Assembly (NCBI GenBank): GCA_002293685.1
Contig: DBDS01000006.1
Coordinates: forward strand, 108,867-172,866
Source of the DNA: Patescibacteria group bacterium UBA926
Lineage (GTDB): Bacteria; Patescibacteriota; Doudnabacteria; UBA920
Length of the DNA stretch: 64,000 nucleotides
Direction of reading: 5' to 3'
Shown here: piece by piece, positions 1 to 64,000 of the stretch
How positions within the stretch are numbered: position 1 is the stretch's first letter
Layout of the letters: each line of letters opens with the position of its first letter
Notes under the pieces: generated by a model
What the model was told of the DNA's origin: nothing
What the model saw: only the letters and a program-made list of their open reading frames with translations
Database searches by the model: none
Made by a program: the position numbers and the translations under genes

Positions 1-743
1 TCTATAATTCAGATAATGCGGAACTAGTAAAACTTGTTCATGAATCAAATCTTGGTTCAATAAGTTTTGCGTTAGACACAGATTCAGATTTTACGGCAAC
101 AGAAATTCAAACAACTAATGACTACACAAAGTTTTTAGTTAAACGCCGTGGTGACTTTCCTTCGGAAGAATATAAGATTACAGCATTTGGCAGAATTAAT
201 GTTTACAATGCTCTGGGACCAATCGCTCTACTTCGGACACTAGGCTTCTCAATTGAACAGGTGCAAAGTGGTTTAGATAACTATGAAGGAATAAAAAGAC
301 GCTTTGAGTATATTGGTCAGCATAGTTCTGGAGCAAAAGTATTCGATGATTATGCACACCATCCAACTGCTGTTAAAGAAACTTTAGCAACAGCAAGGCT
401 TCGTTTCCCTGACAGCAAGATTTGGGCTATCTTCGAACCTCATACTTTCAGCAGAACTGAAGCAGTGATTAACGAAATTAGTGAATCATTTATTGACGCT
501 AATGAGGTTCTAATATCTGAGATATATCCTGCTAGAGAACGAAAAACAGAAACTAGCATAACAGGAGAAACTGTTGTTAAACATATCTCAAAACACACCC
601 CAAATGTTAAGCTCATTCAGAATAAAGAAGAAGCTTTGCAGATATTGAATGCTGAATTATCAAAAAATGATGTCGTCATTATTATGGCAGTTGGGGATTT
701 CAATACTTTGGCGCAAAAACTAACCAACACTTATGCAGCTTAA
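1..743 (+). CDS. murC: UDP-N-acetylmuramate--L-alanine ligase MurC, C-terminal part (5' end outside window)
   Basis: Open frame runs from the window edge in the same frame as ORF 261..743. DDYAHHPTAV Mur-ligase C-domain motif. Immediately followed by murB. Confidence 0.75.
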   Translation, partial: YNSDNAELVKLVHESNLGSISFALDTDSDFTATEIQTTNDYTKFLVKRRGDFPSEEYKITAFGRINVYNALGPIALLRTLGFSIEQVQSGLDNYEGIKRRFEYIGQHSSGAKVFDDYAHHPTAVKETLATARLRFPDSKIWAIFEPHTFSRTEAVINEISESFIDANEVLISEIYPARERKTETSITGETVVKHISKHTPNVKLIQNKEEALQILNAELSKNDVVIIMAVGDFNTLAQKLTNTYAA

Positions 744-1827
744 AAAGAATGCATTATTATCCCCATACACAACGTTCTATATCGGTGGGCCAAGCCGATA
801 TTTGATTTTCGGACAGGATGTCGGTGAACTTATTGAAGCTGTAGAATTTGCAAAGGATAAGAACTTACCTTTGTTAATTTTTGGTGGAGGCAGTAATTTA
901 TTAGTTTCAGATTCCGGATTCGATGGTGTCGCGATAAGATTAGAAAATATTGGGATGGATATTGTTAATGAGACAGATGAAGAAGTTCAGCTTTCTGTGG
1001 ATAGTGGAGAAGTTTGGGATGATGTAGTTCGATTCGCCTGTGAAGAAAAATGGTGGGGAATTGAAAATCTATCTCATATCCCAGGTTTTAGCGGAGCATT
1101 TTCTGTTCAGAATGTCGGTGCTTACGGGCAGGAAGCAAGTGGTGTAGTGGTGAGCGTAGAAGTTTATGATTTGCAAGATAATGTAATAAAGACTTTAAAT
1201 TACGATGAACTTAAGTTCGGCTATCGAAAAAGTATTTTTAACACAACTGAAAAGAATCGATATGTAATTCTCAGCACTACATTAAGACTCCAAAAGAATG
1301 GTGAGCCAAACTTAAGTTATGGAGACTTAGCTGATAGATTTAAAAATTTAACTCCGACCATTCAAGAAATTCGAGATGCAATAATCGAAATTCGAAATCA
1401 AAAGTTTCCATTCCCATCTGAACCAACAAAAGGAAATAGTGGTTCATTTTTCCGTGGACCGATTCTAAGTGATAAAGATTTCGAGCTAATGCAAATAAAG
1501 TTAAGCGAAACCTTAGGACATGATTCTTTGGAAAAATTGGAAAAGATGAAATCTAGACTCAAAGTTTCGCAAGGTTATAAAACACCCACAGCCTTTTTGA
1601 TTGAAAACTGTGTGGGAAAAGAGTTAGTCGTCGGTGGTGCAAAAATCAATCCAAATCAACCTGCCATCATCCTAAATTATTCAGGCCAAGCTACTTCAAC
1701 TGAAGTTTTATCATTATACAAGCAAGTTTCAAGTGCAGTTTTTGAACAGACTGGGGTTAGACTAGAAATAGAGCCTGAGTTAATTGGCTTTACTAAGGGG
1801 GAATTGGCCGAGTACGGAGTTTCCTAG
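733..1827 (+). CDS. murB: UDP-N-acetylenolpyruvoylglucosamine reductase MurB
   Basis: FAD-binding N-terminus (LSPYTTFYIGGPSRY...LLIFGGGSNLL) typical of MurB. Start overlaps the murC stop. Confidence 0.8.
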   Translation: MQLKKNALLSPYTTFYIGGPSRYLIFGQDVGELIEAVEFAKDKNLPLLIFGGGSNLLVSDSGFDGVAIRLENIGMDIVNETDEEVQLSVDSGEVWDDVVRFACEEKWWGIENLSHIPGFSGAFSVQNVGAYGQEASGVVVSVEVYDLQDNVIKTLNYDELKFGYRKSIFNTTEKNRYVILSTTLRLQKNGEPNLSYGDLADRFKNLTPTIQEIRDAIIEIRNQKFPFPSEPTKGNSGSFFRGPILSDKDFELMQIKLSETLGHDSLEKLEKMKSRLKVSQGYKTPTAFLIENCVGKELVVGGAKINPNQPAIILNYSGQATSTEVLSLYKQVSSAVFEQTGVRLEIEPELIGFTKGELAEYGVS

Positions 1828-1862
1828 ACCTCAAGTGCTATAATGAGTGTAGAAAGGAAAAT

Positions 1863-2207
1863 ATGAACATCAATATAAAAGCTACCAATACAACGTTAAC
1901 CCCGTCAATTAAAAGTAACGTCGAAAGCAAACTTTCTGTGATTGAAAAATTTACTCGCCCTGAAGATGTGATTTATGTAGAACTAGCTGAGGACACCCAT
2001 CACCAGAGCGGAATGTTCTTCAGAGTCGATATTCAGATTAGCCCACATGGAGTTTATGCAGATGCAAACGGTAATGATTTTTATGAAGCCTTAGATTTGG
2101 TTATTCCAAAAATTCAAACTCAGCTCACGAAAAGTAAAGATAAAAAAATCAGCCTTCGGAGAAGGCTGGGTAATGTGATTCGCGGTTTTAAGCGCAGTGA
2201 TGATTAA
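1863..2207 (+). CDS. hpf: ribosome hibernation promoting factor (RaiA/HPF family)
   Basis: 114 aa; MNINIKATN...TLTPSIKSNVE signature of the sigma-54 modulation/RaiA family. SD AAAGGAAAA upstream. Confidence 0.8.
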   Translation: MNINIKATNTTLTPSIKSNVESKLSVIEKFTRPEDVIYVELAEDTHHQSGMFFRVDIQISPHGVYADANGNDFYEALDLVIPKIQTQLTKSKDKKISLRRRLGNVIRGFKRSDD

Positions 2208-2488
2208 TGGAAGACACCTTTGCGGAAGAAAAATTGAATTCTGTCACGAATTTGTTCGCGAATTCCATCTTGATCTTCAAGAGTCTTGTTAATTTCGACT
2301 GGTAAAGTCGAGTACTCTAGGACATATCTCAAAGTTTCAGAGATATCTGTTCTATCTCTGGGTGGCAATCCTCCGAATATGGTCTTCGCTACAGTAGGTT
2401 CAAGGGCTACGAAAGCTGTGACTTTGCCAGATATGTCTGGTGCTTTCACAATTCTTTCACGGCATTTACTGATATCTTCAGATAACAT
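2204..2488 (-). CDS. hypothetical protein (~95 aa)
   Basis: Minus-strand ORF. Internal Met preceded by GGAGGAAAT SD chosen over the longer ORF-track start at 2551. No recognisable motif. Confidence 0.4.
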   Translation of the reverse strand: MLSEDISKCRERIVKAPDISGKVTAFVALEPTVAKTIFGGLPPRDRTDISETLRYVLEYSTLPVEINKTLEDQDGIREQIRDRIQFFFRKGVFH

Positions 2489-2569
2489 ATTTCCTCCAAA
2501 ATAAGTAATAGAATAGCTTGGCGAAAGCCAAGCTTTCCAGTATAATAGCACAGTATCTAAAATAAATCT

Positions 2570-5308
2570 ATGTCAATATTTAGTAAATTATTCAACTTCT
2601 CTTCTGGCGGTGGTTTGGGAAAATACCAATCAGAATTGGGTGTAATCAATGGCCTAGCAGAAGAAGTTTCTGCTTTATCCGATGACCAAATCCGCGCAGA
2701 AATTCAGGGTTTTAAAGATGAATTAAAATCCATTCAAGATGAGAGTAAGGTATTCAAGAAGTTAATAGAAATTCGTCCTCGCGTATTTGCACTAACTAGA
2801 GAAGCATCTAAACGAGCTCGTGGGCAATTTCATTACGACGTTCAAGTAATCGGCGGTTTGGTTTTATCGGAAGGACGTATTGCTGAGATGAAAACTGGTG
2901 AAGGTAAAACATTAACAGCAACTTTGCCGTTAGTCTTGTTTGCTTTGGCTGGACGTGGTACCCATTTGGTTACAGTTAATGATTACTTGGCTAGATGGCA
3001 GGCAAGCGACATGGGAAAGGTTTATGCTTTTCTTGGTTTATCTGTTGCAAGTATTCAACATGAAGCTTCGTTTCTATACGACGAATCCTATCAACCGGAG
3101 CAGGAAGAAATTGATGAAATCGAAGCGGGTACTCAGGGTTTAACTTTGGACGTGAAGCACATGAGACCGGTGCCAAGACAGGAAGCTTATCGAGCCGATA
3201 TCACATACGGAACAAACAATGAGTATGGATTTGATTATCTTCGCGATAATATGGTTCAAAGTGTGGATCAACTAAGACAACGCGATTTGTTTTATGCAAT
3301 TGTAGACGAAGTTGACAGCATTCTAATTGATGAAGCTCGGACTCCATTGATAATTTCCCAACCAGACTCTGAACCAACAGATAAGTATTATCAATTTTCT
3401 AAGATGGTAGACAAACTTCAAGATAAAGAAGATTATACTATTGATGAAAAACATAAAGCTGCCAGTTTGACTGATGACGGAATCACTAAAGTAGAAAAAA
3501 TTCTTAATGTCCAAAACATTTACGACACAAGCGCTGGTGTAACAACATTACATCATATTGAACAAGCTCTCCGTGCAAAAACTTTGTACAAGCGTGATCG
3601 CGATTACGTTATCCGTGATGGCGAAGTTGTCATTGTAGATGAATTCACAGGTCGGCTGATGTTTGGTCGACGTTACAGTCAAGGTTTACACCAAGCGATT
3701 GAAGCGAAAGAAAATGTAAAGATTCAACAAGAAAGTAAAACGTTAGCAACAATCACTTTCCAAAACTTATTCAGACTTTATTCCAGACTTTCTGGTATGA
3801 CCGGTACTGCTAAAACTGAAGAAGAAGAATTTTTCAAAATCTATCAGCTGGAAGTTACACAAATTCCTACCAATCAACCAATGGTTCGTATCGATCAATC
3901 CGATTTAGTATTTAAAAATGAACCAGGAAAATTTGCGGCAATTGCCAGAGATGTAAAAGAGCGTCATAAGAAAGGACAACCGGTTTTAATCGGTACAGTT
4001 AGTATTGCCAAAAATGAGTTGTTAGCAGAAGAACTCAAAAGAGCGGGCATTCCATTTGAAGTATTGAACGCTAAGAACCATGAACGTGAAGCGCAGATTA
4101 TCGCCCAAGCAGGAAGTTTTGGTGCAGTTACTGTTGCGACAAACATTGCTGGCCGTGGTGTAGATATTCTGCTCGGTGGAAATCCAGTTGATAAAGAAGA
4201 GGCTGAGCGCGTGCGTGAGGCCGGTGGATTAGCTGTAATCGGTACAGAACGTCATGAATCACGCCGCATCGACAATCAGCTACGTGGACGTTCCGGACGT
4301 CAGGGTGACCCAGGTTCAAGCCAATTTTACGTTTCCATGGAAGATGACTTGATGCGTTTGTTTGGTGGAGCTCGCATGCAAGGCATGATGGAAACTCTAA
4401 AGATTCCAGACGACCAACCAATCGAAGCGAAAATGATTTCGCGTTCAATTGAATCAGCTCAAAAGAAAATTGAAGGTCTTAACTTTGATACTCGTAAAAG
4501 TGTTCTTGAATTTGATGATGTCTTAAATCATCAACGTAAGAAAATTTATTCCCGTCGTCGCAAATATTTATCTGGAACTAAAGATCAGGAACCAATTAAA
4601 GGTGAGATTTTAGAATCACTTAAATCTAGACTTGCTGAAATTACTTCTGTTCATTTCGGGAACCTTGATTTCAAAGAAGCGTTAGAGCAAATTTCACTGG
4701 AAGCCAGTGCGATATTGCCAAATCTAACTGATGAAGTTAAAAATCAAATTTTTGAACGAACAACTTCCGCTGCAGACAGCGAGTTTGTAGTTTTAGATGA
4801 GCTTAATAAGTTGGCTGATGAAGCTATGGAGTCAAAGAGTAAAGAGATTGGTGAAGAGCTCTACGAAAATATTCTTCGTTCCATTACACTTCAAGCGATT
4901 GATAGACTTTGGATGGAACATTTGGACACTATGGACCACTTGCGTGACTCGGTTCGTTTGCGAGGTTACGGTATGCGTGACCCATTAGTTGAGTATAAAA
5001 AAGAAGGTCACTTATTATTCCAACGGCTGTTATCAGAAATCGATCAACAGATTTTAGGTGCTGCTTTAAGAATCGGTGTTGAAACTCATACGGACGACAA
5101 GGGTCAACAACACCATCATGCTACCATTAATATGACTGGTGGTTCAACCAACAATTCTGCACCTACAGCTGTAGCTGAGCAAAAAGATCCACGTGCGGGT
5201 GACATCGGCCGTAACGATCCGTGTTTCTGTGGTAGCGGTAAAAAGTATAAGAAGTGTGGCTTGCTGAATACGGCAGAACACATTAAAAACTTAGGAAAAA
5301 TCACATAA
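2570..5308 (+). CDS. secA: preprotein translocase ATPase SecA
   Basis: 912 aa. DEAD-motor motifs (MKTGEGKTL, DEVDSILIDEARTPLIIS). C-terminal zinc-binding tail CFCGSGKKYKKCG. The last ~16 codons lie inside or after the attL core and so are phage-supplied. Confidence 0.95.
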   Translation: MSIFSKLFNFSSGGGLGKYQSELGVINGLAEEVSALSDDQIRAEIQGFKDELKSIQDESKVFKKLIEIRPRVFALTREASKRARGQFHYDVQVIGGLVLSEGRIAEMKTGEGKTLTATLPLVLFALAGRGTHLVTVNDYLARWQASDMGKVYAFLGLSVASIQHEASFLYDESYQPEQEEIDEIEAGTQGLTLDVKHMRPVPRQEAYRADITYGTNNEYGFDYLRDNMVQSVDQLRQRDLFYAIVDEVDSILIDEARTPLIISQPDSEPTDKYYQFSKMVDKLQDKEDYTIDEKHKAASLTDDGITKVEKILNVQNIYDTSAGVTTLHHIEQALRAKTLYKRDRDYVIRDGEVVIVDEFTGRLMFGRRYSQGLHQAIEAKENVKIQQESKTLATITFQNLFRLYSRLSGMTGTAKTEEEEFFKIYQLEVTQIPTNQPMVRIDQSDLVFKNEPGKFAAIARDVKERHKKGQPVLIGTVSIAKNELLAEELKRAGIPFEVLNAKNHEREAQIIAQAGSFGAVTVATNIAGRGVDILLGGNPVDKEEAERVREAGGLAVIGTERHESRRIDNQLRGRSGRQGDPGSSQFYVSMEDDLMRLFGGARMQGMMETLKIPDDQPIEAKMISRSIESAQKKIEGLNFDTRKSVLEFDDVLNHQRKKIYSRRRKYLSGTKDQEPIKGEILESLKSRLAEITSVHFGNLDFKEALEQISLEASAILPNLTDEVKNQIFERTTSAADSEFVVLDELNKLADEAMESKSKEIGEELYENILRSITLQAIDRLWMEHLDTMDHLRDSVRLRGYGMRDPLVEYKKEGHLLFQRLLSEIDQQILGAALRIGVETHTDDKGQQHHHATINMTGGSTNNSAPTAVAEQKDPRAGDIGRNDPCFCGSGKKYKKCGLLNTAEHIKNLGKIT
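5239..5262. repeat. attL core (TAAAAAGTATAAgAAGTGtGGCTT) inside secA 3' end
   Basis: Matches 36449-36472 at 22 of 24 nt; identical 12-mer TAAAAAGTATAA. Confidence 0.75.
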
Positions 5309-5331
5309 CACCCAAATAAGACTAAAAGGTT

Positions 5332-5356
5332 AAACCCTGCGAAAGCAGGGTTTTTT
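5332..5356 (+). terminator. rho-independent terminator after secA
   Basis: AAACCCTGC-GAAA-GCAGGGTTTTTT hairpin plus T-run. Confidence 0.7.
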
Positions 5357-5622
5357 AATTGCCTTAAAAGGTCGCGGCGCCCTAGCCGACAATAGGGATT
5401 ATAAGAGCGTATATCTAACCAAAAAACAAAAATGCTAAAAACAATTTTATACATAGTGTTGGCAATAGTAGCTGTGTATATCCTGTGGCAAATTGCCACC
5501 TACGACTGGTGCCAAGTATGGTACGGCATAAAATGTATGCCCCCGTACTAGGACATACAGCCAGTAGTTAGTCAATTAAAACAAAAACAAAATGAAAACT
5601 AAATATATCAAGATTACCTACT

Positions 5623-5907
5623 TTGACAGCCCGTATAAAAAATTTATACCGCAGCCAAAGACCAAGAGAGCAAAGAACCATGGACAACGCAAATAAAGCA
5701 AGTTTGAGCCAACAAAGCCGTTTGCTAGAAATTCTACACAAGTATTGCCCTGAGTATTACGACTATAACGATAGCCGCATGTGGGATTTTACGGAAACAC
5801 TAACTAAGCGGCATGCCAGCGAACTCATTACCGATTATTACGACGGCAAGGTTGATAGGCTCAAAGCTGAATTTTATCAATTTATTAAAGAGAGAAAAGA
5901 ACAATGA
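5623..5907 (+). CDS. hypothetical early protein
   Basis: ORF start is TTG inside a TTGACA hexamer; ATG at 5680 (75 aa) is a plausible alternative start. First gene after attL. Confidence 0.4.
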   Translation: MTARIKNLYRSQRPREQRTMDNANKASLSQQSRLLEILHKYCPEYYDYNDSRMWDFTETLTKRHASELITDYYDGKVDRLKAEFYQFIKERKEQ

Positions 5908-6941
5908 ACCAAGTAACTACAGGCGCAATTGTGTTTAGAAAAGCTGAACGCAAACGCGCAAAAGCACGCATAGCATTATGCGCCCCAGCTGGCGGGGGGA
6001 AAACCCACAGCGCCCTACTCATTGCCAAGGGCTTAGGCGGCAAAATCGCAGTAATTGACACTGAGAACGGCAGCGCGGAACTTGAGGCAGGCAAGCCTAA
6101 TATCCCTGAGTTTGATGTTATCACCATGCACGCGCCGTTTGACCCGATTAAGTATATTGCCGCAATTGACGCAGCGGAAAAAGCGGGCTACGACATTGTG
6201 ATTATTGACAGCCTTACCCACGCATGGGCAGGCACAGGCGGTTTGCTTGATAAGGTAGACACCATTAGCAAGGCAAGCAAAAGCGGCAATTCCTACACAG
6301 CATGGCGTGATGTTACCCCATTGCACAACAAGCTGGTAGACAAAATGCTGCAAAGCACCTGCCACATTATTGCAACCATGCGCAGCAAAACTGACTATGT
6401 GCTGGAAACCAACAGCAAAGGCGGCATGACCCCTAAGAAAGTTGGATTAGCGCCAGTGCAGCGCGAGGGCATGGACTATGAATTTACGGTTGTATTGGAC
6501 ATTGACCAGTCAAGCCATGTGGCTACTGCCACCAAAGACCGCACCAGTTTGTTTGACGGCGCACCATTTGTGCCAAGCCCTGACACTGGGGAAATTTTGC
6601 TTAACTGGTTTAACAGCGGAAAAGCTGAGGAAATGCCAGCCACCCCTGAACCTACCGCACCAGCCGAACAGCCAGCGCAAACGGAAACCGAACCGCAGGC
6701 AGAACCCGAAAAGCCAAAGCCGACTGTAGCACCATTAACTGAACGGGCAACAATTACCCAGCTGGACGAACTTAGAAAGGTAGCGTTAGACACTGCCGCA
6801 GTAAAGGACGACGAAAACCTAGTTAAGTGGATAAGCCTAATGTTTAATGTTGAGGTTAAAAAAGTAACTGACTTAAGCGCAGCCCAAGTTAAGGAAATTA
6901 TGGACGCGGTTAAAGCACTAGACGAGGCACCAAATGTCTAA
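5904..6941 (+). CDS. RecA-like recombination ATPase, Sak4/AAA_24 family
   Basis: Walker A APAGGGKTHSAL, Walker B DIVIIDSLTHAW, size and phage early-region context. Pro/Glu-rich low-complexity C-terminus. Confidence 0.65.
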   Translation: MNQVTTGAIVFRKAERKRAKARIALCAPAGGGKTHSALLIAKGLGGKIAVIDTENGSAELEAGKPNIPEFDVITMHAPFDPIKYIAAIDAAEKAGYDIVIIDSLTHAWAGTGGLLDKVDTISKASKSGNSYTAWRDVTPLHNKLVDKMLQSTCHIIATMRSKTDYVLETNSKGGMTPKKVGLAPVQREGMDYEFTVVLDIDQSSHVATATKDRTSLFDGAPFVPSPDTGEILLNWFNSGKAEEMPATPEPTAPAEQPAQTETEPQAEPEKPKPTVAPLTERATITQLDELRKVALDTAAVKDDENLVKWISLMFNVEVKKVTDLSAAQVKEIMDAVKALDEAPNV

Positions 6942-7377
6942 CGAAATTACTAGCATTACTGGCGAAAAGTTAACCCCTGAAAGCGTAGTAGGGCAGATAG
7001 TGGAACTGGAAAATGAGGCAGCCACCCACAGTGCCAAAGCAAGAGAGGTGCAGGCAAAGGCTGACGAACTGCGCAAAAAACTGGTAGACACCTTGATGTT
7101 GCTGGGGATTGAAAGCGTACGGCATGCCAGCGGTTATACAGCAACAGTTGCTCATAAAACCGCCTATAAATTACCTACTGCTGATGTGCTGATTGAAAAG
7201 CTGAAAGCTAACAAGCTCAACAACTTTATTAGCAAAGTGCCAGCGCATGAGGAACCTAACACCACATTGCTTACCACTTGGCTAAAGGAAAAAGCGCCTA
7301 ACGATATTGCGCAAATGTTTGGCGACGCAGTGCAAATTAAACAAACTGAGTTTTTGCAACTTAGAAAAGCAAAATAA
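6934..7377 (+). CDS. hypothetical coiled-coil protein (possibly Gp157-like Sak4 partner)
   Basis: 147 aa with N-terminal coiled coil, directly downstream of the Sak4-like gene. Gp157 assignment is by architecture and context only. Confidence 0.3.
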   Translation: MSNEITSITGEKLTPESVVGQIVELENEAATHSAKAREVQAKADELRKKLVDTLMLLGIESVRHASGYTATVAHKTAYKLPTADVLIEKLKANKLNNFISKVPAHEEPNTTLLTTWLKEKAPNDIAQMFGDAVQIKQTEFLQLRKAK

Positions 7378-7392
7378 TAAAGGATTAAACCA

Positions 7393-7662
7393 ATGATAAA
7401 AAAATATCAAGTATTAGTGCGTGAAGTTTATGAGAGTGAGGAAACGGAAACAATAATTGTGAATGTTAACTCACAGGAAGAAATAGCTAGCTGGAAGTTT
7501 AGCGACTTAACCCCTGAGGAAAAACGGGATTATGTAAAGCAAGAAGTGCCAACTGGTAAAAACAAGTTGGAAATATCCAACAGTGAGTTGTACCAACAAG
7601 TTTTTAATGTAAATGATTTGAAAATTGAGGACTTGGTGCTTTATCTAAACCGCGTTAAGTAG
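7393..7662 (+). CDS. hypothetical acidic protein
   Basis: 89-aa ORF with good spacing in the + strand operon. Confidence 0.4.
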   Translation: MIKKYQVLVREVYESEETETIIVNVNSQEEIASWKFSDLTPEEKRDYVKQEVPTGKNKLEISNSELYQQVFNVNDLKIEDLVLYLNRVK

Positions 7663-7772
7663 TTTGGCTGTTGCGCCCTAGCCCGTATTGCGCAAACGGG
7701 TTAGGCATAGTAGCTAAAAATTTTTTAGATACCAAATGAAATAAATCTTAAAAATCGCTGAAAACCAAATCA

Positions 7773-8252
7773 ATGGAAACCTACACAGAAATTAAAACAT
7801 TAAAAGCACAGGTGGAATTTGTACTACAAACCCGCCACGAAACCCGTAACAGCGACGCTGAACTGGTAACGGTGGTTTGCGGGAAATTTGGCTTAGACCC
7901 TATTAAAACAGCCTCAAGCATTGAGCGTTGCCGCAGGTGGTTTAACCAGCGCATGGAATACCTGCCAACTGACGAAAAGATTGCGCACCAGCGAAAAATT
8001 AACATTGAGGAATGGCGGGCGGCAATGGGCTACAAGGCAAGCAAGCTGAACTGGGCGCCGCCAAGCAAGCTGAATGAGCCGATTATAACCCGCGTAAAAA
8101 GCGAAACCTACCCATACAAGGATTATATTATTACCGATTTGGGAACCAGCATAGAGTGTACCTGCCCGCGGTTTACCTACCACAAAACCTGCAAGCATGT
8201 GAAAAAGCGCAGCGAGCAAATCTCATTGTCATTTACCCAGCCATTATTTTAA
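7773..8252 (+). CDS. hypothetical protein with SWIM-type zinc finger (CxCx10CxH)
   Basis: C-terminal ECTCPRFTYHKTCKHV fits the SWIM pattern. Confidence 0.4.
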   Translation: METYTEIKTLKAQVEFVLQTRHETRNSDAELVTVVCGKFGLDPIKTASSIERCRRWFNQRMEYLPTDEKIAHQRKINIEEWRAAMGYKASKLNWAPPSKLNEPIITRVKSETYPYKDYIITDLGTSIECTCPRFTYHKTCKHVKKRSEQISLSFTQPLF

Positions 8253-8257
8253 CTGCC

Positions 8258-9217
8258 ATGGGCGAAAAACTACTTATTCCAAATACAACCCAAATACCAA
8301 ACCTAATTTTAGACCATTTGCTGCCAGCGTTAGCGGAACCTGAAACCAAATGTATTTTGTATATTTGCCGCAGAACTTTTGGCTTTGGGAAAAGCAAAGA
8401 CCGCATTAGCCTTAGCCAATTTACGCGCGGAATTAAAACAAAGGACGGGCAAGTGCTAGACCATGGCACTGGGCTTAGCCGCCCAGCAGTAGTTTGGGCA
8501 TTACAGCGATTAGTGGCAGCGGGCGTTATTTACACTGAACAAACTACAAAAGGCAATTTTTTTGAGCTAAACCTGAATTTGAACATAGAGGCTGCGCTAA
8601 AAATCATTAGCGACATGCGCCTACAGCAGAACAAAGAGCGTAAGGAAAAGCCTAAACAGACCACCCTATTTAAAGTAGTTAACCGCGTTAACCAGTTAAC
8701 GCCGTTAACCAAAAGTGGTAAACGCGGTTTACCAAAAGTAGTTAACGAGGTTAACCCACAAAACCAAGAGAAACCAAGTAACAAAACCAAGACTATTGCA
8801 ACCGCTGACGCGGCTGCGACTGTGGATAAAAAACAGCATAAACCACACACAGAATTTATTGAGTTTTGGCATAACACGGTTAAGCAGACTAGAGGAATAA
8901 AGCCACTAATTGCACCTATGGACGGCAAGAACCTAAAGCGTGTGCTGGAAATGAACATACTGACACCCCTGCAATTACAGCAATTAGCTATTTATTTCCT
9001 AGCCCACGGTAGTTTTAAGAGTTTTAACCCCAGCATATCTGTACTGCTCAGTAACGGCATACTCAATGGACTTATGAACCGTATGCAGAATGACCCGAAC
9101 TTTTGGCGGGAACTTGATAGCTTTTCTACCCATTACTTACGGCAACCTAGCAAAAACAACCACGCCTTGGTCGGTAGGCTGGCAGAACTTAAAGCAAAGT
9201 TGTTTGTAATGAAGTAA
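8258..9217 (+). CDS. putative replication initiator / replisome organiser (winged-helix)
   Basis: ATG at 8258 just after the previous stop. SLSQFTRGIK...GLSRPAVVWALQRLVAAGVI resembles the wHTH of phage replication initiators. Early-region position. Confidence 0.4.
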   Translation: MGEKLLIPNTTQIPNLILDHLLPALAEPETKCILYICRRTFGFGKSKDRISLSQFTRGIKTKDGQVLDHGTGLSRPAVVWALQRLVAAGVIYTEQTTKGNFFELNLNLNIEAALKIISDMRLQQNKERKEKPKQTTLFKVVNRVNQLTPLTKSGKRGLPKVVNEVNPQNQEKPSNKTKTIATADAAATVDKKQHKPHTEFIEFWHNTVKQTRGIKPLIAPMDGKNLKRVLEMNILTPLQLQQLAIYFLAHGSFKSFNPSISVLLSNGILNGLMNRMQNDPNFWRELDSFSTHYLRQPSKNNHALVGRLAELKAKLFVMK

Positions 9218-9328
9218 ATTAACCGCTTGCGCATTTAACTGGCTACCTTAGCAGGTTTTTCTCTTAGAGGGGGTTTTACCCGCTGGGGTGGCTGTATAAA
9301 TGCGTGAGCAGAAAACAAAAACAAAAAT

Positions 9329-10000
9329 ATGCCAACTTATGACAAAGACAATAACTTAATTGAGCCTACTAGGTTTACTCCCGAACCTGAGGGCGACGGC
9401 TTTACCCCTGCCGTGTCTACAAAGCGGGGCAAGACACAAAAGAACCACACCCCGAAAGTTAAACCAACGCTAAAGCGCAGGCTAGCCAAATGGCTGGTAC
9501 TGCTGACCCTAGCCCTTGGCTTACTGCTCAGTGCGGCATACGGCATTGATTATTTCTTTGACCGCAACACCATTAACTGGCAGACCCCGATTAAGCTACA
9601 GACCCCTATTTACCTAAGCCCGCGAACGCAGGCACAGGCAAAGCAGGTTGAAGTGGTGCCTACAGCGCAAGCTGTGGCACCCGTGGCAAAAGAGGAAGTT
9701 AAGCCAGTAGTGGACTATGACGAAATACTGCGCATTGTCTACCGCAAGGAAAGCAGCAGCGGTAAAAACGACGGCTGCAAGAGGCAGGGAAAGTATAACG
9801 GCTATGGCTATGCCCAAAGCACCCACAGCTGGAAATGCTTTGACAGCCACGCCGAGGTAACGGGGCTGGTTAGGGCTTGGTTTGAAAAGCGGGTACCTGT
9901 TATGGGTTTGCCAGCCGCCCTTTGTTACTACAACACAGGGCATAAGACCGCTGACTGCCCTTACTACAGGGATTACTTGAAATATGCAAAATCAGAGTAA
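9329..10000 (+). CDS. hypothetical membrane protein with Cys-rich extracytoplasmic domain
   Basis: One TM helix (LAKWLVLLTLALGLLLSAAYGI). C-terminal ~150 aa with 5 Cys. Confidence 0.45.
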   Translation: MPTYDKDNNLIEPTRFTPEPEGDGFTPAVSTKRGKTQKNHTPKVKPTLKRRLAKWLVLLTLALGLLLSAAYGIDYFFDRNTINWQTPIKLQTPIYLSPRTQAQAKQVEVVPTAQAVAPVAKEEVKPVVDYDEILRIVYRKESSSGKNDGCKRQGKYNGYGYAQSTHSWKCFDSHAEVTGLVRAWFEKRVPVMGLPAALCYYNTGHKTADCPYYRDYLKYAKSE

Positions 10001-10310
10001 CTACTGGCAACAGTACCGCCTTGAGCAGAGAATACGCCGAGGCAACAGGCGCACTTACTGGTTGCAGGAACTAAGCAGACTTAAGCGGGCAGGGTTTACG
10101 GTGCAGCAGCTTGCCCAAGACCACTACCGCATAAATGGCGAACTAGACTTTTACCTAGTGCATGCTCAGTACCACAACCTGCAAAACGGAAAGCGCGGGA
10201 AAATCCTACACAACTTAATTGGCTTTGTGCGCCGTGCGGTGGCAGACAACTACCAATACCGCCAAAGCTATGAGCCGCGCAAAGTAACCGTTTATTTGCC
10301 TGAGGATTAA
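9984..10310 (+). CDS. hypothetical basic protein
   Basis: 108-aa ORF in the same strand. Confidence 0.35.
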   Translation: MQNQSNYWQQYRLEQRIRRGNRRTYWLQELSRLKRAGFTVQQLAQDHYRINGELDFYLVHAQYHNLQNGKRGKILHNLIGFVRRAVADNYQYRQSYEPRKVTVYLPED

Positions 10311-10330
10311 AAAATTAACAAACAGAGAGA

Positions 10331-10534
10331 ATGAAACAAGAAATACCACACTGCTTAACCTGCGGGCATGAGCAGACAAGAATAGTAAAATTAGTGCCTG
10401 ACGACAAGGGCAACATGCAGACCACCCAAACCTTTACTTGGGTTTGCACTAACCGCGCCTGTGTTTTCTACATTAACTTGGGCAAGGTAGCGACTTGGAA
10501 AAACGCAGTAACTCAAAATGTATGGGCTGGATAA
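10331..10534 (+). CDS. small zinc-ribbon protein
   Basis: CLTCGH...CTNRAC, two CxxC pairs. Confidence 0.4.
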   Translation: MKQEIPHCLTCGHEQTRIVKLVPDDKGNMQTTQTFTWVCTNRACVFYINLGKVATWKNAVTQNVWAG

Positions 10535-10941
10535 CCATAGCGAACACAAACCAAAAGCCTAATGGCATGAGTTATGGACGAGGGGCTAGGGATTTTGAAT
10601 ACCAGCAAAAGCGGTTGTTGAACCTGAGAATGACAAACAGTATTGGCAGGTTTTTAACAGACAAGGCTAAAGAGCTTTTGACAGACAGGCAAATTAAAAT
10701 GCTTACCCGCGGAACCGCCCAAATTGCCAAGTGCAAAGAATGTGGCTTTAGCTTTATTGCCATGCGTGGGCAAGTGATTAGGTATAGGGGCTTGCAAAAC
10801 ATGGTTTGCTGGGCGTGCATACATAACCAGCCTAAGACCAAAACCTACAAGCGGTTATCTGACTTGTTGGGGCAAATCAAGCAAGCCGTGGTTGACGAGC
10901 AAAACAAGGCAGAGGGCATTGTTGAAACTGATAACGAATAA
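10522..10941 (+). CDS. zinc-ribbon protein
   Basis: CKECGF...CWAC motif. Start uncertain: ATG at 10522 or 10567; the ORF-track start at 10495 is TTG. Confidence 0.4.
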   Translation: MGWITIANTNQKPNGMSYGRGARDFEYQQKRLLNLRMTNSIGRFLTDKAKELLTDRQIKMLTRGTAQIAKCKECGFSFIAMRGQVIRYRGLQNMVCWACIHNQPKTKTYKRLSDLLGQIKQAVVDEQNKAEGIVETDNE

Positions 10942-10945
10942 AGCT

Positions 10946-11155
10946 ATGGGTATTTTAGACACAGTGGAAAAACTTAATAAGAACCCATTACAGCCTGAAA
11001 ACCAGCCCCGCAAAAACTGCGTGGTTGACCAAAGCGAAGTAAACGCCATTTTAGACAAAATGGACAGTAGCCGAGAGAACCGCATTAAATACCGAGAGCG
11101 ATTTATGCGCTACAGGGTAGACCACACAGACCGCATTGAGGACGGGGAATACTAA
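10946..11155 (+). CDS. hypothetical protein
   Basis: ATG right after the previous stop; 69 aa. Confidence 0.3.
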   Translation: MGILDTVEKLNKNPLQPENQPRKNCVVDQSEVNAILDKMDSSRENRIKYRERFMRYRVDHTDRIEDGEY

Positions 11156-11309
11156 TTAAGAAAAAAGAAATGAACATATTAACAAAAATTGTGAACCTGC
11201 TGACTGGTCAATGCAACTGCACTTGCCACAATTACGGCTACCGTAGCTGTAGCTGGTGCAAACTTGGGGGCAAGGTATGGTGGTAATTAAATAATTAAGG
11301 CATAAACCA

Positions 11310-11609
11310 ATGAGAAAAACAAAGAAAAGAACAACCCCAAAATTACGCTTTGCCTGCTGGAAAAGTGGCTGTAATGCTAGATTTAAAAGTTATCAAGCCC
11401 GCGACGCGCACATACCAATTGCCCACCCTGAACCACCGCGCCCAAAGCGTACTGAAACCCAGCGCTTGCAAGGTGGTAGTGATATGCGGGTTGGCAAGAA
11501 AGTAAAGTTTATACAAACAGGCACTATAAAAAAACTAACTCATTTTTTAAACAGCGATACGGTAGAGGTTGATGTAGATATTTATACCGATAGCTGGGAA
11601 AGGCTTTAA
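11310..11609 (+). CDS. hypothetical protein with C2H2-like zinc finger
   Basis: CWKSGCNARFKSYQARDAHIPIAH = C-x4-C-x12-H-x4-H. Confidence 0.4.
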   Translation: MRKTKKRTTPKLRFACWKSGCNARFKSYQARDAHIPIAHPEPPRPKRTETQRLQGGSDMRVGKKVKFIQTGTIKKLTHFLNSDTVEVDVDIYTDSWERL

Positions 11610-11612
11610 ACC

Positions 11613-11966
11613 ATGGCACAGCTACAATTAGCCTTTGATAAGGCAGCGGAAAATAAGAACCGCAAGACCATTTTAAAAATTAACCTGAAAGATATTTTAG
11701 AGCAGGATAGCGCCTACACCCAAGTGCAGGAACAGCTAGCTGCTTTAGGCGAAAAGCGCAAGCAGATTTTGCAAAGCATTAGCGACGCATACCCTGAGTT
11801 GTTTAATGAACTAGCAGAATTGGCTGCGGCTGAGAAAAACGACAAAGAATTGTTGACTGATTTGGCGGTTAACAGCCTAGCTAGTGGCGAACCGATAGAG
11901 GTTAAAGACCATGACGGCAACCCATTGGAACCAGTATTTAGCGTTAAATTTAAGAAAGTAAAATAA
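11613..11966 (+). CDS. hypothetical protein
   Basis: 117-aa ORF, tight spacing. Confidence 0.4.
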   Translation: MAQLQLAFDKAAENKNRKTILKINLKDILEQDSAYTQVQEQLAALGEKRKQILQSISDAYPELFNELAELAAAEKNDKELLTDLAVNSLASGEPIEVKDHDGNPLEPVFSVKFKKVK

Positions 11967-11967
11967 T

Positions 11968-12324
11968 ATGCAATTTACACATTATGAATTTGCCCATATA
12001 AAAAAGGCAGATAAAGAATTTAAGGAAAAACTGCAACCTTACATTGACGCCATTGCAGTGTTGGTTGAGCAGTACAGCAGCAAGAATACTGCCTATTTCC
12101 CGCCAGTAGAAATTGTTAACGATTTTAAAGACCGCCTGTGCATAGAAATGGCGGGCACTGGCAGTGAGGATTTTCATACCCTGCGACAAAAGCCGTTGAT
12201 TGCTTACGCCATTGAGAAAAGCACCAAAATACTTATGGAACTGGACGAACCGAAAGTTACCTTGGCTGAGGTAAAGGTAAAGGGTGGCAAAATCAAGGTG
12301 CGAGGCAGAATAAAGGAAGTATAA
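11968..12324 (+). CDS. hypothetical protein
   Basis: 118-aa ORF, tight spacing. Confidence 0.4.
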   Translation: MQFTHYEFAHIKKADKEFKEKLQPYIDAIAVLVEQYSSKNTAYFPPVEIVNDFKDRLCIEMAGTGSEDFHTLRQKPLIAYAIEKSTKILMELDEPKVTLAEVKVKGGKIKVRGRIKEV

Positions 12325-12326
12325 GC

Positions 12327-12860
12327 ATGACCATTAAATTTGTAATAGCGGGCAATCCCTTTGACCCAAAGGGCAACCCAGTGCCTTACACCCGAACCAC
12401 CCAAGGCACCAAGCATACTGAGCGTTACCAGCGTTATGTTAGGTGGGTTAGCTATGTGCAGCAACATTTTTGCGCACAGAACCCTGACGCCACTGGCATG
12501 GGCAAATACACGCTAAATATATTTAGACACAAAAAGCCCATACTGCTTGCCCCCGAATTATGCGCCCGTGTGGATATTAAGATACAATGGGCAAATAAAA
12601 AGGGTGGCGACGGCGACAATGTGCTAAAGGGAATACTGGACGCGCTTTTTGTGCAAGACAAATGGGTTAGCGGCAGTTACGACTGGGCAATAGACGCGGA
12701 ACACGGCGGGGCTGTTGAGGTTAAAATAACCTTTATGCACATGGACACTGGCGAGCCTGTGGCATTAAATGAGCTAACCGACTTGAGCGTTAAGTGCGTA
12801 GCCCATAGCAACGAACTGGTGCGGAAAATGGCAGAGAAAAAACTAAAGATTAAACTATAA
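12327..12860 (+). CDS. rusA: Holliday-junction resolvase, RusA family
   Basis: GDGDNVLKGILDALF matches the RusA catalytic Asp cluster. Size and phage context fit. Confidence 0.65.
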   Translation: MTIKFVIAGNPFDPKGNPVPYTRTTQGTKHTERYQRYVRWVSYVQQHFCAQNPDATGMGKYTLNIFRHKKPILLAPELCARVDIKIQWANKKGGDGDNVLKGILDALFVQDKWVSGSYDWAIDAEHGGAVEVKITFMHMDTGEPVALNELTDLSVKCVAHSNELVRKMAEKKLKIKL

Positions 12861-12864
12861 AAAT

Positions 12865-13143
12865 ATGAGTGAATTACCAACATACGCGGGCGAGAAAGTT
12901 ATTACTGGTTACGAGGTGGGCAACCTGAACTTTGCCGCCACCCTGATGTGCCTAGGCAAAAAGGTGTTGGGCGCCAAACCAAACCCTAAGCACCCCCACC
13001 TGAGCATTTTCATTTTTGAGCAGGACGACGAAATTAAGGGCTTGCACAAACCCTACACTAACGGGGCTTTGCTGGTAGAGCCACGGCTGTTTACCGAGAA
13101 TGTGCGAACGCTAAAGGACATTTCTAACAACCTAAGCGCCTAG
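12865..13143 (+). CDS. hypothetical protein
   Basis: 92-aa ORF. Confidence 0.35.
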   Translation: MSELPTYAGEKVITGYEVGNLNFAATLMCLGKKVLGAKPNPKHPHLSIFIFEQDDEIKGLHKPYTNGALLVEPRLFTENVRTLKDISNNLSA

Positions 13144-13146
13144 AGT

Positions 13147-13401
13147 ATGCAGCATAAGTGGAACCACGACCAGACAGCAGACGGCACCTATAACCCGCTG
13201 GTTTGCGACGGCATTTACGAGCCTGACGCCTCAGTTGGGCTGTGCGTGAAGTGCCGCAGGGCAGCAGACGCCCACGGCTTGCCAGTCAACGACCACACCA
13301 AGTGCATAATGACTTGCGAGGTGTGCGGGGAAAAGTGGCAGTGCAACAAGATATACCCTGACAATAAAGAGTGTGAGGGCAAAAAAGAAATTAACCAATA
13401 A
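13147..13401 (+). CDS. Cys-rich small protein
   Basis: 84 aa, about 9 Cys (CVKCRR, CEVCGEKWQC). Confidence 0.35.
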   Translation: MQHKWNHDQTADGTYNPLVCDGIYEPDASVGLCVKCRRAADAHGLPVNDHTKCIMTCEVCGEKWQCNKIYPDNKECEGKKEINQ

Positions 13402-13410
13402 CCAACAAAT

Positions 13411-13776
13411 ATGATTAAAGCTATTAGAAAGTTTTTATTTAAGCGCCAGTACCTAAGAGCAGTACAGCGTGAGATTTGGACTAATGACATTGAAATTGCC
13501 CACCAAACTAAGGGCATAGCCGATTTAGAGGCAGAGCAGGTTAAGCGCGAAACAGAGCGCGAGGCATTGCAGGCTGAATTTGACGAGCTGAGCAAGAGCC
13601 ACCAGCGGGCAGACCGCGACAAAGCCAAAGAGGTTGCAAAGCAACTGACCGATAAAAAGCAGGTTATTGGCAAGTACGAAATGAGCGCAGTACAGTTGCG
13701 CAAAAACATTGACAGCAAGAGCGCCAGCAACGAATACTTACACGGCAAAATCAAGTTTGTTAAAGAACAGTTTTAA
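13411..13776 (+). CDS. hypothetical coiled-coil protein
   Basis: 121 aa, charged heptad-like sequence. Confidence 0.35.
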   Translation: MIKAIRKFLFKRQYLRAVQREIWTNDIEIAHQTKGIADLEAEQVKRETEREALQAEFDELSKSHQRADRDKAKEVAKQLTDKKQVIGKYEMSAVQLRKNIDSKSASNEYLHGKIKFVKEQF

Positions 13777-13778
13777 AC

Positions 13779-14045
13779 ATGGCAAAGCCCAAAAATAAAA
13801 TCCAATTGCAGTTTTTGCATACCACCCCTGACGGGAAAGTGGACATAAAAGAGGTTGAGGCGCTTATTAGCGCTATGTTTGACGGTGTGCTGGTAACTTT
13901 TAACGACCACCTGCACCTGCCAGCTGACCAAACACTGCACCTTTTGACTGTGATTTTAAACCACACTATGGAATGGGCTAACGACAAACTTAAGGACGAT
14001 AAACTAAAAGCCATGTTTGGCGTAGAGGGTACCGACAATGCCTAG
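13779..14045 (+). CDS. hypothetical protein
   Basis: 88-aa ORF. Confidence 0.35.
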   Translation: MAKPKNKIQLQFLHTTPDGKVDIKEVEALISAMFDGVLVTFNDHLHLPADQTLHLLTVILNHTMEWANDKLKDDKLKAMFGVEGTDNA

Positions 14046-14580
14046 ACACAATAAAACCCGTGAGCGCATTTTAATGGAACGGGTACGGGCAATTTTGGCG
14101 TTTAACCCGACATTTAGCGCACGGCAAATATCCGACCAGCTGGAAAATGACCACCGCGACCCAATAAAACTGACCCCACAGTACATAATAAAACTGCGCG
14201 ATAAAATCAAAGCCCAGCGAAAACACAACATTAGCATAATTGCCGTTGAACAGCGCATTGCCCAAATGCAGGACACGGCAGCTGCGGTGGTAGAAAAAAT
14301 GGTTGAAATACTGCTAAGCCCCAGCAGCTTAGACAAAGACCGAGTAGCAGCAGGAAAACTGATACTTGAGGCTGACCGCAACTTATTCCAAGCTGAAATG
14401 GACGCAGGGATATTTGAACGCAACCTTGGCAGCCTTGCCTTAAAACACAAACTGGTGCTAGACCCTGACCGTAGGCAGGCTATTAGCCGAGCCATGCAGA
14501 ACTTGGGCGTAATAAAACCAACAATTGATGTACAACCAACCCTTACCGACAGCCCTACAGGAAATAACGCAGCAAATTGA
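14038..14580 (+). CDS. putative terminase small subunit
   Basis: 180-aa HTH-like protein immediately upstream of and overlapping the large terminase. Assignment is positional. Confidence 0.4.
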   Translation: MPRHNKTRERILMERVRAILAFNPTFSARQISDQLENDHRDPIKLTPQYIIKLRDKIKAQRKHNISIIAVEQRIAQMQDTAAAVVEKMVEILLSPSSLDKDRVAAGKLILEADRNLFQAEMDAGIFERNLGSLALKHKLVLDPDRRQAISRAMQNLGVIKPTIDVQPTLTDSPTGNNAAN

Positions 14581-16021
14581 CGACATAGCCGCGTTAACCC
14601 CTGAGCAGCTAGCCAACTTGATTGACGACCCAGAGATTAGGGTTATAGCCAGCGAAAGTAGCTTTGCTGTTTTTATGGCTGCCTATTTAAGCCATTACTG
14701 GAACCTGCCAGCGGCAGATTTTCACACTGAACTTATTGCGTTGCTTGAGGACTGGAAACAGGAATTGCTGGCAATCACAGGGTTTAGAGGCAGCGGCAAA
14801 TCTAGTATTGTGGCGTTGGCTTTTGTGATGTGGTGCGCACTGTTTGAAAAGGCGCATTTTATTATATTGGTTAACGAAACCGACGAGGTAGGAAAACTTA
14901 GCATTGCCAACATTAGAGAGGAACTGCAAAGCAACCCGCTTATTGAGCATGATTTTGGCACAGTAATATCTAGCGAGCAGGTTAGCACCAAGTTTAGCGA
15001 AACCAATGTTTTGCTTGCTAACGGGGTGCGTATTATGGCACGCAGCCGTGGGCAAAAAATCCGTGGGTTGAGGCACCGCCAGTACCGCCCTGACTTGGTA
15101 ATAATTGACGACTGCGAGGAAATAGACAAAGTGCAGAGCAAGATTTACCGCGACAAAACCGAACGCTGGATTAGGGGCGTGGTTATTCCTGCCATTGAGG
15201 AACTAAAAGCCCGCCTGATTATCATAGGCAACGAGCTGCACCGCGACGCACTTATGGCACGCTTGCGCAAAAAAGACAAGCCTGACGCCATGGGGCATAT
15301 TTTTACTAACCGCAGTTACCCGCTGGTTGACGACAAAGGGCAATGCAACTGGGTGGGCAAATACCCTGACAAGGCAGCGTTAGACCGCCAGCTTGCTAAA
15401 GTGGGGCGCCTTATCTGGCTGCGTGAATACCTGCTTAAAGTAATACCTGAGGACGAGCAGATTGTTAAAGACCATGAGATACACCGCTACACCGAACTGC
15501 CGAACTACATTACCGTGGTTGCCAGCGGTGTTGACTTGGCTATTAGCCAAAAGCAGACTGCCGACTATACCACCATGGTGGCTGGTTTGGGCAGCGTGAT
15601 TGAGGGCAAGCCAAAAATTTATGTACTGCCAAAGCCTATAAATGCTAGGCTTGGTTTTGCTCAGACCATAAGTACCATGAAAGCGCAGCAGGACGCTTTG
15701 CGGGCTTACGGCATGGCTATGTTTTATGTTGAGGCTCAAAGTTACCAAAAGGCAGCTATTGAGGTAGGCGAAATGCACATGTTGCCAATTACCCCGATTA
15801 CCAGCGTGGCTGACAAGCGGGCAAAGCTCATGGCTATTGCCCCATTTATACAAAATGGTACTGTGCTATTCCCTGAGGCTGGCTGTGAGGAATTGGTAGA
15901 CCAAATACTAGAATTTGGCGTAGCCGAGCATGACGACTTGCTGGACGGCTTAGTTAACCTTATTTACGGGATACTGCAAAACGGGGGCGTGCAGTTGCCT
16001 GAGGTAGTGATATTAGGATAA
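14525..16021 (+). CDS. terL: terminase large subunit
   Basis: Walker A FRGSGKSS, Walker B LVIIDDCEE, C-terminal nuclease region with HDDLLD. 498 aa. Confidence 0.85.
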   Translation: MMYNQPLPTALQEITQQIDDIAALTPEQLANLIDDPEIRVIASESSFAVFMAAYLSHYWNLPAADFHTELIALLEDWKQELLAITGFRGSGKSSIVALAFVMWCALFEKAHFIILVNETDEVGKLSIANIREELQSNPLIEHDFGTVISSEQVSTKFSETNVLLANGVRIMARSRGQKIRGLRHRQYRPDLVIIDDCEEIDKVQSKIYRDKTERWIRGVVIPAIEELKARLIIIGNELHRDALMARLRKKDKPDAMGHIFTNRSYPLVDDKGQCNWVGKYPDKAALDRQLAKVGRLIWLREYLLKVIPEDEQIVKDHEIHRYTELPNYITVVASGVDLAISQKQTADYTTMVAGLGSVIEGKPKIYVLPKPINARLGFAQTISTMKAQQDALRAYGMAMFYVEAQSYQKAAIEVGEMHMLPITPITSVADKRAKLMAIAPFIQNGTVLFPEAGCEELVDQILEFGVAEHDDLLDGLVNLIYGILQNGGVQLPEVVILG

Positions 16022-16028
16022 AAACAAA

Positions 16029-16241
16029 ATGGAAAACAACATTACACCACAAACTAGGGTAATGCGCGAACTACCACCCGAATGGCAACACCTTATGCAG
16101 CTGGTTGAAAAACTTGGCTATGGGGAAATACAGATAATTGTTAAAAACAAAAAACCCCATGCTATTAAGAACCTTGCCCAAAATATAAACCTTACCGAGC
16201 CTGAGGACTTTAGGCGTGGGCTGGAAACGCACATTTTGTAG
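16029..16241 (+). CDS. hypothetical protein
   Basis: 70-aa ORF between terL and the intergenic promoter region. Confidence 0.35.
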   Translation: MENNITPQTRVMRELPPEWQHLMQLVEKLGYGEIQIIVKNKKPHAIKNLAQNINLTEPEDFRRGLETHIL

Positions 16242-16260
16242 TTATGCACACTTTATGATA

Positions 16261-16289
16261 TTGCAATGATTTAAAAATTATGATATAAT
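16261..16289 (+). promoter_or_regulatory. sigma-70-like promoter (TTGCAA-17-TATAAT)
   Basis: Near-consensus hexamers with 17-nt spacer. Overlapped by a 9-bp direct repeat TTATGATAT (x2). Confidence 0.5.
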
Positions 16290-16295
16290 GAATGT

Positions 16296-16427
16296 ACTGA
16301 GGTGTGGCTGGGCAACCAGCCTGCCTAAACAAACTTTTACAATACGGGTTAGTAGCCTAAATTGACGAACAATAGGGCTTACGCAAATTACTCTTTAACA
16401 GGGTAGTGGGCGTAAGCCCTTTTTTTA
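16296..16427 (+). ncRNA. candidate small structured RNA between terminase and portal
   Basis: Promoter, then a GNRA hairpin (GGCTGG-GCAA-CCAGCC), then an 11-bp stem AGGGCTTACGC/GCGTAAGCCCT followed by T7. Confidence 0.3.
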
Positions 16428-16448
16428 TTGCCTAAGCCCTGAAACTAA

Positions 16449-18647
16449 ATGAACATTTTAGACAAAGCCCTTGGGGTTGTTGGACTGCTGCGCAAGAGCG
16501 CCAGCTACACTACCAACTTAACCACAGACGCGTTGAGCGTTTGGCTGAATGAAACCAAAGTTAGCGATAGCCGCGCTTTGGGTGTTTTTAATAACTGGGT
16601 TTATGCCTGTATCAAAGCTATTGCTGAGGAAATAGGGCGAACTCAGTTTATTTTAATGGAAGTAAAAAGCGACGGGGATAGCGCCAAGGACGAACACCCG
16701 CTGCTTGATTTATTAGCTGCCGTTAATACGCGACAAACTGGCTTTGAACTTTTATACACCATTGCCTGCCATTTAGAGGCTACTGGAAATGCCTATATTG
16801 TGCTTGACGGCGTGGAAAGCGAGGGGCAAACCCCTACCGCATTACACCTGCTGCCGCCTGACCGCGTGAAAATGAACATTGGCGCACTAGGCGTTGAGGA
16901 ATATGTATTTAGCAACGGCAACAGCACTAAGACATTTTACCCATACCAAATTTTACATATTAAATACCCAAACCCACGCGACCAGTACAAGGGTATTGGA
17001 ACCGTGCAGGCTATTGCCGACTGGATAGACGCAGACAACTACGCAACCGAATTTAACCGCAAATTCTTTAAGAACGGCGCCCACATTGGCGGTTTTCTTA
17101 AGAGTGATAGCGCATGGACTGCTGAACAACTGGAATACTTACAAAAATCTTTTGAGGGGATTTACAAAGGGGTTGATAACGCATATAAGACAGCAGCCTT
17201 GCCAAAGGGTACTGAGTTTACCCCTGCCCAACAGAGCCAAAAAGAAATGGACTTTACCGAGGGGCAGAGGCTTACACGCGACAAAATCCTTGCTGGGTTT
17301 AGAGTACCGCACATTGTGCTGGGGCTTGGCGCAGGCGAAAGCCTGAACCGCGCTACTGCTGACGCCGCACACTATGTATTTATGAGCCGCACAATCAAAC
17401 CGAAAATGCAGCTTATTTGTGATTACCTTAATGAGTTTTTGGTGCCATTGTTTGGCGAAAACATTTACTTAACTTTTGTAGACCCTGTACCCGATAACCG
17501 CGAGGGCTTAATGGCTGAAATGACGGCAGCAGTTGGCGGGCAACCTGTAATGAGCGTGAACGAGGCACGCGAACGATACTTTAACGCACCGCCAATACAG
17601 AACGGCGACGCGGTAATGACCAGCTTTAGCACCATACCGCTTGGAAAGCCTGAGGAAAAGGCGCACGCCGCAAAGCAGAAAACTGGCGGCGGTAAACCTA
17701 CCCACAGAAAGACCAAGCACGCAAGGGCTGCCACCAAGCGCAAGGAAATTGCAGAGGAACTGGCGGCAAAGACCGCAGAGGTGCTGGAAAAGCACAAAGA
17801 AAAACTGGCAAAGATTGCCACCAAGAGCATTACCGACTTAAGCCATGAGGAATACGACGCATTACATAAAAACTTTGTGGTACGGGTTGAGCCTTACGCT
17901 AAATTACTGGGTGCCAAAGTACGCCAGCATAATGACAATGTTTTTGCCGAAATAGAGGAAAGCCTAGCCGAGATTGTAAAAGCAGAAAAGCAGCCGCAGC
18001 TGTTTGACTTGGAAAAAGCCAATGAGGCACTTAAAAAACTGGCTGCGCCAGTGCTGAATGACTTGTTTAACAAAGAGGCTAATGCAGCGGCAAACCTGCT
18101 GGACGGCAAGGCAGTTAAAGAGATTACGCCCTTTAAAAAATCAGACGACGACGAACTGGACGACTACCTAACCCCTGAGGCACGCAAGGCGCTTGAAAAG
18201 TTTTACGGGCTATTTGCTGACCACTATAACAAGACCACCGCATTGCTACTTAAAGACACCATTGCTGAGGGGCTTGCAGAGGGGGAAAGCCTAAGCCAGC
18301 TGGTAGACCGAGTAAGCACTATTAGAGGTTTTAGCGACGAGGCGCGGGCTGAACTGGTAGCAAGGACTGAGAGCTTTAGAATAGCGAACTTTGCGACCCG
18401 CGAAAGCTGGAACCAAAGCGGGGTAGTAAAAAGCCTGAAATGGTATACAGCCGACAGCGAGGCATGCGCATTTTGCGACGAACTGGACGGCAAAATTGTG
18501 GACATTGAAGAAAACTTTTTAGAGCTAGGCGACACTTTGACAGCCAATAACGGGCAGAGCCTTGACATTAGTTACGCAGATGTAAGCGGTGGCGCACTAC
18601 ACCCAAACTGCCGTTGCTACATACGCCCTGAGGAAATAGAAGTTTAA
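16449..18647 (+). CDS. portal protein fused to MuF/SPP1-gp7-like head morphogenesis domain
   Basis: 732 aa. N-terminal ~400 aa portal-like. Basic K/A-rich linker. C-terminus carries the MuF motif HPNCRCY. Confidence 0.7.
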   Translation: MNILDKALGVVGLLRKSASYTTNLTTDALSVWLNETKVSDSRALGVFNNWVYACIKAIAEEIGRTQFILMEVKSDGDSAKDEHPLLDLLAAVNTRQTGFELLYTIACHLEATGNAYIVLDGVESEGQTPTALHLLPPDRVKMNIGALGVEEYVFSNGNSTKTFYPYQILHIKYPNPRDQYKGIGTVQAIADWIDADNYATEFNRKFFKNGAHIGGFLKSDSAWTAEQLEYLQKSFEGIYKGVDNAYKTAALPKGTEFTPAQQSQKEMDFTEGQRLTRDKILAGFRVPHIVLGLGAGESLNRATADAAHYVFMSRTIKPKMQLICDYLNEFLVPLFGENIYLTFVDPVPDNREGLMAEMTAAVGGQPVMSVNEARERYFNAPPIQNGDAVMTSFSTIPLGKPEEKAHAAKQKTGGGKPTHRKTKHARAATKRKEIAEELAAKTAEVLEKHKEKLAKIATKSITDLSHEEYDALHKNFVVRVEPYAKLLGAKVRQHNDNVFAEIEESLAEIVKAEKQPQLFDLEKANEALKKLAAPVLNDLFNKEANAAANLLDGKAVKEITPFKKSDDDELDDYLTPEARKALEKFYGLFADHYNKTTALLLKDTIAEGLAEGESLSQLVDRVSTIRGFSDEARAELVARTESFRIANFATRESWNQSGVVKSLKWYTADSEACAFCDELDGKIVDIEENFLELGDTLTANNGQSLDISYADVSGGALHPNCRCYIRPEEIEV

Positions 18648-18669
18648 AAAAATTAAGCAATTAACAATT

Positions 18670-19944
18670 ATGGACAACCAACTAAAAAAACTGACAGCCG
18701 AAATAAAGGCTAAATTCCTTGAGGCGTTAGGCAAAAAGGAAGTGCAAGAGGCAATTGCTGAAACCAAGGCGGCAAAAGACACAGGAACCTTTGAAGTTGT
18801 GATTAGCACTGCTGACCGCGACAGACAGGGCGACATTATCATGCAGGACGGCTGGGTGCTTGATAACTACAAGAACAACCCAGTAGTGCTGTTTGGGCAT
18901 GATTATTGGTCATTGCCTATTGGCATTTGCGACGAAATTAAAGTTGTAGACGGCAAGCTGGTAGCCAAGGGGCGCTTTGCAAGCCACGATTTTGCGCAGG
19001 AAGTGCGCAAGCTGTACGACGCAGGAATGTTGCGAACTACCAGCGTTGGATTTATACCGCTTGAAACAGAGGGCAATGTGATTTTGCGTGCTGAACTATT
19101 GGAATTTTCCTTTGTACCAGTACCAGCTAACCCAATGGCATTGAGCCTAGCCCACGAAAAGCAAATCAATTTAGAGTTTGCTTTTGCCAAAGGCATTTTA
19201 GTTAAAGAGGATACACAGCCTGAACCAGTAGAACCGACAGAGCCAGCTGCTACTGAACCTGAGGCGCCTAAAGAGGAAACACCCACAGAACCTGAAACCC
19301 CAGTTACAGAGGAACCTGCTAGCGAGGCTACTACTGAGGAACCCACACCCCCAGCCGCCGCCGAGAACAACGGCGACGAACAACAGCCAACTGGCGGGGA
19401 TACAACTACCGAAACTAGCCCGCAGCCTGAGGCTACACAGCCTGAGGGCAGCGGCGAGGGTGCTGGTGAACCTACCGAACCTGAACAAAAGGCGGTAGAG
19501 GACGACGAACCGACAGACGGCACTGATGTTACGCAGCTACTAGAGAAAATGGGGCAAATGATTACAGCCCTAGCCGACTTGCATACGCAAGCGGTTGCAG
19601 CAACGGTTGATAAGGCATTAGGGGAAATTGCGCAAAAAGCGGGGCGCACCCTGAGCAAGCAGACCCGCGCATTACTTGAAACCACACTTGCCAAGATTAA
19701 AGAGAGTGGCACCGCCATTGAAAAGTTGCTTGAAACGGCAGACGCAAGCGACGACGGCGACGGGAAAGCAGCAGGCGAGGCTGCGACTACCGCTAACGAC
19801 GACTTACCGCAGGGCTTTGCAGAGGTCAAGAGTGCATTGCAACGGCACATTGAAACCCGCGAGGTGTTGCGCATGGTGGCTACGGCAGTAGGCAACTCTT
19901 TGGAAAAGTACAACAAAGAGATTAAAGAGCTACGCCAAAAGTAG
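18670..19944 (+). CDS. prohead protease (HK97/S78-like) with acidic linker and scaffold-like C-terminus
   Basis: N-terminus VISTADRDRQGDIIM...VVLFGHD resembles HK97 prohead protease. P/E/T-rich low-complexity region. Coiled-coil tail. Confidence 0.65.
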   Translation: MDNQLKKLTAEIKAKFLEALGKKEVQEAIAETKAAKDTGTFEVVISTADRDRQGDIIMQDGWVLDNYKNNPVVLFGHDYWSLPIGICDEIKVVDGKLVAKGRFASHDFAQEVRKLYDAGMLRTTSVGFIPLETEGNVILRAELLEFSFVPVPANPMALSLAHEKQINLEFAFAKGILVKEDTQPEPVEPTEPAATEPEAPKEETPTEPETPVTEEPASEATTEEPTPPAAAENNGDEQQPTGGDTTTETSPQPEATQPEGSGEGAGEPTEPEQKAVEDDEPTDGTDVTQLLEKMGQMITALADLHTQAVAATVDKALGEIAQKAGRTLSKQTRALLETTLAKIKESGTAIEKLLETADASDDGDGKAAGEAATTANDDLPQGFAEVKSALQRHIETREVLRMVATAVGNSLEKYNKEIKELRQK

Positions 19945-20014
19945 TTACAGCAAAGCCTAGCATTACAGCGACTAGGCAGAGCTTTAAAAAATTAACGCTG
20001 TAAGGACAACGAAC

Positions 20015-21208
20015 ATGGACGAGAAAATTTTGAAGGAATTGCAGCCAATGTTTGAGCAAGTTGTTGACCAAGTTATGGAAAAGCGACTTGGCGACGCTAT
20101 CAACCCTATGGTTGCAGCGGAAACCAAAAAGATTGTTGCCCAATTGAAAATGGAACGCAGCCTTTTTGGACAAGACCGCACTGGCTTATCTGACGAACAA
20201 AAGAAAGATTTTGTTAGCGCAGCTAAAGCCATTGTAATGGGCATGAATGTTGACACCAAGGCAAACGAAGCCTTGATTAGTGAACAGGACAGCCGCGGTG
20301 GTTACTTGGTAGCTACCGAAGTTGCAAACGCTATTGTACGCATTGCGGCTAGCGTTGGTGTAGTTATGAACCAAGCTACTAAGTGGACTATGAACACTGA
20401 CCAGCTTGATATTCCTGCTTACACTGGCAGCTTTTTAGAGGGCGAATACCTTGGCGTTGACGCCGCTGGTACTCCAACAGCTATTACCTTTGACAGCGCA
20501 AGCCTTGTTGCTAAAAAGTGGCAAGTTGCGTTTGTTGTAGGCAATGACTTGCTTGCAGACGCCAGCGTTGAATTAGCCGATTGGTTGCTGGCACTTGCTG
20601 GCGAGGCTTTGGCTAACCGCGTTGATAAAGAGGGCTTGGCTGGTGCAGGTACCCCATTTGTAGGTGTACTTAACCACCCTGATGTTACCGTACACACTTT
20701 TGCTACTGGTAACGACACCTTTGCTGAATTTACTTTAGACGAGGCTAGCGACATGATTGCTAACCTTGACGAAAGCATGCTTGACGGCGCTGCGTTTTAC
20801 ATGAACCGCACCGTTTGGGCAAAGGTACGCATGAAGAAAGACACTGCTGGCAACTATGTATTGCCTATGGCTGGCGCACCCAGCGCAGCATTGCTTGCTA
20901 ATTACGCTGGTAATGTTGGCGGTACCCGCCCAGTTGGGGAAATTCTAGGCTACCCAGTGTTTACTACCCGCCACTTGCCTGCTAACAGCGCTACTGCTGT
21001 AAGCACCAAGTTTGCCATTTTTGGCAACTTAAAGGCTTTGGCATACGGCGACCGCGGCGAAATGGCTATTGCCAAGCACACTAGCGGTAGCTTTGGTGGC
21101 AAGGAAATTGCTCTTGCTGACCAAGCTGGAATGGTGTTTAAGCACCGCCACGCTGTAACTGTAGCTTTGCCTGCCGCATTTGTGGTTGCAAAGACTGCTG
21201 CTAGCTAA
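20015..21208 (+). CDS. major capsid protein, HK97 fold
   Basis: 397 aa, immediately after the protease/scaffold. Gly/Ala-rich HK97-like composition. Confidence 0.75.
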   Translation: MDEKILKELQPMFEQVVDQVMEKRLGDAINPMVAAETKKIVAQLKMERSLFGQDRTGLSDEQKKDFVSAAKAIVMGMNVDTKANEALISEQDSRGGYLVATEVANAIVRIAASVGVVMNQATKWTMNTDQLDIPAYTGSFLEGEYLGVDAAGTPTAITFDSASLVAKKWQVAFVVGNDLLADASVELADWLLALAGEALANRVDKEGLAGAGTPFVGVLNHPDVTVHTFATGNDTFAEFTLDEASDMIANLDESMLDGAAFYMNRTVWAKVRMKKDTAGNYVLPMAGAPSAALLANYAGNVGGTRPVGEILGYPVFTTRHLPANSATAVSTKFAIFGNLKALAYGDRGEMAIAKHTSGSFGGKEIALADQAGMVFKHRHAVTVALPAAFVVAKTAAS

Positions 21209-21299
21209 ACCTAGATAAGAATATAAACCCGTTGGGGTAGGGGTTGGTTGCACAGCTGCTACCCCAAAGGGATTTGAAAATTAAGAATGTTAACGGCGT

Positions 21300-21539
21300 A
21301 TGACTATTGAATTATTAAGACCGCTTAGTATCCGTGGCAGCCGCTTTGAAAAAGGCGCAGTCATTGATTTTCTTAGCGACGACGAGATTAAGGCTTTTGA
21401 CACTGCCGACTACAAGGAATATACGCCCATTGTAGAAAGCAGCGCAGCGGAAACCGAACCAGCGACCACTGGCGAGCAGGAAACTGCCGAGGTTGAGCAG
21501 GTTGTCAAGCCAAAAGCCCGACGCTCACGAAAGGCGTAA
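21300..21539 (+). CDS. hypothetical head protein
   Basis: 79-aa ORF after the capsid gene. Confidence 0.3.
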   Translation: MTIELLRPLSIRGSRFEKGAVIDFLSDDEIKAFDTADYKEYTPIVESSAAETEPATTGEQETAEVEQVVKPKARRSRKA

Positions 21540-21542
21540 AAA

Positions 21543-21932
21543 ATGAAAAGTGTATACGACGCAATCAAAGCTGTTGTGTCTTTGGTACCAGCTGTGCGCA
21601 CCGCAAGTGCTAACGGTACTGGTGTAGACACCTTGGGCTACAACAGCGCAATGATTGTAATTAACGCAGGCGACATTGACTTAACCACAGGAGATGAAAC
21701 CTACAACTTTAAAGTGCAAGACAGCGCAGACAACAGCACATTTGCTGATGTAAGCGGTGCCACAGCAGTTGTTACTGCTGACAACGACACTAAAGTTATC
21801 CGCGTTGAAGGCTTGGGTACTAGCGTTGACCGCTATATCCGTGTAGTAGCTACTTTGGCTGGTACAACCCCTAGCTGCCCATGTGCAGCTACCGTGTTGC
21901 TAGGCAACGGCTACAACAAGCCTGCTAACTAG
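21543..21932 (+). CDS. hypothetical protein (possible capsid decoration)
   Basis: 129 aa, Ala/Thr/Val-rich beta-like sequence. Position only. Confidence 0.3.
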   Translation: MKSVYDAIKAVVSLVPAVRTASANGTGVDTLGYNSAMIVINAGDIDLTTGDETYNFKVQDSADNSTFADVSGATAVVTADNDTKVIRVEGLGTSVDRYIRVVATLAGTTPSCPCAATVLLGNGYNKPAN

Positions 21933-22108
21933 GCTTTAGCACTGGCTACCACACCCTGACTTGTTTGGGGTGTGTAGCGGCTGCTCAAGCTGGGGGTTGG
22001 TGCCGCCTTTGGTTTAAGCCCCCGCTGTTTGCGGCAACCCCCGAATAATTGCGGGTGCATAAACGGCACGAAACACCTGCCCCTAACGGGAATTAACACG
22101 ACAAAATT

Positions 22109-22729
22109 ATGGCTGAACAAATTTACACATACGCATTAACCACTGTGGCACGGGTTAAAACCCGACTAGGCATTACGGTTAGTGCCAATGACACCCAGCT
22201 GCTTAGGCTCATTAACGCCGTAACGGATTTAATAGAGGGCGAAACTGGACGCAGGTTTTTGCGGGGAACCGTAACAAGCGAGGTACACGAAATACGGGGC
22301 GCAACAGATATGATACCCGTTAAACAAATCCCTTTGATTAGCGTAACGAGCGTGCAATATAGCACTGGCATTGGCAGCAACCGAACATGGACTACTTTAG
22401 ACACCAGCTTGTATGAGATTATTGGCGACGGCAAGAGTGGACTAATTAAAGTATGGGGCGGTTTAGGCAGAGGTGTTAACAGCGTGCGGGTTACTTATGT
22501 TGGCGGCTACTTGATTGACTTTAACGAGTTTGGAACCAGTAGCCATACCCTACCTGCTGACTTAACTGACTTAGCAGAAAGGTTGGTAACGAAATACTGG
22601 AAACGCAGAGAGGCTGAGGGCAAGAGTAGCGAGGGGATAGCGAACGCAAGCATACAGTGGCGCAGTGATTTGGAAAAAGCAGACCAGCAGATTTTAGACC
22701 GCTACCGTAGGCTACCTGAGTTTGTATGA
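22109..22729 (+). CDS. head-tail connector / adaptor protein
   Basis: 206 aa in the canonical position after the head genes. Confidence 0.45.
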   Translation: MAEQIYTYALTTVARVKTRLGITVSANDTQLLRLINAVTDLIEGETGRRFLRGTVTSEVHEIRGATDMIPVKQIPLISVTSVQYSTGIGSNRTWTTLDTSLYEIIGDGKSGLIKVWGGLGRGVNSVRVTYVGGYLIDFNEFGTSSHTLPADLTDLAERLVTKYWKRREAEGKSSEGIANASIQWRSDLEKADQQILDRYRRLPEFV

Positions 22730-23121
22730 TTGAGTACGACATTGAGGGTTTAGACGCCATAGTTGCGGGAATGAAAAACTACCCCGAACGAGCCAACCCC
22801 ATACTGGCGCGAGGGATTAACGCAATACTGGCAACCCTGCACAAAGAGGCTACCGACGACAACCTGCAATTTAAACTGCCACGCAACCGCCGTACAGGCA
22901 TGTTGCTGAACAGCTTTAGCACAGGTATTAGGCTGGCAAGCGCAGGGAAATTAGAGGGCAGCATTAAACCGACAGTGTTTTACGCAGAGTATGTGCATGA
23001 GGGTACCAGCCGAATTAGACCAAACGCCTTTATGCCGAGAATAGCAAAAGCGGGCAAGCCCGAAACCCAAGAGCATATACAGAGTGTGGCTGACCAAATA
23101 GCCAAAGCAATTACTAACTAA
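22726..23121 (+). CDS. head closure protein (HK97 gp10-like)
   Basis: 131 aa, overlaps previous stop. Position and size. Confidence 0.45.
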   Translation: MIEYDIEGLDAIVAGMKNYPERANPILARGINAILATLHKEATDDNLQFKLPRNRRTGMLLNSFSTGIRLASAGKLEGSIKPTVFYAEYVHEGTSRIRPNAFMPRIAKAGKPETQEHIQSVADQIAKAITN

Positions 23122-23127
23122 GCCATT

Positions 23128-23565
23128 ATGAGCAAAAGCGCAGACATTAAAAACGCAATAAAAACAAGCCTTGATACTTTGGTGCCTGCGAGCTTAGGCG
23201 AGGTGGTAATAGACGACTTTACTATAGACCCGATTAACCGCGACACTGGCACCTACCCGCTGGCGGTTGTTACCACCCCCTCAATTAGTAGTTATGCGGA
23301 AACCAACCGCGATAACATGCGAACCTACACTTTTAAAATCACTGTGGTTATGCGAGGCGATAACATAGCCAATGCAACAGAGGTTGAGGACTTGGTAGAG
23401 GCAATTATTAACCTGTTTGATAACGACCCTACCCTTGGCGGGGTGGCAAACGGGGCAATAGAGCCAGCAAGCAGCGAACCGCAAGCACTGACCACCCCTG
23501 ACCGCACATACATTTGGTTTGAGGTAACGCTGAGAGTTAAGGCATTAGCCACATTAACCTTTTAA
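23128..23565 (+). CDS. tail completion / neck protein
   Basis: 145 aa, immediately upstream of the major tail region. Confidence 0.4.
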   Translation: MSKSADIKNAIKTSLDTLVPASLGEVVIDDFTIDPINRDTGTYPLAVVTTPSISSYAETNRDNMRTYTFKITVVMRGDNIANATEVEDLVEAIINLFDNDPTLGGVANGAIEPASSEPQALTTPDRTYIWFEVTLRVKALATLTF

Positions 23566-23582
23566 ACATTAAACAAATAACC

Positions 23583-23768
23583 ATGATTAAAGACGCAAAA
23601 AACAAAGCCATGCAGCCTGAGGATACCCAAAACAAAGCTGCTACAAAGCAAAGCGGTAAAGAGGAATACCATTTTGCAGGCGAGGGGAAATACGAACCCC
23701 TAACAGTGCAAGCAAGCAGTGCGGCTGAGGCACAAGAAATTTGGGAAAAAGAGAGAAAAGAAGTTTAG
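23583..23768 (+). CDS. hypothetical small protein
   Basis: 61-aa ORF. Confidence 0.25.
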   Translation: MIKDAKNKAMQPEDTQNKAATKQSGKEEYHFAGEGKYEPLTVQASSAAEAQEIWEKERKEV

Positions 23769-23795
23769 CAATTAGCATTAACTAACTACAAACTT

Positions 23796-24785
23796 ATGAG
23801 CAAAGGAATTGGAAAATTACTACAAATTGGTATTGCCAAGGAAACCGTCCGAGGCACTGCCGAAAGCACAGCGACTTACTGGCTGCAAACCGACGAGTTT
23901 AATGTGCTGGAAAAAGACGAAAGGGTTATTAACGAGCAGACCCTAGGCGTCATTGAGGCAAGCCAAGGCGAGGATATTACCCGCCAGTGGGCTGAGGTTA
24001 CTTACAAAGCGCCGATTGGCGATAAGCATTTTGCTTTGATTTTATTGGGCGTGCTTGGCTCATTAAGCACTGGCGACAACGCAGACAGCGACGCGTCAAT
24101 TAAAGACCACACCATTACCGTGGCACAAAGCGCACAGCACCAAGCCATTAGCTTGTTTAAGAATGACCCGCTTGCAGGGCAGGACTACAAGCACGCATTG
24201 GGCTGTATTGAAAGCCTTGAAATTAACTACGAACAGGGCAAATACCTTGAATACAGCGTTACCTTTAAGGCTAAAAAGGGCGCTACCGCAACATTGACCC
24301 CAAGCAACACTACCGAAAACCGCTTTTTACCGCAGCATGTTGTGTTTAAAATGGCTAGCGCACAAAGCGGATTAACCGCTGCCAGCGCAACTGTTATTAA
24401 GAGCCTAAAGCTGAAAATTGAAAGCAACCTTGAGCCTGACTGGGTGCTTGGCTCAGTAGCCCCTGCTGACTTTTTGAACAAGCAATTGGCAATTAGCGGC
24501 GAACTTGAGGCTATTTGGGATAGCGAGGCTACCATAAAGACACCTAGCCTAGCTGGCACCAAAAAGGCTTTGCGCTTAGACATGATTAACACTGATGTAA
24601 CGATTGGTAGCGCAGCAAACCCGCAAGTGCGTATTGACTTGCACAAGTGCGTATTTAGCGAACACAGCACCCCAGTTAAGCTGCACGACATTATGATTGA
24701 AAGCGCACAGTTTACAGCACACTACGACACTACAGACAGCAAAATGATTACTGCCGTTGTTACCAACGCAGTGGCTAGCTACTAA
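23796..24785 (+). CDS. major tail protein
   Basis: 329 aa, directly upstream of the chaperone/tape-measure pair. Confidence 0.6.
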   Translation: MSKGIGKLLQIGIAKETVRGTAESTATYWLQTDEFNVLEKDERVINEQTLGVIEASQGEDITRQWAEVTYKAPIGDKHFALILLGVLGSLSTGDNADSDASIKDHTITVAQSAQHQAISLFKNDPLAGQDYKHALGCIESLEINYEQGKYLEYSVTFKAKKGATATLTPSNTTENRFLPQHVVFKMASAQSGLTAASATVIKSLKLKIESNLEPDWVLGSVAPADFLNKQLAISGELEAIWDSEATIKTPSLAGTKKALRLDMINTDVTIGSAANPQVRIDLHKCVFSEHSTPVKLHDIMIESAQFTAHYDTTDSKMITAVVTNAVASY

Positions 24786-24809
24786 TAAAAATAATTAAGG
24801 CATAAACCA

Positions 24810-25145
24810 ATGGACACAGAAAATACAATCACGCTTGAAACCCCCTCTAAAAAAACACTGGTATTGCGTAAATTTTTTACCGCACGACAGCGCAACGAAT
24901 TGCGCGGCATTTACCTAAAGAACCTGAAAGTTAGCCCGCAAGGCGGCACAGCCGAGGTTGGCGAACTTAACGGGGAAATTGTAGAGATTGCAGAGCGCAA
25001 GCTGCTGGAATTGGCGGTTATTAGCTATGACGGTAACACCGAAACCCCAGTTGAATTGTTGCTAGACGCAAGCCCTGCTGAATATGACTTTGCGGTAGCA
25101 GAGGCAGGAAAGGCAGACACGGGTTTTTTAGCCCAGACGAAATAG
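24810..25145 (+). CDS. tail assembly chaperone (G-like)
   Basis: 111 aa between major tail and tape measure. Slippery T_TTT_TTA near the 3' end. Confidence 0.6.
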   Translation: MDTENTITLETPSKKTLVLRKFFTARQRNELRGIYLKNLKVSPQGGTAEVGELNGEIVEIAERKLLELAVISYDGNTETPVELLLDASPAEYDFAVAEAGKADTGFLAQTK

Positions 25146-25336
25146 AATACACCGCTTACCTGTGGAAACGGTACTTTAAGGGCAGCCGAGCAGAACTAAC
25201 ACAAGATATGCTAGCTGCCCTTATTTGCAAAGAGTACGGCTGGACACGCGAACAGTACCTAGACCAACCCGCTTACTGGCTGGACATAATTACCAGCATG
25301 CTGCAAGCAGAGGGTGCGGGAAACAAGAATAATTAA
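24810..25336 (+). CDS. tail assembly chaperone, -1 frameshift extension product (GT-like)
   Basis: A -1 slip at T_TTT_TTA (25124-25130) continues into a 69-codon open frame ending 25336, just before the tape-measure start. Confidence 0.5.
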
Positions 25337-25347
25337 GCACCAACGCT

Positions 25348-27021
25348 ATGGCTGAAACAGACATTAGCATATTAGTTAGAGTAAAAGACGAGGCAAGCGC
25401 CGCAATGGGCAAAATTAGCGGCAGCATAAATAACCTGCAACCAGCTTTTAAAACAATGACTGTTGCGGGTACTGCTGCGTTGGGTGCAATTGGTGCTGTA
25501 GCGTACAAGTCTATTAAAGATTATGCCGAGGCAGAAAAAGCCCAAAAGCAATTAGAGCATGCCACATTGCAGGTTGCCAAAGGAACCCGCGAGCAGTTAG
25601 AGGCAATGAAAGCCTTGAGTAATGAGCTTGAACGCAAAGGCGTACTAGACGGCGACGCAATAGCTACTGGCTTGGCGCAGTTGCAGACTTTTGGCTTAAG
25701 CACTGACATGGTAACAAAGCTGGGCAGCAGCATGGCTGACTTAGCCGTTAACCAATTTGGCGTAAATGCGGGGGCTGAGGAATTGACCCAAACAGCAAAC
25801 ATTATGGCGAAAGCCCTTAATGGTCAATTTGGCGTGCTTGAAAAAAGCGGAATTAGATTTACCGAGGCACAGCGTAAGCTCATACAGTTTGGAACCGAAA
25901 GCGAACGGGTTGCGGCATTGCAAGAGGGATTGGCACAAAACTTGAAATACACCAACGAGGTTGCCAGCCAAACAGTAGAGGGTAGCATGGCTAAGTTGCA
26001 GGTACAGCTGGGCAACATTAGCGAAAACATAGGGGCGGCATTACTGCCAGCACTGACGCAGTTGGTTACTTACATTACCCCGATTATTGAAAAGGTTGTT
26101 AACTGGTCAAGCGAAAACCCTAAACTTATTTCTACTATATTAGCCGTTGGCGCAGGTGTTGCGGCACTTGTTACCGCGCTAGGCGCAATTGGGCTTATTA
26201 TTCCCGCTGTTATTAGCGGTGTTACCGCGCTAGGCACCGCCTTGATGTTTTTGGCTGCCAACCCTATAGGCATAGTCATTGTTGCAGTGGCAGCATTGGT
26301 AGCTGGCATTGTTTTGGTTATTAAACACTGGGATTGGGTAAAGGAAAAAACGCTTGAGGTGTGGAACTCATTACCAAACTTTGTACAAACCGCCATACAG
26401 ATTTTGTTAATTCCTTTGACTGGCTTAATTGGCGTAATTGTTTTAATTGTTACCCATTGGGAAACCTTGAAAAATGCGACCATAGCGGTTTGGAACGCAA
26501 TCACTACCGCCGTAATTGGCAAATTTAACGAGATGAAAGCAGGCATACAGGCTGGTTATGAAATTATACTTGCTATTGCCAATGGTTTTAGTGCGGCTTA
26601 TACAGCAGCCTCAGACGCAATGTGGAATGGGATAAAAAACAAAGTGGCAGGCGTGTGGGATAGCATAAAATCAATTGTTACTGGCAGTATCAACTTTTTA
26701 ATAGACAAGATTAACAGCTTTATAAACAAAGTAAACTCAGTAGCAAGCAAAGCTGCTGGGATTGTTAAAATCAACGCCCCGCAAATTCCTAACATACCTT
26801 ACTTGGCACAGGGTGGGATTGTTACCAAACCTACTATTGCAATGATTGGCGAGGCGGGCGCTGAGGCGGTTATACCTTTGAGCAAAGCAGATAAATACGG
26901 CTTAGGTGGCGGTAGCGGTTTAACCGTGGTTTTGCAGGGTACCTTTATGACCAGCCGAGAGCAAGCAGACTATTTTGGCGACATTTTAGCTGGCGTTATT
27001 AAGCAACAAATAAGGATTTAA
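25348..27021 (+). CDS. tail tape measure protein
   Basis: 557 aa. Coiled-coil N-terminus, central hydrophobic helices, C-terminal IGEAGAEAVIPL motif typical of TMPs. Confidence 0.8.
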   Translation: MAETDISILVRVKDEASAAMGKISGSINNLQPAFKTMTVAGTAALGAIGAVAYKSIKDYAEAEKAQKQLEHATLQVAKGTREQLEAMKALSNELERKGVLDGDAIATGLAQLQTFGLSTDMVTKLGSSMADLAVNQFGVNAGAEELTQTANIMAKALNGQFGVLEKSGIRFTEAQRKLIQFGTESERVAALQEGLAQNLKYTNEVASQTVEGSMAKLQVQLGNISENIGAALLPALTQLVTYITPIIEKVVNWSSENPKLISTILAVGAGVAALVTALGAIGLIIPAVISGVTALGTALMFLAANPIGIVIVAVAALVAGIVLVIKHWDWVKEKTLEVWNSLPNFVQTAIQILLIPLTGLIGVIVLIVTHWETLKNATIAVWNAITTAVIGKFNEMKAGIQAGYEIILAIANGFSAAYTAASDAMWNGIKNKVAGVWDSIKSIVTGSINFLIDKINSFINKVNSVASKAAGIVKINAPQIPNIPYLAQGGIVTKPTIAMIGEAGAEAVIPLSKADKYGLGGGSGLTVVLQGTFMTSREQADYFGDILAGVIKQQIRI

Positions 27022-27024
27022 CCA

Positions 27025-28446
27025 ATGGCTTTAGTATTAAAAATTAACACCGTTGACCGCAGCAGTTGGGTTGACTGGAAAAGCGTTACCAAGGACGAGG
27101 GGCTTACTAAAGAGCCTGATACCTTGGCTTTTAACATAAAGGAAACGCCCAGCAAGACCATACCAGCAGTGGGGGCTACAGTGCAGCTGCTTGAGGACGC
27201 GGTAAAGATTTTTGAGGGTACTATAGTTGACCGTCGCAGTTTGGTTATTGGCGGCGTGCTTAAAGGTTACTCATTTGTTTGCAAGGACTTGGTGCATGAG
27301 TTTGATAAAACACTGGTTAGCAAGGCTTACAACAATGAGGCGATAGACGATATTGTGGCTGACATTGTTAGCACCTTTACCAGCGGGTTTACCACCGCGA
27401 ATGTTGAAACTGGCTTACCGACCATAGACAGCGTGCGCTTTAATTACGAACAACCTAGCAAGTGTTTGCAAAAATTGGCTGATTTGATTGGCTATGACTG
27501 GTACATAGATTATGACGGCGACATACACTTTTTTAATGTAAGCAACAATGCCGCGCCATTTGATGTAGAGGACGATAACGGCAAGGTCATTAGTGATAGC
27601 CTGAACTTTGACCAAAACATTATAGAGCTGCGCAACAGCGTAATTATTAGAGGTGGGGAATACTTGAACAACTTAACTGATACCACTACCCCTGACTTGT
27701 ACGAGGCAGACGGCAACCAGCGCGTGTTTACCCAAATTTACCGCTACAGCAATGTTGAGGTTACGGTAGCAGGCGTAGCCAAGACCGTGGGCATAGACAA
27801 CATAGACAACCCTGCTAGCTTTGACTGTTTATACAACTACACCGAAAAGGCTATTAAATTCCCTGAGGCAAGCAAGCCAACCGCAGGGCAGATTGTTAAA
27901 GTATTTGGCGACGCCCACATACCGCTTATTGCCAAGGTGCGCGACCAAATCAGTATATCTACTTACGGCGAGTACCAAGGCTTAATAGTAGACAAAACCA
28001 TTGAAAGTATTGACGAGGCACATACCCGTGCAAAGGCTGAGCTGACTAAATGGGCAGACGGGGCATATAGTGGCGGGTTTAGAACCACGCAGACAGGGCT
28101 AAAAACTGGGCAATATATCCGAGTTAACAGCGCCCTGTTTGGTGTTGATAGCTACTTTAAGATTAACCGCATTACTGCACGGGCAAACAATTACGGCACC
28201 CTAGAATACACGGTTAAGTTTTTGGCAAGTGGCGAACTTACCTTTGCTGACATTATGGTTGGATTGCTAAGTAAAGACCGCCAAAACATTAGCGTGGCAG
28301 ACGACGAAGTTATACAGCGCCTTGAGGTATTTCCTGAAACCGTAACCCTAGTGGAAACGAGCGTTACCGCAACTAAAACAAGCCCGCCATACAAGTGGGG
28401 GGTAGCTGCCAATGATTTTGACTGGAATTTTGGCACATGGAGTTAA
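27025..28446 (+). CDS. distal tail protein (Dit)-like
   Basis: 473 aa immediately after the TMP. Confidence 0.45.
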   Translation: MALVLKINTVDRSSWVDWKSVTKDEGLTKEPDTLAFNIKETPSKTIPAVGATVQLLEDAVKIFEGTIVDRRSLVIGGVLKGYSFVCKDLVHEFDKTLVSKAYNNEAIDDIVADIVSTFTSGFTTANVETGLPTIDSVRFNYEQPSKCLQKLADLIGYDWYIDYDGDIHFFNVSNNAAPFDVEDDNGKVISDSLNFDQNIIELRNSVIIRGGEYLNNLTDTTTPDLYEADGNQRVFTQIYRYSNVEVTVAGVAKTVGIDNIDNPASFDCLYNYTEKAIKFPEASKPTAGQIVKVFGDAHIPLIAKVRDQISISTYGEYQGLIVDKTIESIDEAHTRAKAELTKWADGAYSGGFRTTQTGLKTGQYIRVNSALFGVDSYFKINRITARANNYGTLEYTVKFLASGELTFADIMVGLLSKDRQNISVADDEVIQRLEVFPETVTLVETSVTATKTSPPYKWGVAANDFDWNFGTWS

Positions 28447-28450
28447 AACT

Positions 28451-29110
28451 ATGAAACATATAATACCCGAAAACTTAAAAGGCATTACTGGCAAATTTTA
28501 CGCTAAGCGTTACCGCAAGGGAACTGTAGATAAAGTGCAGCCATTGTTTAGTAAAGCCAACATTATAAAAAAGCGCGAGGCGTGGGCGTGGTTTGCTGTT
28601 GACCAACTAGGCTTTAACTGGTTAGTTCCTTTTGCAAAGAGGTTGCAGCGCAAGTGGGTGCAATTAGAAAGCAAGGCAGAGGTAATACTGAATGAAAACT
28701 TTTTAGGCATTGGTGCGGTAACAGACAATTTGGTAGTAAGCAGCAGCAATCACGGGCGCAATCTGATTTGCCAAAGACTGGCAGGGCTGACTACTTACGA
28801 CTTGGCAGTTGGTTATGTGGAAATGGGAACCAGCGCAACAGCACCAACCAATGCTGATACAGACTTAAACACTGCTGTAGTGCGGGCAGGCAGCCCTGCA
28901 TATACGATTGCTAATAATGTGCTTACACTGCGATTTTTCCTAGCTGACGGCACGGTAGCTAATAACACTTATAACGAAATGGGTACATTTATTGGCGGTA
29001 GCGCAACCTTAGGCAGCGGGCAAATGTGGAACCACGCATTGTTTAGCAGCCCTTATGTAAAGGCAAGTGGCGAAGATACCACAATAGAATTAGTAATAAC
29101 AGTAAATTAA
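28451..29110 (+). CDS. hypothetical tail tip protein
   Basis: ATG at 28451 (MKHII...), 219 aa, in the tail tip module. Confidence 0.35.
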   Translation: MKHIIPENLKGITGKFYAKRYRKGTVDKVQPLFSKANIIKKREAWAWFAVDQLGFNWLVPFAKRLQRKWVQLESKAEVILNENFLGIGAVTDNLVVSSSNHGRNLICQRLAGLTTYDLAVGYVEMGTSATAPTNADTDLNTAVVRAGSPAYTIANNVLTLRFFLADGTVANNTYNEMGTFIGGSATLGSGQMWNHALFSSPYVKASGEDTTIELVITVN

Positions 29111-29120
29111 ATAAAACTAT

Positions 29121-30422
29121 ATGAAAAGCAGCGCAGTAGCGGCAGGCGATACAGCCACAGCCGCACAATACAATAATTTAAGACAAGACGCCAGCGCGTC
29201 AAGTTTTTTGTACCCGTCTGCACAATCTAGCCCAAATATGACAATAAAAATTGAGGCTGGACTAGGATTTATAGGACAGACGAAAGTTGAATATGCAGGG
29301 GGGAATAGCCCAACAATGACAGCGCCAACTGTTAACCCACGCATTGACTTGGTTTATATTGATAGTGCTGGAACTATTACAATCGCAAATGGGGCAGAGG
29401 CAGCCAGCCCAAGCGCACCAGCACTTGTAAATAATACTATACCAATTTGCTATATCTACCACCGAACAACAGCGACAGGTATTTATGATACTGATACTGC
29501 TGGGCAATCTTATATCTATAAAGATTTGCGAGCTTTTCTTACGAACCCAGCAGTTGTGCAGGGTGGTAGTAATATGCAAATTTTTGAAGCCGTTGGGGCT
29601 GGAACTTGGAACAAGCCTACAGGTACAGGTGCAAATAGTGTTGTTATTGTTGAAGTTTGGGGTAGCGGTGGCGGCGGTGGTAATGGTGCTAACGCTACTG
29701 GCGGCGGTGGCGGCGGTGGCGGTGCATATTTTAAGAAAGTTTTTAAAGCGTCTGAACTAGGCTCAACAGAAAGTATCTCAGTAGCGCAAGGTGGCGGCGG
29801 TGGCTCAACTAACGGGGCAGCAGGAAACAACGGCGCCAGCTCTACTTTTGGTAGTGGTGCAACCCTAGTTACAGGATATGGCGGCGGGCGTGGACGAGAG
29901 GGCGTTGCAGACGGGCAAGGCGGCGGCGGTGGCATGTATGGTGCTGGCGAGGGCGGCGGCGTCGGTGGTAGTGGTATTGGTGGTAATGGTGGTTTAGGGG
30001 GCGCACCCAATATACCAAATAATGCAACCTTTACCCACCCGTCTGGTTATGGATTAGGTGCTAACGCTGGCAATGGTATGAACGCAGGGAATAGCACTAC
30101 TGGTGGTGGTGGCGGTGCAGATAGCACACAAACCCCAGGCAGTAGCGTGTTTGGTGGTGGTGGTGGCGGTGCAAGCGGGAATGGTGGGGTTAGTGTTTAC
30201 GGTGGTGGTGGTGGTGGCGGTGCAGGTGCCACAACAGTATCAACTTGTTTAGGCGGTGTAAGCCCCTTTGGTGGGAAAGGTGGTAATGCAGGTAATGGAA
30301 CAATAGCAGCAGAGGACGGACAACAGCCAGGCGGTGGTGGCGGCGGCTCAAGGGGTAATTCCGCTGGTAGCAGAGCTGGCAATGGCGGTAATGGGAAAGT
30401 AGTAGTAACAACTATATTCTAA
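29121..30422 (+). CDS. glycine-rich putative tail fibre / receptor-binding protein
   Basis: 433 aa. N-terminal 190 aa ordinary. The remainder is poly-Gly blocks (GGGGG runs) interspersed with N/S/T/A. Confidence 0.5.
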   Translation: MKSSAVAAGDTATAAQYNNLRQDASASSFLYPSAQSSPNMTIKIEAGLGFIGQTKVEYAGGNSPTMTAPTVNPRIDLVYIDSAGTITIANGAEAASPSAPALVNNTIPICYIYHRTTATGIYDTDTAGQSYIYKDLRAFLTNPAVVQGGSNMQIFEAVGAGTWNKPTGTGANSVVIVEVWGSGGGGGNGANATGGGGGGGGAYFKKVFKASELGSTESISVAQGGGGGSTNGAAGNNGASSTFGSGATLVTGYGGGRGREGVADGQGGGGGMYGAGEGGGVGGSGIGGNGGLGGAPNIPNNATFTHPSGYGLGANAGNGMNAGNSTTGGGGGADSTQTPGSSVFGGGGGGASGNGGVSVYGGGGGGGAGATTVSTCLGGVSPFGGKGGNAGNGTIAAEDGQQPGGGGGGSRGNSAGSRAGNGGNGKVVVTTIF

Positions 30423-30426
30423 AAAA

Positions 30427-31107
30427 ATGAAAAAAATAATTTACACACTTAATATAAATAACTACGCCCCCGAATTAAGGGCGTTAACGCGCCCGCACTT
30501 AGAGTTTTACGCTAAAAGGATTGGCGCCGAAATTATAGATATTACAGAGCGCAAATACCCACACATGCCTGTGGTTTATGAAAAGCTGCAAATCTATGAT
30601 TTAGCACAAAAATATAGAGCAGATTGGAATATATACATTGACAGCGACTGCTTAATACACCCTGAAACAATAGATTTTACTAACTTTTTAGATAAAAGCA
30701 CTGTTTTCCAAGTAGGTAGCGATATGGCGGCTATTAGGTGGCGTTACGATAAATATTTTTTGCGCGACGGTAGAAATATTGGAACATGTAATTGGTTTAC
30801 CATTTTTAGCGACTGGTGCATTGATTTATATAAACCGCTTGAAGATATGGAACTAGACGAGGTAATGCAATATATGTATCCAACCGTTATAGAAAGAACC
30901 ACAGTAGTAGATACTGCCCATTTGATTGACGATTTTGTGTTATCAAGGAATGTAGCGAGGTATGGGTTGAAGTACCAAAATTTAAAAGAATTGTTGGAAA
31001 AAATTGGCTTGCCAAATGCAAACTTTTTTTGGCACGAATACCTAATTACCACCCAAGAAAAAGTGGCAAAGGCTAAGGAAGTCATAAAACTATGGAAAAT
31101 TAACTAA
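30427..31107 (+). CDS. DxD-motif glycosyltransferase-like protein (AT-rich moron)
   Basis: 226 aa. YDLAQKYRADWNIYIDSDCLI resembles the sugar-binding DxD region of GT32/GT8-type transferases. G+C clearly below flanking phage DNA. Confidence 0.4.
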   Translation: MKKIIYTLNINNYAPELRALTRPHLEFYAKRIGAEIIDITERKYPHMPVVYEKLQIYDLAQKYRADWNIYIDSDCLIHPETIDFTNFLDKSTVFQVGSDMAAIRWRYDKYFLRDGRNIGTCNWFTIFSDWCIDLYKPLEDMELDEVMQYMYPTVIERTTVVDTAHLIDDFVLSRNVARYGLKYQNLKELLEKIGLPNANFFWHEYLITTQEKVAKAKEVIKLWKIN

Positions 31108-31114
31108 ATTAAGC

Positions 31115-31534
31115 ATGGCAGAAGATACACAACAAGACCGACGCACCCCTGAGGTGCCACCATACCCACATGCGGTACAAAGCGACCATGACGCTATTGT
31201 AACCTTAGTTGCCGAAACACGGGCGTTGAGCAGGCAAATAAGCGAAATGAAAAATGTAGAGCTTAAAGACATTAGGGCTGACATTAAAGAGGTAAAGGAC
31301 AATGTGGCTGACCGAGTGCGGGATTTGGAACAAGAGAAAATAGACAAGGCAGAGGTGTTGAAAATGCAGCAGGACGCTGAGAAAATACACACCGACCACG
31401 AAACCCGTATTAGGGTTAATGAGCAATTTAGAGAAAATTTTAAAGGCAAGTACGCCATTTTGGCGGTGCTTGGCAGTGCGGTTATTTCTGTTGTTGTATC
31501 TTTAGTGATTTTAGCGGCTAACAAATTAACCTGA
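31115..31534 (+). CDS. XhlA-like lysis-associated membrane protein (coiled coil + C-terminal TM)
   Basis: 139 aa. Charged coiled-coil N-terminus. Single C-terminal TM YAILAVLGSAVISVVVSLVILAA. Immediately upstream of the endolysin. Confidence 0.35.
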   Translation: MAEDTQQDRRTPEVPPYPHAVQSDHDAIVTLVAETRALSRQISEMKNVELKDIRADIKEVKDNVADRVRDLEQEKIDKAEVLKMQQDAEKIHTDHETRIRVNEQFRENFKGKYAILAVLGSAVISVVVSLVILAANKLT

Positions 31535-31538
31535 AAAC

Positions 31539-32990
31539 ATGGATAACGAACTATACCCGTTGGGTGCGGTTAAAGACCCTGTAGACGAACGCGACATACT
31601 CTATGCTACCGTGGCTGAACCAGTGGCTAGTTTGCCGCGCAAGTTTAGCCTGCGCGATAAGCAAAGCCCTGTGGCACGGCAAAAGTACGGCAGCTGTGTT
31701 GGATTTGCCAATAAGAGCGCGTGCGAATACCACCGTAAACGACTGCTTAATATAGACGAGGTTTTAAGTGGCAGATTTACATATGGCAGGTGCAAAGAAT
31801 TAGACGGCAGACCAGACGACGAGGGAACCTACCCACGCTTAGCACTGAGCGTTGCATTTGGCAAAGGCTTGGTGCTAGATAAGGATTTTTCTAACTCTAA
31901 ACCGCCCAGCCCCACCCACGCAGACTACATAAAGGCACCAGCTGACGAAATAACAGAGGGTGCCATACAAAGGGCAATGGTGGGTGGGTTTGTGCGGGTG
32001 CGCAACCTACAGGAACTTAAACAGGCATTGGTTGAACACGGCACGGTGCTTATTACCGTAAGTGTGTACACGCAGTTTGACAATCCCGAAAACGACGGTT
32101 TTATACCATGGGCAGCACAGCGAGCCAGCAGAGGCAGCCACGCAATTGTTTGCACTGGCTATGACGACGATTTTAGAGGCATTGGGGCAATTGAAGTTAA
32201 GAACAACTGGGGCGAGAACTGGGGCGACGACGGCTACGGCTGGATTGCTTACGACTACGAGGGCGAGGGGGCAACCCCATGCTGGGATATGTGGGTTATT
32301 GTTGGCGAGGATAAAGTTAATGCGCAGCTAACCAGTGGGGCGCCTATAAATTTGGTTTACCCAGTAGATACGCCAACCCCGTTTGTTACCCAACCTTTTG
32401 GCGCCCGCCCTGAGTATTACAAAAAATACGGCATGGCAGGACATAACGGCATTGACTTTAGAACCCGCGACACTAATAAACGGATATTAGCCTGCGACGA
32501 CGGCGAAGTTATCTTTGCTGGCAATGACGGCAGTTATGGGCAATCAGTAAGGATTAAGCACAGCTGGGGCATGAGCATTTACGCACATAACAGCCAAATA
32601 GTAATACCGCTTTATGAAAATGACGGCAGCAGCCCTAAGAGAGTAAAGCGTGGGCAACATATTGCTATAGCAGGGGCTAGCGGCGACACTGGCAACCCGC
32701 CCGCAGAACATTGCCACTTTGGGATTAGAATTAACGGCGTTAAGAACCCAGCCTACTTTGACTGGGTAGACCCAGCGCCATATTTAAAGAAAGGCGAACG
32801 CATGATTGGATACAAGCACCCAAGCAACAGCACAGTATACCTGCCTATTGGCGGTGGTACTTTAGTGCCTATTACCGACTGGGCTACTTTTTTAGCTTTG
32901 GGCGGCAGCGAAAGCAGTATTGTACAGCTCAGTGCTGAACAGTTTGCAAAGTATACCGTGGCAAACGGCGCGGTATTTACCAAGGCTTAA
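31539..32990 (+). CDS. endolysin with papain-like C1 cysteine peptidase + M23 metallopeptidase domains
   Basis: C1 triad contexts GSCVGFA / GSHAIVCTGYDD / NNWGENWGDDGY. M23 motifs HNGIDF and EHCHFGI. C-terminal ~90 aa possible binding domain. Confidence 0.65.
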   Translation: MDNELYPLGAVKDPVDERDILYATVAEPVASLPRKFSLRDKQSPVARQKYGSCVGFANKSACEYHRKRLLNIDEVLSGRFTYGRCKELDGRPDDEGTYPRLALSVAFGKGLVLDKDFSNSKPPSPTHADYIKAPADEITEGAIQRAMVGGFVRVRNLQELKQALVEHGTVLITVSVYTQFDNPENDGFIPWAAQRASRGSHAIVCTGYDDDFRGIGAIEVKNNWGENWGDDGYGWIAYDYEGEGATPCWDMWVIVGEDKVNAQLTSGAPINLVYPVDTPTPFVTQPFGARPEYYKKYGMAGHNGIDFRTRDTNKRILACDDGEVIFAGNDGSYGQSVRIKHSWGMSIYAHNSQIVIPLYENDGSSPKRVKRGQHIAIAGASGDTGNPPAEHCHFGIRINGVKNPAYFDWVDPAPYLKKGERMIGYKHPSNSTVYLPIGGGTLVPITDWATFLALGGSESSIVQLSAEQFAKYTVANGAVFTKA

Positions 32991-33068
32991 CCGATTAGAT
33001 TATTAACTACCGAAAGTTTAGGGGGTACGGGGGGTATGTATGGCTTGAGGTAGGCAAAGGGTAAATGT

Positions 33069-33539
33069 TTGAAATTTATTTTAACATTTATTGCCCTAGT
33101 GGTGCTGGCAACCCCAATAAGCACCCATACAGCGACAGCTGACAGCAGTTACTTAACCTATGACCAGCTTAAGGCTTATACCGAAAAGCAGGCAGAGCAG
33201 CAATGGAGTGCGCAATTAGTTGCTTATGCCCAAACTTTGGTAGGCAAAAGGACTGGCACCTGCGTTTTATCACTGCGCAACCACTTTGGTGTGCCGCGGG
33301 CTGATGTGCAGGGCTTGGCTAAGAGTACAAAAATTAACTCAAAGACAGGCAAGGTAGGGGCGGTAATTGTATTCCGCAATTTATCAAAATATGGGCATGT
33401 GGGCTACATAATTGCAGACCATGGCGACACATGGCTGTATTTCCACAGCAACATAGATTGGCGGGGTACAGGCAGAATAGACAAAATAGCAAAGACAGAC
33501 AGCCGCATTAGCGGTTACAGACTAATTAACTACAAATAA
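33069..33539 (+). CDS. secreted CHAP-domain peptidase/amidase
   Basis: TTG start. Signal peptide (KFILTFIALVVLATPISTHTATA). Cys in GTCVLSL and His in YGHVGYII fit CHAP. Confidence 0.5.
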   Translation: MKFILTFIALVVLATPISTHTATADSSYLTYDQLKAYTEKQAEQQWSAQLVAYAQTLVGKRTGTCVLSLRNHFGVPRADVQGLAKSTKINSKTGKVGAVIVFRNLSKYGHVGYIIADHGDTWLYFHSNIDWRGTGRIDKIAKTDSRISGYRLINYK

Positions 33540-33540
33540 A

Positions 33541-33783
33541 ATGAAACTAGCAGGAAGTGAAAAGTTTGAGATTGACTGGCTAGGCGTCGCAAAGACCGCC
33601 CGCTTGTTTATTGTTACCGTTGGCGGTGCAATTCTGACCGTCGCGCTTGAACAGGCGCTTAAGGAATTTGTGCCAAGCGTAAACCTTGGGGCATACGAAT
33701 GGCTGCGCCCAGCAATCTTTATTGGTTTTAGCACCGCACTGGAATTTGTGCGCCGCTTTGTAACCGATTACAGCAACCGTTAA
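33541..33783 (+). CDS. 2-TM holin-like membrane protein
   Basis: 80 aa with two hydrophobic helices, within the lysis cassette. Terminator follows. Confidence 0.4.
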   Translation: MKLAGSEKFEIDWLGVAKTARLFIVTVGGAILTVALEQALKEFVPSVNLGAYEWLRPAIFIGFSTALEFVRRFVTDYSNR

Positions 33784-33788
33784 ATGAG

Positions 33789-33813
33789 AGGCGCAAGAGT
33801 ATTGCGCCTTTTG
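33789..33813 (+). terminator. rho-independent terminator
   Basis: AGGCGCAA-GAGTA-TTGCGCCT followed by TTTTG. Confidence 0.55.
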
Positions 33814-33865
33814 CTTAAGTGCTGCTGCATGCACTTAGTTAGCAATACATAGGGGGTACCAATGA

Positions 33866-34084
33866 ATGTGCAAAATACTTTGCCCGAAATGCTTGGAAAT
33901 TACGCAAGGCACTAAGCACCATATATTCCCCAAAAGATTTTTTGGGAATGGCGACAGTACGCCTTTGCTGTATCTTTGCAGGCATTGCCATAGTGAGCTG
34001 GAAAAAATAATACCCCAATTCCAACAGTTGGAAAAAGAGGATTATTTACAGCTTACCCGTGAATTTTTGACCATAGAGGTGTAA
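33866..34084 (+). CDS. small HNH-like endonuclease
   Basis: CPKC...HHIFPKR...CRHCH pattern of a His-Me finger. Confidence 0.4.
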   Translation: MCKILCPKCLEITQGTKHHIFPKRFFGNGDSTPLLYLCRHCHSELEKIIPQFQQLEKEDYLQLTREFLTIEV

Positions 34085-34203
34085 CCATGAGAAAACCACG
34101 CGATAGACTATGCAATGAAACCTGCTAAACCGCGCTGGGCAAGCAACCGCAAGCCCACAAAATCCTACCGTTTACCCTGCCAAGGCTACCCAAGCCAGCT
34201 ATG

Positions 34204-34238
34204 AAAGGCGCCGACTACCCCAGTTTGGCGCCTTTTTC
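34204..34238 (+). terminator. rho-independent terminator
   Basis: AAAGGCGCC-(N14)-GGCGCCTTTTTC. Confidence 0.55.
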
Positions 34239-34244
34239 TTTGGT

Positions 34245-34273
34245 TTGACACAGGGGTTGCTTTATATTAGAAT
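34245..34273 (+). promoter_or_regulatory. sigma-70-like promoter (TTGACA-17-TAGAAT) upstream of int leader
   Basis: Consensus -35 and near-consensus -10 with 17-nt spacer. Confidence 0.5.
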
Positions 34274-34477
34274 ATGCTGTTAACTGAATAATTGACCGCA
34301 GCCATTAAATTGGTCGCTTACCACAAGGTAGGTTGAGGCAAACTGCGGTTTTGTGTTACAATAACCCCGCAAAGACTGTATAGATATACGCCTTTGTAAT
34401 TCCAATTGGAATTGGGGTTTTTTACGCCCTTTACCCCGATTGCGCCGCAAGGCGTTGTTGAATAAAGGAACGCACAA

Positions 34478-34506
34478 AACCTACTGATTTGCCTCAGTAG
34501 GTTTTT
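34478..34506 (+). terminator. terminator-like hairpin 18 nt before int start codon
   Basis: AACCTACTGA-TTTGCC-TCAGTAGGTT followed by TTTTT. Confidence 0.55.
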
Positions 34507-34523
34507 GTGTTTTATTAAGCAAA

Positions 34524-35432
34524 ATGAAATTTAGCGAGGCAATCAAAGAATTTAGCGCATGGAAAGGCTTTAGCGTGAAAAATAATACCGTAAGTGGCTA
34601 TACTGGCGATTTACGGCTGCTTGCTTTATATTTGCGCGACCCCGAAATTACCGCAATTAGTTGGGGCGACATACAGCAATACCAAACCGATTGCATAAAA
34701 CTGGGCTGGGATAGCAATACTTTTGTGCGCAAGTTTATAGCTTACCGCAAGTTTTTTGCTTACTGGCACAGCAAAGACCCAAAAGTGCTTGACCCCGAAT
34801 GGATACCAGTAATGTATGCCGAAATGAAACAGCCGCGGGTTATAGACGAGGCAAACTATAAAAAGCTACTTGGGATTTTAAGCAAAGACAGCAAAGACCC
34901 GCGGCACCATAGGAACCGCGCCATGATACAGCTACTATGGGATACTGGCGCCCGCAACGGCGAACTGCTGAGTTTGAACCTAGACGACATTGACTTAAAT
35001 AAAATGTGTGCCGTGATACGCACCGAAAAGGCAAAGTTTAGACGGCAGTACAGGCAAATTTTTTGGACAAAGGAAACCAACGAGAGTATAGGCAATTGGT
35101 TGTCATTGCGCGAAAAGTTAAACAGCAAGTATTGGCTGATTAAAGACAAGGACGCGCTATTTATTTCTGTTACGGGTGTAAAGGCTGGCACTAGGCTAAA
35201 GGTTGGCGGGTTTGCGGAAATGCTGAGGCGGTACTGCGAAAAGGCGGGTATTGACCACTATAACCCACACAGCTTTAGGCACCACATGGGGCATGACATT
35301 ATCAAGAAAGGCGGCAGCAATTCTGATGTAAGCAACATACTAGGGCATAGCAGCTTGCAGAGCAGTTTTATTTACACAATGTTAAATGACAAAGAACTGG
35401 AAAAGAGATACAGGCAATTTAAAGGTCGTTAA
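34524..35432 (+). CDS. int: tyrosine integrase / site-specific recombinase
   Basis: C-terminal catalytic region HSFRHHMGH...ILGHSSLQSSFIYT (R..H..R..Y). N-terminal SAM-like domain. Adjacent to attR. Confidence 0.85.
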   Translation: MKFSEAIKEFSAWKGFSVKNNTVSGYTGDLRLLALYLRDPEITAISWGDIQQYQTDCIKLGWDSNTFVRKFIAYRKFFAYWHSKDPKVLDPEWIPVMYAEMKQPRVIDEANYKKLLGILSKDSKDPRHHRNRAMIQLLWDTGARNGELLSLNLDDIDLNKMCAVIRTEKAKFRRQYRQIFWTKETNESIGNWLSLREKLNSKYWLIKDKDALFISVTGVKAGTRLKVGGFAEMLRRYCEKAGIDHYNPHSFRHHMGHDIIKKGGSNSDVSNILGHSSLQSSFIYTMLNDKELEKRYRQFKGR

Positions 35433-35490
35433 TTGCCAACAGATAGTAAAGTGTTATAATTAAGGCAAATAAGCAATTAAGGCATAAACC

Positions 35491-36015
35491 ATGGACAACC
35501 AAACACAGCCAACCAAAAAGGCTATTTACAAGCGCTGGTGGTTTTGGGTGTTGGCAGTTGTTGTGCTGTTTGGCGTCATTGGCGCATTTGACGGCGACGG
35601 CAGCAAGACCGAACCTACTACCCAAGCTGAGAGCAGCACCACACAGGCTTACGCATTTGATGTGCCAAGTTTAATTGGCAAAAATGTAGACGAGGTTAAA
35701 GCAGTATTGGGCAACCCTACAAGCGATACCGAACCTACGCAGGCACAGTTAGCCAATGGGCTGACCAAGGAATGGGAAAAGACATTTACCAAAGACGGCG
35801 TTAGCATGCTAGTAACATACAGACTAGCAGACCGCAGCGTGGTAGACTTTTTCATTTCTACCAATGACCCAAGCGGTATGACAAAAGACACCGCTGCGCT
35901 TAAAAAACTGGGCAACATTACCCTAAGCGACAGCAGGTATAAAATTGACTTTGTAGAGGCGCTGAAAGACAAGAGCCAATACACTGGCATTAAAATTACC
36001 CCTACTGGACTATAA
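35491..36015 (+). CDS. membrane-anchored extracytoplasmic protein (lysogenic conversion / exclusion candidate)
   Basis: N-terminal TM WWFWVLAVVVLFGVIGAF, then a Thr/Ser-rich linker and a ~120-aa domain. Sits between int and attR. Confidence 0.45.
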   Translation: MDNQTQPTKKAIYKRWWFWVLAVVVLFGVIGAFDGDGSKTEPTTQAESSTTQAYAFDVPSLIGKNVDEVKAVLGNPTSDTEPTQAQLANGLTKEWEKTFTKDGVSMLVTYRLADRSVVDFFISTNDPSGMTKDTAALKKLGNITLSDSRYKIDFVEALKDKSQYTGIKITPTGL

Positions 36016-36018
36016 TAG

Positions 36019-36047
36019 AAAACCCCGACATAAAAGTTGGGGTTTTT
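36019..36047 (+). terminator. rho-independent terminator
   Basis: AACCCCGACATAAAAGTTGGGGTTTTT. Confidence 0.65.
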
Positions 36048-36087
36048 ATTTGCACCTGTTGGCAAAAGGGTGTATACTTAACTTACT

Positions 36088-36300
36088 ATGCTAAATAACA
36101 CAGAAATTACAAATAAAGGTGGGCGCCCCATGAACACTGAGGCAGTTAAGTTGGTAAAAACCCTAAAAGACGACAATAACCTTAGTTTTAGAGAGATACT
36201 AGAAGTTATGCAGAAAAGGCTACGCCGCAAGCTGGATATTAAGACCATTTACAGGTGGTACCATTACCGCCTACCAGCTGTGGATAAAACGAGGGGCTAA
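36088..36300 (+). CDS. small HTH-like protein (excisionase/regulator candidate)
   Basis: 70 aa, basic, near attR. Flanked by repeated TGTTGGCAAAA...TATACT motifs. Confidence 0.35.
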   Translation: MLNNTEITNKGGRPMNTEAVKLVKTLKDDNNLSFREILEVMQKRLRRKLDIKTIYRWYHYRLPAVDKTRG

Positions 36301-36303
36301 CCC

Positions 36304-36332
36304 TTGCAAGTGTTGGCAAAACCTGCTATACT
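36304..36332 (+). promoter_or_regulatory. sigma-70-like promoter (TTGCAA-17-TATACT) reading toward attR
   Basis: Good hexamers. Contains the TGTTGGCAAAA motif also present at 36055-36065. Confidence 0.45.
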
Positions 36333-36434
36333 GTATATGTACATTGAAAACTAGCTTTTAACCACTGCCTGCCTACCGAACCCGTAATACACCACATTAT
36401 GGGCTGGGTAGGCAAGCAGGCAGGGTTTAACCCC

Positions 36435-36515
36435 TTATGTGGGTGTGATAAAAAGTATAAAAAGTGCGGCTTAGCAAACACAGCTGAGCATCAACGAAAC
36501 TTAGCAAAGCAATAA
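36435..36515 (+). pseudogene. secA: displaced secA 3'-terminal fragment at attR
   Basis: Encodes CGCDKKYKKCGLANTAEHQRNLAKQ*, homologous to the SecA C-terminus at 5220-5308. Confidence 0.65.
36449..36472. repeat. attR core (TAAAAAGTATAAaAAGTGcGGCTT)
   Basis: Direct repeat of the attL core. Followed by a diverged secA 3' remnant. Confidence 0.75.
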
Positions 36516-36523
36516 TTCTTAAC

Positions 36524-37081
36524 ATGGCACAATCGGCTAAAGCAACTTTATTAGAGAAGGAAGCTAAGGCCGTTTTGTTATGTAAATTTTGCCAAAAGAA
36601 TTCTAAAGGCGTTTTAGTCCCAGGTGAAGGATCTTCCAGTGCCAAATTAGTTTTTGTAGGTGAGGCGCCTGGTAAAAACGAAGCTATCACCGGTAAACCT
36701 TTTATTGGTAGGGCAGGTAAGGTATTAGATAATTTAATTACAATAGCTGGTCAAAAACGCGAACAAGTTTTCATAACTAGCGCTGTAAAATATTTGCCCA
36801 AAAATTACATCACTCCAAAGCCTGAAGATATTAAGCATGGTCGCAAGCATTTATTCGCTCAACTTGATATCATTAAACCACAGCTGGTTGTATTGTTGGG
36901 TAATGTTGCTGTTCAGACAGTTCTAGGCCGAACGCTTCCAGTAGCTCAGCATCACGGCACGATGTTACAAGAAAATGGTCAGACATATTTCATTAGTTAT
37001 CACCCTGCCGCACCGTTGTATAACCCCAAGCTTAAAATAATAATTGAAAAAGATTTTAAAGCTCTCAAAAAACTTCTATGA
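36524..37081 (+). CDS. ung: uracil-DNA glycosylase, family 4
   Basis: GEGSSSAKLVFVGEAPG motif A and HPAAPLYNP motif B. Confidence 0.8.
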   Translation: MAQSAKATLLEKEAKAVLLCKFCQKNSKGVLVPGEGSSSAKLVFVGEAPGKNEAITGKPFIGRAGKVLDNLITIAGQKREQVFITSAVKYLPKNYITPKPEDIKHGRKHLFAQLDIIKPQLVVLLGNVAVQTVLGRTLPVAQHHGTMLQENGQTYFISYHPAAPLYNPKLKIIIEKDFKALKKLL

Positions 37082-39630
37082 AGAAGAACAAAGCAAGGCT
37101 AAATCCAGACATAACGCCATCTAAATACTTTATTCAAATTGAGCCAAATTTGGCTGATTTTACCTTTGAGGGAAATGAAGTAATATACTTGGACATCAAA
37201 AAGAAAATTAAAAGTTTCAGCCTTCATTCTGCTGAGTTGAAAATTACCGAAGCTAAACTTGTTTTAGGACAAAATTCATATTCTACAAAAATAAAGTACA
37301 ATCCGAAATCCGAGGAGGTGCTTTTAACTTTTCCAAGTTCAGTTTCAGGTAAGGCGCGGTTGCATTTAAGTTTCCAAGGAGTAATTAACGATCAGCTCAG
37401 AGGTTTGTATCGTAGTAAATATACACATAAAGCGAAGGAGCAATATTTAGCGACCACGCAATTTGAAGCAACCGACGCGCGACGAATGTTTCCATGTTTC
37501 GACGAGCCTTCACACAAAGCTAGGTTTATCTTAGAGGTGATTGTTCCTAAGGAACACACAGTGATATCCAATACAATCGAGCAAACAATTTCTCCACACA
37601 AACCAGGATACAAAATTGTTAGATTTGAACCAACTCCAAAGATGTCTACATATCTTTTAGCTCTCATTTTAGGTGAGTTAGAGCACCTCAAAGCTAAATC
37701 AAAGCGCGGTGTGGAGATTAGAGTTCATACAACTCCTGGGAAAAAACAGCAGGCCAAATATGCATTAGAGTTCACAAAAAAAGCACTAGACTTCTTGGAA
37801 GACTATTTCGGCATTCCTTATCCAATGCCAGTTTTAGATTTGATTGCTGTGCCAGACTTTGGTGCAGGAGCTATGGAGAATTGGGGAGCAATTACTTTCC
37901 GAGAAACCTTACTGCTTGTAGATGAATCACAATCACCGTTTTCACAAAAACAGCGTGTCGCTGAAGTAATCGCTCACGAACTAGTTCACCAGTGGTTTGG
38001 GAATTTAGTGACAATGGAGTGGTGGACACATCTATGGCTTAATGAAAGTTTTGCCACTTACATGGCGTACGTTACAGTTGATGCAATTTACCCTGATTGG
38101 AATTTCTGGACTAAGTTTGTGCTAGAAGAGCAATCGTTTGCATTACAACAAGACAGTCTGCACGCCACTCATCCAATTGAAGTTCCTGTAAACCACCCTG
38201 AAGAAATTGCAGAAATATTTGATGCGATTAGTTATGCAAAAGGGGCGAGTGTACTCCGCATGCTCTCAAACTATATCGGTGAAGATCACTTTCGCGATGG
38301 ATTAAGTTTGTATTTGAAAAAACATTCTTATAAAAATACTTCATCAGTTCACTTATGGGAAGCTTTTGAAAAAATTTCAGGTTTACCAGTTCGACAAATA
38401 ATGAAAACTTGGACAACTAAATCTGGATTTCCTGTTATTTCGGCAAAATTATCAAAAAATAAACTACATCTAGCGCAAGAAGTATTTAAGCAGCTCTCCA
38501 ATAAGAAGGTAGGCAAGGAATTATGGCCAGTGCCATTACTAATCGAAACAGGTGATAATCAATATCTTTCACCCATGTTGATGAAATCAAAGACTGCAAA
38601 GGTTGCGATTGATCCTGCTTCACAATACTTAAATTTAGACTATAATGATGCGAGTTTAACAATCATCAATTACGATATTGCATTACTAGCTCGATTACTT
38701 CCTCTGATGCAAGAGAAAAAGCTAAGTACTTTAGATAGACTTGCACTCGTCCGTGACTCTTTTCTATTGGCAAAATCAGGGAGATTGCCTACCGAAATCT
38801 ATTTAGAAGTTCTCACGTTTCTGAACAACGAACAAAGCTATGTTGTTTGGTCTGAAGTAGCCAAGGGGACCAATCAACTTCGCAGAATGTTAGCTGGTAC
38901 TAAAGCTGATAAGGATTTTGAAAATTTCACAAAACAAATTTTTTCGGAATTACTGAACCAGAAATCACTAGGACTGAAACCAAAAAAAGGCGAAACTAAT
39001 AATAACGCCATGCTTCGTGGTATTGCGTTCGCTGAAGCTGGCTTATCTGGATACAAACCAGCAAAGAATGAAGCCATGAAATTATTCAAGCAAGCTCAAA
39101 GAGGAATGGGGGTTAATCCAAATCTAAGAAGTGCTGTTTACGCAATTGTTGCAAAGTATGGTGGTTTAACTGCTCACAAGAGCTTACAAAAAATGTACGT
39201 CGAATCAGACTTTGCTACGCACAAACAGCAACTTTTATTTGGAATGATAAACGGATGTACTGAGCAGAATCAGAAAGTTTTATTGAACTTTATTTTTAGT
39301 AGTTCAGTTAGAGACCAGGATAGGCCTTTTGCAATTGCAGCAGCAGTGACGAATTCAGAAATCAAACATTTTGCATGGAACGCAATAAAATCAAACTGGC
39401 CAGAACTGTTAAGAAAATATGGCGGTTCAAAAATGATGGGTACTTTAATTACCGGCGCAACTAGCTTTAACTCGAATCGTGAACTTAGTTCTCTTCAGAA
39501 GTTTTTAAAAGGTAAAAAAATCCCTGCTGCGAAACAGTCAATAGCTCAAACTCTTGAAAAAGTTCAGATAAATATCAATTGGCAAAAGCGAGACATTTCC
39601 TCAATATCCAAATATTTAAGGGAATTTTAG
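37078..39630 (+). CDS. pepN: aminopeptidase N (M1 family)
   Basis: GAMENWGAITFRE exopeptidase motif. HELVHQWFGNLVTMEWW...E zinc-binding HEXXH-E. Confidence 0.85.
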   Translation: MKKNKARLNPDITPSKYFIQIEPNLADFTFEGNEVIYLDIKKKIKSFSLHSAELKITEAKLVLGQNSYSTKIKYNPKSEEVLLTFPSSVSGKARLHLSFQGVINDQLRGLYRSKYTHKAKEQYLATTQFEATDARRMFPCFDEPSHKARFILEVIVPKEHTVISNTIEQTISPHKPGYKIVRFEPTPKMSTYLLALILGELEHLKAKSKRGVEIRVHTTPGKKQQAKYALEFTKKALDFLEDYFGIPYPMPVLDLIAVPDFGAGAMENWGAITFRETLLLVDESQSPFSQKQRVAEVIAHELVHQWFGNLVTMEWWTHLWLNESFATYMAYVTVDAIYPDWNFWTKFVLEEQSFALQQDSLHATHPIEVPVNHPEEIAEIFDAISYAKGASVLRMLSNYIGEDHFRDGLSLYLKKHSYKNTSSVHLWEAFEKISGLPVRQIMKTWTTKSGFPVISAKLSKNKLHLAQEVFKQLSNKKVGKELWPVPLLIETGDNQYLSPMLMKSKTAKVAIDPASQYLNLDYNDASLTIINYDIALLARLLPLMQEKKLSTLDRLALVRDSFLLAKSGRLPTEIYLEVLTFLNNEQSYVVWSEVAKGTNQLRRMLAGTKADKDFENFTKQIFSELLNQKSLGLKPKKGETNNNAMLRGIAFAEAGLSGYKPAKNEAMKLFKQAQRGMGVNPNLRSAVYAIVAKYGGLTAHKSLQKMYVESDFATHKQQLLFGMINGCTEQNQKVLLNFIFSSSVRDQDRPFAIAAAVTNSEIKHFAWNAIKSNWPELLRKYGGSKMMGTLITGATSFNSNRELSSLQKFLKGKKIPAAKQSIAQTLEKVQININWQKRDISSISKYLREF

Positions 39631-39632
39631 CT

Positions 39633-39661
39633 TTGCAATTTTTAGCCGATTTGCATATAAT
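39633..39661 (+). promoter_or_regulatory. sigma-70-like promoter (TTGCAA-17-TATAAT) upstream of secD
   Basis: Near-consensus hexamers with 17-nt spacing. Confidence 0.5.
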
Positions 39662-39695
39662 ATCTAGAGTAAATACAAGAAATTAAGAAAGAAAT

Positions 39696-41189
39696 ATGAA
39701 GCCATTCTTAAAACGATTTTCGATTTTTTTGTTTGTGATTCTGATTGGGTTGGCAGCTGGTTGGATTGTACATCCTGAAGGTTCCAAAATTAATTTAAAA
39801 CCTCTCGGAATTGATTATGAAAAAACTTTTGATATAAAGCTTGGTCTTGATTTAAGGGGAGGTGCTCATTTAGTTTATCAAGCAGATTTCACTGAAGTTG
39901 CTGAAGAAAATAGAGCTGAAGGTTTGGAAAGTGTTCGCGATACAATTGAGCGTCGCGTAAATAGTTTCGGTATATCTGAGCCACTGGTACAGATCCAAGG
40001 AAATGATCAAATTGTGGTCGAACTTCCCGGTGTTGCGGATATTAACGATGCAATTGAACAAATCGGTCAAACACCATTGTTAGAATTTAGAACTCAAAGA
40101 GCTGAATCAGAAATTCCAGAACCTACCATTGGCCCAGACGGACAACTTGCTCTGGATGTTAATCAGGCATGGGCACCAACTGGCTTATCTGGAAAAAACC
40201 TAGAACGGGCAACGGCTGACATTCAACAAGGCACTGGTGGTCGCACTGAGGTTGTCGTACGTTTATTGTTCGATAGTGAAGGTACAGAGCTATTCTCACA
40301 GTTAACCCAAGATAATATAGGTAAACCGCTTGCAATACTCTTGGATGGTGATATCATCCAAGCTCCGACTGTTCAAACAGCCATTACAAACGGTGAAGCT
40401 GTTATTACTGGTGGGTTTACCTCAGAAGATGCTAAGTTATTGGCCACCAGATTAAACTCAGGTGCATTACCAGTTCCTATAAATTTGGTTTCACAACAGA
40501 ATGTTGGAGCAAGTTTAGGACAAGAATCAATTGAAAAATCTATAATCGCAGGTTTAATTGGTTTAATCATGATCACTTTATTCATGATAATGTACTACCG
40601 ATGGCCAGGATTATTAGCTGTTCTTGCGTTATTGATTTATATTCTTGTCTCAATCGCTGTATTTAAAATAGGAATATCACCTGCGGCCATTATGCTAGTG
40701 GGAACTTTCTTTGTTCTTGGGGTTGTTGTAAACGGTTGGTTTGGCGTTTTAGCTTTAGCTAGTTACATCACCTTAATTTTTCTCAATGATGTCCAGCCAG
40801 TAACCTTAACACTTGCGGGTGTTGCTGGATTTATTCTGTCCATTGGTATGGCTGTTGATGCAAATATTCTTATTTTTGAAAGAATGAAAGAAGAACTCAG
40901 AGAAGGAAAAGATCTTCAAAAATCCATCCGCGATGGTTTCGATCGAGCTTGGTTATCAATTAGAGATTCCAGCGTAGCCACTTTAATCACTACAGGAATT
41001 TTATACATGTTCGGCACACCCTCAATTAAAGGGTATGCTGTAACATTATCTATTGGTATATTCATCTCTTTGTTCAGTGCAATAACTGCAACAAGAATCT
41101 TTTTGACATTATTAATGACTACAAAGATGTCCAAAATCCCATGGCTGATTGGTGTAGAGCTTCCTAAAAGTAATTCAGAAAGGGAATAG
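39696..41189 (+). CDS. secD: protein translocase subunit SecD
   Basis: N-terminal TM, large periplasmic domain, C-terminal 6-TM bundle. Followed by secF. Confidence 0.85.
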   Translation: MKPFLKRFSIFLFVILIGLAAGWIVHPEGSKINLKPLGIDYEKTFDIKLGLDLRGGAHLVYQADFTEVAEENRAEGLESVRDTIERRVNSFGISEPLVQIQGNDQIVVELPGVADINDAIEQIGQTPLLEFRTQRAESEIPEPTIGPDGQLALDVNQAWAPTGLSGKNLERATADIQQGTGGRTEVVVRLLFDSEGTELFSQLTQDNIGKPLAILLDGDIIQAPTVQTAITNGEAVITGGFTSEDAKLLATRLNSGALPVPINLVSQQNVGASLGQESIEKSIIAGLIGLIMITLFMIMYYRWPGLLAVLALLIYILVSIAVFKIGISPAAIMLVGTFFVLGVVVNGWFGVLALASYITLIFLNDVQPVTLTLAGVAGFILSIGMAVDANILIFERMKEELREGKDLQKSIRDGFDRAWLSIRDSSVATLITTGILYMFGTPSIKGYAVTLSIGIFISLFSAITATRIFLTLLMTTKMSKIPWLIGVELPKSNSERE

Positions 41190-41190
41190 A

Positions 41191-42081
41191 ATGAGATTAC
41201 TAAAATATTCAAAATTTTTCTTTTCACTATCAGGGATTGCTGTTGTCATCAGTATTCTATCTCTGGCCGTTTTTGGATTAAATCTAGGTATCGATTTTAG
41301 GGGCGGGACAGTAACTGAATTAAAATTCTCACAGAATGTTTCTCCAGAACAAGTTCGTAGTTCTCTTGCTAATCAAGGTCTTCAGAATGCAATTGTTCAA
41401 TCAACTGATGAAGATGGTATTTTAATCAGAACTCAAGTTACACAAAAAGAAGAAAATGACCGCTACTTAGCAACTCTTCGCACTGAGTTAGGGGAGTTTG
41501 AGGAAAGACGTTTTGATTCGATTGGTCCAGTTATTGGCAAGCAGCTATCTAGGCAAGCAATCTATCAATTAGTTTTAATCTCTTTGGCGATTATTCTTTA
41601 CATTGCGTACGTGTTCCGCAAAGTAACTAGACCAGTTTCAAGCTGGCAGTTCGGTGTAGCAGCGATAGTAGCATTGCTCCATGACCTTATTATTGTGCTC
41701 GGTGTATTTTCTCTTTTGGGAAGATTTGCAAACGTTGAAATTGATAGTATGTTTGTTACAGCAATGTTAACTGTCCTTGGTTTTTCTGTTCATGATACAA
41801 TAATTATTTTTGATAGAATCAGAGAAAATCTAAGAGTCTATGCAGGACAAACAATGGAATTTGTCGTAAATCACAGCATCTCTCAAACAATAACTAGATC
41901 TTTAAATACTAGTTTAACAGTAGTATTAGTATTACTTGCACTCCTACTATTTGGAGGAGACACAATTAGATACTTTGTTCTTGCTTTACTTATCGGTATA
42001 TTAATTGGAACTTACTCCTCGATATTCGTCGCAAGCCCATTTCTTACTCATTGGCAGGCCTACAAATTAAAACGAAAATAA
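41191..42081 (+). CDS. secF: protein translocase subunit SecF
   Basis: 296 aa with SecF TM topology. Operonic with secD. Confidence 0.85.
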   Translation: MRLLKYSKFFFSLSGIAVVISILSLAVFGLNLGIDFRGGTVTELKFSQNVSPEQVRSSLANQGLQNAIVQSTDEDGILIRTQVTQKEENDRYLATLRTELGEFEERRFDSIGPVIGKQLSRQAIYQLVLISLAIILYIAYVFRKVTRPVSSWQFGVAAIVALLHDLIIVLGVFSLLGRFANVEIDSMFVTAMLTVLGFSVHDTIIIFDRIRENLRVYAGQTMEFVVNHSISQTITRSLNTSLTVVLVLLALLLFGGDTIRYFVLALLIGILIGTYSSIFVASPFLTHWQAYKLKRK

Positions 42082-42086
42082 CATTT

Positions 42087-42111
42087 AACCCCTTATTTAT
42101 AAGGGGTTTTT
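42087..42111 (+). terminator. rho-independent terminator after secF
   Basis: AACCCCTTATTTATAAGGGGTTTTT. Confidence 0.7.
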
Positions 42112-42135
42112 ACTTAATTTTATTATACTAATTAT

Positions 42136-42164
42136 TTGACCAACGGTTTCATATATGTTATAAT
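42136..42164 (+). promoter_or_regulatory. consensus sigma-70 promoter (TTGACC-17-TATAAT)
   Basis: Hexamers and spacer read directly from sequence. Confidence 0.55.
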
Positions 42165-42185
42165 TGAGTAAATTATTTTATTCCT

Positions 42186-43274
42186 ATGGGAATCCTAGAC
42201 ACCATTATTGATTCACATCAAAAAGAATCGCTTCAAGAATTTGAACTCAATATTATTATTGAACGAATTTTAAATCCCTTAAAAGATCGAGAAAAGACAA
42301 TTTTATCTAAGAGATACGGGTTGGATGGGAAGGAAGTTGCAACTTTAAAATCTGTTGGTGAAGAACAGGGTCTAACTCGCGAGCGAGTTCGTCAAATTGA
42401 GAAAGAATTGTTAAAAAACCTTAAACGAGGTGTTGTTGAGCTTGAGGAATTTATTTCTGCACGTGATTTATTGATCAACACTATTTCTGAGCACGGCGGA
42501 ATTATGTCCGAAACTTCATTGACGAATTACTTAGGATATACAGACCCATCAGATGTACAAGCTCTTAAGTTTTTACTAAAACTTATCGCAGAATTGGAAG
42601 AACATGGAGCCGATGAACACATTAAACAATCATGGGGAAAGATTGGTTTCGATAAAGATTTCTTGCATCAATTTATCATTGCAACCAAAGACTTATTAAA
42701 CAACCATGGTCAGCCGATTTCTGCTGATCAGTTTCTTGAACAATTTGAAAAATCTGACTTTTTCAAAACTAATGAAACACGATTAACCCCAAAAGTGGTA
42801 CTTAACTATTTGCACACTGCAGAGAGTGTTCGTAAAAACCCCTTCGGTGAATATGGACTTTCTCACTGGAATGAGATTAAACCTAAAGATGTGGGGGATA
42901 AAGCTTATCTGGTTATGAAGCATCACGGAAAACCAGAACATTACTCAACAATCACAGATCTGATTAATCAAAACAACATTGATAGTCGTAAAGCATACAA
43001 AGAAACAGTTCATAACAAGTTGATTAAAGATAAGCGTTTTGTTTTGGTGGGTAGAGGTATCTACGCTTTAACAGAATGGGGTTATCAACCAGGAGTTGTA
43101 TCAGATATCATTTCCGAAGTAATCAAAGACGAAGGCAAACCTCTGTCCCGTGATGAAATTGTAAAGCGAGTATTAGAACGTCGTATGGTCAAAAAAAACA
43201 CGGTGCTGGTCGGACTTTCAAATAAAAAGTTGTTCAAAAAAGTCGGTAAAAATCTTTACGATCTAGTAAAGTAA
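42186..43274 (+). CDS. sigma-70 region-4-like HTH + HARE-HTH repeat protein
   Basis: N-terminus LSKRYGLDGKEVATLKSVGEEQGLTRERVRQIEKE is region-4-like. C-terminal repeats RFVLVGRGIYALTEWGY and LFKKVGKNLYDL resemble HARE-HTH. Confidence 0.5.
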   Translation: MGILDTIIDSHQKESLQEFELNIIIERILNPLKDREKTILSKRYGLDGKEVATLKSVGEEQGLTRERVRQIEKELLKNLKRGVVELEEFISARDLLINTISEHGGIMSETSLTNYLGYTDPSDVQALKFLLKLIAELEEHGADEHIKQSWGKIGFDKDFLHQFIIATKDLLNNHGQPISADQFLEQFEKSDFFKTNETRLTPKVVLNYLHTAESVRKNPFGEYGLSHWNEIKPKDVGDKAYLVMKHHGKPEHYSTITDLINQNNIDSRKAYKETVHNKLIKDKRFVLVGRGIYALTEWGYQPGVVSDIISEVIKDEGKPLSRDEIVKRVLERRMVKKNTVLVGLSNKKLFKKVGKNLYDLVK

Positions 43275-43305
43275 ACAGTATTTAAACAAACACTACTAAG
43301 AATAT

Positions 43306-44532
43306 ATGACAAACGGTCTACTGCCGGACTTTACAAATATTTTGGGAATCGCATGGTTTTTGTTCAGCCGCGGCGGGTGGATCGTTTTTGTTTTGCTTTT
43401 AATTTTAATTCTTTACAAATTATACATAGAGGAGATTCAAGGACAGTATTTAGAAAGTATCCATTACACAGTACTTGAAGTTAAACCACCAAAAGAAAAC
43501 CCAACCAGTTTTTATAATGCTGAACAGGTTTTTATTCAGCTTCACCAATTATTCGACAATTTTACTTTCCAAGAGAAGTACCTGGAAGGAAAACTGGTCT
43601 TTAGAGTCTCATTCGAAATCATTAGTTTAGGTGGTCATATTTCTTACATTGTACGCGTTCCTACTAAACAACGAGATTTGGTTGAAGCTGCATTTTATGC
43701 CAACTTTCCAACTTTAGAAATTACCGAAGTAAAAGATTATCTTGAAAACTTCGAATATGACCCCGAAAATCCAAAGTATGATCTGTTTGGTGCTGAATTT
43801 CTATTAATAAAGGACCAAAGCTACCCAATTAGAACATACAGGGAGTTTGAAGGGTTGTCTGCACCAGAACTTAGTAATGTAGTAGTTGATCCTCTTTCCC
43901 CATTATTTGAAACTTTCACAAAAATTAGTGATGAGGAGTTTTATGGTATACAATTTATCTTGGAGCCAGTCATGGATGATTCTTGGCATGATGATGCAGA
44001 GAAGGAAATTGAAAAACTTCTTGGTCAAAAAGAAGTTGTAGGACCTGATGGTAAAAAAAATAAAGTCAAGAACGATATGATGGGTGTCGATGAAGTGATA
44101 AAAGATCAAGTAACAGCGATAAAGAAAAAATTAGGTCGCCCGGGTTTCAGTACTAAAATAAGAATTCTCCATATGGGTACTGCCGAAAAATTTAACTCAG
44201 ATCATAAAAAGCTGGTTTTAAGTCCTTTCCGAATTTTTAGCTCAGCAAATTTTAATGGTTTCCGTCCTGCTTTTGGTCCCAAAAAAGACTACCGTATTTC
44301 AAAAAACTTAGAAGCAGCTTATATTGATTGGTGGGTAAAGCGCCGTAAGAAAGTTCTTTTCGATGGATACAAATCAAGAAGTAACTGGAAAGGTGAAAAA
44401 AATTACATTTTAAACACTGAAGAATTAGCGACATTATTTCACTTTCCTGTGTCAGTTACACCAATTTCACAACCCGTTGAAAGTTTGGACGCTAAAAAGA
44501 TTGCCCCTCCTGCAAACTTACCAATTGGTTAA
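43306..44532 (+). CDS. hypothetical membrane-anchored protein (partner of the downstream ATPase)
   Basis: N-terminal TM helix, then a ~370-aa soluble domain. Confidence 0.5.
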   Translation: MTNGLLPDFTNILGIAWFLFSRGGWIVFVLLLILILYKLYIEEIQGQYLESIHYTVLEVKPPKENPTSFYNAEQVFIQLHQLFDNFTFQEKYLEGKLVFRVSFEIISLGGHISYIVRVPTKQRDLVEAAFYANFPTLEITEVKDYLENFEYDPENPKYDLFGAEFLLIKDQSYPIRTYREFEGLSAPELSNVVVDPLSPLFETFTKISDEEFYGIQFILEPVMDDSWHDDAEKEIEKLLGQKEVVGPDGKKNKVKNDMMGVDEVIKDQVTAIKKKLGRPGFSTKIRILHMGTAEKFNSDHKKLVLSPFRIFSSANFNGFRPAFGPKKDYRISKNLEAAYIDWWVKRRKKVLFDGYKSRSNWKGEKNYILNTEELATLFHFPVSVTPISQPVESLDAKKIAPPANLPIG

Positions 44533-44542
44533 ATAATATTTC

Positions 44543-46309
44543 ATGAATACATCTAATCAAATTAATTTCTTCGCTAAAACCAATTTCCGCAACCAGCAAG
44601 TTCCTTTTGGTATAAAACCAGATGACCGACGCCGTCACATGTATGTGATAGGTAAAACTGGTATGGGAAAAACAACCATGATGGAAAACATGGTTATTCA
44701 GGATATTCGCAACGGAAATGGAGTCTGTTTTATTGATCCGCACGGAGATTCAATTCAAAAAATATTGGATTATGTTCCCCAAAGTCGGATTAATGATGTT
44801 GTGTATTTCAATCCAGCCGATTTAGATCACCCAATTGCATTTAATATTTTGGAATCAGTTGAATCACGATACAAGCATTTAGTTGCTTCTGGCTTAATGG
44901 GTGTATTCACCAAAATTTGGGCTAGTATGTGGTCAAGTCGTATGGAGTACATTTTAAATAACACTATTTTGGCGCTTTTGGATAGCCCTGGCAATACAAT
45001 GCTTGGAATCGTGCGTATGTATGTGGATAAAAAATATCGTAAGAAAATCGTGGATAATATTAAAGATCCAATGGTAAAAGCTTTTTGGATTGAAGAATTT
45101 GCCAATTACGCAGAAAAATATCGAACGGAAGCTGTAGCTCCTATCCAAAACAAAGTTGGTCAGTTCTTATCCTCTTCTATTATCCGAAATATTGTTGGTC
45201 AACCAAAGTCTACAATAGATTTACGCGACATTATGGATAACAACAAAATTCTATTATTGGATTTATCAAAAGGTAAAGTTGGTGAAGATAACTCCTCTTT
45301 GCTTGGTGCGATGATAATTACTAAACTCCAACTCGCCGCATTATCCCGTGTGGATATTCCAGAACAAGAACGTAAAGACTTTTATTTATACGTCGATGAG
45401 TTCCAAAATTTTGTTACCGACAGTTTTGCAACAATTCTATCCGAAGCCCGTAAATATCGATTAAATTTGACTATGGGCCATCAATATATTGGCCAACTCA
45501 CGCCAGAAAATAACACCAAAGTTCGCGACGCCGTTTTTGGTAACGTGGGAACTATGGTTGTATTCAGAGTTGGTGCGGCTGATGCCGAGTTCTTAGAGAC
45601 CGAATTTGAACCAGCATTCACCCCAAACGACATTGTTAATCTTCCAAAATATCACGTTGTGTTGAGACTTATGATTAACGGTGTGGCTAGCGATCCGTTT
45701 ACTGCAGTGACAATTCCTGTTAATGAGGAGTGGTTTGTAGGTGACGGGGAGAAGGTCATTAAAGTATCTCGGGAACGTTACGCTAAACCACGTGATCAGG
45801 TTGAAGATAAAATTCAACGTTGGATGGGTGTAGATTTTCATGAAGCTTCGGCTGAGGCGCATAGCAATGAAACAGGTGAAAGTTCGGTAGCCCGTGCTAA
45901 ATTTGATCAATCAGTACCTCATAAAGAATCTCTGTCTATCCCTGCCAAGCAAACATCGACACCACAAATCGCAAAACCCAAAATTCAAATTGCCTCCGAT
46001 TATTTAGATCGTATCAGCAAACCTCAAGGAGATAACCGAACGAAGCAAAACAACAAGCCAACGGCGCAAGAGTCTCATAATAAACTAAATAAACAGCAGA
46101 AACCAAATCAAAAACCTAAGCCGATTAATGATATTTGGACTAAAGCCCAAGATTTGCAACAATCTAAAACCCAGGCTTTGGCTGAAAATTTTTCTAGTGC
46201 AATCGAAACAGCTTTTTTGCCAGAAAAGCCACTAAATAAACCTAAACAACAACTTAAGCCGGACGATGATAGTGTGATACTAAAACCAGGGGAGATTTAT
46301 GAATTATAA
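44543..46309 (+). CDS. VirD4/TraG/TraD-like (DUF87-type) P-loop ATPase with disordered Q/K/P-rich tail
   Basis: Walker A GKTGMGKTT, Walker B FYLYVDEFQNF, ARKYRLNLTMGHQ arginine-finger region. C-terminal ~130 aa low complexity. Confidence 0.55.
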   Translation: MNTSNQINFFAKTNFRNQQVPFGIKPDDRRRHMYVIGKTGMGKTTMMENMVIQDIRNGNGVCFIDPHGDSIQKILDYVPQSRINDVVYFNPADLDHPIAFNILESVESRYKHLVASGLMGVFTKIWASMWSSRMEYILNNTILALLDSPGNTMLGIVRMYVDKKYRKKIVDNIKDPMVKAFWIEEFANYAEKYRTEAVAPIQNKVGQFLSSSIIRNIVGQPKSTIDLRDIMDNNKILLLDLSKGKVGEDNSSLLGAMIITKLQLAALSRVDIPEQERKDFYLYVDEFQNFVTDSFATILSEARKYRLNLTMGHQYIGQLTPENNTKVRDAVFGNVGTMVVFRVGAADAEFLETEFEPAFTPNDIVNLPKYHVVLRLMINGVASDPFTAVTIPVNEEWFVGDGEKVIKVSRERYAKPRDQVEDKIQRWMGVDFHEASAEAHSNETGESSVARAKFDQSVPHKESLSIPAKQTSTPQIAKPKIQIASDYLDRISKPQGDNRTKQNNKPTAQESHNKLNKQQKPNQKPKPINDIWTKAQDLQQSKTQALAENFSSAIETAFLPEKPLNKPKQQLKPDDDSVILKPGEIYEL

Positions 46310-46333
46310 AACCGCCAGAAAGGCGGTTTTAGT

Positions 46334-46654
46334 TTAGATATGCTTTGTAATTTCAGCTTCAATTGTTGGTTTTGGTGCCGCACCAACGATTTCACCAACG
46401 ATTTCACCTGCTTTGAAAAACTTCATGGTTGGAATGCTCATAACTCCGTATTGCTGTGCTAATTCTGGTTCGTCATCCACGTTAACTTTCGCAACCTTCA
46501 ATTTTCCTTGATATTCGGTGGATAATTCGGCAACGATTGGGCCAAGTACTTTACATGGACCACACCATTCTGCCCAGAAATCAACCAGAACTGGAATTTC
46601 AGAACGAAGGACCTCAGTCTCAAAGTTATCTTTAGATAGTTTTACTTCACTCAT
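46334..46654 (-). CDS. trxA: thioredoxin
   Basis: WCGPCK active site, 106 aa. Confidence 0.9.
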   Translation of the reverse strand: MSEVKLSKDNFETEVLRSEIPVLVDFWAEWCGPCKVLGPIVAELSTEYQGKLKVAKVNVDDEPELAQQYGVMSIPTMKFFKAGEIVGEIVGAAPKPTIEAEITKHI

Positions 46655-46747
46655 AATTGAATTTAATTATTACCTTATAATCTTAACTAAATGAGTATTT
46701 AGTGTCAATCGGTTGCCAGAAGTTCCCCTAACCATTATAGTTAGGTT

Positions 46748-47656
46748 ATGAATAAGTTCTTGAAACGCATCATAATGCTCTCCTTGTTTGGGACGGTTTT
46801 TTATTTTGGTTCCGTTGGGGTAATTCGTCCTGCACTTGCACCTACTGCAGATATTAAAATCCTTGGAGCATCGATTTCTGAACAAGAATTAATTGATAAT
46901 TTTATTAGTTTTGATTTATCACTAGAAAAAGATTTAGGAATACTTGCAGCTAGCTACATGGTGTCTGACTTAGAATCAGGTCAGGTAATTTCTGGAAAGC
47001 AACTTGATTCATCTTTGCCGGTTGCAAGTTTAACCAAACTTATGACGGTTTGGACAGTGCTTAAACACACCGAATCTGATGAAATTGTTACAATTCCCAA
47101 TACTAGATTTGAGACTACAAGTCCAAGCCTTGGCTTATCTATAGGAGATAAAGTCAAAGTAAAAGATCTTATCACTTCTGCAATAGTTGGTTCTAGTAAC
47201 GATGCTGCTAGTGTTTTAGCTTTCCATGTATCTGAAAAAGTTGATTTACCTTTTGGAGAATTGATGAACCAGGAAGCTAATAATTTAGGAATGAAGAACT
47301 CACGATTTAGTAATCCAATGGGTTTTGATAGCACAGCGAATTATTCAAGTGCTAAGGATTTACAAATACTTGTAAAGAAGCTTGATGAAGCAAATGTTTT
47401 TGATTTCACGAGTCGCGCACAAAGCTATTCATTCCAAAGTGAGTCAGGAAAAAGTTATCAAACCTCTGCCACCAATAAATTAATCAACCAATACCAAAAT
47501 CTGTACGCTATAAAAACCGGTTTCACCAATATCGCACTAGGAAGCATGATCAACGTTGTAGAAACAAGTGGTAGAAAGTACTTATTAATTGTTATTGGAA
47601 GTCCAGATCGAGAAGCTGATACCTTGAAGTTACGTCAGGATATCATGTCCCGTTAA
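46748..47656 (+). CDS. dacA: D-alanyl-D-alanine carboxypeptidase (S11, PBP5-like)
   Basis: SLTK (SxxK), SSN and KTG motifs. N-terminal signal/TM. Confidence 0.75.
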   Translation: MNKFLKRIIMLSLFGTVFYFGSVGVIRPALAPTADIKILGASISEQELIDNFISFDLSLEKDLGILAASYMVSDLESGQVISGKQLDSSLPVASLTKLMTVWTVLKHTESDEIVTIPNTRFETTSPSLGLSIGDKVKVKDLITSAIVGSSNDAASVLAFHVSEKVDLPFGELMNQEANNLGMKNSRFSNPMGFDSTANYSSAKDLQILVKKLDEANVFDFTSRAQSYSFQSESGKSYQTSATNKLINQYQNLYAIKTGFTNIALGSMINVVETSGRKYLLIVIGSPDREADTLKLRQDIMSR

Positions 47657-47717
47657 ACAAGGTTAATCAATAAAGCAACCACCCAGTGGTTGCTTTAAAT
47701 ATGGTATAATAAATACA

Positions 47718-48758
47718 ATGATAACCGAATTATTGATCAAAATTTTTAGCTTAACTATCATAGGTTTTTTGTTTGCGATTGCCATAACACCGCTTTGGAC
47801 AAAGTTGCTGTTTAAATACCGTTTAGGCAAACAGATCCGTAATGATGGTTCCACTCCCTTATATTCAGAGCTGCATGGTAGCAAAGCTGGTACTCCAACT
47901 ATGGGTGGAGTAATAGTTTGGGGAACTGTTGTAATTTTAGCTTTCACTTTTTGGTTTTTAGATAGAGTTATTGGTATTGAGCAATTCCATGTTTTAAACT
48001 TTTTAACAAGAAAAGAAACTTTATTACCACTCGGTGCATTACTTGGAGCTGCCGTTGTTGGGTTAATGGACGACTACTTAGATATTCGCAGACTAGGTCA
48101 TAAAGGTCGAGGCTTTAGATTTAGATTTAAAATAATCCTTTACACTGCTGTCGCAATGATTGGAGCTTGGTGGTTTTACTTCAAGCTTGGCTTCGACTTT
48201 GTGAACATCCCTTTTTACGGTGATATTATTATTGGTTGGTGGTTCATCCCATTTTTCTTACTAGTCACTATTGGAACTAGCTTTGCAGTCAATCAGACAG
48301 ATGGATTGGATGGGTTAGCTGGTGGCGTGTTATTGGTTGCTTTTGTCTGTTTTGCTGTAATTTCCTTTATGCAAGGACGTGATGATTTAACTGCACTGCT
48401 TGGCGTCGTGTCAGGTGCTTTACTAGCATTTCTCTGGTTTAATGTCTATCCGGCCAGATTTTTTATGGGGGACACTGGTTCAATGGGTCTAGGAGTATTA
48501 CTGGCGATAGTAGCCTTTTTAACTAATAGTGTATTACTTCTGCCATTGATTGGATTAATTTTTGTAATCGAAGCAGGAAGTTTCTTTATTCAAATGTTTT
48601 GGCGGGTGGTGTTCAAGAAAAAGTTTTTTTTATCAGCACCAATACATCATCATCTTGAAGCATTGGGTTGGCCAGAAGCAAAAGTTACAATGCGGTTTTG
48701 GATTCTTTCATCTATAGCCGGAATTATGTCGATTATTATTTTTTTTCTTGCAAGATAA
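47718..48758 (+). CDS. mraY: phospho-N-acetylmuramoyl-pentapeptide transferase MraY
   Basis: GKQIRNDGSTPLYSELHGSKAGTPTMGG and polytopic TM. Confidence 0.9.
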   Translation: MITELLIKIFSLTIIGFLFAIAITPLWTKLLFKYRLGKQIRNDGSTPLYSELHGSKAGTPTMGGVIVWGTVVILAFTFWFLDRVIGIEQFHVLNFLTRKETLLPLGALLGAAVVGLMDDYLDIRRLGHKGRGFRFRFKIILYTAVAMIGAWWFYFKLGFDFVNIPFYGDIIIGWWFIPFFLLVTIGTSFAVNQTDGLDGLAGGVLLVAFVCFAVISFMQGRDDLTALLGVVSGALLAFLWFNVYPARFFMGDTGSMGLGVLLAIVAFLTNSVLLLPLIGLIFVIEAGSFFIQMFWRVVFKKKFFLSAPIHHHLEALGWPEAKVTMRFWILSSIAGIMSIIIFFLAR

Positions 48759-50320
48759 TGTACCAACTCCTAATTAAAAATGCGAATATTATAGATGGTA
48801 GTGGGAAAAAGCCATTTATAGGTGATGTGGCAATCGAAAGTGGGAAAATTGTTTCAGTTCAAGCAACTATAAGTACATCAGCTAAAACTACAGTTGATGC
48901 TAAAAAAATGGTTTTAGCACCCGGTTTCATAGATAGCCAAAACCATTCAGATAGCTATTGGCAATTATTTTCCAACCCAGGATTGCATAGCTTAATCGCT
49001 CAGGGCTATACAACTTTACTTGTCGGGAGTTCAGGAACCAGTCTTGCACCTTTAATTTCAAACGAAAGCTTGCGTAGTGTTCAAAAGTGGCAATCAACCA
49101 GTGGATTAAATGTTAACTGGCGGAGCTTCAAGGAATACACCGATCAATTATCCATAATGAAGTTTGGCAGTAATATCGTAAGCTTAGTTGGGTACTCAAC
49201 TATCAGACGCGGATTATTAGGCGATAGCATTCATCCACCAACTCAGGCTGAGCTGGAAACGTTGCTCAGTGTTTTAGATACAAGTTTTCAGGAAGGTGCT
49301 GTTGGAGTTTCTGTTGGACTTCAATATTCTCACGAATTGAATATCACAGACGTTGAGTTAGTTGCTATCGCTGAGCTTTGCGCCAAACGCGGCAAACTTT
49401 TAGCTGCTAGTTTGAGGAATGAAGATGTAAATGTGATTAACAGTGCGCGTGAGTTAACAGCGCTCGCTGAACAAACGGGTGTTAATCTAAAAGTCTCTCA
49501 TTTAAAAATTCGCCATAAATCAAATTGGCCGCTACTTACAGAGTTATTAGACAGTTTCGAGTCAGCCTATCACCGCGGTGCAAAAGTCCACTTCGATTGC
49601 TATCCCTATACATATACTTGGCAGCCATTGTACACGTTTCTTCCTAATTGGAGTCTTGAGGGTGGACGTACTCATTTATTAGAAAGGTTAAATAATGAAG
49701 AAACCCGTAAACGAATTTTGTCTTCATTAACAAATCATCCAGCAAATCTTGCTGCGCTAATAATTGCTTCTACCGCAAATGGTTTAAAAGTTAACGGAAA
49801 AACCATTTCTCAAATTGCTCAGAGTATGTCCATGACTAGTGAAGAAGCAATTTTGAATTTAATCAAGAATGGTGGAGCAACTACCTTGGTATTTGATGAA
49901 AGTTTAGATATGGGAACGGTTATGATTTTGTGCAACCATTCACTTTCATTTATAGGTACAAATGGTGGTGGTTTTGATTTGCCTCATGGTGACAAATTAG
50001 TTCACCCTCGGAGTTTTGGTACTGCACCAAAATTCCTAAGACAAGTTATCGACAGTAAATCGATTAGCTTAGAGGAGGGGATTGCAAAACTCACAAGTCG
50101 GGTTGCAAAAACAATTGGTTTAAAAAGTAAAGGACTGATTGCAAGTGAATATGATGCAGACTTAGTACTTTTTGATCCTACCAAAATTGATTCAAAAGCT
50201 TCAGTAGCAAATCCATATCAATTTCCGATAGGAATAGAAGGTGTTTGGATCAACGGCGAAAAGGTTGTTCAAAAAGGAGTCCCGACAGGAACATTAGAAG
50301 GGAAATATCTAAAATCATGA
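48758..50320 (+). CDS. amidohydrolase-family protein (D-aminoacylase-like)
   Basis: ATG overlapping the mraY stop (TAATG). APGFIDSQNHSD N-terminal metal-site region where the usual first His is Gln. Confidence 0.55.
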   Translation: MYQLLIKNANIIDGSGKKPFIGDVAIESGKIVSVQATISTSAKTTVDAKKMVLAPGFIDSQNHSDSYWQLFSNPGLHSLIAQGYTTLLVGSSGTSLAPLISNESLRSVQKWQSTSGLNVNWRSFKEYTDQLSIMKFGSNIVSLVGYSTIRRGLLGDSIHPPTQAELETLLSVLDTSFQEGAVGVSVGLQYSHELNITDVELVAIAELCAKRGKLLAASLRNEDVNVINSARELTALAEQTGVNLKVSHLKIRHKSNWPLLTELLDSFESAYHRGAKVHFDCYPYTYTWQPLYTFLPNWSLEGGRTHLLERLNNEETRKRILSSLTNHPANLAALIIASTANGLKVNGKTISQIAQSMSMTSEEAILNLIKNGGATTLVFDESLDMGTVMILCNHSLSFIGTNGGGFDLPHGDKLVHPRSFGTAPKFLRQVIDSKSISLEEGIAKLTSRVAKTIGLKSKGLIASEYDADLVLFDPTKIDSKASVANPYQFPIGIEGVWINGEKVVQKGVPTGTLEGKYLKS

Positions 50321-51714
50321 CAATTAATGAATTAAAATCAAAAAAAGTTGGGGTCTTAGGATTTGGCCATGAAGGTCAAGCGTTGGTTCGATATCTATCA
50401 AAGCACCAAATTCCTATAAACGTTTTTGATAAGAAAACCCAATCTGAAATGAACGCGAATCAATTGTCCATAATAGCGGAGCACAAATTCCAAACCTTCC
50501 TCGGTGAAAACTATTTAGACAACCTCGGCGAAATGGAGGTGGTGTTTAAAAGTCCTGGGATAAATTTATCCGATCAAATTAAACAAACTTTAAAAGAAAA
50601 GGAAATTTTCTTAACCAGCCAAACGGCTTGGTTTTTTAAGCACTGCCCTTCAAAAATTATTGGAATAACTGGAACCAAAGGCAAAGGAACAACTTCAAGT
50701 TTATTATTCGAGATATTAAAGGCAAGTCAATTTCCACATAAAGTTTATATAACTGGCAATATAGGGAAGGACTCACCATTAGACTTTCTAGACCAAACTA
50801 CTCCTGAAGATTTGATTGTTTTCGAGCTGTCTAGTTTCCAATTAGAAGGATTACAACAAAGTCCTAATATTGGAATTTGCCTTATGGTCACAGAAGATCA
50901 TTTAGACTACCATCCAGATTTAGAAAGTTACCATAAAGCTAAAGAAGCTATTACTAAGTTCCAAACTGAAAATGATATAGCAATTTATAACATCGATTAC
51001 CTAGCAAGCAAGCATATAGGGGAATTGGGGGACGGGAAAAAATATGAGATTTCAAAATCAGATGCGATTTCTCTTGGAGCTAGAATTGATCTACAAACAG
51101 AGCAAATCGTAATCACAACTGAATCTAGCCAAATAAGCATTGAAACTAAGCCTAGAATTATTCGCGGGAAACATAATTTAGAAAATATTGCTGCGGCAAG
51201 TTTGGCTGCAACTTTACTTGGTGTTGATAGTAAAATTCTTACACATACAATTCAAAGTTTTTCTGGGCTTCCTCATAGGCTAGAACTAGTGGGAGAGTTT
51301 CATAATGTAAAGTTCTATGACGACTCAATTGCGACCAATCCAGACACTGCCTTGGCCGGACTTACTTCATTCACAGAACCTGTCATCTTACTACTTGGCG
51401 GTGCAAATAAAGGATTAGATTATACAAATTTTTTAACTCAAGTGTCCCAAAGTCAAAATCTTAAAGCTATCATTTGTTTCGGACAGGTTGGTGAATTATT
51501 ATTCAGTGCTTTGACTAAGTTAGGTTTTCAAAAAACTTTGAACGGTCCGTTTATGAGTTTTGATGAAGCTGTAAAATCAGCTATTTCAATTTCAGATACA
51601 GGCGATATAATTTTACTCAGCCCCGCTGCAACTTCTTTTGATATGTTTAATAGTTACGCTGAGCGTGGAGATGCATTTAAAGAACTGATTAGAAGTCATT
51701 ATGCCCAAAACTAA
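50317..51714 (+). CDS. murD: UDP-N-acetylmuramoylalanine--D-glutamate ligase MurD
   Basis: ATGA overlap with previous gene. GITGTKGKGTTS P-loop. mraY-murD-ftsW order. Confidence 0.75.
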   Translation: MTINELKSKKVGVLGFGHEGQALVRYLSKHQIPINVFDKKTQSEMNANQLSIIAEHKFQTFLGENYLDNLGEMEVVFKSPGINLSDQIKQTLKEKEIFLTSQTAWFFKHCPSKIIGITGTKGKGTTSSLLFEILKASQFPHKVYITGNIGKDSPLDFLDQTTPEDLIVFELSSFQLEGLQQSPNIGICLMVTEDHLDYHPDLESYHKAKEAITKFQTENDIAIYNIDYLASKHIGELGDGKKYEISKSDAISLGARIDLQTEQIVITTESSQISIETKPRIIRGKHNLENIAAASLAATLLGVDSKILTHTIQSFSGLPHRLELVGEFHNVKFYDDSIATNPDTALAGLTSFTEPVILLLGGANKGLDYTNFLTQVSQSQNLKAIICFGQVGELLFSALTKLGFQKTLNGPFMSFDEAVKSAISISDTGDIILLSPAATSFDMFNSYAERGDAFKELIRSHYAQN

Positions 51715-52816
51715 ACACAATTTCGATTATGTTTTACTTATACTTACAGCAATTTTACTTGTGACTGGCTTAGCTGTGCTTTGGTCTGCTTCTACAGCTG
51801 TAGCTAAACAAACTTTTGGAGACACCAACTATTTTATCATTCACCAATTAACCCGTGGGGTCTTAATTGGTTTGATTGCGATGTGGTTTTTCTCAAAATT
51901 TGACTACCATAAACTAAAGATCTTTGCACCTGCATTAATAATCCTTGCATTTGTTTTACTATTAGCGTTATTTATTCCTGGAGTCGGATTCACAGCTAAT
52001 GGTTCTACTAGTTGGCTGGATTTTGGAATCGCTCTTTTTCAACCTAGCGAGTTTGCCAAACTAGCACTAATCGTATATTTAGCAGCTTGGACTGGAAATC
52101 ATGCTAGGTATAGTAATTCAAGATTTTGGAGTTCATTTTTTCCTCCACTGGTAATAACAGGATTGCTAACTGGTTTAGTGGTAGCACAACCCGACTTAGG
52201 AACAGCTTTAGCAATTGTTTTTATTGCAGGAATTATGTTCTTTGTTGGAGGTGCGAGATTGAAATATCTGCTTTGGACTGGTGTGGGAGGCCTTCTTTTG
52301 ACCATAGGCTTTATTATTTTTGAGCCATACCGAATGAGAAGAATTACAGCGTTCTTAGATCCAAGTTCCGATGCGCTGGGTATAAGTTATCAAATAAACC
52401 AAGCATTGATAGCAATAGGAAGTGGTGGCTTATTTGGTTACGGTTATGGGTTATCAAGGCAGAAACATTTCTACCTACCTGAAGCCATTAATGATTCTAT
52501 TTTTGCGGTTATGGCTGAAGAACTAGGATTTATTAGGGTTGCATTAATCTTAATAGTCTTTTCATGGTTCATATTTAGAGGTCTCCAAATAAGTCTAAAT
52601 GCAGCAGATTCTTTTGGTAAAATGTTAGCAATTGGTATTTCCGGATATTTTGCAGTTGGATTGCTTATTAATGTTGGTGCAATTTTAGGACTAATCCCCT
52701 TAACAGGAATAGCTCTCCCACTTTTTAGTTATGGTAGTAGCTCGATGATAGTAAGTTTAATTGGTATTGGAATTCTGTTAAATATTTCTAAACAACACCG
52801 TCCCCAAAACGATTGA
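51701..52816 (+). CDS. ftsW: SEDS-family peptidoglycan glycosyltransferase FtsW/RodA
   Basis: 10-TM SEDS topology. Position after murD. Confidence 0.8.
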   Translation: MPKTKHNFDYVLLILTAILLVTGLAVLWSASTAVAKQTFGDTNYFIIHQLTRGVLIGLIAMWFFSKFDYHKLKIFAPALIILAFVLLLALFIPGVGFTANGSTSWLDFGIALFQPSEFAKLALIVYLAAWTGNHARYSNSRFWSSFFPPLVITGLLTGLVVAQPDLGTALAIVFIAGIMFFVGGARLKYLLWTGVGGLLLTIGFIIFEPYRMRRITAFLDPSSDALGISYQINQALIAIGSGGLFGYGYGLSRQKHFYLPEAINDSIFAVMAEELGFIRVALILIVFSWFIFRGLQISLNAADSFGKMLAIGISGYFAVGLLINVGAILGLIPLTGIALPLFSYGSSSMIVSLIGIGILLNISKQHRPQND

Positions 52817-52817
52817 T

Positions 52818-54965
52818 ATGAAAAAACGTTCACTTAAAATTTTATTACATCACAATATTGAAGATTCGGTTGATGTAGCTGGTCAAAAGTCTAAGCACAA
52901 ATTCTGGAAAAGGATGATTTTTGGATTACTTAACTTTTTCACAAAGTTTAGCTATCTTATCGGTTTAACAATTTTTGGGATTATATCATTTCCACTAACT
53001 ATAAAGAAATTGGTTTTTTCCAAAGACGAACTTTTTATAATCCAAAAAAAGAAATTAGCAATTTTTGCTCTAATATTATTATTTGCAGCAACTCCAGTGT
53101 TCATGCTTTCAGTAGCTTCTGAAGGATGGAAATTAGGTGGTCGAGTTCTTGGGGTCAGTGATGAAGCTCTTTCAGACATCACGCTAGCACGACAAGCAAT
53201 TTCAAATGAAGACTATGAACTAGCTCAAGTAAGTTTTGCTGGGGCTTTAGAAAAGCTTGTTTTAGTCCAAAACGAGCTCAACTCATCTAGTACTAGCATT
53301 AGAGCAGCTAGTAGTTTTGCACCAGCTAGTTTAAACACAGATAATTTTTTACGCTCCGCAACACTTTTAACTGAAAGTGGGATATTGGCATCTCGTCTGA
53401 TGGCTGAGGTATCAAATTTAACTTTCACTCCTCAAGGAATTAGCTCAAAAAACCAGGATACAAAAGTAGCGATTTCAAAACTAACAGAGACTAGTCTTGA
53501 ATTGAATTCAAAATTACACGAAGCTGAACGATTACTTAAACCAATTAATACAAGTTTATTCCCAGCCGAGTATCAACTTGCAATTAATACTACAAAGGAT
53601 TTATTGTCCGAAACTATAATTCAAAGCTCACAGTTGTCAGATATGTTAGTACTACTAAACGATTTTACTATCGGGACAAAGTCTTTCTTGGTAGTTTTGC
53701 AAAATAATAATGAACTTAGAGCGACTGGTGGTTTTATTGGTACAATTGCCCAGGGTAGAATTTCTGATGGTGTTATAAACAATCTAGATATCAGAAGCGT
53801 TTACGATTTAGATGGACAGATTTTAGATTGGATTAAACCACCAAGTCCACTGCAAGCAGTGAATAGCAGAATGTTTTTAAGGGACAGTAATTGGTTTGCT
53901 AGTTTTCCAGAATCAGCAGAGCGTTTGTCTATAATGTACGAAAAGAGTGGGGGAGAAACTCCGGATTTAATCATGGCATTTACCCCTGAATTATTTTTAG
54001 ATTTTCTTAGGTTGACTGGTCCGATTGAGTTACCAACTTACAATGTAATAATCACTGCTGAAAATTTTATTGAACAAACCCAAACAACAACATCAATTTC
54101 ATACGATAAAAACTTAAATCAACCTAAACAATTATTGGCAGATTTATACCCAGCCTTAATGCAAAGACTTGGCGAACTAACAAAGAACGATCCTTTGTTG
54201 TTTATTTCAATCCTTCAAAAAAGTCTGTCTGATAAGAATATTTTGCTTTATTCACGAAACAGTTCTTTACAATCAAGATTTGAGCAATACAACTGGGCTG
54301 GAAAAGTCTTGGAATCAGATGGAGACTACTTACAAATAATTAGTTCAAATCTCTCTGGGAGTAAAACTGATAGGGATCTAAATCGATCAGCAATACTATC
54401 AACTACAATAGACGAAGATGGAAATGTGTTGAATCAACTAACCTATACAATCAATAATCCACTTCCTGCTGTGGAAGGATTAACCAATCGAAGTTGGATT
54501 AGAATCATGGTTCCTCAAAATAGCAAACTCTTAGGTTCAAGTGGATTTACTAATTTCACTCCAGAAAATTTGCCTACTGACAAGCTATATAATGAAAGTC
54601 CGGCGATTAGTGCTTGGGAGTCTGAACTAAAATTTGATCAGTCAAACCAGATATATATTGGCAAGGAAGCTGGAAAGCAATATTTTGCGAATTGGCTAGA
54701 AGTTCCTGGTGGAGAAACTAGAACTATATCAGTTACGTATCAACTACCAAAAAAGCTGTCCGGAAAAATTAGTAATTACCGTTTGCTTTGGCAAAAGCAA
54801 AGTGGCATGCTCCCATTTCCAGTCGAACAGAGATTTAAATTTGAATCTCGTATCCCAAAATGGAGTAATTTTGAATTGCGTAGCTCAAATGATTCATCCT
54901 ATCAATGGCTCTGGCAGTCACAACTTACTACTGATAAATTTACTGGTGTAGTGCTTACAAAATAA
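52818..54965 (+). CDS. DUF4012-domain envelope protein
   Basis: N-terminal TM. Central NNELRATGGFIGTIAQGRI block typical of DUF4012. 715 aa. Confidence 0.55.
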   Translation: MKKRSLKILLHHNIEDSVDVAGQKSKHKFWKRMIFGLLNFFTKFSYLIGLTIFGIISFPLTIKKLVFSKDELFIIQKKKLAIFALILLFAATPVFMLSVASEGWKLGGRVLGVSDEALSDITLARQAISNEDYELAQVSFAGALEKLVLVQNELNSSSTSIRAASSFAPASLNTDNFLRSATLLTESGILASRLMAEVSNLTFTPQGISSKNQDTKVAISKLTETSLELNSKLHEAERLLKPINTSLFPAEYQLAINTTKDLLSETIIQSSQLSDMLVLLNDFTIGTKSFLVVLQNNNELRATGGFIGTIAQGRISDGVINNLDIRSVYDLDGQILDWIKPPSPLQAVNSRMFLRDSNWFASFPESAERLSIMYEKSGGETPDLIMAFTPELFLDFLRLTGPIELPTYNVIITAENFIEQTQTTTSISYDKNLNQPKQLLADLYPALMQRLGELTKNDPLLFISILQKSLSDKNILLYSRNSSLQSRFEQYNWAGKVLESDGDYLQIISSNLSGSKTDRDLNRSAILSTTIDEDGNVLNQLTYTINNPLPAVEGLTNRSWIRIMVPQNSKLLGSSGFTNFTPENLPTDKLYNESPAISAWESELKFDQSNQIYIGKEAGKQYFANWLEVPGGETRTISVTYQLPKKLSGKISNYRLLWQKQSGMLPFPVEQRFKFESRIPKWSNFELRSSNDSSYQWLWQSQLTTDKFTGVVLTK

Positions 54966-54966
54966 T

Positions 54967-56598
54967 ATGACAAAACTCTTTAAGTTTTTTAATAAAGTTG
55001 AACAAAATTTTCATTTAGGCAAAGCAACTGCAATTATTGCTATTTTGACTTTAGTCTCTAGACTAATGGGTTTTGTGCGTGACTTATTTCTAGCCAGCCA
55101 ACTCGGAGCAAATATTCAGACTGATATTTATTTCACAGCCTTCCGAATCCCAGATTTAATCTATAACTTGTTGATCTTAGGAACTCTAAGTGCTGCTTTC
55201 ATTCCTGTTTTCACAGACTATTACCTTAAAAATAAAACTGAAGCATGGAAAATTGCTAACAGTGTACTAAATTTAGGAATTATTTTAGTTGGTGGGTTAT
55301 CAGTAATTATCTTTATTTTTGCCAAACCATTAGTTTCTATTGTAGCCCCTGGATTTAATGAAGCAGCTCTTGACCAAACCGCTTCGCTTACACGAATATT
55401 CTTACTTTCACCAATTATTTTTACGATCTCTAGTGTATTTTCCAGTACATTAATTTCATTCAAGAAATTTATTTGGGTTAATACCGCACCTCTCTTTTAC
55501 AATGCAGGTATCATAATTGGCATTATTTTCTTTTGGCCAATGTGGGGATTAACAGGAGTTGCGCTAGGAGTAATTTTAGGTGCAATTCTTCACGCTTTAA
55601 TTCAACTACCCCAACTAATTGGTCTTGGATTTCAGTGGCGCCCTATAATTGCTTGGAAAAATACTGGCGTAAAAAAAGTAGTTAGCCTATTTCTACCAAG
55701 AGTCCTTGGGTTAGATATATCTTATGTTAACTTAATTATCGTCTCAATTGTAGGATCAACTTTAGTTAGTGGAACAATTTCAGCTTTTAACTTCGCCAAC
55801 AACATCCAAAGCGTTCCTCTTGGAATTTTTGCTATTTCGACTACATTAGCTGTCTTTCCTGTATTGTCAGAAGAGTATGCTAAAAAACAGTATAATTCAT
55901 TTATAAATACTTTTAACAGAGCTTTTGTTAGAATATTATTTTTTATTTTACCCCTTTCAATCTTGATGTTACTGCTTCGAGCTCATGTTGTTCGATTGCT
56001 TTTAGGATATGGTGCCTGTGACTGGACCTGTACAATTACAACCTTTGACGCGCTCGGTTTACTTAGCATAAGTTTAGTAGCACAAAGTTTAGTACCACTG
56101 CTGTCGAGAGCATTTTATGCTAGACAAAATACAAAAATTCCACTGTTTATCAGTCTAGCTGCTATGGCAATCAACGGGATACTATCATGGCAATTAGCTT
56201 ATGGGCTAGGGATTATCGGTATCGCTTTGGGCTTCGTGATTGCGTCTGCATTCCAATTAATTTTACTAATGATCTATCTACACAAAGAAATTCAATATGA
56301 TTTGAAAAGTAATAAAATTATCCGAGAAAGTGATTACTACATTGTGTCTTCGAGTACAAAAATTATGATCTCTGCAATGGTTTCAGGATTAGTTGCGTAC
56401 GGTTTACTATATGGAATCGCATTATTTGTAAACACGCACACTGTTCTCGGTATTTTAATCCAAGCAGGTTTTGCTGGGATGGCTGCAGTTTTTGTCTATC
56501 TAATTCTTACAATGTGGTTTCATATTCCAGAAGCTATCAGCATTAAATCCGCGCTTAGCCGAACAACAAAATTCTTCAATGTCAGCAGCGTTCAATAG
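54967..56598 (+). CDS. murJ: lipid II flippase MurJ
   Basis: N-terminus LGKATAIIAILTLVSRLMGFVRDLFLASQLG and 14-TM profile. Confidence 0.85.
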   Translation: MTKLFKFFNKVEQNFHLGKATAIIAILTLVSRLMGFVRDLFLASQLGANIQTDIYFTAFRIPDLIYNLLILGTLSAAFIPVFTDYYLKNKTEAWKIANSVLNLGIILVGGLSVIIFIFAKPLVSIVAPGFNEAALDQTASLTRIFLLSPIIFTISSVFSSTLISFKKFIWVNTAPLFYNAGIIIGIIFFWPMWGLTGVALGVILGAILHALIQLPQLIGLGFQWRPIIAWKNTGVKKVVSLFLPRVLGLDISYVNLIIVSIVGSTLVSGTISAFNFANNIQSVPLGIFAISTTLAVFPVLSEEYAKKQYNSFINTFNRAFVRILFFILPLSILMLLLRAHVVRLLLGYGACDWTCTITTFDALGLLSISLVAQSLVPLLSRAFYARQNTKIPLFISLAAMAINGILSWQLAYGLGIIGIALGFVIASAFQLILLMIYLHKEIQYDLKSNKIIRESDYYIVSSSTKIMISAMVSGLVAYGLLYGIALFVNTHTVLGILIQAGFAGMAAVFVYLILTMWFHIPEAISIKSALSRTTKFFNVSSVQ

Positions 56599-56644
56599 CA
56601 CTTAAAATATTGCTATAACGCAGTGTTTTTGCTAACATTAGCCC

Positions 56645-58438
56645 ATGTCTGACCTATCAAAAATTCGAAACTTCTGCATTATTGCTCATATTGACCACGG
56701 AAAATCTACTCTTGCCGACAGACTTCTAGAAGTGACAAATACCGTCAGTGATAGAGATATGAAGGCCCAACTCCTCGACCAGATGGATCTAGAACGGGAA
56801 CGGGGAATAACCATCAAACTTCAGCCTGTTCAAATGAACTATCGGCACAACGGCCAAGAGTTTGTTTTTAATCTTATCGATACACCTGGTCACGTCGATT
56901 TCAGCTACGAAGTATCCCGAAGCCTAGCCGCCTGTGAAGGCGCTCTTTTAGTTGTGGACTCCACACAAGGAATTGAAGCTCAAACTCTAGCCAATGCTTA
57001 CATGGCGATGGAGCATAATCTCACATTAATCCCTGTAATCAACAAAATAGATTTACCAAATAGCGATGCAAGTAAAGTTGCCGAAGAAATGAAATCAGTA
57101 TTTGGTTTCAAAGATGAAGAATTTCTATTCGCATCAGGGAAGACAGGATTAGGCGTGCCAGAAATTTTAGAAGCTGTTGCTGAGCGTGTGCCTGCACCAC
57201 AAGGGGATAGTACTAAACCCCTTCAAGCCTTAATTTTTGATTCTAGTTACGACCCTCATCGCGGCGTAATAAGTTATGTGCGAATTGTTAACGGTGAGCT
57301 AAAAGCTAGGGAAAAAATCCGCATGATGGGGAGTGGAGGAGAAGGAGAAAGTTTAGAAGTAGGTTATTTCAAACCAGTGATGACAAAATCACAAAATATA
57401 CCAACAGGCAGTGTTGGTTATATTGTTACTGGTTTACGCGATGTAGCCAAAGCAAGTGTAGGGGACACCATTACACTGTTTAAGAATAGTGCCGAGGAGC
57501 CATTACCAGGTTACAAACAAGTTCGTCCAATGGTCTACGCAAGCATTTTCCCAGTATCAGGAGACGATTACCCAATGCTTCGTGACGCAATGGAAAAATT
57601 AAAACTCAACGATGCAGCACTCACGTTTGAACCAGAGAATATTCCGAGTATCGGTTTTGGGTTTCGGACTGGTTTTTTGGGCTTGCTCCATATGGATATT
57701 GTTCAAGAACGTTTATCTCGTGAGTACGATTTGGATTTAGTTCTAACTGCTCCAAGCGTGGTTTATGAAATTGAGAAAACAAATGATGAAGTTTTAACTA
57801 TATACAATCCAGCAGGCTGGCCAGATCAGTCCAAAATTAAAGAAGTGAGAGAGCCATGGGCTAAAGCGGCTATTTTAACTCCTAGTTCTTATATTGGCTC
57901 GATCATGGAGATTGTAACCCAAAGACGAGGAATCAACCAAGGAATGGACTATGTGGGTACAGACCGCGTGGAAATGCGCTTCGAAATGCCACTAGCGACT
58001 ATTATTACTGACTTCTATGATAAACTTAAAAGTGTATCCAGTGGTTATGCTTCTTTAAATTATGAAATTGTGGATTTGCGCCCAGGAAATCTAGTTAAAC
58101 TAGACATTTTGGTTGCTGGAGAGCCAGTAGAAGCATTATCTGCAATCGCCCACCGCTCAACTGCTGAAAGCGAGGGGAGAACTTTAGTTTCTAAACTTAA
58201 AGAGTTAATACCAAAACAACAATTTGAAATTGCTATTCAAGCGGCAATCGGAAGCAAAATCATTGCTCGTGAAAGTATTTCTGCTTTACGCAAAGATGTA
58301 ACCACAGGCTTATACGGTGGAGATGTAACTCGAAAAATGAAAGTTCTTAAGAAACAAAAGTTGGGTAAGAAGCGAATGAAAAAAGTTGGTAAAGTAGATA
58401 TCCCACAAGAAGCATTCTTAGCAGTACTTAAAAAATGA
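56645..58438 (+). CDS. lepA: elongation factor 4 (LepA)
   Basis: IRNFCIIAHIDHGKSTLADRLL G1 motif and LepA-specific C-terminus. Confidence 0.95.
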   Translation: MSDLSKIRNFCIIAHIDHGKSTLADRLLEVTNTVSDRDMKAQLLDQMDLERERGITIKLQPVQMNYRHNGQEFVFNLIDTPGHVDFSYEVSRSLAACEGALLVVDSTQGIEAQTLANAYMAMEHNLTLIPVINKIDLPNSDASKVAEEMKSVFGFKDEEFLFASGKTGLGVPEILEAVAERVPAPQGDSTKPLQALIFDSSYDPHRGVISYVRIVNGELKAREKIRMMGSGGEGESLEVGYFKPVMTKSQNIPTGSVGYIVTGLRDVAKASVGDTITLFKNSAEEPLPGYKQVRPMVYASIFPVSGDDYPMLRDAMEKLKLNDAALTFEPENIPSIGFGFRTGFLGLLHMDIVQERLSREYDLDLVLTAPSVVYEIEKTNDEVLTIYNPAGWPDQSKIKEVREPWAKAAILTPSSYIGSIMEIVTQRRGINQGMDYVGTDRVEMRFEMPLATIITDFYDKLKSVSSGYASLNYEIVDLRPGNLVKLDILVAGEPVEALSAIAHRSTAESEGRTLVSKLKELIPKQQFEIAIQAAIGSKIIARESISALRKDVTTGLYGGDVTRKMKVLKKQKLGKKRMKKVGKVDIPQEAFLAVLKK

Positions 58439-58493
58439 CACGAAGTGTCATCCCGGAAGCTAAAGACTATCCGGAATCTATTCAACAATATAT

Positions 58494-58589
58494 ATGCGAA
58501 ACAGAAAAGCTTTAGAAAGAATTTTGATTGTTGTATCGGTACTAATTATCGCTTCAATGATCGGAACCGCTTTCTTATTTACATTTTAA
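58494..58589 (+). CDS. possible 31-aa single-TM micropeptide
   Basis: MRNRKALERILIVVSVLIIASMIGTAFLFTF, directly upstream of the next gene. Speculative. Confidence 0.2.
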   Translation: MRNRKALERILIVVSVLIIASMIGTAFLFTF

Positions 58590-58593
58590 AACT

Positions 58594-59151
58594 ATGGGTG
58601 TAAAACTTAGAGAAATGGAGCACGTACGAGCCGTTTACCGTCAAAGTAAATGGGTGTTAATTCATCCTATCTTGGCTAATTTATTTACAGTCGCGTTGCC
58701 TTGGTATTTTATCGTTAGATACGACATTTCTGGTTGGATTACGACTGTATTATGGCTATGGTCAGTGATTGTGTTAGCTCATTTAGCCATTGAATTACTT
58801 CTTTGGTATTTAAATCGTTATGTTGTCACAAATATGAGGCTGATGCATTATGACCAAACTGGGTTATTCAAGAGAACAATTATTGAAACACCCCACGAAA
58901 GAATTCTCAATGTTAGTTTTAAAACCGAAGGTGTTACTTCTGCAATATTCGGATATGGAAATGTAGTTGTGCAAGTTGTTGGACTTATTGACCCCATGGT
59001 CTTAAAAAATGTCTCTAATCCACTAGAAATCAAAGATTATATCTGGGAAATGCACCTCCGAGTTACTGCTAACGATAAAAGTTTTAACAGCCAAGACATT
59101 GAGCATATTCAAGAGCGATTAGGGTATACCAAACAAAATCAGAAAGTTTAG
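58594..59151 (+). CDS. membrane protein with bacterial PH (YdbS/DUF304-like) domain
   Basis: Two N-terminal TM helices, then a ~100-aa domain. Architecture-based assignment. Confidence 0.4.
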   Translation: MGVKLREMEHVRAVYRQSKWVLIHPILANLFTVALPWYFIVRYDISGWITTVLWLWSVIVLAHLAIELLLWYLNRYVVTNMRLMHYDQTGLFKRTIIETPHERILNVSFKTEGVTSAIFGYGNVVVQVVGLIDPMVLKNVSNPLEIKDYIWEMHLRVTANDKSFNSQDIEHIQERLGYTKQNQKV

Positions 59152-59153
59152 AT

Positions 59154-59519
59154 ATGAAGTTACCCAAAATTTTTAACTCAAAGCCTTTTTTAGGAATATT
59201 ACTTATTGCTTTGATCTTTGCGGGCGCGATAGAATATAAACAGTACTCAGAAAGAAAAAGTATTGATAACGAAATCGCCGAATTAGAAGCCGAAGAAAGG
59301 CGCTTAACTGAAGCCAATAATCAGTTGCAACAATCAATTGGCTTTTTATCATCTCCAGAGTATCAAGAAAAATTAGCTCGATTACAATTAAATCTTAAAA
59401 AGCCAGATGAGATTGTAGTAAATTTTCCGAAAGAACCTGAAGGCCAGCAAACAGAAGTAGTACAAGTCGATTCAAGATCAAACTTATTCAAATGGTGGGA
59501 ATATATATTTATTAACTAA
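59154..59519 (+). CDS. septum formation initiator (FtsB/DivIC-like)
   Basis: N-terminal TM followed by coiled coil (EIAELEAEERRLTEANNQLQQ). Confidence 0.55.
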   Translation: MKLPKIFNSKPFLGILLIALIFAGAIEYKQYSERKSIDNEIAELEAEERRLTEANNQLQQSIGFLSSPEYQEKLARLQLNLKKPDEIVVNFPKEPEGQQTEVVQVDSRSNLFKWWEYIFIN

Positions 59520-59524
59520 AAACA

Positions 59525-60436
59525 ATGACTTACGAAAATACACAACAAGGAGATTCCGAAAATAAAAAAATCAGAAGTCGCAAATTTATTGCAGCCTTTT
59601 TGATTTTTGATTTGGTAGTTTTAATTTGTTTCTTCACTTGGTTATATACTGGTTCGATTACCAGTGCCAAGGAGTCGATATTTAAAGCAATTCCATTACC
59701 TGTCGCTCTGGTTGAGTCAAAGCATATTAACAGCAAGCAACTCTTTCAACGAGTTCAACTAGCTACTGATTTATTACAGGGAAATACAGAATCGAATGAA
59801 AATCTCCCTGCCGAAGTTCTAGATCAATTAATAGAAGCTCGTAAAACCGAAACTTTAGCCGCAAAGTACAGTATTACTCCAACAGACCAAGAGCTGGACA
59901 TGTCCTACCAAGCAGTGATAAATCAATTACCTGGCCAAAGTGAAGAAGCATTAGCAACAGAACTTAATAAGAACTATGGTATTTCAATTTCAACTTTTAA
60001 AAATGAAGTTCTTAGACAAACCGCGACAAGAGAAAATCTATCTTTGTGGTTTAACTCCCAAGAAAACTTAAATTCAGAATCATATACTAAAGCTCGTGAA
60101 CTACTAAGCAATCTTGATAACGGTTCTGATTTTGAACAAGTCGCTACTCAATACTCTGAAGATATCGGTAGTCAAGCCTTTGCAGGGGATAGTGGCTTTG
60201 TTAATTATTCAGACCTGCTTCCGGAGTTTCAGGTGGTAGTTTCCGAATTAGCTCTTAACGATAATGTATTAGTTGCGAGTCGTTATGGTATCCATATTTT
60301 AAGAATTACTGGGATTGAAGAGAATGAAGCAAATGAAAAAAGTTACAATCTACAACAAATATTTATCACTCCCTCTGATTTTGAAGCTTGGCTACAAACC
60401 GAATTCTCGAATATCAAATCGGTGAAGTTACTCTAA
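59525..60436 (+). CDS. PpiC-type peptidyl-prolyl isomerase (parvulin)
   Basis: N-terminal TM, SurA-like helical region, C-terminal rotamase (FEQVATQYSEDIGSQAFAGDSGFV...YGIHILRI). Confidence 0.65.
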   Translation: MTYENTQQGDSENKKIRSRKFIAAFLIFDLVVLICFFTWLYTGSITSAKESIFKAIPLPVALVESKHINSKQLFQRVQLATDLLQGNTESNENLPAEVLDQLIEARKTETLAAKYSITPTDQELDMSYQAVINQLPGQSEEALATELNKNYGISISTFKNEVLRQTATRENLSLWFNSQENLNSESYTKARELLSNLDNGSDFEQVATQYSEDIGSQAFAGDSGFVNYSDLLPEFQVVVSELALNDNVLVASRYGIHILRITGIEENEANEKSYNLQQIFITPSDFEAWLQTEFSNIKSVKLL

Positions 60437-60441
60437 AAACC

Positions 60442-60470
60442 AAACTCTGCTTCCTTGAGCAGAGTTTTTT
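60442..60470 (+). terminator. rho-independent terminator
   Basis: AAACTCTGC-TTCCTTGA-GCAGAGTTTTTT. Confidence 0.7.
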
Positions 60471-60745
60471 GGTTAAAAACCAAAAGTGCCTGCACTTCGT
60501 AGCCTGCTTGCCAACCGAAGCCTTGGCGAAGGCTGGGGCGAAGAATTGCCTGCACTTCGTAGCTTTAGCGAAGAAGTGTCAACCCTCGAAAAAATTGGCA
60601 GCCTTGCCAACTTCGCCTTTTTTTGTTAGAATTTTTGCGTTCACCCTGTGAAATTAAGTTATTTTATAAGGGAAAATATCTTAGTCGTTTGCCTCTAGAT
60701 TTTTCAGGTCTGAGTGCACAGACAGGATATTTAACAGGGTAAATT

Positions 60746-61018
60746 ATGGACAAACAAGAAACTAAACTAAATCAGACAGGGGAGAAAAAAGAGCCTAATT
60801 CTAAGCAAATAAATTTTGCGAAAAGTCTATCTCTAGCTCTTCAATTCGCATTCATGATTCTCCTGCCATTGTTAGTATTTGGCGGAATCGGCAAATGGCT
60901 AGAACAACGCTATGACAATAAATTGTGGGTTATGGCTGGGCTACTACTAGCACTAACTACAAGTACAGTCTGGTTTTACAGAAAGATTAACGATCTCTAC
61001 AAAGATTTCATAGACTAA
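60746..61018 (+). CDS. ATP synthase protein I-like (AtpI/AtpZ) small membrane protein
   Basis: 90 aa with 2 TM, immediately upstream of atpB. Confidence 0.45.
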   Translation: MDKQETKLNQTGEKKEPNSKQINFAKSLSLALQFAFMILLPLLVFGGIGKWLEQRYDNKLWVMAGLLLALTTSTVWFYRKINDLYKDFID

Positions 61019-61872
61019 TGATTGCAGCATTACCACCGTTGGCAGCAGAACCGATTTTTGCGATAGGTCAACTTCCAATTACAAATTCATACATCAACTC
61101 CACTCTAACCATGATTGGGTTTGTGATTTTTGCGTTTTTTATCAACCGCGCTGTAAAAGCTTACAAAAACGGTGCACCTCGTGGACTACTGAATTTCTTT
61201 GAAAGTATCTTGGAAGTTTTGTATCAATATTTTGACACAGTAACTCAAAGCCGCAAGAAAACAATCCAATTCCTACCTTTAGTCGGTACATTATTTTTCT
61301 TCATTTTAGTTTCTAACTGGTTAGGACTTTTTCCAGGCATTGGCAGCATCGGCCGTTACTTAGTGCACGGTGGTGAAATTTTACTTGTTCCACTGTTCCG
61401 TCCTGCGACTACCGATTTGAATATGACAGTTGCGATGGCTCTAATCGCAGTTACAGTTTCACACTTCCTAGGAATATTCGTTATTGGTTTCTTCAAATAC
61501 TTCAACAAGTTCGTTAAAGTAGGGGATTTATGGCATGCGGTAAAGTCTTTCAGCCCGATGGCAATTCTCGTAGCCATCATCGAATTCTTTGTTGGAATTC
61601 TCGAAATCATTTCTGAAGTAGCAAAACTGTTCTCACTATCTTTGCGTTTATTCGGAAATATCTTTGCTGGAGAAGTGTTACTTACTGTTTTGGCAAGCAT
61701 CTTACCATATCTATTACCATTACCGTTCATTGGTTTAGAAATAATCGTGGCTATTGTCCAAGCGACTGTATTTGCTATGCTTACCTTGGTGTATCTAACT
61801 GTAGCGACAACAGAAGTCGCGAGTCACCACAGCGATCACCCAGAAGATTTAGAACCAACACCGACAGTTTAG
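61018..61872 (+). CDS. atpB: F0F1 ATP synthase subunit a
   Basis: LSLRLFGNIFAGE with the conserved Arg. 5-6 TM. Confidence 0.9.
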   Translation: MIAALPPLAAEPIFAIGQLPITNSYINSTLTMIGFVIFAFFINRAVKAYKNGAPRGLLNFFESILEVLYQYFDTVTQSRKKTIQFLPLVGTLFFFILVSNWLGLFPGIGSIGRYLVHGGEILLVPLFRPATTDLNMTVAMALIAVTVSHFLGIFVIGFFKYFNKFVKVGDLWHAVKSFSPMAILVAIIEFFVGILEIISEVAKLFSLSLRLFGNIFAGEVLLTVLASILPYLLPLPFIGLEIIVAIVQATVFAMLTLVYLTVATTEVASHHSDHPEDLEPTPTV

Positions 61873-61940
61873 GAGTAATCCATCAAGCATTAAACCATTG
61901 ATGCTTGATGTTTCATTCTTAATTAAACGGCAGACTTTAA

Positions 61941-62192
<252 letters not shown>

Positions 62193-62238
62193 TTTGCAAT
62201 TTCAGTCTCGCACGCTGCGAGGCTGGGGGTTGAAAATT

Positions 62239-62844
62239 ATGAATAGTATTATGAAAACATCACTAAAATATATTGCTATCACAGGATTGATGCTCTCTGT
62301 TTTACTTGCACCAAATATTGCTGATGCGGCAAGTACAGTCGTTGATGATCCGAGTCTTATTGGCATGTTCGGTATTAACTGGAAGTTATTCCTAGCTCAG
62401 CTGATTAACTTTGGCATCGTTTTGTTTGTATTGTGGAAGTGGGTTTGGAAACCTGTGACTTCAAACATGGAAGAACGAACCAAAAAAATTGAAGAGTCGC
62501 TTATAAATGCAGATAGAATCACCGAAGAGAAAACTGAGTTTGAAGCATGGAAAGAAACCGAGATGGGCAAAGCAAGACAAGAAGCTACCGCAATAATCAG
62601 TGAAGCGAAGACTCAAGCTGAAACAGTGAAAAATGATATTCTCGAAAAAGCAAAACTAGAACAACAAGCACTACTAGAAAAAGGAGCTCGAGAACTTACT
62701 CAGCAAAAAGAACAAGCTATTGCAGATGCTAAATCAGAACTCGCAGACCTAGTAGTTGGAGCTGCCGAAAAGTTGATTCGCGAAAAAGTAGATAAAAAAG
62801 CAGATCAAAAGTTGATTTCGCAAGCAATGAAGGAGCTCAACTAA
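62239..62844 (+). CDS. atpF: F0F1 ATP synthase subunit b
   Basis: ATG at 62239 after a GGGGG SD. The longer ORF-track start at 62023 overlaps atpE out of frame. TM + long charged helix. Confidence 0.75.
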   Translation: MNSIMKTSLKYIAITGLMLSVLLAPNIADAASTVVDDPSLIGMFGINWKLFLAQLINFGIVLFVLWKWVWKPVTSNMEERTKKIEESLINADRITEEKTEFEAWKETEMGKARQEATAIISEAKTQAETVKNDILEKAKLEQQALLEKGARELTQQKEQAIADAKSELADLVVGAAEKLIREKVDKKADQKLISQAMKELN

Positions 62845-63236
62845 TGAAATATACAGTTAAGCAATATGCTCAGAGTTTGTACGATGTGCTCGAAACAACT
62901 AATCCAAAACAGCAAGATATAGTCATAGATAACTTCATAAACATCCTTAGGATCAATAATGATTTAGCCGCTTACGAAAAGATTGTTGCCGAGTACGAAA
63001 AGCTTCTCGACATCAAAGAGAATACCAGCCAAGTTACAATCACCACTGCAACGGATGCAAATATCACACCAGCGCTCCTCAAAGAGTTGAATAAATATTC
63101 CAAGGACAAGATTGAAACCACACAAATCACAGACGAAGAAGTATTGGGCGGAGTAGTCATCCGCGTTGACGATACCCTTATTGATGCCAGTCTCCGGACT
63201 GAACTTAATAATTTAGAATCTAAACTGAAAGACTAA
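62844..63236 (+). CDS. atpH: F0F1 ATP synthase subunit delta (short)
   Basis: 130 aa in the atpF-atpH-atpA order. Confidence 0.6.
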   Translation: MKYTVKQYAQSLYDVLETTNPKQQDIVIDNFINILRINNDLAAYEKIVAEYEKLLDIKENTSQVTITTATDANITPALLKELNKYSKDKIETTQITDEEVLGGVVIRVDDTLIDASLRTELNNLESKLKD

Positions 63237-63317
63237 ACTACTGTCGTTCCGAGCGAAGAGAGGAATCTCAAAGCAGATCCTTGCTACCGCTCAGGATGAC
63301 TTGGAAAAATTACACTT

Positions 63318-64000
63318 ATGAACACTGACACTATAATTCAAAAACTAAAAGACCAGATTGAAGGCTTTGACCCAAAGGCCGAGATTAGTCATGTCGGAAC
63401 TGTAACCGAAATTGGTGACGGTATCGCAAAAATCAATGGACTTTCCGAAGTGCAATCCATGGAAATGCTTGATTTCGGAAATGGCACATCTGGCGTAGCT
63501 CTTAACTTAGAAGAACGAAGCGTAGGTGCAATCATTTTGGGAAACTACGAACACGTTAAGCAAGGAGATACAGTGAAAGCAACTGGACAGATTCTATCTG
63601 TACCAGTTGGTGAAGCTCTAATCGGCCGCGTTGTTAGCGCTCTTGGTGAACCTAAAGATGGTAAAGGCGCAATCACTACCGAACATTTTTATCCTGTCGA
63701 AAAAATTGCTCCAGGTGTAATCACTAGACAATCAGTTCATCAACCTGTACAAACTGGTATTAAGGCAATTGATGCTTTAATTCCAATTGGTCGTGGTCAA
63801 CGTGAACTGATTATTGGTGACCGTCAAACCGGAAAAACAGCTGTAGCGATTGATACAATCATCAACCAAAAAGGTTTGGACATGATTTGTGTTTACGTTG
63901 CTGTTGGTCAGAAGGAAAGTAAAGTTGCAAAAATTGTTGCTGAGCTAGAAGAACGCGGTGCAATGGAATACACAATCGTAGTATCCGCTGGCGCATCCGA
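63318..64000 (+). CDS. atpA: F0F1 ATP synthase subunit alpha (3' end outside window)
   Basis: Open to the window edge. [19 protein letters not shown]-loop. Confidence 0.9.

Follow-up and report, generated by a model that had tools for sequence, protein, structure and literature searches.

A probable temperate prophage at the 3' end of secA in a Patescibacteria bacterium carries a replacement SecA tail and an integrase from an apparently undescribed clade

The window, a stretch of 64,000 nucleotides of DNA, holds a 31,210-bp block between the 3' end of secA and a host uracil-DNA glycosylase family gene, udg (Table 1). The block had been picked out as a region of about 31 kb with higher G+C, and its GC content is indeed 0.465, above that of the flanking DNA (0.389 on the left, 0.374 on the right). 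The full set of virion, lysis and recombination genes ascribed to it was recovered by Pfam and PHROG matches across the block. The hallmark genes are present (large terminase, portal, HK97-type capsid, tail and lysis), the virion, lysis, replication and integrase genes are complete and intact, and the block contains no broken ORFs. This gene content points to a temperate tailed phage (a Caudoviricetes prophage), siphovirus-like by its genes. Profile searches recognised neither an excisionase nor a repressor among the prophage ORFs.

Table 1. Features of the secA–udg locus, in window coordinates
Feature	Coordinates	Strand	Basis or remark
secA, now chimeric, 912 aa	2570..5308	+	host part to 5238, core 5239-5250, phage part 5251-5308
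attL core TAAAAAGTATAA	5239..5250	+	crossover region; codons G-KKYK of SEC-C motif
Prophage body	5251..36448	+	core-to-core unit 31,210 bp; every ORF on + strand
Phage-supplied SecA tail (K)KCGLLNTAEHIKNLGKIT and stop	5251..5308	+	last 19 codons + stop; identical in attP contigs L019, L020
Intrinsic terminator, phage-supplied	about 5332..5359	+	9-bp stem, GAAA loop, T run; right past new secA stop
AAA_24 ATPase, early/replication module	5904..6941	+	PF13479, E = 3e-26; adjoins attP in related phages too
RepO-like replication initiator	8156..9217	+	PHROG replication initiation O-like, E = 2e-14; internal iterons 8672-8767
RusA-like Holliday junction resolvase	12327..12860	+	phrog_6537, E = 7e-22
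Large terminase subunit	14525..16021	+	phrog_38, E = 1e-64
Portal protein fused to Mu F-like domain	16449..18647	+	PF04860, E = 1e-60; PF04233, E = 6e-13
Head maturation protease / scaffold	18670..19944	+	phrog_80, E = 2e-20
Major capsid protein, HK97-type	20015..21208	+	PF05065, E = 3e-34
Head-tail adaptor, neck/tail completion protein, tail terminator (3 ORFs)	22109..23565	+	phrog_442, phrog_5, phrog_4204
Tail module: tail protein, tape measure (25348-27021), hub-like and fibre-like proteins	23796..31107	+	phrog_290, phrog_991 (E = 4e-40), phrog_400/196, phrog_863
Endolysin-like peptidase, C1 + M23	31539..32990	+	PHROG peptidase/endolysin families; PF00112, PF01551 on identical protein
Tyrosine integrase (int), 302 aa, XerC/D-like size, founder of putative secA-tail-targeting clade	34524..35432	+	PF00589, E = 2.5e-28; PF02899
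Promoter-like site	35433-35460	+	upstream of 174-aa ORF; scan 11/12 match
174-aa ORF	35491..36015	+	weak likeness to superinfection-exclusion proteins, phrog_8545, E = 1e-8, residues 2-49 only
Promoter-like site TTGCAA-17-TATACT, TG-extended	36304..36332	+	points across attR to udg; consensus match only
int-proximal attP arm	36365..36448	+	imperfect hairpin 36365-36419; then 36420-36449, complementary to 5305-5340; inverted repeats I1, I3, I4
attR core TAAAAAGTATAA	36449..36460	+	
Displaced native SecA tail (K)KCGLANTAEHQRNLAKQ and stop, gene body absent	36461..36515	+	matches tails and DNA of empty-site relatives P0002, P0003
udg, host uracil-DNA glycosylase family gene	36524..37081	+	PF03167, E = 4e-30; 8 nt past displaced stop, as in empty sites

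At the left junction, SecA retains all of its domains (SecA_DEAD, PP_bind, P-loop, SW and SEC-C in Pfam) and ends in CFCGSGKKYKKCGLLNTAEHIKNLGKIT and a stop; at the right junction, the frame 36438-36515 translates to CGCDKKYKKCGLANTAEHQRNLAKQ and a stop. The 24-bp imperfect direct repeat that had been proposed to bracket the block is real: 5239-5262 (TAAAAAGTATAAGAAGTGTGGCTT) and 36449-36472 (TAAAAAGTATAAAAAGTGCGGCTT) are identical at 22 of 24 positions, and a search of the window allowing up to three mismatches returned those two sites only, with none in 100 shuffles. Wider homology extends over 74 nt (5225-5298 and 36435-36508; 70% identity), the two stretches lying exactly 31,210 bp apart. 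The two tails, which had been described as diverged in DNA and conserved in protein, differ by eight synonymous changes and one non-synonymous change over the 11 codons past the core (KKCGL.NTAEH). Both read C-F-C-GSGKKYKK-C-G, with a conserved histidine seven residues further on. SEC-C metal ligands are spaced C-X-C-X8-C-(H/C) (PMC6620043), and neither tail has this four-ligand spacing, a glycine standing where H/C is expected; the Pfam SEC-C match is still above its cut-off (30.8 versus 20.4 bits). The chimeric SecA is full length with this SEC-C match, and the excess of synonymous changes, together with coverage of lysogens of up to 118x, indirectly supports a putatively functional protein.

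The original prediction had suggested looking for the joined ends of the phage, and these were found in independent metagenome assemblies, in a form that either a free circle or a tandem copy would fit. The attP junction lies inside a phage-only contig of 31,213 bp (L019) and at the end of another contig of 33,855 bp (L020), and in both it consists of a phage arm, TAAAAAGTATAA, the LLNTAEHIKNLGKIT tail with its stop, the terminator and the left-end phage genes. Because attP thus holds the last 19 SecA codons, a stop and a terminator, the phage carries a replacement tail, a full-length chimera results at attL, and the native tail is left orphaned at attR, much as had been proposed. Left of the core attP equals attR, and right of it attP equals attL. 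A phage-only contig of 31,222 bp, corresponding to core start to core end (36460 - 5239 + 1), occurs in six samples, and three host contigs begin at 36406 (36460 - 54), which is where a graph with k = 55 would be expected to fork into attR and attP; the breaks in the SPAdes contigs coincide exactly with the core ends. By this comparison, the attP junction from independent contigs places strand exchange within the 12-bp core TAAAAAGTATAA, at the KKYKK codons between cysteines 2 and 3 of the metal-binding motif (SEC-C) at the SecA C-terminus. Only the first 12 nucleotides of the 24-bp repeat form the shared unit, the two mismatches beyond them being phage and host alleles. The right-hand ORF remnant is a homologous SecA end as predicted, but its 'CGCD' portion (36438-36448) belongs to the phage arm and is not displaced host sequence.

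The empty arrangement foreseen for related genomes, with secA directly followed by udg, was found in two relatives (L012 and L013; SecA 94% and 90% identical), which are not the same strain. Both lack the prophage, have the secA stop, 8 nt and then udg, and share the synteny on both sides. Their 911-aa SecA proteins end in CGLANTSEHQQNLAKQ and CGLANTVEHQQNLLKQ, matching the attR fragment and not the attL tail, and one of the 12 positions of their core is different. An empty site from the same strain was not found, and we therefore infer attB from attL, attR, attP and the 90-94% relatives; an attB-type SecA (911 or 896 aa), predicted for the same strain, was absent from the protein collection searched. 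The host, suspected from the outset to be CPR-like, falls in a 90% SecA cluster that includes a Patescibacteria group bacterium, and its nearest named SecA sequences are from Patescibacteria and Doudnabacteria. Viewed from the window alone, both tails are equally plausible SecA ends, and the assignment could be reversed, with the secA-fused tail native and the udg-side fragment phage-borne. However, attP has the LLNTAEHIKNLGKIT tail, and attR has its 8-nt spacer and udg start in common with the closest relatives that lack the prophage, whose SecA ends ...LANT.EHQQNL.KQ. The attP sequence, together with the relatives' tails and spacer, rules the reversed assignment out.

In ERZ761590, phage coverage exceeds host coverage (9.66:4.49, a ratio of 2.15). 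This coverage and the attP junction could also fit a tandem double lysogen at secA in place of excised, replicating or packaged phage, such that present-day excision is not proven and the phage is possibly quiescent everywhere sampled. The ratio is near the value of 2 expected from two copies, the host contigs begin at 36406 and not at 36449, with no attB fork, and the missing attB-type SecA points the same way. Moreover, in another CPR host, two distinct phages of the integrase clade described below lie in tandem at secA. On the other hand, other samples of the series assemble through attR unforked at 7x to 118x (NODE_21, NODE_82 and NODE_19), indicating that the attP junction is not fixed in the population, and genome-length phage-only contigs were obtained from several independent samples. 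A tandem copy would itself need recent attP-mediated integration. We regard the tandem arrangement as a possible account of these data, though on the doubtful side.

The original prediction had placed the integrase next to the right repeat; it does occupy the right end of the block, at about 1 kb from attR and with two ORFs between. It contains a SAM-like core-binding domain (residues 20-80) and a catalytic domain (106-290) in Pfam, and the catalytic residues R144, K169, H249, R252, H275 and Y284 are invariant in an alignment with seven homologues. A lambda-type N-terminal arm-binding domain gave no Pfam match in the 302 residues, a missing match not being proof of absence. We identified at least 184 homologues in metagenomes (48-64% identical) and six in IMG/VR; the best matches among deposited phages are at most 28% identical and Xer-like. 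Under a looser motif, counted within 1.6 kb downstream of int, a SecA-tail reading-frame end lies 0.2-1.4 kb downstream of the gene in 51 of the 86 loci fetched. Under a strict motif, 38 of 43 six-frame matches in 525 kb sit 180-980 bp downstream of int and on its strand. Attachment sites of the attR type continue into host SecD or UDG (13 loci), and those of the attP type into the phage early genes AAA_24 or RepO. All homologues with named hosts belong to Patescibacteria, Uhrbacteria, Komeilibacteria and Moranbacteria, and the core design of the clade, int plus a replacement tail, recurs in other CPR hosts. These neighbourhoods suggest that the integrase is a member of a widespread and apparently undescribed clade targeting the secA tail in many CPR bacteria. 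The KKYKK codons may be used because their DNA hardly varies from host to host, in the way that other integrases use tRNA genes.

In a different host, a second complete prophage occupies the interval from secA to udg (Ga0078972_1003448), and there the long native tail (CGL..EH) is swapped for a short canonical CHGRN tail; comparison of the two junctions in that host gave no obvious identical attL/attR segment. The secA prophage is not a one-off, and the original prediction understated its extent, a large integrase clade sharing the target.

We also considered whether the block might be what is left of a prophage, now defective and fixed, or else a genomic island of non-phage origin, with the pair of SecA tails a relic duplication that plays no current role in recombination. 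The lack of an identified repressor or excisionase would suit a remnant, as would the finding that all complete same-strain contigs are lysogens, but the gene set is intact, the attP junction occurs in independent assemblies, the block is missing from the 90-94% relatives, and the int-plus-tail design is kept across many diverged phages, making this very improbable. We conclude that the block is, with high probability, a 31,210-bp temperate siphovirus-like phage that integrated into the secA 3' end of a Patescibacteria (CPR) host by means of its own tyrosine integrase. The arrangement is that of gene-restoring integration, with attB in the 3' end of a gene, a frame-keeping replacement end in attP and the original end displaced to the opposite junction.

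Related phages (L022/L108, L023, L026, L031 and L082) also have an equivalent of the phage-supplied terminator past the tail, and the promoter-like site facing udg has analogues in the same arm of two of them (TTGACT-17-TATAAT and TACAAT sites in L023 and L026). The promoters were called by matching to the consensus, and such matches are only about 2-fold more frequent than in shuffles. The terminator may keep secA transcription out of the phage early genes, which point the same way, while right-end phage promoters may drive udg, pepN and secDF, once coupled to secA. A bolder proposal, which we consider unlikely, is that integration is itself the lysogeny switch and additionally remodels SecA. 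While the genome is circular, promoters of the int-proximal arm would read over attP into the early genes, and in this phage that arm could base-pair with the terminator's 5' half (predicted attP fold of -89.8 kcal/mol, z = -9.8). Integration would then break the promoter link, set the early genes behind secA and an intact terminator, and redirect the phage promoters onto host udg-pepN-secDF. The swapped metal-binding tail may in turn alter SecA regulation or ribosome binding in lysogens, which, if true, would constitute lysogenic conversion of the secretion motor. The idea of a switch starts from the co-orientation of genes throughout and from the fact that no repressor was recognised.

Searchable literature yielded no report of secA as a gene-restoring attachment site, and its addition to the protein genes serving as such sites appears to be new. 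Like the target, the integrase clade appears new, and so does the host group; the mechanism is classical gene-restoring integration. For CPR bacteria, defined phage-host pairs are few and genetic tools very few, and the present case provides a complete CPR temperate phage with attL, attR and attP resolved to the base pair, and with attB inferred. Its short integrase, from a clade that lands in a near-invariant stretch of an essential gene in many CPR lineages, is a candidate for site-specific CPR integration vectors, and the int-plus-SecA-tail signature could serve as a simple marker linking uncultured viral contigs to secA-bearing hosts. Furthermore, the secretion motor here has its metal-binding domain completed by a phage-encoded peptide, a natural experiment on the functional needs of the tail.

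In Escherichia coli, phage 21 and the element e14 integrate at the icd 3' end, likewise using a tyrosine integrase and an attB in the 3' coding end of a protein gene that is essential or housekeeping, with a frame-keeping attP end bearing mostly synonymous changes and the original end moved to the far junction. Here, in contrast, the target is the zinc-finger motif of secA in a CPR host, the integrase is short and XerC/D-like with no arm-binding domain detected, and the tail type can change in a related host, from long CGL..EH to short CHG. Islands and prophages in tRNA and tmRNA genes (Islander, PMC4383910) have the same anatomy and a similarly short, highly conserved landing pad, whereas in our case the target is a protein gene, conservation comes from the peptide motif KKYKKC and not from RNA structure, and the integrase sits at the end adjoining the displaced fragment. 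Among CPR bacteria, prophages have been reported in Absconditicoccaceae genomes (bioRxiv 10.1101/2024.03.08.584096), a different lineage with genetic code 25 and different phages; the accessible portion of that study mentions neither a secA target nor attP/attB reconstruction. The dusA-specific integrases (PMC4482086), found mainly in Proteobacteria with prophages and islands as cargo, also form a distinct clade tied to one conserved protein gene in many genomes, but they target the 5' end of dusA, as opposed to the secA 3' end in Patescibacteria, and no close sequence relationship is detectable. Finally, Enterococcus phage phiEf11 attaches in ffs, whose product is the signal recognition particle's 4.5S RNA, through a 27-nt identical core (PMC12540744). 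Both phages have an attB in the protein-export machinery and an attP close to the integrase gene; the target is an RNA gene of a Firmicute for phiEf11, and for the phage described here it is the motor protein SecA, the core being 12 nt long.

Both copies of the direct repeat lie where the original prediction placed them, one inside the 3' end of secA (attL) and one ahead of a UDG-family gene (attR), at a spacing of exactly 31,210 bp and with no further match in the window at up to three mismatches, nor any in 100 shuffled sequences. Ungapped extension lengthened the homology to 74 nt at 70% identity (5225-5298 against 36435-36508). The enclosed block has the higher G+C content that had been claimed for it (0.465, compared with 0.389 and 0.374 in the flanks), and its approximately 46 ORFs (window 5251-36448) all lie on the + strand. 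Pfam and PHROGs searches identified it as a phage with virion, lysis and recombination genes. The present SecA ends in ...CFCGSGKKYKKCGLLNTAEHIKNLGKIT-stop, while the right repeat copy carries the anticipated remnant of a SecA tail; downstream of the UDG-family gene follow an M1 aminopeptidase gene and then secD. Scans for tRNA genes and Rfam families found none in the window, which ruled out an RNA gene as the integration target.

Features of the secA prophage and its borders (window positions)
Feature	Position	Description
secA	2570-5308	912 aa; all four SecA domains present, plus SEC-C motif (Pfam)
Left repeat copy	5239-5262	TAAAAAGTATAAGAAGTGTGGCTT
Predicted intrinsic terminator	5332-5353	strong; followed by a T run; past the new secA stop
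RepO-like gene	8156-9217	
Repeats of AAAGTAGTTAACnnGGTTAACC	8672-8767	3-4 copies, 23-nt spacing
~35-nt motif (..AATAATTAAGGCATAAACCAATG..)	7365-7399, 11282-11316, 24782-24816, 35464-35498	abuts start codons
Tail-fibre-like ORF	29121-30422	433 aa; many GGTGGTGGCGG-type repeats at 29650-30350
Tyrosine integrase gene (int)	34524-35432	302 aa; next ORFs: one weakly Sie-like, one of 70 aa
Promoter-like sites	35433-35460 (11/12 match), 36304-36332	directed at downstream host genes; consensus matches only
SecA-tail remnant frame	36438-36515	CGCDKKYKKCGLANTAEHQRNLAKQ-stop
Right repeat copy	36449-36472	TAAAAAGTATAAAAAGTGCGGCTT
UDG-family gene (udg)	36524-37081	8 nt past the remnant stop

The closest SecA proteins in a collection of 5.8 billion proteins, P0002 (94% identical) and P0003 (90%), are each 911 aa long and end in ...KKYKKCGLANTSEHQQNLAKQ and ...KKYKKCGLANTVEHQQNLLKQ, respectively, a tail that matches the attR fragment and not the present SecA of the window. 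On the contigs that encode these two proteins (L012 and L013), secA is followed after 8 nt by udg and the ~31 kb are missing, the empty arrangement that the original prediction proposed to look for; the gene order there (murB, S30AE, a 115-aa gene, secA, 8 nt, udg, pepN, secD, secF) is that of the window minus 31 kb. At the DNA level, the empty sites agree with attL on the left side of the repeat and with attR on its right side, where the agreement includes the 8-nt spacer and the start of udg. Relatives thus lack the block, rather than carrying it between secA and udg without flanking repeats, and the right-hand fragment is homologous to secA, so that the original observation is confirmed on both points that could have overturned it, and its interpretation is supported and extended. 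The SecA predicted for an empty site, looked up as exact sequences of 911 aa and 896 aa, had no match in the protein collection, and a UDG scan of genome_contigs returned no species-level empty site, only Parcubacteria relatives at 43% identity. A degenerate pattern covering attL, attR, attB (the empty-site form) and attP (the phage form), which matches the window and 9 fetched loci, had 0 matches in viral_contigs and metagenome_contigs, a result that is uninformative on attB, as both sets are without this organism (JGI contigs bearing it, e.g. 3300005689, are absent from these scans).

Contigs with the attP junction were reached by looking up the 174-aa protein encoded next to the integrase. 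L019, a JGI contig of 31,213 bp, has the order int, 174-aa gene, 56-aa gene, attP junction, where the sequence reads ...ccccttatgtgggtgtga TAAAAAGTATAA gaagtgtggcttgctgaatacgg...atcacataa, followed by a terminator and then by the left-end phage genes; L020 (33,855 bp) begins within secA and terminates at the same attP-type junction. The secA 3' end postulated for the phage attP is therefore seen in both contigs. Since attP equals attR as far as the 12-mer TAAAAAGTATAA and equals attL beyond it, strand exchange must occur within this core (5239-5250 / 36449-36460), and the G/A and T/C differences past the core are phage and host alleles. The assembly graphs agree with a crossover in the core: a SPAdes contig from 6 samples is 31,222 bp long (36460 - 5239 + 1), its final base being the last of the core, and three host contigs, from as many samples, begin at 36406 (36460 - 54), which is the k = 55 node common to attR and attP; the 12-bp repeat is too short for false joins at such k. 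Coverage was 9.66 for the phage and 4.49 for the host flank, as excision with replication or a head-to-tail double lysogen might produce. Because a double lysogen also would give both the attP-type junction and this coverage, and because an attB fork was not seen in the assemblies and an attB-type SecA was not found in the protein collection, the attP sequence is certain and ongoing excision is not.

The core falls within the G-K-K-Y-K codons, between cysteines 2 and 3 of C-x-C-x8-C, such that the chimeric SecA has ligands 1-2 from the host and the remainder from the phage. Starting at the core, the phage tail reads KKYKKCGLLNTAEHIKNLGKIT-stop and the host tail KKYKKCGLANTAEHQRNLAKQ-stop. As predicted, the DNA has diverged and the protein is conserved, with 8 synonymous compared with 1 non-synonymous difference across KKCGL.NTAEH; the last 7 tail codons are less constrained than this stretch. 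The synonymous bias argues for selection on the encoded peptide, though only lysogens translate this peptide, and such selection is expected because the SecA metal-binding domain (motif CXCX8C(H/C)) binds SecB and ribosomes, and E. coli SecA missing only this domain supports poor growth (PMC6620043). SecA proteins of this CPR group (P0001-P0060; window 5228-5308, 36461-36515) have C-x-C-x8-C-G, with Gly at the canonical H/C position, and so depart from the strict canonical motif; past it lies a conserved L.N(T/S).EH, and its His, seven residues further on, may be the fourth metal ligand.

Homologues of the integrase were found on 6 IMG/VR contigs (48-56% identical), and public metagenome contigs yielded 184, 80 of which were fetched (50-64% identical); the catalytic residues R144, K169, H249, R252, H275 and Y284 are invariant in 7 homologues. 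In six-frame translations of 86 loci (525 kb), the strict motif [KR][KR][YFW][KR][KRQ][CY] was matched 43 times; 38 of these matches share the strand of int and lie 180-980 bp 3' of it, and most have the form KK(Y/F/W)K(K/R)C(H/C)G-x-stop or KKYK(K/R)CGLL.T.EH... With a looser motif, a tail end was detected within 1.6 kb downstream of int in 51/86 loci, 64 of the 86 offering at least 700 bp there, and only 20 matches occurred in the remaining ~946 kb of strand-bases. The frame 5' of the KK codons is in most cases interrupted or without relation to SecA (as in PLWHFLH-stop-KKYKKCHGK-stop), which places the junction at the KK codons clade-wide. In 11 loci the gene after the tail encodes a SecD homologue, and in 2 it encodes UDG; these are attR-type loci, from hosts with the CPR-like order secA-(udg)-secDF. 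In the attP-type loci (L022, L023/L040, L026/L070, L031 and L082), AAA_24 and RepO-like genes follow the tail. Homologues with a named source come from Patescibacteria group, Candidatus Uhrbacteria, Komeilibacteria and Moranbacteria. Separately, L068 and L090 have genuine-looking SecA ends (EHPCGSGKKYKKCHGK-stop and ACGCGKKYKKCHGR-stop) ~1.09 kb upstream of int rather than downstream, which suggests another gene order, with int adjoining attL.

A second complete example is present on contig Ga0078972_1003448 (47,372 bp; L109, L043). Its left side carries murB, S30AE and a secA of 898 aa (68% identical to the window SecA) ending KKYKKCHGRN-stop; then come the phage genes, from AAA_24 and RepO to an integrase 53% identical to that of the window, and on the right side an arm, AKW followed by KKCGLLNTPEHQMNMMKGTGIKREEKVGG-stop, and udg further on. 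In this lysogen, a native tail of the long CGL..EH..GG type has been displaced and a short canonical CHG tail supplied by the phage, indicating that integration can alter tail architecture. The attL (AAATATAAGAAGTGCCAC) and attR (AAGTGGAAAAAATGCGGC) of this contig share no clear identity run of 7 bp or more. In another CPR host, contig Ga0207433_10000814 (69,971 bp; L108, L031, L042) has a secA ending CHGK-stop, a first phage with its int, an arm, KKFKKCHGRN-stop, and a second phage with a second int. The layout suggests that two different clade members are integrated at secA in tandem; because the contig terminates in a repeat, with a junction identical to the tail of phage 1, it does not fix copy order or number.

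The gene content of the window phage, assigned with Pfam and PHROGs, comprises early and replication genes (AAA_24 ATPase, RepO-like initiator with internal iterons, RusA resolvase), head genes (large terminase, portal fused to a Mu-F-like domain, head protease, HK97-type capsid), tail-side genes (adaptor, neck and tail-terminator proteins, tape measure, tail or fibre proteins) and a C1+M23 peptidase resembling an endolysin. PHROGs and Pfam recognised none of the ~30 small ORFs as a repressor, an excisionase, a holin or a small terminase. With all ORFs on one strand, a divergent repressor/cro-type pair is absent, which is unusual for a temperate phage. The repeats within the RepO-like gene are probably the iterons of the phage replication origin, comparable to lambda O. 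The ~35-nt motif precedes four phage genes of different modules and may be a common translation-initiation or regulatory element. The repeats in the tail-fibre-like ORF encode glycine-rich stretches.

Terminators equivalent to the one past the new secA stop were found past the tail in all related phages examined. Because secA and the prophage immediately 3' of it point in the same direction, the obvious role of the terminator would be to insulate the early genes. Given the 8 nt between secA and udg in empty sites, the downstream genes are probably co-transcribed with secA there; in the lysogen, 31 kb of phage separate them. Besides the promoter-like sites of the window, L023 and L026 have TTGACT-17-TATAAT and TACAAT sites in the corresponding arm, again consensus matches only. 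The attP region (L019 5850-6075, i.e. window 36340-36460 joined to 5251-5355) folds at -89.8 kcal/mol (z = -9.8 relative to shuffles), with the core flanked by nested inverted repeats, one of which overlaps the terminator. Arm 36420-36449 is complementary to 5305-5340, including the 5' half of the terminator, and in the predicted fold of the attP transcript this long-range stem displaces the terminator, while the attL transcript fold retains it. In the related attPs of L022, L023 and L026 the terminator is retained in the minimum-energy fold; complementary segments of 9-10 nt occur at similar positions in related attPs, with none in L082. An antiterminator role for the arm pairing in attP is speculative.

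Three elements appear new: the target (the SEC-C motif of secA), the clade of integrases, and CPR as the host group. Full-text literature searches returned nothing relevant on secA as an attachment site, with reports possible beyond the searched literature, and the supplements of a large integration-target survey held only a 'secY/secA suppressor protein' entry. Among deposited phage genomes there was no close relative (integrase at most 28% identical, large terminase at most 27%). For one other CPR family, the Absconditicoccaceae, a preprint describes prophages with predicted att sites (bioRxiv 10.1101/2024.03.08.584096); those in the window are at base-pair resolution. The system is of relevance to phage and CPR biology, and possibly as a genetic tool.

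The integration logic itself is ordinary and involves no new principle: the mechanism is classical gene-restoring integration, as performed by phage 21 and e14 at icd in E. coli. The anatomy follows, nearly word for word, the Islander description of gene-restoring integration at tRNA genes (PMC4383910). The dusA integrases provide a precedent for an integrase clade tied to a single protein gene (PMC4482086), and the attachment target of phiEf11, ffs, is like secA a gene of the export pathway (PMC12540744).

Follow-up and report, generated by a model that had tools for sequence, protein, structure and literature searches.

In phage lambda the constitutive promoter PR' is followed immediately by the terminator tR', and the late genes need Q antitermination (PMC7547250); in Stx phages, the by-product of PR'-tR' became the sRNA StxS (PMC7547250). 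Among mobile elements, HK022 put, EAR and canT of Tn916, a cis-acting antiterminator RNA (PMC11658703), are RNAs that let polymerase pass the terminators insulating element genes. Attenuators of the RAT/BglG/SacY/LicT type use a small imperfect hairpin with conserved purines in an internal loop, which overlaps the 5' arm of the terminator. The cassette described here, which lies in a prophage just before the head genes, shares features with all three groups. Like lambda PR'-tR'-Q, it has what looks to be a strong promoter, an efficient terminator within about 100-200 nt and late genes directly downstream. We have computed its anatomy, its conservation, the covariation of both of its competing helices, its placement before head genes and its portability. 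From these sequence comparisons we propose, with moderate confidence, that it is a self-contained control cassette for the head operon of Patescibacteria (CPR) phages and prophages, built around a conditional terminator. The logic, a conditional terminator close to a promoter and ahead of phage late genes, is classical, and the RNA family is new. The element is not described in the literature that we searched and is absent from Rfam 15. Its new features are the core motif, the unusually long terminator and an edge that resembles a DnaA box, and it has so far been found almost only in CPR phages. To our knowledge, gene regulation in CPR/Patescibacteria and their phages is almost entirely unexplored, and most of these organisms are uncultured.

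The window, by which we mean the whole 64-kb stretch of DNA analysed, is bacterial chromosome: it encodes MurB, SecA, HPF, SecD/F, an M1 peptidase and LepA, and the database entries that its LepA and SecA match are labelled "Patescibacteria group bacterium" or Candidatus Doudnabacteria. A prophage spans approximately 5.4-36 kb of it. Early prophage genes encoding, in order, AAA_24, Rep_O, RusA and DUF5659 proteins precede the gene for TerL (14525-16021; phrog_38 match at 1e-64), and directly 3' of terL is a 70-aa ORF on the + strand (16029-16241) belonging to the DUF2292/YezD-like family of small proteins. The cassette begins right after the end of this ORF and occupies the 207-bp gap between it and a portal-MuF fusion gene (16449-18647, + strand; Pfam Phage_portal at 1e-60 and Phage_Mu_F, with a PHROG portal match), which in the model proposed below would be the first head gene to be gated. 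A head protease/scaffold gene (18670-19944; PHROG protease match) and the major capsid gene (20015-21208; PHROG major head protein match) follow, with adaptor, tail and tape-measure genes 3' of the capsid gene. The initial annotation had spoken of a terL-portal gap; the 207-bp gap before the portal gene is as it said, but its 5' neighbour is the 70-aa ORF rather than terL.

The 5' edge of the cassette is a 9-mer, TTATGCACA (16242-16250, + strand), that directly follows the stop codon of the 70-aa ORF and fits the DnaA-box consensus TTATNCACA. That consensus is not enriched in the window overall (6 copies, 3.05 expected). Across the family the 9-mer takes the form TTATCCACA, which usually starts 0-2 nt past the upstream stop codon; within the 170 nt 5' of the leader it is present exactly in 21 of 58 distinct loci and with one mismatch in 30 of them, and only three exact copies were found elsewhere in 442 kb of the same loci, so that the enrichment is very large. 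It occurs in either orientation (for example in L087 and L107), and its distance from the -35 element varies from 1 to 11 nt. The box may be regarded as a putative DnaA box, or instead as a site for a phage factor.

Next to the box lies a promoter of σ70 type (16261-16289, + strand), with a -35 element TTGCAA (16261-16266), a 17-nt spacer and a -10 element TATAAT (16284-16289), just as the initial annotation had read it. A TG at 16281-16282 makes the latter an extended -10 (TGaTATAAT); the promoter matches 10 of 12 consensus positions and ranks second among the promoter-like sites in the 10-24 kb interval. The start of transcription is predicted near a conserved GTA (16294-16296). A large share of the relatives have an equivalent promoter, often with an extended -10 and with the conserved GTA 3-8 nt further on; at the remaining related loci, automatic promoter calls were weak or inconsistent. 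Reading of the sequence likewise bears out a 9-bp direct repeat overlapping the promoter: the two + strand copies of TTATGATAT (16253-16261 and 16278-16286) bracket it, and there are no further copies in 64 kb, where 0.51 would be expected. The pair may be a candidate operator pair specific to this lineage, since the repeat is partly kept in L004 and absent from L005.

The conserved core of the cassette, which we read as an antiterminator (16354-16379, + strand), consists of two short helices, P2 and P3. In the window, AGCCU (16354-16358) pairs with GGGCU (16375-16379) to form P2, which encloses a loop of conserved purines, AA (16359-16360) on one side and A16374 on the other; within it, AUUG (16361-16364) pairs with CAAU (16370-16373) around the loop ACGAA to form P3. 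The consensus of the core over the family is RGYCYGA-NUNG-AAAAM-CNAN-A-GGRCU. Overlapping the core is a long hairpin of the intrinsic-terminator type (16374-16426, + strand), with an outer helix of 11 bp and an inner helix of 8 bp before a run of seven U. Its outer arms are AGGGCTTACGC (16374-16384) and GCGTAAGCCCT (16410-16420), the T7 run lies at 16420-16426 and the portal ATG is at 16449; the perfect 11-bp stem and T7 run of the initial annotation are thus real. The first five nucleotides of the 5' arm are also those used by P2. The isolated hairpin folds with 18 bp, and at -27.9 kcal/mol it is the most stable hairpin adjoining a T-run in the whole window, whose canonical short terminators have stems of 6-10 bp and energies of -11 to -14 kcal/mol. 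The layout, a GC-rich hairpin directly followed by a U-tract on the transcribed strand, is that of an intrinsic terminator and leads us to infer that the hairpin terminates transcription. It far exceeds the length that termination needs, a hint of a further or different role, for instance in RNase III processing or RNA stability.

The predicted leader RNA begins at the start site, ends with the T-run (16294-16426, + strand) and is approximately 130 nt long. RNA 16296-16428 has a folding energy of -52.6 kcal/mol (z = -5.9), a stability that none of 200 shuffled sequences reached. A cmscan of 15800-16900 against Rfam (Rfam 15) at E<=10 gave two matches at chance level only, of 10-12 bits against family thresholds of 50-113, and no tRNA or tmRNA was found by ARAGORN in the whole window. 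Near its 5' end the leader contains an accessory hairpin, P1 (16300-16326, + strand), whose core GGCTGG-GCAA-CCAGCC carries a GNRA tetraloop, GCAA; the initial annotation was right that a GNRA-capped hairpin exists, but its core lies at 16306-16321 and not at 16316-16331, a displacement of 10 nt. By eye, many relatives have a tetraloop-capped hairpin at the position of P1, and subfamilies with short leaders (L012, L016 and L046, for example) have none. Leaders differ in how far the core lies from the start site, from approximately 24 nt in the L012 type to 59 nt in the window; some thus have no space for a larger aptamer, and the core itself would have to be the sensor. A riboswitch was dropped as a candidate, since a core of this size is too small for one, the stretch before it is as short as 24 nt in some leaders, and no Rfam family was matched. 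Ribosome-mediated attenuation was dropped as well, no conserved leader ORF being seen by eye. Many members of the family have an A-rich, UUGAAAA-like sequence after the conserved GTA; the window has no UUGAAAA. In a few loci, by eye, the 5' UUGAAAA could pair with the U-tract and the start region, a pairing of A and U only that is absent in the window.

Relatives of the prophage are distant. Among GenBank phages there was no relative at the DNA level, and portal matches reached only about 26% identity. When IMG/VR and GTDB were searched with the single portal protein, only L001 was found, and it does not have the gap. A search with a portal profile was needed to reach the relatives; it yielded 80 metagenome loci and 22 loci from GTDB genomes, and loci were also fetched for portals with 100%, 81% and 55% identity. 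Identical loci of this phage are present in JGI 3300005689 and 3300013288. A large protein database held hundreds of portal homologues, and the few of these that carry a source name are from Patescibacteria. The GTDB loci belong mostly to Kaiserbacteria, Taylorbacteria, Saccharibacteria, Paceibacterota, Peribacteria and unclassified Patescibacteria, and related loci that carry an organism name are mostly from Patescibacteria genomes. The relatives at 81% and 55% both have the extended -10 promoter, a conserved block GCCTAAATnGACGAACnATAGGGCTT, the long hairpin and the T-run; their hairpin stem is identical or compensated, and the portal ATG lies 15-20 nt past the T-run. The cassette layout, with covariation, was found in approximately 80 related phage loci from other samples.

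In 58 distinct upstream regions, which were chosen for a run of at least five T within 50 nt of the ATG and in each of which the run follows a hairpin, the hairpins have 11-26 bp (median 19), a span of 46 nt and a mean energy of -28.7 kcal/mol. The T-runs are 5-8 nt long (median 6) and end 0-44 nt (median 9.5) before the portal ATG. Since the U-run abuts the ATG, there is no room for another promoter, and expression of the head genes requires read-through.

A covariance model of the element, R1, matches the window at 16341-16425 with 67.6 bits as a single copy on the + strand; the only other match in the window is the same palindromic hairpin read on the opposite strand. Of the first 100 portal-related loci, 71 have one copy each on the + strand (64 distinct sequences), and over the 760 kb of these loci R1 never found a second copy in a locus. 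The match ends 0-44 nt (median 10.5) 5' of the portal ATG, with the exception of a weak match of 25.9 bits that lies 141 nt upstream. Scans of IMG/VR with DNA patterns returned many ordinary terminators; the covariance model rejected these and added further members. Where portals are less than 40% identical, almost all loci are without the element, including those assigned to Acidobacteriota. A few relatives with portal identity of at least 40%, such as L001 and L034, also lack the cassette, which must therefore be dispensable.

The initial annotation had suggested that fold and covariation be compared with homologous phages, and that comparison favours a conserved RNA: the unit is present in approximately 80 loci and its structure covaries. 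In a MAFFT alignment of 50 distinct elements (A3), P3 (4 bp) and the outer 10 bp of the terminator taken together are 92.1% paired, with 175 cells in which both sides have changed and a covariation score of 0.689, compared with 0.242 for shuffled alignments (none of 500 reached the observed score). Sliding the 3' partner by 1-3 columns lowers pairing to 45% or less. Taken separately, the outer 10 bp of the terminator are 91.4% paired, with changes on both sides in nine of the ten pairs, and all four pairs of P3 have changed on both sides. RNAalifold, run unguided, recovered the same helices with compensatory changes in 14 of 15 pairs. P2 and P3 together behave in the same manner, with 92.0% pairing and a covariation score of 0.626; shuffled alignments gave 0.276, none of 500 reaching the observed value, and at most 47% remained paired after sliding by 1-3 columns. 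For P2 by itself (alignment columns 19-23 with 42-46) the paired fraction is 90.4%; its changes include compensatory ones, and it reuses nucleotides of the terminator base. Frequent G-U pairs indicate that the constraint acts on the + strand RNA.

Across the family, P2 is formed by GYCY, 5' of P3, and RGRC, the first nucleotides of the terminator 5' arm. Because its 3' strand is the base of that arm, P2 and the complete terminator are mutually exclusive. Columns 21, 44 and 100 change together, from C-G-C to U-A-U, so that one strand retains a choice of two partners, the hallmark of an antiterminator-terminator pair. A conserved alternative helix thus sequesters part of the terminator stem, as in an attenuator. 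P2 is short, with 3-8 contiguous pairs. Folded as an isolated segment, P2 and P3 give -6.7 kcal/mol in the window and a mean of -10.1 kcal/mol over 42 sequences, and in eight examples, the window among them, the P2-P3 hairpin is the minimum-energy fold of the segment. The terminator, at a mean of -29.9 kcal/mol, is far more stable than the antiterminator at -10.1, and this gap means that P2 can prevail only kinetically or with a bound factor. Action of the core without a factor is unlikely to make sense, since a terminator directly behind an antiterminator that is always on would be purposeless. The likeness of the P2 5' strand to the terminator 3' arm could instead reflect a repeated word for protein binding.

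Three loci show the cassette in other surroundings. In L111 a second and weaker copy (31.6 bits), with its own promoter TTGCAT-17-TATAAT, precedes the head protease gene after an insertion of three genes 3' of the portal gene. The order in L119 is integrase, a 105-aa ORF, TAA, TTATCCACA, extended -10, leader, terminator, head protease and capsid, with neither portal nor terminase upstream of the cassette. In L121 the cassette is flanked by TerL and portal genes of other families, the TerL belonging to phrog_675 and the portal giving a weak phrog_156 match. The cassette travels whole, with box, promoter, leader and terminator, and always stands before head-morphogenesis genes.

These findings suggest the following mechanism. 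A strong promoter of the σ70 type, often behind the DnaA-box-like 9-mer, would start a leader of about 100-130 nt, and the very stable terminator would stop polymerase a few nucleotides from the portal start codon, so that expression of portal, protease and capsid would need polymerase to pass it. By default the terminator would be expected to win (about -30 against -10 kcal/mol), the short RNA would be released and the head genes would stay off, as a lysogen requires; during lytic growth, a trans-acting factor would permit read-through. P2 would sequester the bottom five base pairs of the terminator, beside the U-tract. It is on the bottom pairs of the stem, next to the U-tract, that termination depends. 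Head genes are the genes whose products are needed in the largest amounts. We infer that read-through is regulated: with a promoter, and a near-perfect terminator about 100 nt on that abuts the ATG, read-through would have to be controlled, or the head genes would be left without a usable promoter. An attenuator gating late-gene read-through, one of several readings put forward in the initial annotation, is accordingly the one best supported by the closeness of the U-run to the ATG, the covarying antiterminator and the re-use of the cassette. The discrete RNA of approximately 130 nt that it also predicted is plausible, probably as a terminated by-product rather than as the purpose of the unit. 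As in the case of lambda PR'-6S and StxS, a short RNA would be the default product, and it might have gained functions of its own as StxS did.

The factor is most likely a phage protein that would bind P2-P3 at the GA/A purine loop in the manner of RAT and BglG; alternatively, polymerase might be modified at the promoter in the manner of lambda Q. A fuller version of the first idea, in which a phage or host factor reading P2-P3 at its GA/A loop opens the long terminator while the promoter is coupled to the DnaA box, would tie the head genes to an RNA-binding antiterminator and to the status of the host replication initiator; we regard this combination as tentative and rather doubtful. Among approximately 20 early-region proteins there was no match to Q, N, PRD/CAT, ANTAR or NusG-like antiterminators. 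This search, in which Pfam was run on 20 proteins (5.6-14.6 kb) and PHROGs on 11 of these plus a 180-aa ORF, is one that distant homologues could escape, and the early-gene matches that it gave were to AAA_24, Rep_O, RusA, DUF5659 and DUF7307 only. The DUF2292-like 70-aa protein, whose gene is syntenic, is a weak candidate for the partner. Pfam DUF2292 is matched by 11 of 29 homologues of the ORF (best E-value 1e-6), and a DUF2292-like ORF precedes the cassette also in L121 (hhalign 90.9%). At loci with inserted genes, however, it stays with terL and the cassette with the portal gene, and L034 has the protein and no cassette. The protein's AlphaFold models are poor (pLDDT 59-64), its best Foldseek match among PDB entries had an E of 1.3, and a sequence search of the PDB found no relative.

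Set against the known systems, the cassette departs from each at particular points. The box TTATCCACA could, as a DNA motif adjacent to a promoter, be a loading site like that of the lambda Q system, but its spacing from the promoter is variable (1-11 nt) and it is found in both orientations, and no Q homologue was found in the early-region proteins scanned. Q systems need no leader structure, whereas the leader here has a conserved, covarying structure that overlaps the terminator; the cassette also adjoins terminase and portal genes rather than lysis genes, and its host is a CPR bacterium. The antiterminator resembles RAT in being much weaker than the terminator, so that a bound factor is needed, but in sequence the two are not similar, the part of the prophage that was scanned yielded no CAT/PRD protein, and phage head genes take the place of sugar operons. 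The core GYCYGA...AGGRC also resembles lambda boxB (GCCCUGAAAAAGGGC), a likeness that we take to be one of letters only, and a large hairpin stands between recognition element and start codon, presumably as in the lambda N leader. Lambda N and nut differ from the cassette in several ways: here a 4-bp hairpin stands in for most of the boxB loop, boxA is missing, no N-like protein was found among the early-region proteins scanned, and the terminator that would be suppressed overlaps the element, whereas the action of N is processive and reaches terminators at a distance. The put, canT and EAR RNAs likewise act processively on downstream terminators without overlap, and no Rfam match links them to the element.

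In practical terms, the cassette, being short, highly recognisable and strictly placed, can mark where the head module begins in a large clade of CPR phages. It also offers a concrete regulatory RNA and a handle for its partner factor, perhaps an antiterminator of a new type. The conserved DnaA-box consensus at its edge suggests that phage late transcription may be linked, unexpectedly, to the control of host replication. Were the terminated RNA to be abundant in lysogens, an action on the host like that of StxS in Stx phages would be possible.

Other explanations of the same features deserve consideration. The cassette might be an unregulated, leaky terminator or insulator combined with a structural 5'-UTR, in which a fixed level of read-through sets the ratio of packaging to head proteins and no trans factor is involved; the hairpin would then end transcripts of terminase and cargo genes, the stem would be a site for RNase III or stability, and the U-tract would be a landing site for ribosomes. 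Several observations fit this well: stems with a median of 19 bp have the length of a dsRNA substrate, beyond the need of termination, the U-tract abuts the ATG in a genome where use of Shine-Dalgarno sequences is weak (18 of 77 genes), cargo genes are often inserted just 5' of the cassette, and no antiterminator protein was found among the early-region proteins. We nevertheless think it unlikely, because it leaves unexplained both the strong upstream promoter, which is conserved and is duplicated together with the terminator, and the covariation of the competing P2 with the terminator base; nor would leakage be expected of a GC-rich, near-perfect stem of 11-26 bp with U5-8 behind it. Less probable still is an independent gene for a trans-acting sRNA, in which the RNA of about 100-130 nt is itself the product, regulating host or phage mRNAs in the lysogen, for example, and adjacency to the portal gene is incidental. 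A strong promoter of its own, a terminator and a stable fold would suit such a gene, the A-rich 5' motifs such as UUGAAAA that are common to many members could serve as a seed, and StxS, which arose from the PR'-tR' by-product in Stx phages, is a precedent (PMC7547250). Yet the placement is fixed at 0-44 nt before the ATG of a head gene in approximately 80 loci, the single-stranded 5' region is not conserved across the family while the switch core is, and the head genes would be left without a promoter of their own.

The initial annotation had also offered a pac or cos site recognised by terminase, and here the RNA-type covariation, together with the loci L111 and L119, contradicts it. Closeness to terL and local direct repeats in the window would be in keeping with such a packaging site. 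However, the stems diverge while their pairing is kept, including by G-U pairs, which the opposite strand would turn into A-C mismatches, and the T-run is always on the coding strand. Moreover, L111 has two copies, the L119 copy has no terminase nearby, the cassette is also found with the unrelated TerL family of L121, and the repeats of the window are not conserved in relatives, so that we consider a packaging site highly improbable. A mimic of a CRISPR repeat, or RNA anti-CRISPR, was dropped as a candidate because the sequence of the stem is not conserved.

The repeats themselves, that is, the 9-bp repeat at the promoter and a near-copy of the terminator 3' arm, are both present in the window as the initial annotation had noted, but they are lineage-specific and weak or absent in the relatives at 81% and 55%. 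The near-copy, GCCTAAGCCCT (16430-16440, + strand), follows the T-run, as had been described, and was recovered in a search for direct and inverted repeats. It is not conserved, being absent from L004 and L005. In the window it could pair with the 5' arm in place of the 3' arm (13 nt, 92% complementary), and the hairpin so formed would be one without a U-tract.

The 5' edge of the cassette, directly after the upstream stop codon, carries a DnaA-box consensus 9-mer (TTATGCACA at 16242-16250 in the window; the consensus box is TTATCCACA). An exact TTATCCACA was seen at the cassette edge in 21 of the 58 distinct related loci scanned upstream of the leader, for example L015, L027 and L119 (L119:1238-1246), and only 3 copies were seen in 442 kb elsewhere in those loci. 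Both orientations of the box are found across the related loci, and its distances to the -35 element form two groups, of about 1-3 nt and about 8-11 nt. We consider the 9-mer a candidate site that is recognised either by host DnaA or by a phage factor of the same specificity. Other boxes are present in the window. One exact TTATCCACA lies on the minus strand within the Rep_O-like gene (8821-8829), where it may mark the phage origin, and another, also on the minus strand, lies near the prophage right end (36279-36287). In the host region, a TrwB/TraG-like gene contains four further boxes, exact or with one mismatch, between 45022 and 45349, three of them inside approximately 210 bp.

The site upstream of the cassette may also be a hotspot for cargo insertions. 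Unrelated cargo ORFs lie directly upstream of the cassette in L010, L018, L025, L027 and L066 (for example 385 amino acids in L018 and 282 in L027), and, judged by eye from their sequences, these have the hydrophobic look of membrane proteins. A small DUF2292/YezD-like gene lies directly 3' of terL in most of these phages; because this gene was detected further upstream than the cargo ORF in L018 and L027, the cargo in these two loci is inserted between it and the cassette. We suggest that the terminator would insulate such insertions from the head genes. The DUF2292/YezD-like proteins (window 16029-16241 and its homologues) have 60-75 amino acids and the motif PEW...GEIxIKIQDGKP...DDF, and structure modelling gave no confident model for them. 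In L121, a gene of this family also follows a TerL of an unrelated family.

Two cassette copies were seen in a single phage, L111 (601-688 and 6622-6701, both on the minus strand). The second sits after a three-gene insertion behind the portal gene, encoding proteins of 276, 166 and 665 amino acids, of which the 166-amino-acid protein alone matched a PHROG family, one without known function. The second cassette would restart control of the protease and capsid genes after the insertion. L119 (IMGVR_UViG_3300050014_001187, 26-3943) has a compact layout in which an integrase gene and a 105-amino-acid ORF precede the cassette, and the head protease and major capsid genes follow it; neither a portal nor a terminase gene lies upstream on this contig of only 4 kb. 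L119 may represent a satellite-like element or the end of a prophage.

Downstream of the T-run in the window, a near-copy of the terminator 3' arm (16428-16440) is 92% complementary to the 5' arm (16374-16386) over 13 nt. In read-through transcripts, pairing between these two segments could give a hairpin that lacks a U-tract and lies 9 nt from the portal AUG. The near-copy is absent from both relatives compared (the 81% and 55% relatives). Among all window genes, a Shine-Dalgarno-like motif was recognisable before only 18 of the 77 ORFs; the upstream sequences of several phage genes instead have ATTAAGGCATAAACCA in common, for example before 11310, 24810 and 35491.

Follow-up and report, generated by a model that had tools for sequence, protein, structure and literature searches.

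Organization of the locus

The window, by which is meant the whole stretch of 64,000 nucleotides that was analysed, carries a prophage of about 31.2 kb in which a gene for a 226-residue protein (ATG start, TAA stop), hereafter the GT gene, lies between a tail fibre gene and the putative lysis genes (Table 1). The fibre reading frame stops at 30422, which leaves a spacer of four nucleotides, and a further seven nucleotides separate the GT gene from the ATG of the next gene, at 31115. The latter has a phage-like GC3; its product matches no family and has a hydropathy (KD) maximum of 2.88 at residue 115. It is followed by the gene for an endolysin that is 62% identical to the lysin of a related phage contig, L127. 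The whole fibre protein belongs to PHROG 863, of the tail category (E 2.7e-11), and no relative of the whole protein was confirmed among viral contigs. A search for exact repeats yielded no att sites; these were located through contig L003, the circular form, which joins window position 36472 to position 5239 with an overlap of 24 nt, and the left and right cores are identical at 22 of 24 positions. The phage is temperate, active and excision-competent. No tRNA gene was found in the window.

Table 1. Features of the prophage and of the GT gene, in window coordinates
Feature	Position	Strand	Basis
Left att core, within host secA at its 3' end	5239..5262	.	L003 junction
Fibre gene, N-terminal ~150 aa, anchor domain common to the phage's relatives	29121..29570	+	
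Fibre gene, distal glycine-rich (Gly_rich_2-type) domain, cassette partner of the GT gene	29571..30422	+	
GT gene, 226 aa, product predicted to be a soluble glycosyltransferase with GT-A fold, from a so far unnamed phage family	30427..31107	+	ORF, model, homologues
D72-S73-D74 codons, DxD metal/nucleotide-sugar motif	30640..30648	+	invariant in 43 homologues
G119-T-C121-N122-W123 codons, conserved block and intein insertion point in homologues	30781..30795	+	
H165-L-I-D168-D169 codons, candidate catalytic/acceptor-site acidic pair	30919..30933	+	role inferred
Invariant His203 codon, possible third metal ligand	31033..31035	+	role inferred by analogy
139-aa coiled-coil protein, one C-terminal TM helix, putatively lysis-associated, first gene after the cassette	31115..31534	+	
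Endolysin (Peptidase_C1 + Peptidase_M23)	31539..32990	+	Pfam E 7.5e-10, 2.6e-16
Integrase	34524-35432		Pfam E 2.5e-28
Sie-like superinfection-exclusion candidate, adjoins integrase	35491..36015	+	PHROG 8545, 4980; E 1e-8, 4e-8
Right att core	36449..36472	.	L003 junction; contig L002 end = exactly 36472

Composition of the GT gene and of the fibre gene

The original prediction depicted the GT gene as an AT-rich moron wedged between the fibre and lysis genes and encoding a DxD glycosyltransferase-like protein. The reading frame, the two short spacers, the Asp-Ser-Asp motif and the low G+C are all real: the gene has a G+C content of 36.0%, against 43.5-51.3% for the scored neighbouring genes, so that a compositional difference from the flanking phage genes is confirmed, and 681-nt segments as G+C-poor occur at only one other place inside the prophage (around position 7151). 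Its composition is also close to that of the host, as had been proposed, since the host flanks have a G+C of 0.35-0.39 and codon usage is host-like (GC3 is 0.346; across 23 phage genes it averages 0.478, with sd 0.040, which puts the GT gene at z = -3.3, and the host average is 0.264). When the protein is recoded with phage codon usage, G+C still reaches only 41.6%, and homologues at 103 other loci lie on average 2.9 points below their own flanks; part of the dip is therefore intrinsic to the protein. About half of the G+C deficit is due to amino-acid composition and the rest to host-like codon usage.

The claim that the G+C of the GT gene is lower than that of all surrounding genes is correct for raw G+C but does not extend to synonymous sites, where the fibre gene is the stronger outlier (GC3 z = -4.1; 0.513 observed versus 0.592 expected with phage codons), an anomaly that is masked in raw G+C by the GGN glycine codons. 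Because the adjacent fibre gene has the same host-like codon usage, it is the pair of genes, as a module, that stands out. The word moron thus describes a gene that is indeed optional, between two genes that adjoin each other in L127, and different in composition, but not a single-gene insertion, since the fibre gene takes part both in the anomaly and in the horizontally shared unit. A scan for the transcription signals that the word implies gave no sign of them: between 30200 and 30430, matches to the sigma-70 consensus, which may not be that of this host, were as numerous as in shuffled controls, with no promoter-like site, and no terminator was found on the + strand 3' of the GT gene, where scan counts were no higher than in shuffled controls.

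A fibre tip and the GT gene travel together

The two halves of the fibre have different relatives. The N-terminus is 56% identical to the fibre of contig L115 and 48% identical to that of L127, and the hub, tape measure protein (TMP) and lysin match the same two contigs. By contrast, the distal domain, which begins with a conserved VEVWG-GGGGG...GGGGGGAY stretch, has relatives only in fibres encoded beside a GT gene, those of L008, L009 and L088 (46-56% identity, E 1e-10 to 5e-16), which end in the same way at the C-terminus, and it has no significant match in the L127 fibre; Pfam Gly_rich_2 aligns with it weakly (E 0.11) over positions 4-219 of the 226 in the profile. Since the distal domain and the GT both match unrelated podophage contigs (L008, L009, L088/L111), they form a mobile cassette. 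In L127, a p28412-like gene, the fibre, the TM protein and the lysin are found in the same synteny but without a GT gene: 7420 is the last position of the fibre gene there, and 7442 the first of the gene that follows. The GT gene is therefore accessory, being missing at exactly this junction.

The gene had alternatively been proposed to be host-derived. A recent capture, leaving a passenger without phage function, would agree with the near-host G+C and codon usage, and copies in two MAGs (L098, L102) lie among ordinary bacterial or IS genes. It is contradicted, however, by the occurrence of the family on at least 158 confirmed viral contigs as well as in MAGs of more than 10 phyla, with homologues in virion-gene blocks. 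Moreover, the closest relatives (77-80% identity) come from phage contigs, where they adjoin the same fibre domain, the host DNA on either side of the prophage in the window contains no homologue, and the slightly low G+C that homologues display everywhere relative to their flanks stems from amino-acid composition. A pN of 0.15, synonymous sites being saturated, also points to strong purifying selection on the GT gene. Host capture is scarcely credible in view of these observations.

Predicted fold and conserved residues of the GT protein

The high-confidence AlphaFold model of the GT protein (pLDDT 95.9, pTM 0.92) predicts a GT-A fold: a single Rossmann-like alpha/beta/alpha domain with a central mixed sheet, in which strands and helices alternate. 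Foldseek returned 205 PDB matches at E<=1e-3, the 50 listed being all GT-A glycosyltransferases, and 180 matches at the same threshold in a viral library, among which the named ones were again GT-A glycosyltransferases, with GT34- and GT8-annotated proteins in the lead. The closest structure is domain 1 of A064R from the chlorovirus PBCV-1 (PDB 2P6W/2P72/2P73; E 1.5e-7, TM 0.52-0.58), followed by GT6 and GT34 enzymes. The retaining families GT6 (ABO transferases), GT34 (XXT1, TMq 0.63) and GT8 have the same fold (E 3e-6 to 2e-5) and the same DxD ... His arrangement as the GT protein, which nevertheless matches none of the Pfam models GT8, GT34 and GT6. TM-scores against solved glycosyltransferases are moderate, 0.52-0.63. 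No transmembrane segment was detected in the protein (maximum KD 0.75).

The DxD motif singled out in the original prediction, within the block YEKLQIYDLAQKYRADWNIYIDSDCLIHPE (residues 51-80), directly follows the strand that the model places at residues 67-71, which is where GT-A enzymes canonically have it. D72, S73, D74 and 42 further residues are invariant among 43 homologues, and 22 of these 45 belong to the presumed acceptor half of the protein. H165, D168, D169 and His203 are among the invariant residues. In GT-A enzymes of the DxD...H type the histidine is a metal ligand, and His203 may play this role. G119, C121 (>=90%), N122 and W123 are conserved in the same set, and in two homologues (P0129 and P0136) a LAGLIDADG intein is inserted immediately before Cys121.

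In sequence searches, the GT protein matches no Pfam family even at E<=10, and no NCBIfam, PHROG or PDB sequence model at threshold, the NCBIfam matches being at chance level; PDB sequences gave nothing meaningful, whether searched with the single sequence or with a profile. The expected membership in GT8, GT32 or another glycosyltransferase family was thus not borne out: scores stayed below the gathering threshold for all curated families (Glyco_transf_8, Gly_transf_sug/GT32, GT34, GT6, GT2, GT21), and the homologues gave sub-threshold matches to GT21 (18/43, best E 0.003) and GT2_3 (7/43), the single mapped one, a weak GT21 match in homologue L046, coinciding with the HLIDD block. A phage GenBank collection contained a single distant match (38% identity), from an unannotated marine virus, and literature searches turned up no account of the family or of Gly_rich_2 in phages. 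The assignment of the protein as a probable glycosyltransferase rests on its predicted fold, not on family membership, and whatever its acceptor, the protein defines a GT-A family that is absent from Pfam, from PHROG functional annotation and from the PDB. Retaining or inverting stereochemistry is not assignable, because the structure points to retaining families and the weak sequence matches to the inverting GT21/GT2 clan.

The failure of family models and the moderate TM-scores would also suit a GT-A-fold protein that is not a transferase and that instead hydrolyses or binds nucleotide sugars or serves the fibre as a structural element or chaperone. This is quite improbable, given that an invariant DxD occupies its canonical place, accompanied by conserved acidic and His residues, that the structural matches listed are without exception glycosyltransferases, and that homologues are fused to methyltransferase and glycosyltransferase domains, as described below.

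Genomic context of the homologues

The family comprises about 1000 proteins (985 homologues, 758 clusters) and extends from CPR bacteria to Acidobacteriota, Chloroflexota, Actinomycetota and Bacteroidota while keeping about 50% identity. This identity across phyla and the 22 invariant residues in the presumed acceptor half suggest that the acceptor is conserved and not tied to one host. In 11/11 annotated contexts homologues lie among capsid, portal, adaptor, tube or fibre genes and share their orientation, including the structural blocks of SU10-like podophages and of large phages, which are usually virulent. At most loci the GT gene precedes a structural gene with a gap of 4 nt or an overlap, and this order leaves no room for expression of the GT without the fibre.

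Among 76 dereplicated loci, 20 of the 22 glycine-rich ORFs were less than 1 kb from the GT gene and all on the same strand (null 0.19, P = 5e-13). The two genes overlap by up to 8 nt or stand up to 122 nt apart, and the arrangement recurs in at least ten clades of the GT tree; a glycine-rich neighbour is present at only about one quarter of the family loci. Conversely, none of nine independently sampled loci with Gly_rich_2-type genes has a GT gene within 5 kb, nor does the relative L127; the fibre can therefore do without the GT. Fusions of homologues to TylF/Methyltransf_24 (sugar O-methyltransferase), GT8 and GT9 domains lend indirect support to metal-dependent sugar transfer by the GT protein and point to multi-step glycan assembly. 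Genes for an epimerase/dehydratase, DegT, a UDP-sugar dehydrogenase, GT1 and GT2 are found nearby. At 23/76 loci there is a radical-SAM/SPASM-like partner, whose similarity is to a generic SPASM-type core and far below cut-offs, and at 27/76 none of the three recurrent partners occurs. One context includes an Acb2/Tad1-like gene.

Loci of the last three kinds would fit a different cytoplasmic acceptor, for instance a host protein, a defence-related signal or a small molecule, in which case only genomic hitch-hiking would tie the enzyme to the fibre; the acceptor-side residues are indeed very strongly conserved whatever the type of neighbour. Against this possibility stand the consistent position in virion operons, the strongly non-random link to glycine-rich proteins and the nature of the fusion partners, which modify or transfer sugars, and the family searches gave no match to a defence-related family. 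I consider such an acceptor improbable.

Virion or host surface

The reading I favour, with a probability of about 0.45, is that the GT protein belongs to a phage-specific, previously undescribed family of metal-dependent enzymes, is co-expressed with the fibre and glycosylates a virion protein. The gene would have been acquired with the distal glycine-rich domain of the fibre as a two-gene cassette, and it would be translated from a late transcript common to both, giving an active, soluble, metal-dependent GT-A glycosyltransferase. Its donor would be a nucleotide sugar made by the host, because the prophage contains no sugar-nucleotide genes. The likeliest acceptor would be a virion protein made at the same time in the same cytoplasm, in the first place the adjacent glycine-rich fibre, and the outcome an optional sugar decoration of the particle.

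A064R offers the nearest structural parallel to this proposal. Its domain 1, about 210 aa long, is a soluble GT-A enzyme encoded by a virus, with a DXD motif and Mn2+, and the glycan that it builds is carried by a structural protein of the same virus; the complete protein has three domains, two glycosyltransferases and a methyltransferase (PMC9614988). Members of the family described here are likewise fused to methyltransferases and further GT domains. However, sequence identity is only 12-13%, with no detectable sequence homology; the GT protein of the window has a single domain and lacks partner enzymes in its own phage; and here the host is bacterial and the adjoining structural gene encodes a fibre instead of a capsid protein. 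In bacteriophages, the closest functional precedent is that of mycobacteriophages, whose glycosyltransferases, according to the summary in a review, put optional glycans on virion proteins of the capsid and tail tube (Freeman et al. 2023, cited in PMC12619734). The candidate acceptor differs, being a glycine-rich fibre, and the proposed likeness is one of function, with no homology implied.

The same review lists serotype conversion and DNA glycosylation among the roles of phage glycosyltransferases (PMC12619734). The latter, in which sugars would be added to hydroxymethylated phage bases to evade restriction, would suit a soluble, cytoplasmic enzyme. The GT gene, however, belongs to the tail/lysis block and not to the replication block, its relatives neighbour virion and glycan genes, and no thymidylate-synthase-like or dCMP/dUMP hydroxymethylase, DNA-modification kinase or other base-modification gene was detected among ORFs of at least ~90 aa in the complete 31-kb prophage. 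DNA glycosylation is accordingly very improbable.

Serotype conversion is the likelier of the two roles. The GT protein may add a sugar to a precursor of a wall or surface glycopolymer at the cytoplasmic face and thereby alter the receptor of the co-inherited fibre tip, leading to lysogenic conversion or superinfection exclusion, as had been suggested, or else to a late masking of receptors that lets progeny escape trapping. Seroconverting phages such as P22, epsilon15 and Sf6 have their conversion genes next to that of the receptor-binding protein, directly after the tailspike gene in P22-like phages, and TarP, from an S. aureus prophage, is a soluble GT-A enzyme that modifies a wall polymer. 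Like TarP and the GtrABC systems of the P22/SfV type, the GT gene is an accessory glycosyltransferase gene of a temperate, excision-competent phage, absent from the syntenic L127. It has host-like codon usage, and its inheritance with the receptor-binding part of the fibre is what one would expect if the specificities of enzyme and receptor were matched.

Several observations weigh against a host-surface acceptor. A Gtr seroconversion cassette consists of a flippase (GtrA), a membrane-bound GT2 enzyme (GtrB) and a serotype-specific membrane protein (GtrC), whereas the GT protein has neither a membrane anchor nor, in this prophage, detectable GtrA- or GtrC-type membrane partners. There is neither room for nor sign of a promoter or terminator of its own, with the proviso that the sigma-70 consensus used may not be that of the host, and most family members directly precede or overlap a structural gene. 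In large phages and in SU10-like podophages the family is found within structural blocks; it spans unrelated phyla whose members share no surface glycopolymer, across which identity stays at about 50% and the C-terminal half is conserved equally well. Finally, the canonical slot beside the integrase is already filled by the Sie-like gene. The suggested role in conversion or exclusion thus fits a temperate phage with an accessory GT, but the context of the family favours the virion. I regard modification of the host envelope as possible but rather unlikely, and addition of sugar to the virion, likelier than addition to the host surface, as the most likely function.

A broader, more tentative proposal is that the ~1000 phage GT-A proteins make up a widespread self-glycosylation system, with the GT protein as its founding member, which would place sugars on Gly_rich_2 fibres or head fibres, alone or with fused or adjacent sugar methyltransferases, other glycosyltransferases and the radical-SAM enzyme, and which would spread between siphophages and podophages as a cassette of distal fibre and GT, altering both receptor specificity and sugar coat. 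Glycosylation of bacteriophage particles has been recognised only recently, in the literature reached for mycobacteriophages only. If the proposal is true, fibres with a sugar coat would be common among phages in the environment, whose hosts belong to many phyla and include CPR bacteria, and this would bear on how hosts are recognised, on how receptor decoys or antibodies are evaded and on particle stability; about 1000 'hypothetical proteins' would acquire a name and a testable function, and a fibre tip with its enzyme would be a unit of horizontal exchange. If it is the host receptor that is modified instead, tight inheritance with the receptor-binding domain would make of the cassette a compact new exclusion module. 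As to possible acceptor sites, N-x-S/T sequons are not enriched in the fibre of the window (6 versus 5.2 expected); in the GT-adjacent glycine-rich proteins taken in aggregate, N-x-T occurs 124 times versus 84 expected and N-x-S 77 times versus 82.

Composition of the glycosyltransferase and fibre genes

The glycosyltransferase-like gene (hereafter GT) had been described, in the original prediction, as a G+C-poor moron of near-host composition, tightly packed between its neighbours and encoding a DxD block. These features are borne out: G+C content is about 0.360, compared with 0.435–0.513 in the neighbouring genes scored and 0.35–0.39 in the host flanks of the prophage; the upstream spacer is 4 nt (the glycine-rich 433-aa fibre ORF stops at 30422) and the downstream one 7 nt (the next ORF begins at 31115); and the block reads DSD. 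In 681-nt windows, only one other place in the prophage, around 7151, is as G+C-poor. The GC3 of GT is 0.346 (z = -3.3 against the phage genes, mean 0.478, sd 0.040, n = 23); the host genes have a mean of 0.264 (sd 0.023, n = 14). The dip is partly intrinsic to the protein, which is rich in I, K, N, Y, F and D, since recoding with phage codons still gives 41.6% G+C (35.0% with host codons; observed, about 36.1%) and since homologues at 103 other loci average 2.9 G+C points under their own flanks, 88% of them lying below. The remainder is a real host-like codon signature. GT thus differs from its neighbours as anticipated, but not alone: the host-like bias is stronger still in the fibre gene (GC3 z = -4.1; 51.3% G+C observed, 59.2% expected with phage codons and 49.5% with host codons), its anomaly being masked by GGN glycine codons. 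The compositionally odd unit is therefore 29121–31107, two genes and not one. An 89-aa ORF of the prophage early region, without family match, is also low (G+C 0.352, GC3 0.38).

Coordinates of the features discussed (positions in the window unless a contig is named)
Feature	Position (nt)	Strand	Remark
Host secA	2570-5308
att cores	5239-5262 and 36449-36472		imperfect, 22/24 identical; L003 junction
89-aa ORF	7393-7662
Fibre gene, 433 aa	29121-30422	+
GT gene, 226 aa, ATG to TAA	30427-31107	+	ORF reading
D72-S73-D74 codons	30640-30648	+	within the peptide first singled out, residues 51-80
Cys121 codon	30787-30789
Endolysin, Peptidase_C1 + Peptidase_M23	31539-32990		unusual two-domain protein
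CHAP-like protein	33069-33539		E 1.5e-4; N-terminus signal-peptide-like by eye
Sie-like superinfection-exclusion candidate, 174 aa	35491-36015		PHROG match, E 1e-8
Radical-SAM-like partner, contig L079	6684-7622
Radical-SAM-like partner, contig L048	1801-2739
Fold-back chimera, contig L115	1-5667
GT-methyltransferase fusion cluster, Woesebacteria L110	4850-11086		chromosome CP066693
Three-domain protein P0186, contig L112	8001-10283

The prophage

The prophage is complete within the window: contig L003 joins 36472 to 5239 through a 24-nt overlap. Since L003 is an excised junction sequence, the circular form exists in nature; another contig, L002, terminates exactly at 36472. The prophage is inserted in the 3' end of host secA: the att cores fall where the zinc motif CxCGSGKKYKKC of the SecA C-terminus is encoded, and a replacement for this tail comes from the phage. 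The prophage (~5263-36472) stands about 10 G+C points above the host (GC3 0.478 vs 0.264), which is an unusual direction.

GT is preceded by genes for a tape measure protein, a hub/tail protein, a small fibre-like protein and the 433-aa fibre (PHROG tail category), and followed by those for a coiled-coil protein with a C-terminal TM helix, the endolysin and the CHAP-like protein. Further on come a small protein with two TM-like segments (by eye), the integrase and, beside it in the canonical moron position, the Sie-like protein, which its PHROG match makes a separate candidate for exclusion. No other sugar gene was found in the prophage. Glycosylation of DNA by GT is very unlikely because this complete prophage has no detectable hydroxymethylase or base-modification gene; GT is neither of the DNA glucosyltransferase type nor part of a Gtr-type cassette.

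Fold and conserved residues of the GT protein

The protein has no match in Pfam even at E ≤ 10, none in PHROGs, only chance-level matches in NCBIfam, and none among PDB sequences by single sequence or profile; where a GT-family HMM hit had been looked for, it proved to belong to none of the curated GT sequence families tested. Homologues abound, with 985 returned by a word-indexed search (119 of the 120 listed are unnamed or 'hypothetical' in source records) and 758 clusters at 50% identity, 171 with E ≤ 1e-30, by an exhaustive profile search. Across 43 diverse members 45 residues are invariant, among them D72, S73, D74, E52/K53/Q55, H78/P79, R113/D114/R116, N122/W123, H165/D168/D169, S173/N175 and H203. 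Against the closest relatives pN is 0.15–0.16, with synonymous sites saturated.

An AlphaFold model built from the homologue alignment (pLDDT 95.9, pTM 0.92) shows one domain of alternating beta strands and alpha helices, with DSD directly after strand 67-71, the canonical GT-A position of the DxD, so that the glycosyltransferase-like character first read from this motif is upheld by both predicted fold and invariance. Foldseek retrieved 205 PDB matches at E ≤ 1e-3, headed by the N-terminal domain of A064R from chlorovirus PBCV-1 (2P73/2P6W/2P72, E 1.5e-7) and followed by the GT6 ABO transferases, GT34 XXT1 (TMq 0.63) and COLGALT1; the top matches in a viral structure library are annotated GT34, GT8 and GT25. 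GT is likened to virus-encoded GT-A enzymes of the A064R-D1, GT34 and GT8 kind and is best filed among phage-encoded glycosyltransferases; a role other than transfer is improbable for a protein so folded.

The sole sequence-level echo is a sub-threshold Pfam match, to Glyco_transf_21 in 18/43 members and GT2_3 in 7/43; in the one homologue mapped (from L046) it sits on the HLIDDYxLSRNIAxYGLK block. The catalytic acid of GT2-clan enzymes falls in the corresponding region. No stereochemistry is assigned, because the structural neighbours are mostly retaining whereas the sequence echo is to inverting enzymes. The protein lacks TM segments (maximum 19-residue KD 0.75), and its N-terminus does not resemble a signal peptide. 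In two homologues, P0129 (which also has a C-terminal TylF-type methyltransferase) and P0136, LAGLIDADG/HINT inteins are inserted exactly before invariant Cys121 of the G-x-C-N-W block, which singles this block out as functionally critical.

Exchange of the fibre tip together with GT

True relatives of the phage were traced through hub and lysin. Contig L115, the closest relative, is 74-82% identical in tube, TMP and hub; in the fibre the similarity stops after the N-terminal 144 aa (56%), the distal domain being unrelated and not glycine-rich. L115 is a fold-back chimera (hub residues 99-473 on the + strand; hub 1-134, TMP and tube on the - strand), unreadable after its fibre gene. L127 (hub 52%, lysin 62%) shares the N-terminal ~140-160 aa (45-48%) and has a glycine-rich distal domain of its own; its fibre is directly followed by the TM protein and the lysin, and GT is absent. 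L127 is low in G+C throughout (GC3 about 0.30-0.36).

The distal domain of the window fibre (aa 151-433) has significant similarity only to fibres encoded next to GT on four contigs, L008, L009, L010 and L088 (46-56% over the first ~100 aa, E 1e-10 to 5e-16), with which it shares the C-terminal ending 'GNGGNG.V.VT.IF'. The closest GTs (77-80%) come from these same loci, and nothing else in the four contigs resembles the window phage. The distal fibre domain and GT have therefore moved together, as a single cassette, between a podophage lineage and the siphophage lineage of the window phage. The gene is thus variable among related phages, as a moron should be, but the variable unit is a fibre-tip cassette and not a lone gene. 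The family that GT defines is undescribed, and its mobile 'fibre tip + GT' arrangement is distinctive.

These data bear on a serious if doubtful rival, close to the lysogenic conversion or superinfection exclusion first proposed, namely that GT modifies the host envelope: in an active temperate phage, an accessory gene that travels with the receptor-binding part of the fibre is also what one would expect of a matched receptor-modifying exclusion gene.

Family distribution and gene partners

At least 158 confirmed copies occur on IMG/VR viral contigs (80 were retrieved) and 23 more on MAG contigs labelled Cyclobacteriaceae, Saccharibacteria, Zambryskiibacteria, Woesebacteria, Gottesmanbacteria, Acidimicrobiaceae, Chloroflexia, Dehalococcoidia, Acidobacteriota, Bryobacteraceae, Phycisphaerales, Bdellovibrionales and others; for most, identity with the window protein is 46-55%. 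This distribution contradicts the captured host gene offered as an alternative, and a host-derived passenger is barely credible.

Three partners recur. One is a protein of the Pfam Gly_rich_2 type (E 1.6e-14 in L035), strongly glycine-rich in that Gly makes up ≥40% of a 60-aa window. In 104 loci, 28/28 such ORFs lie on the GT strand and 25/28 are no more than 1 kb from it; once loci are dereplicated at 90% identity, 20/22 lie ≤1 kb away (P = 5e-13; uniform-placement null, 0.19). Spacing ranges from an 8-nt overlap to 122 nt, and the pairing recurs across the GT tree, in 10 or more separate clades. The link is asymmetric: GT was found within 5 kb at 0/9 Gly_rich_2-type loci sampled independently of it. 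A conserved ~312-aa radical-SAM-like protein (CxxxCxxC, C-terminal CxxC), annotated Radical_SAM + SPASM in one context and showing no more than generic similarity elsewhere, lies directly downstream in 23/76 dereplicated loci (two examples from ~30 loci are tabulated). A Methyltransf_24/TylF-type O-methyltransferase is fused at either end of GT in 11/76, and further members carry fused GT8 and GT9 domains.

All annotated neighbourhoods fall within virion-structural blocks. An SU10-like podophage contig has GT2-TPR, a collagen-like/glycine-rich fibre, GT, an adaptor and a 1439-aa Gly_rich_2 protein. On a 65-kb contig GT ends a 10-kb glycan cluster (GT1, methyltransferases, DegT, GFO/IDH, three GT2, UDP-sugar dehydrogenase) and is followed after 2 nt by a Gly_rich_2 gene, then a Laminin_G_3 fibre and an adaptor. 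On two siphophage contigs GT and its Gly_rich_2 neighbour belong to the head module, with the portal region on one side and MuF, capsid or connector genes on the other; on one contig, genes for methyltransferase and GT9 lie between capsid and adaptor. MAG copies L098 and L102 lie among ordinary bacterial or IS genes.

A virion protein as the proposed acceptor

GT is a soluble protein of GT-A fold, conserved and under constraint, whose DxD is invariant; its genes form part of late structural operons and are coupled genetically to those for a glycine-rich virion protein. The enzyme would bind a host-supplied nucleotide sugar through the DxD and a metal, for which H203 may be a third ligand, and D168/D169 are a candidate catalytic or acceptor-site pair; the sugar would pass to an acceptor present in the cytoplasm late in infection. 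With no further sugar gene in the prophage, GT would here add one sugar only, or a homopolymer.

I tentatively propose that the acceptor is a virion protein, first of all the adjacent fibre (probability roughly 0.45). In most family loci GT lies 4 nt ahead of a structural gene or overlaps it, so that it cannot be expressed without that gene, and no transcription signals were found around the window gene; both points favour a virion acceptor. So does conservation of the presumed acceptor half, which holds 22 of the 45 invariant residues and is as conserved as the donor half across phages whose hosts have no common surface polymer. A064R, the closest structural relative, does this job on the chlorovirus virion's own protein (PMC9614988), and virion glycosylation has precedent in bacteriophages (PMC12619734). 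Some other cytoplasmic acceptor is rather unlikely. A phage glycosyltransferase as such is unsurprising; what stands out is that the family as a whole is tied to virion proteins rich in glycine, to fusions with methyltransferases and to a partner of radical-SAM type.

Unusual family loci

The Candidatus Woesebacteria locus L110 encodes a GT2 enzyme, a GT::Methyltransf_24 fusion, a 562-aa glycine-rich protein, a 162-aa ORF and a putative 529-aa ORF of mucin-like SPSISPSVSPS... repeats, a plausible O-glycosylation substrate, whose antisense frame is open too. In L090 a second GT-family paralogue, with a DCD motif, lies directly upstream of the GT-methyltransferase fusion. P0186, on the 58-kb contig L112, joins the GT family to GT8 and GT9 heptosyltransferase-like domains, and its gene is flanked by a phage holin gene and genes for giant RCC1/WD40-repeat proteins.
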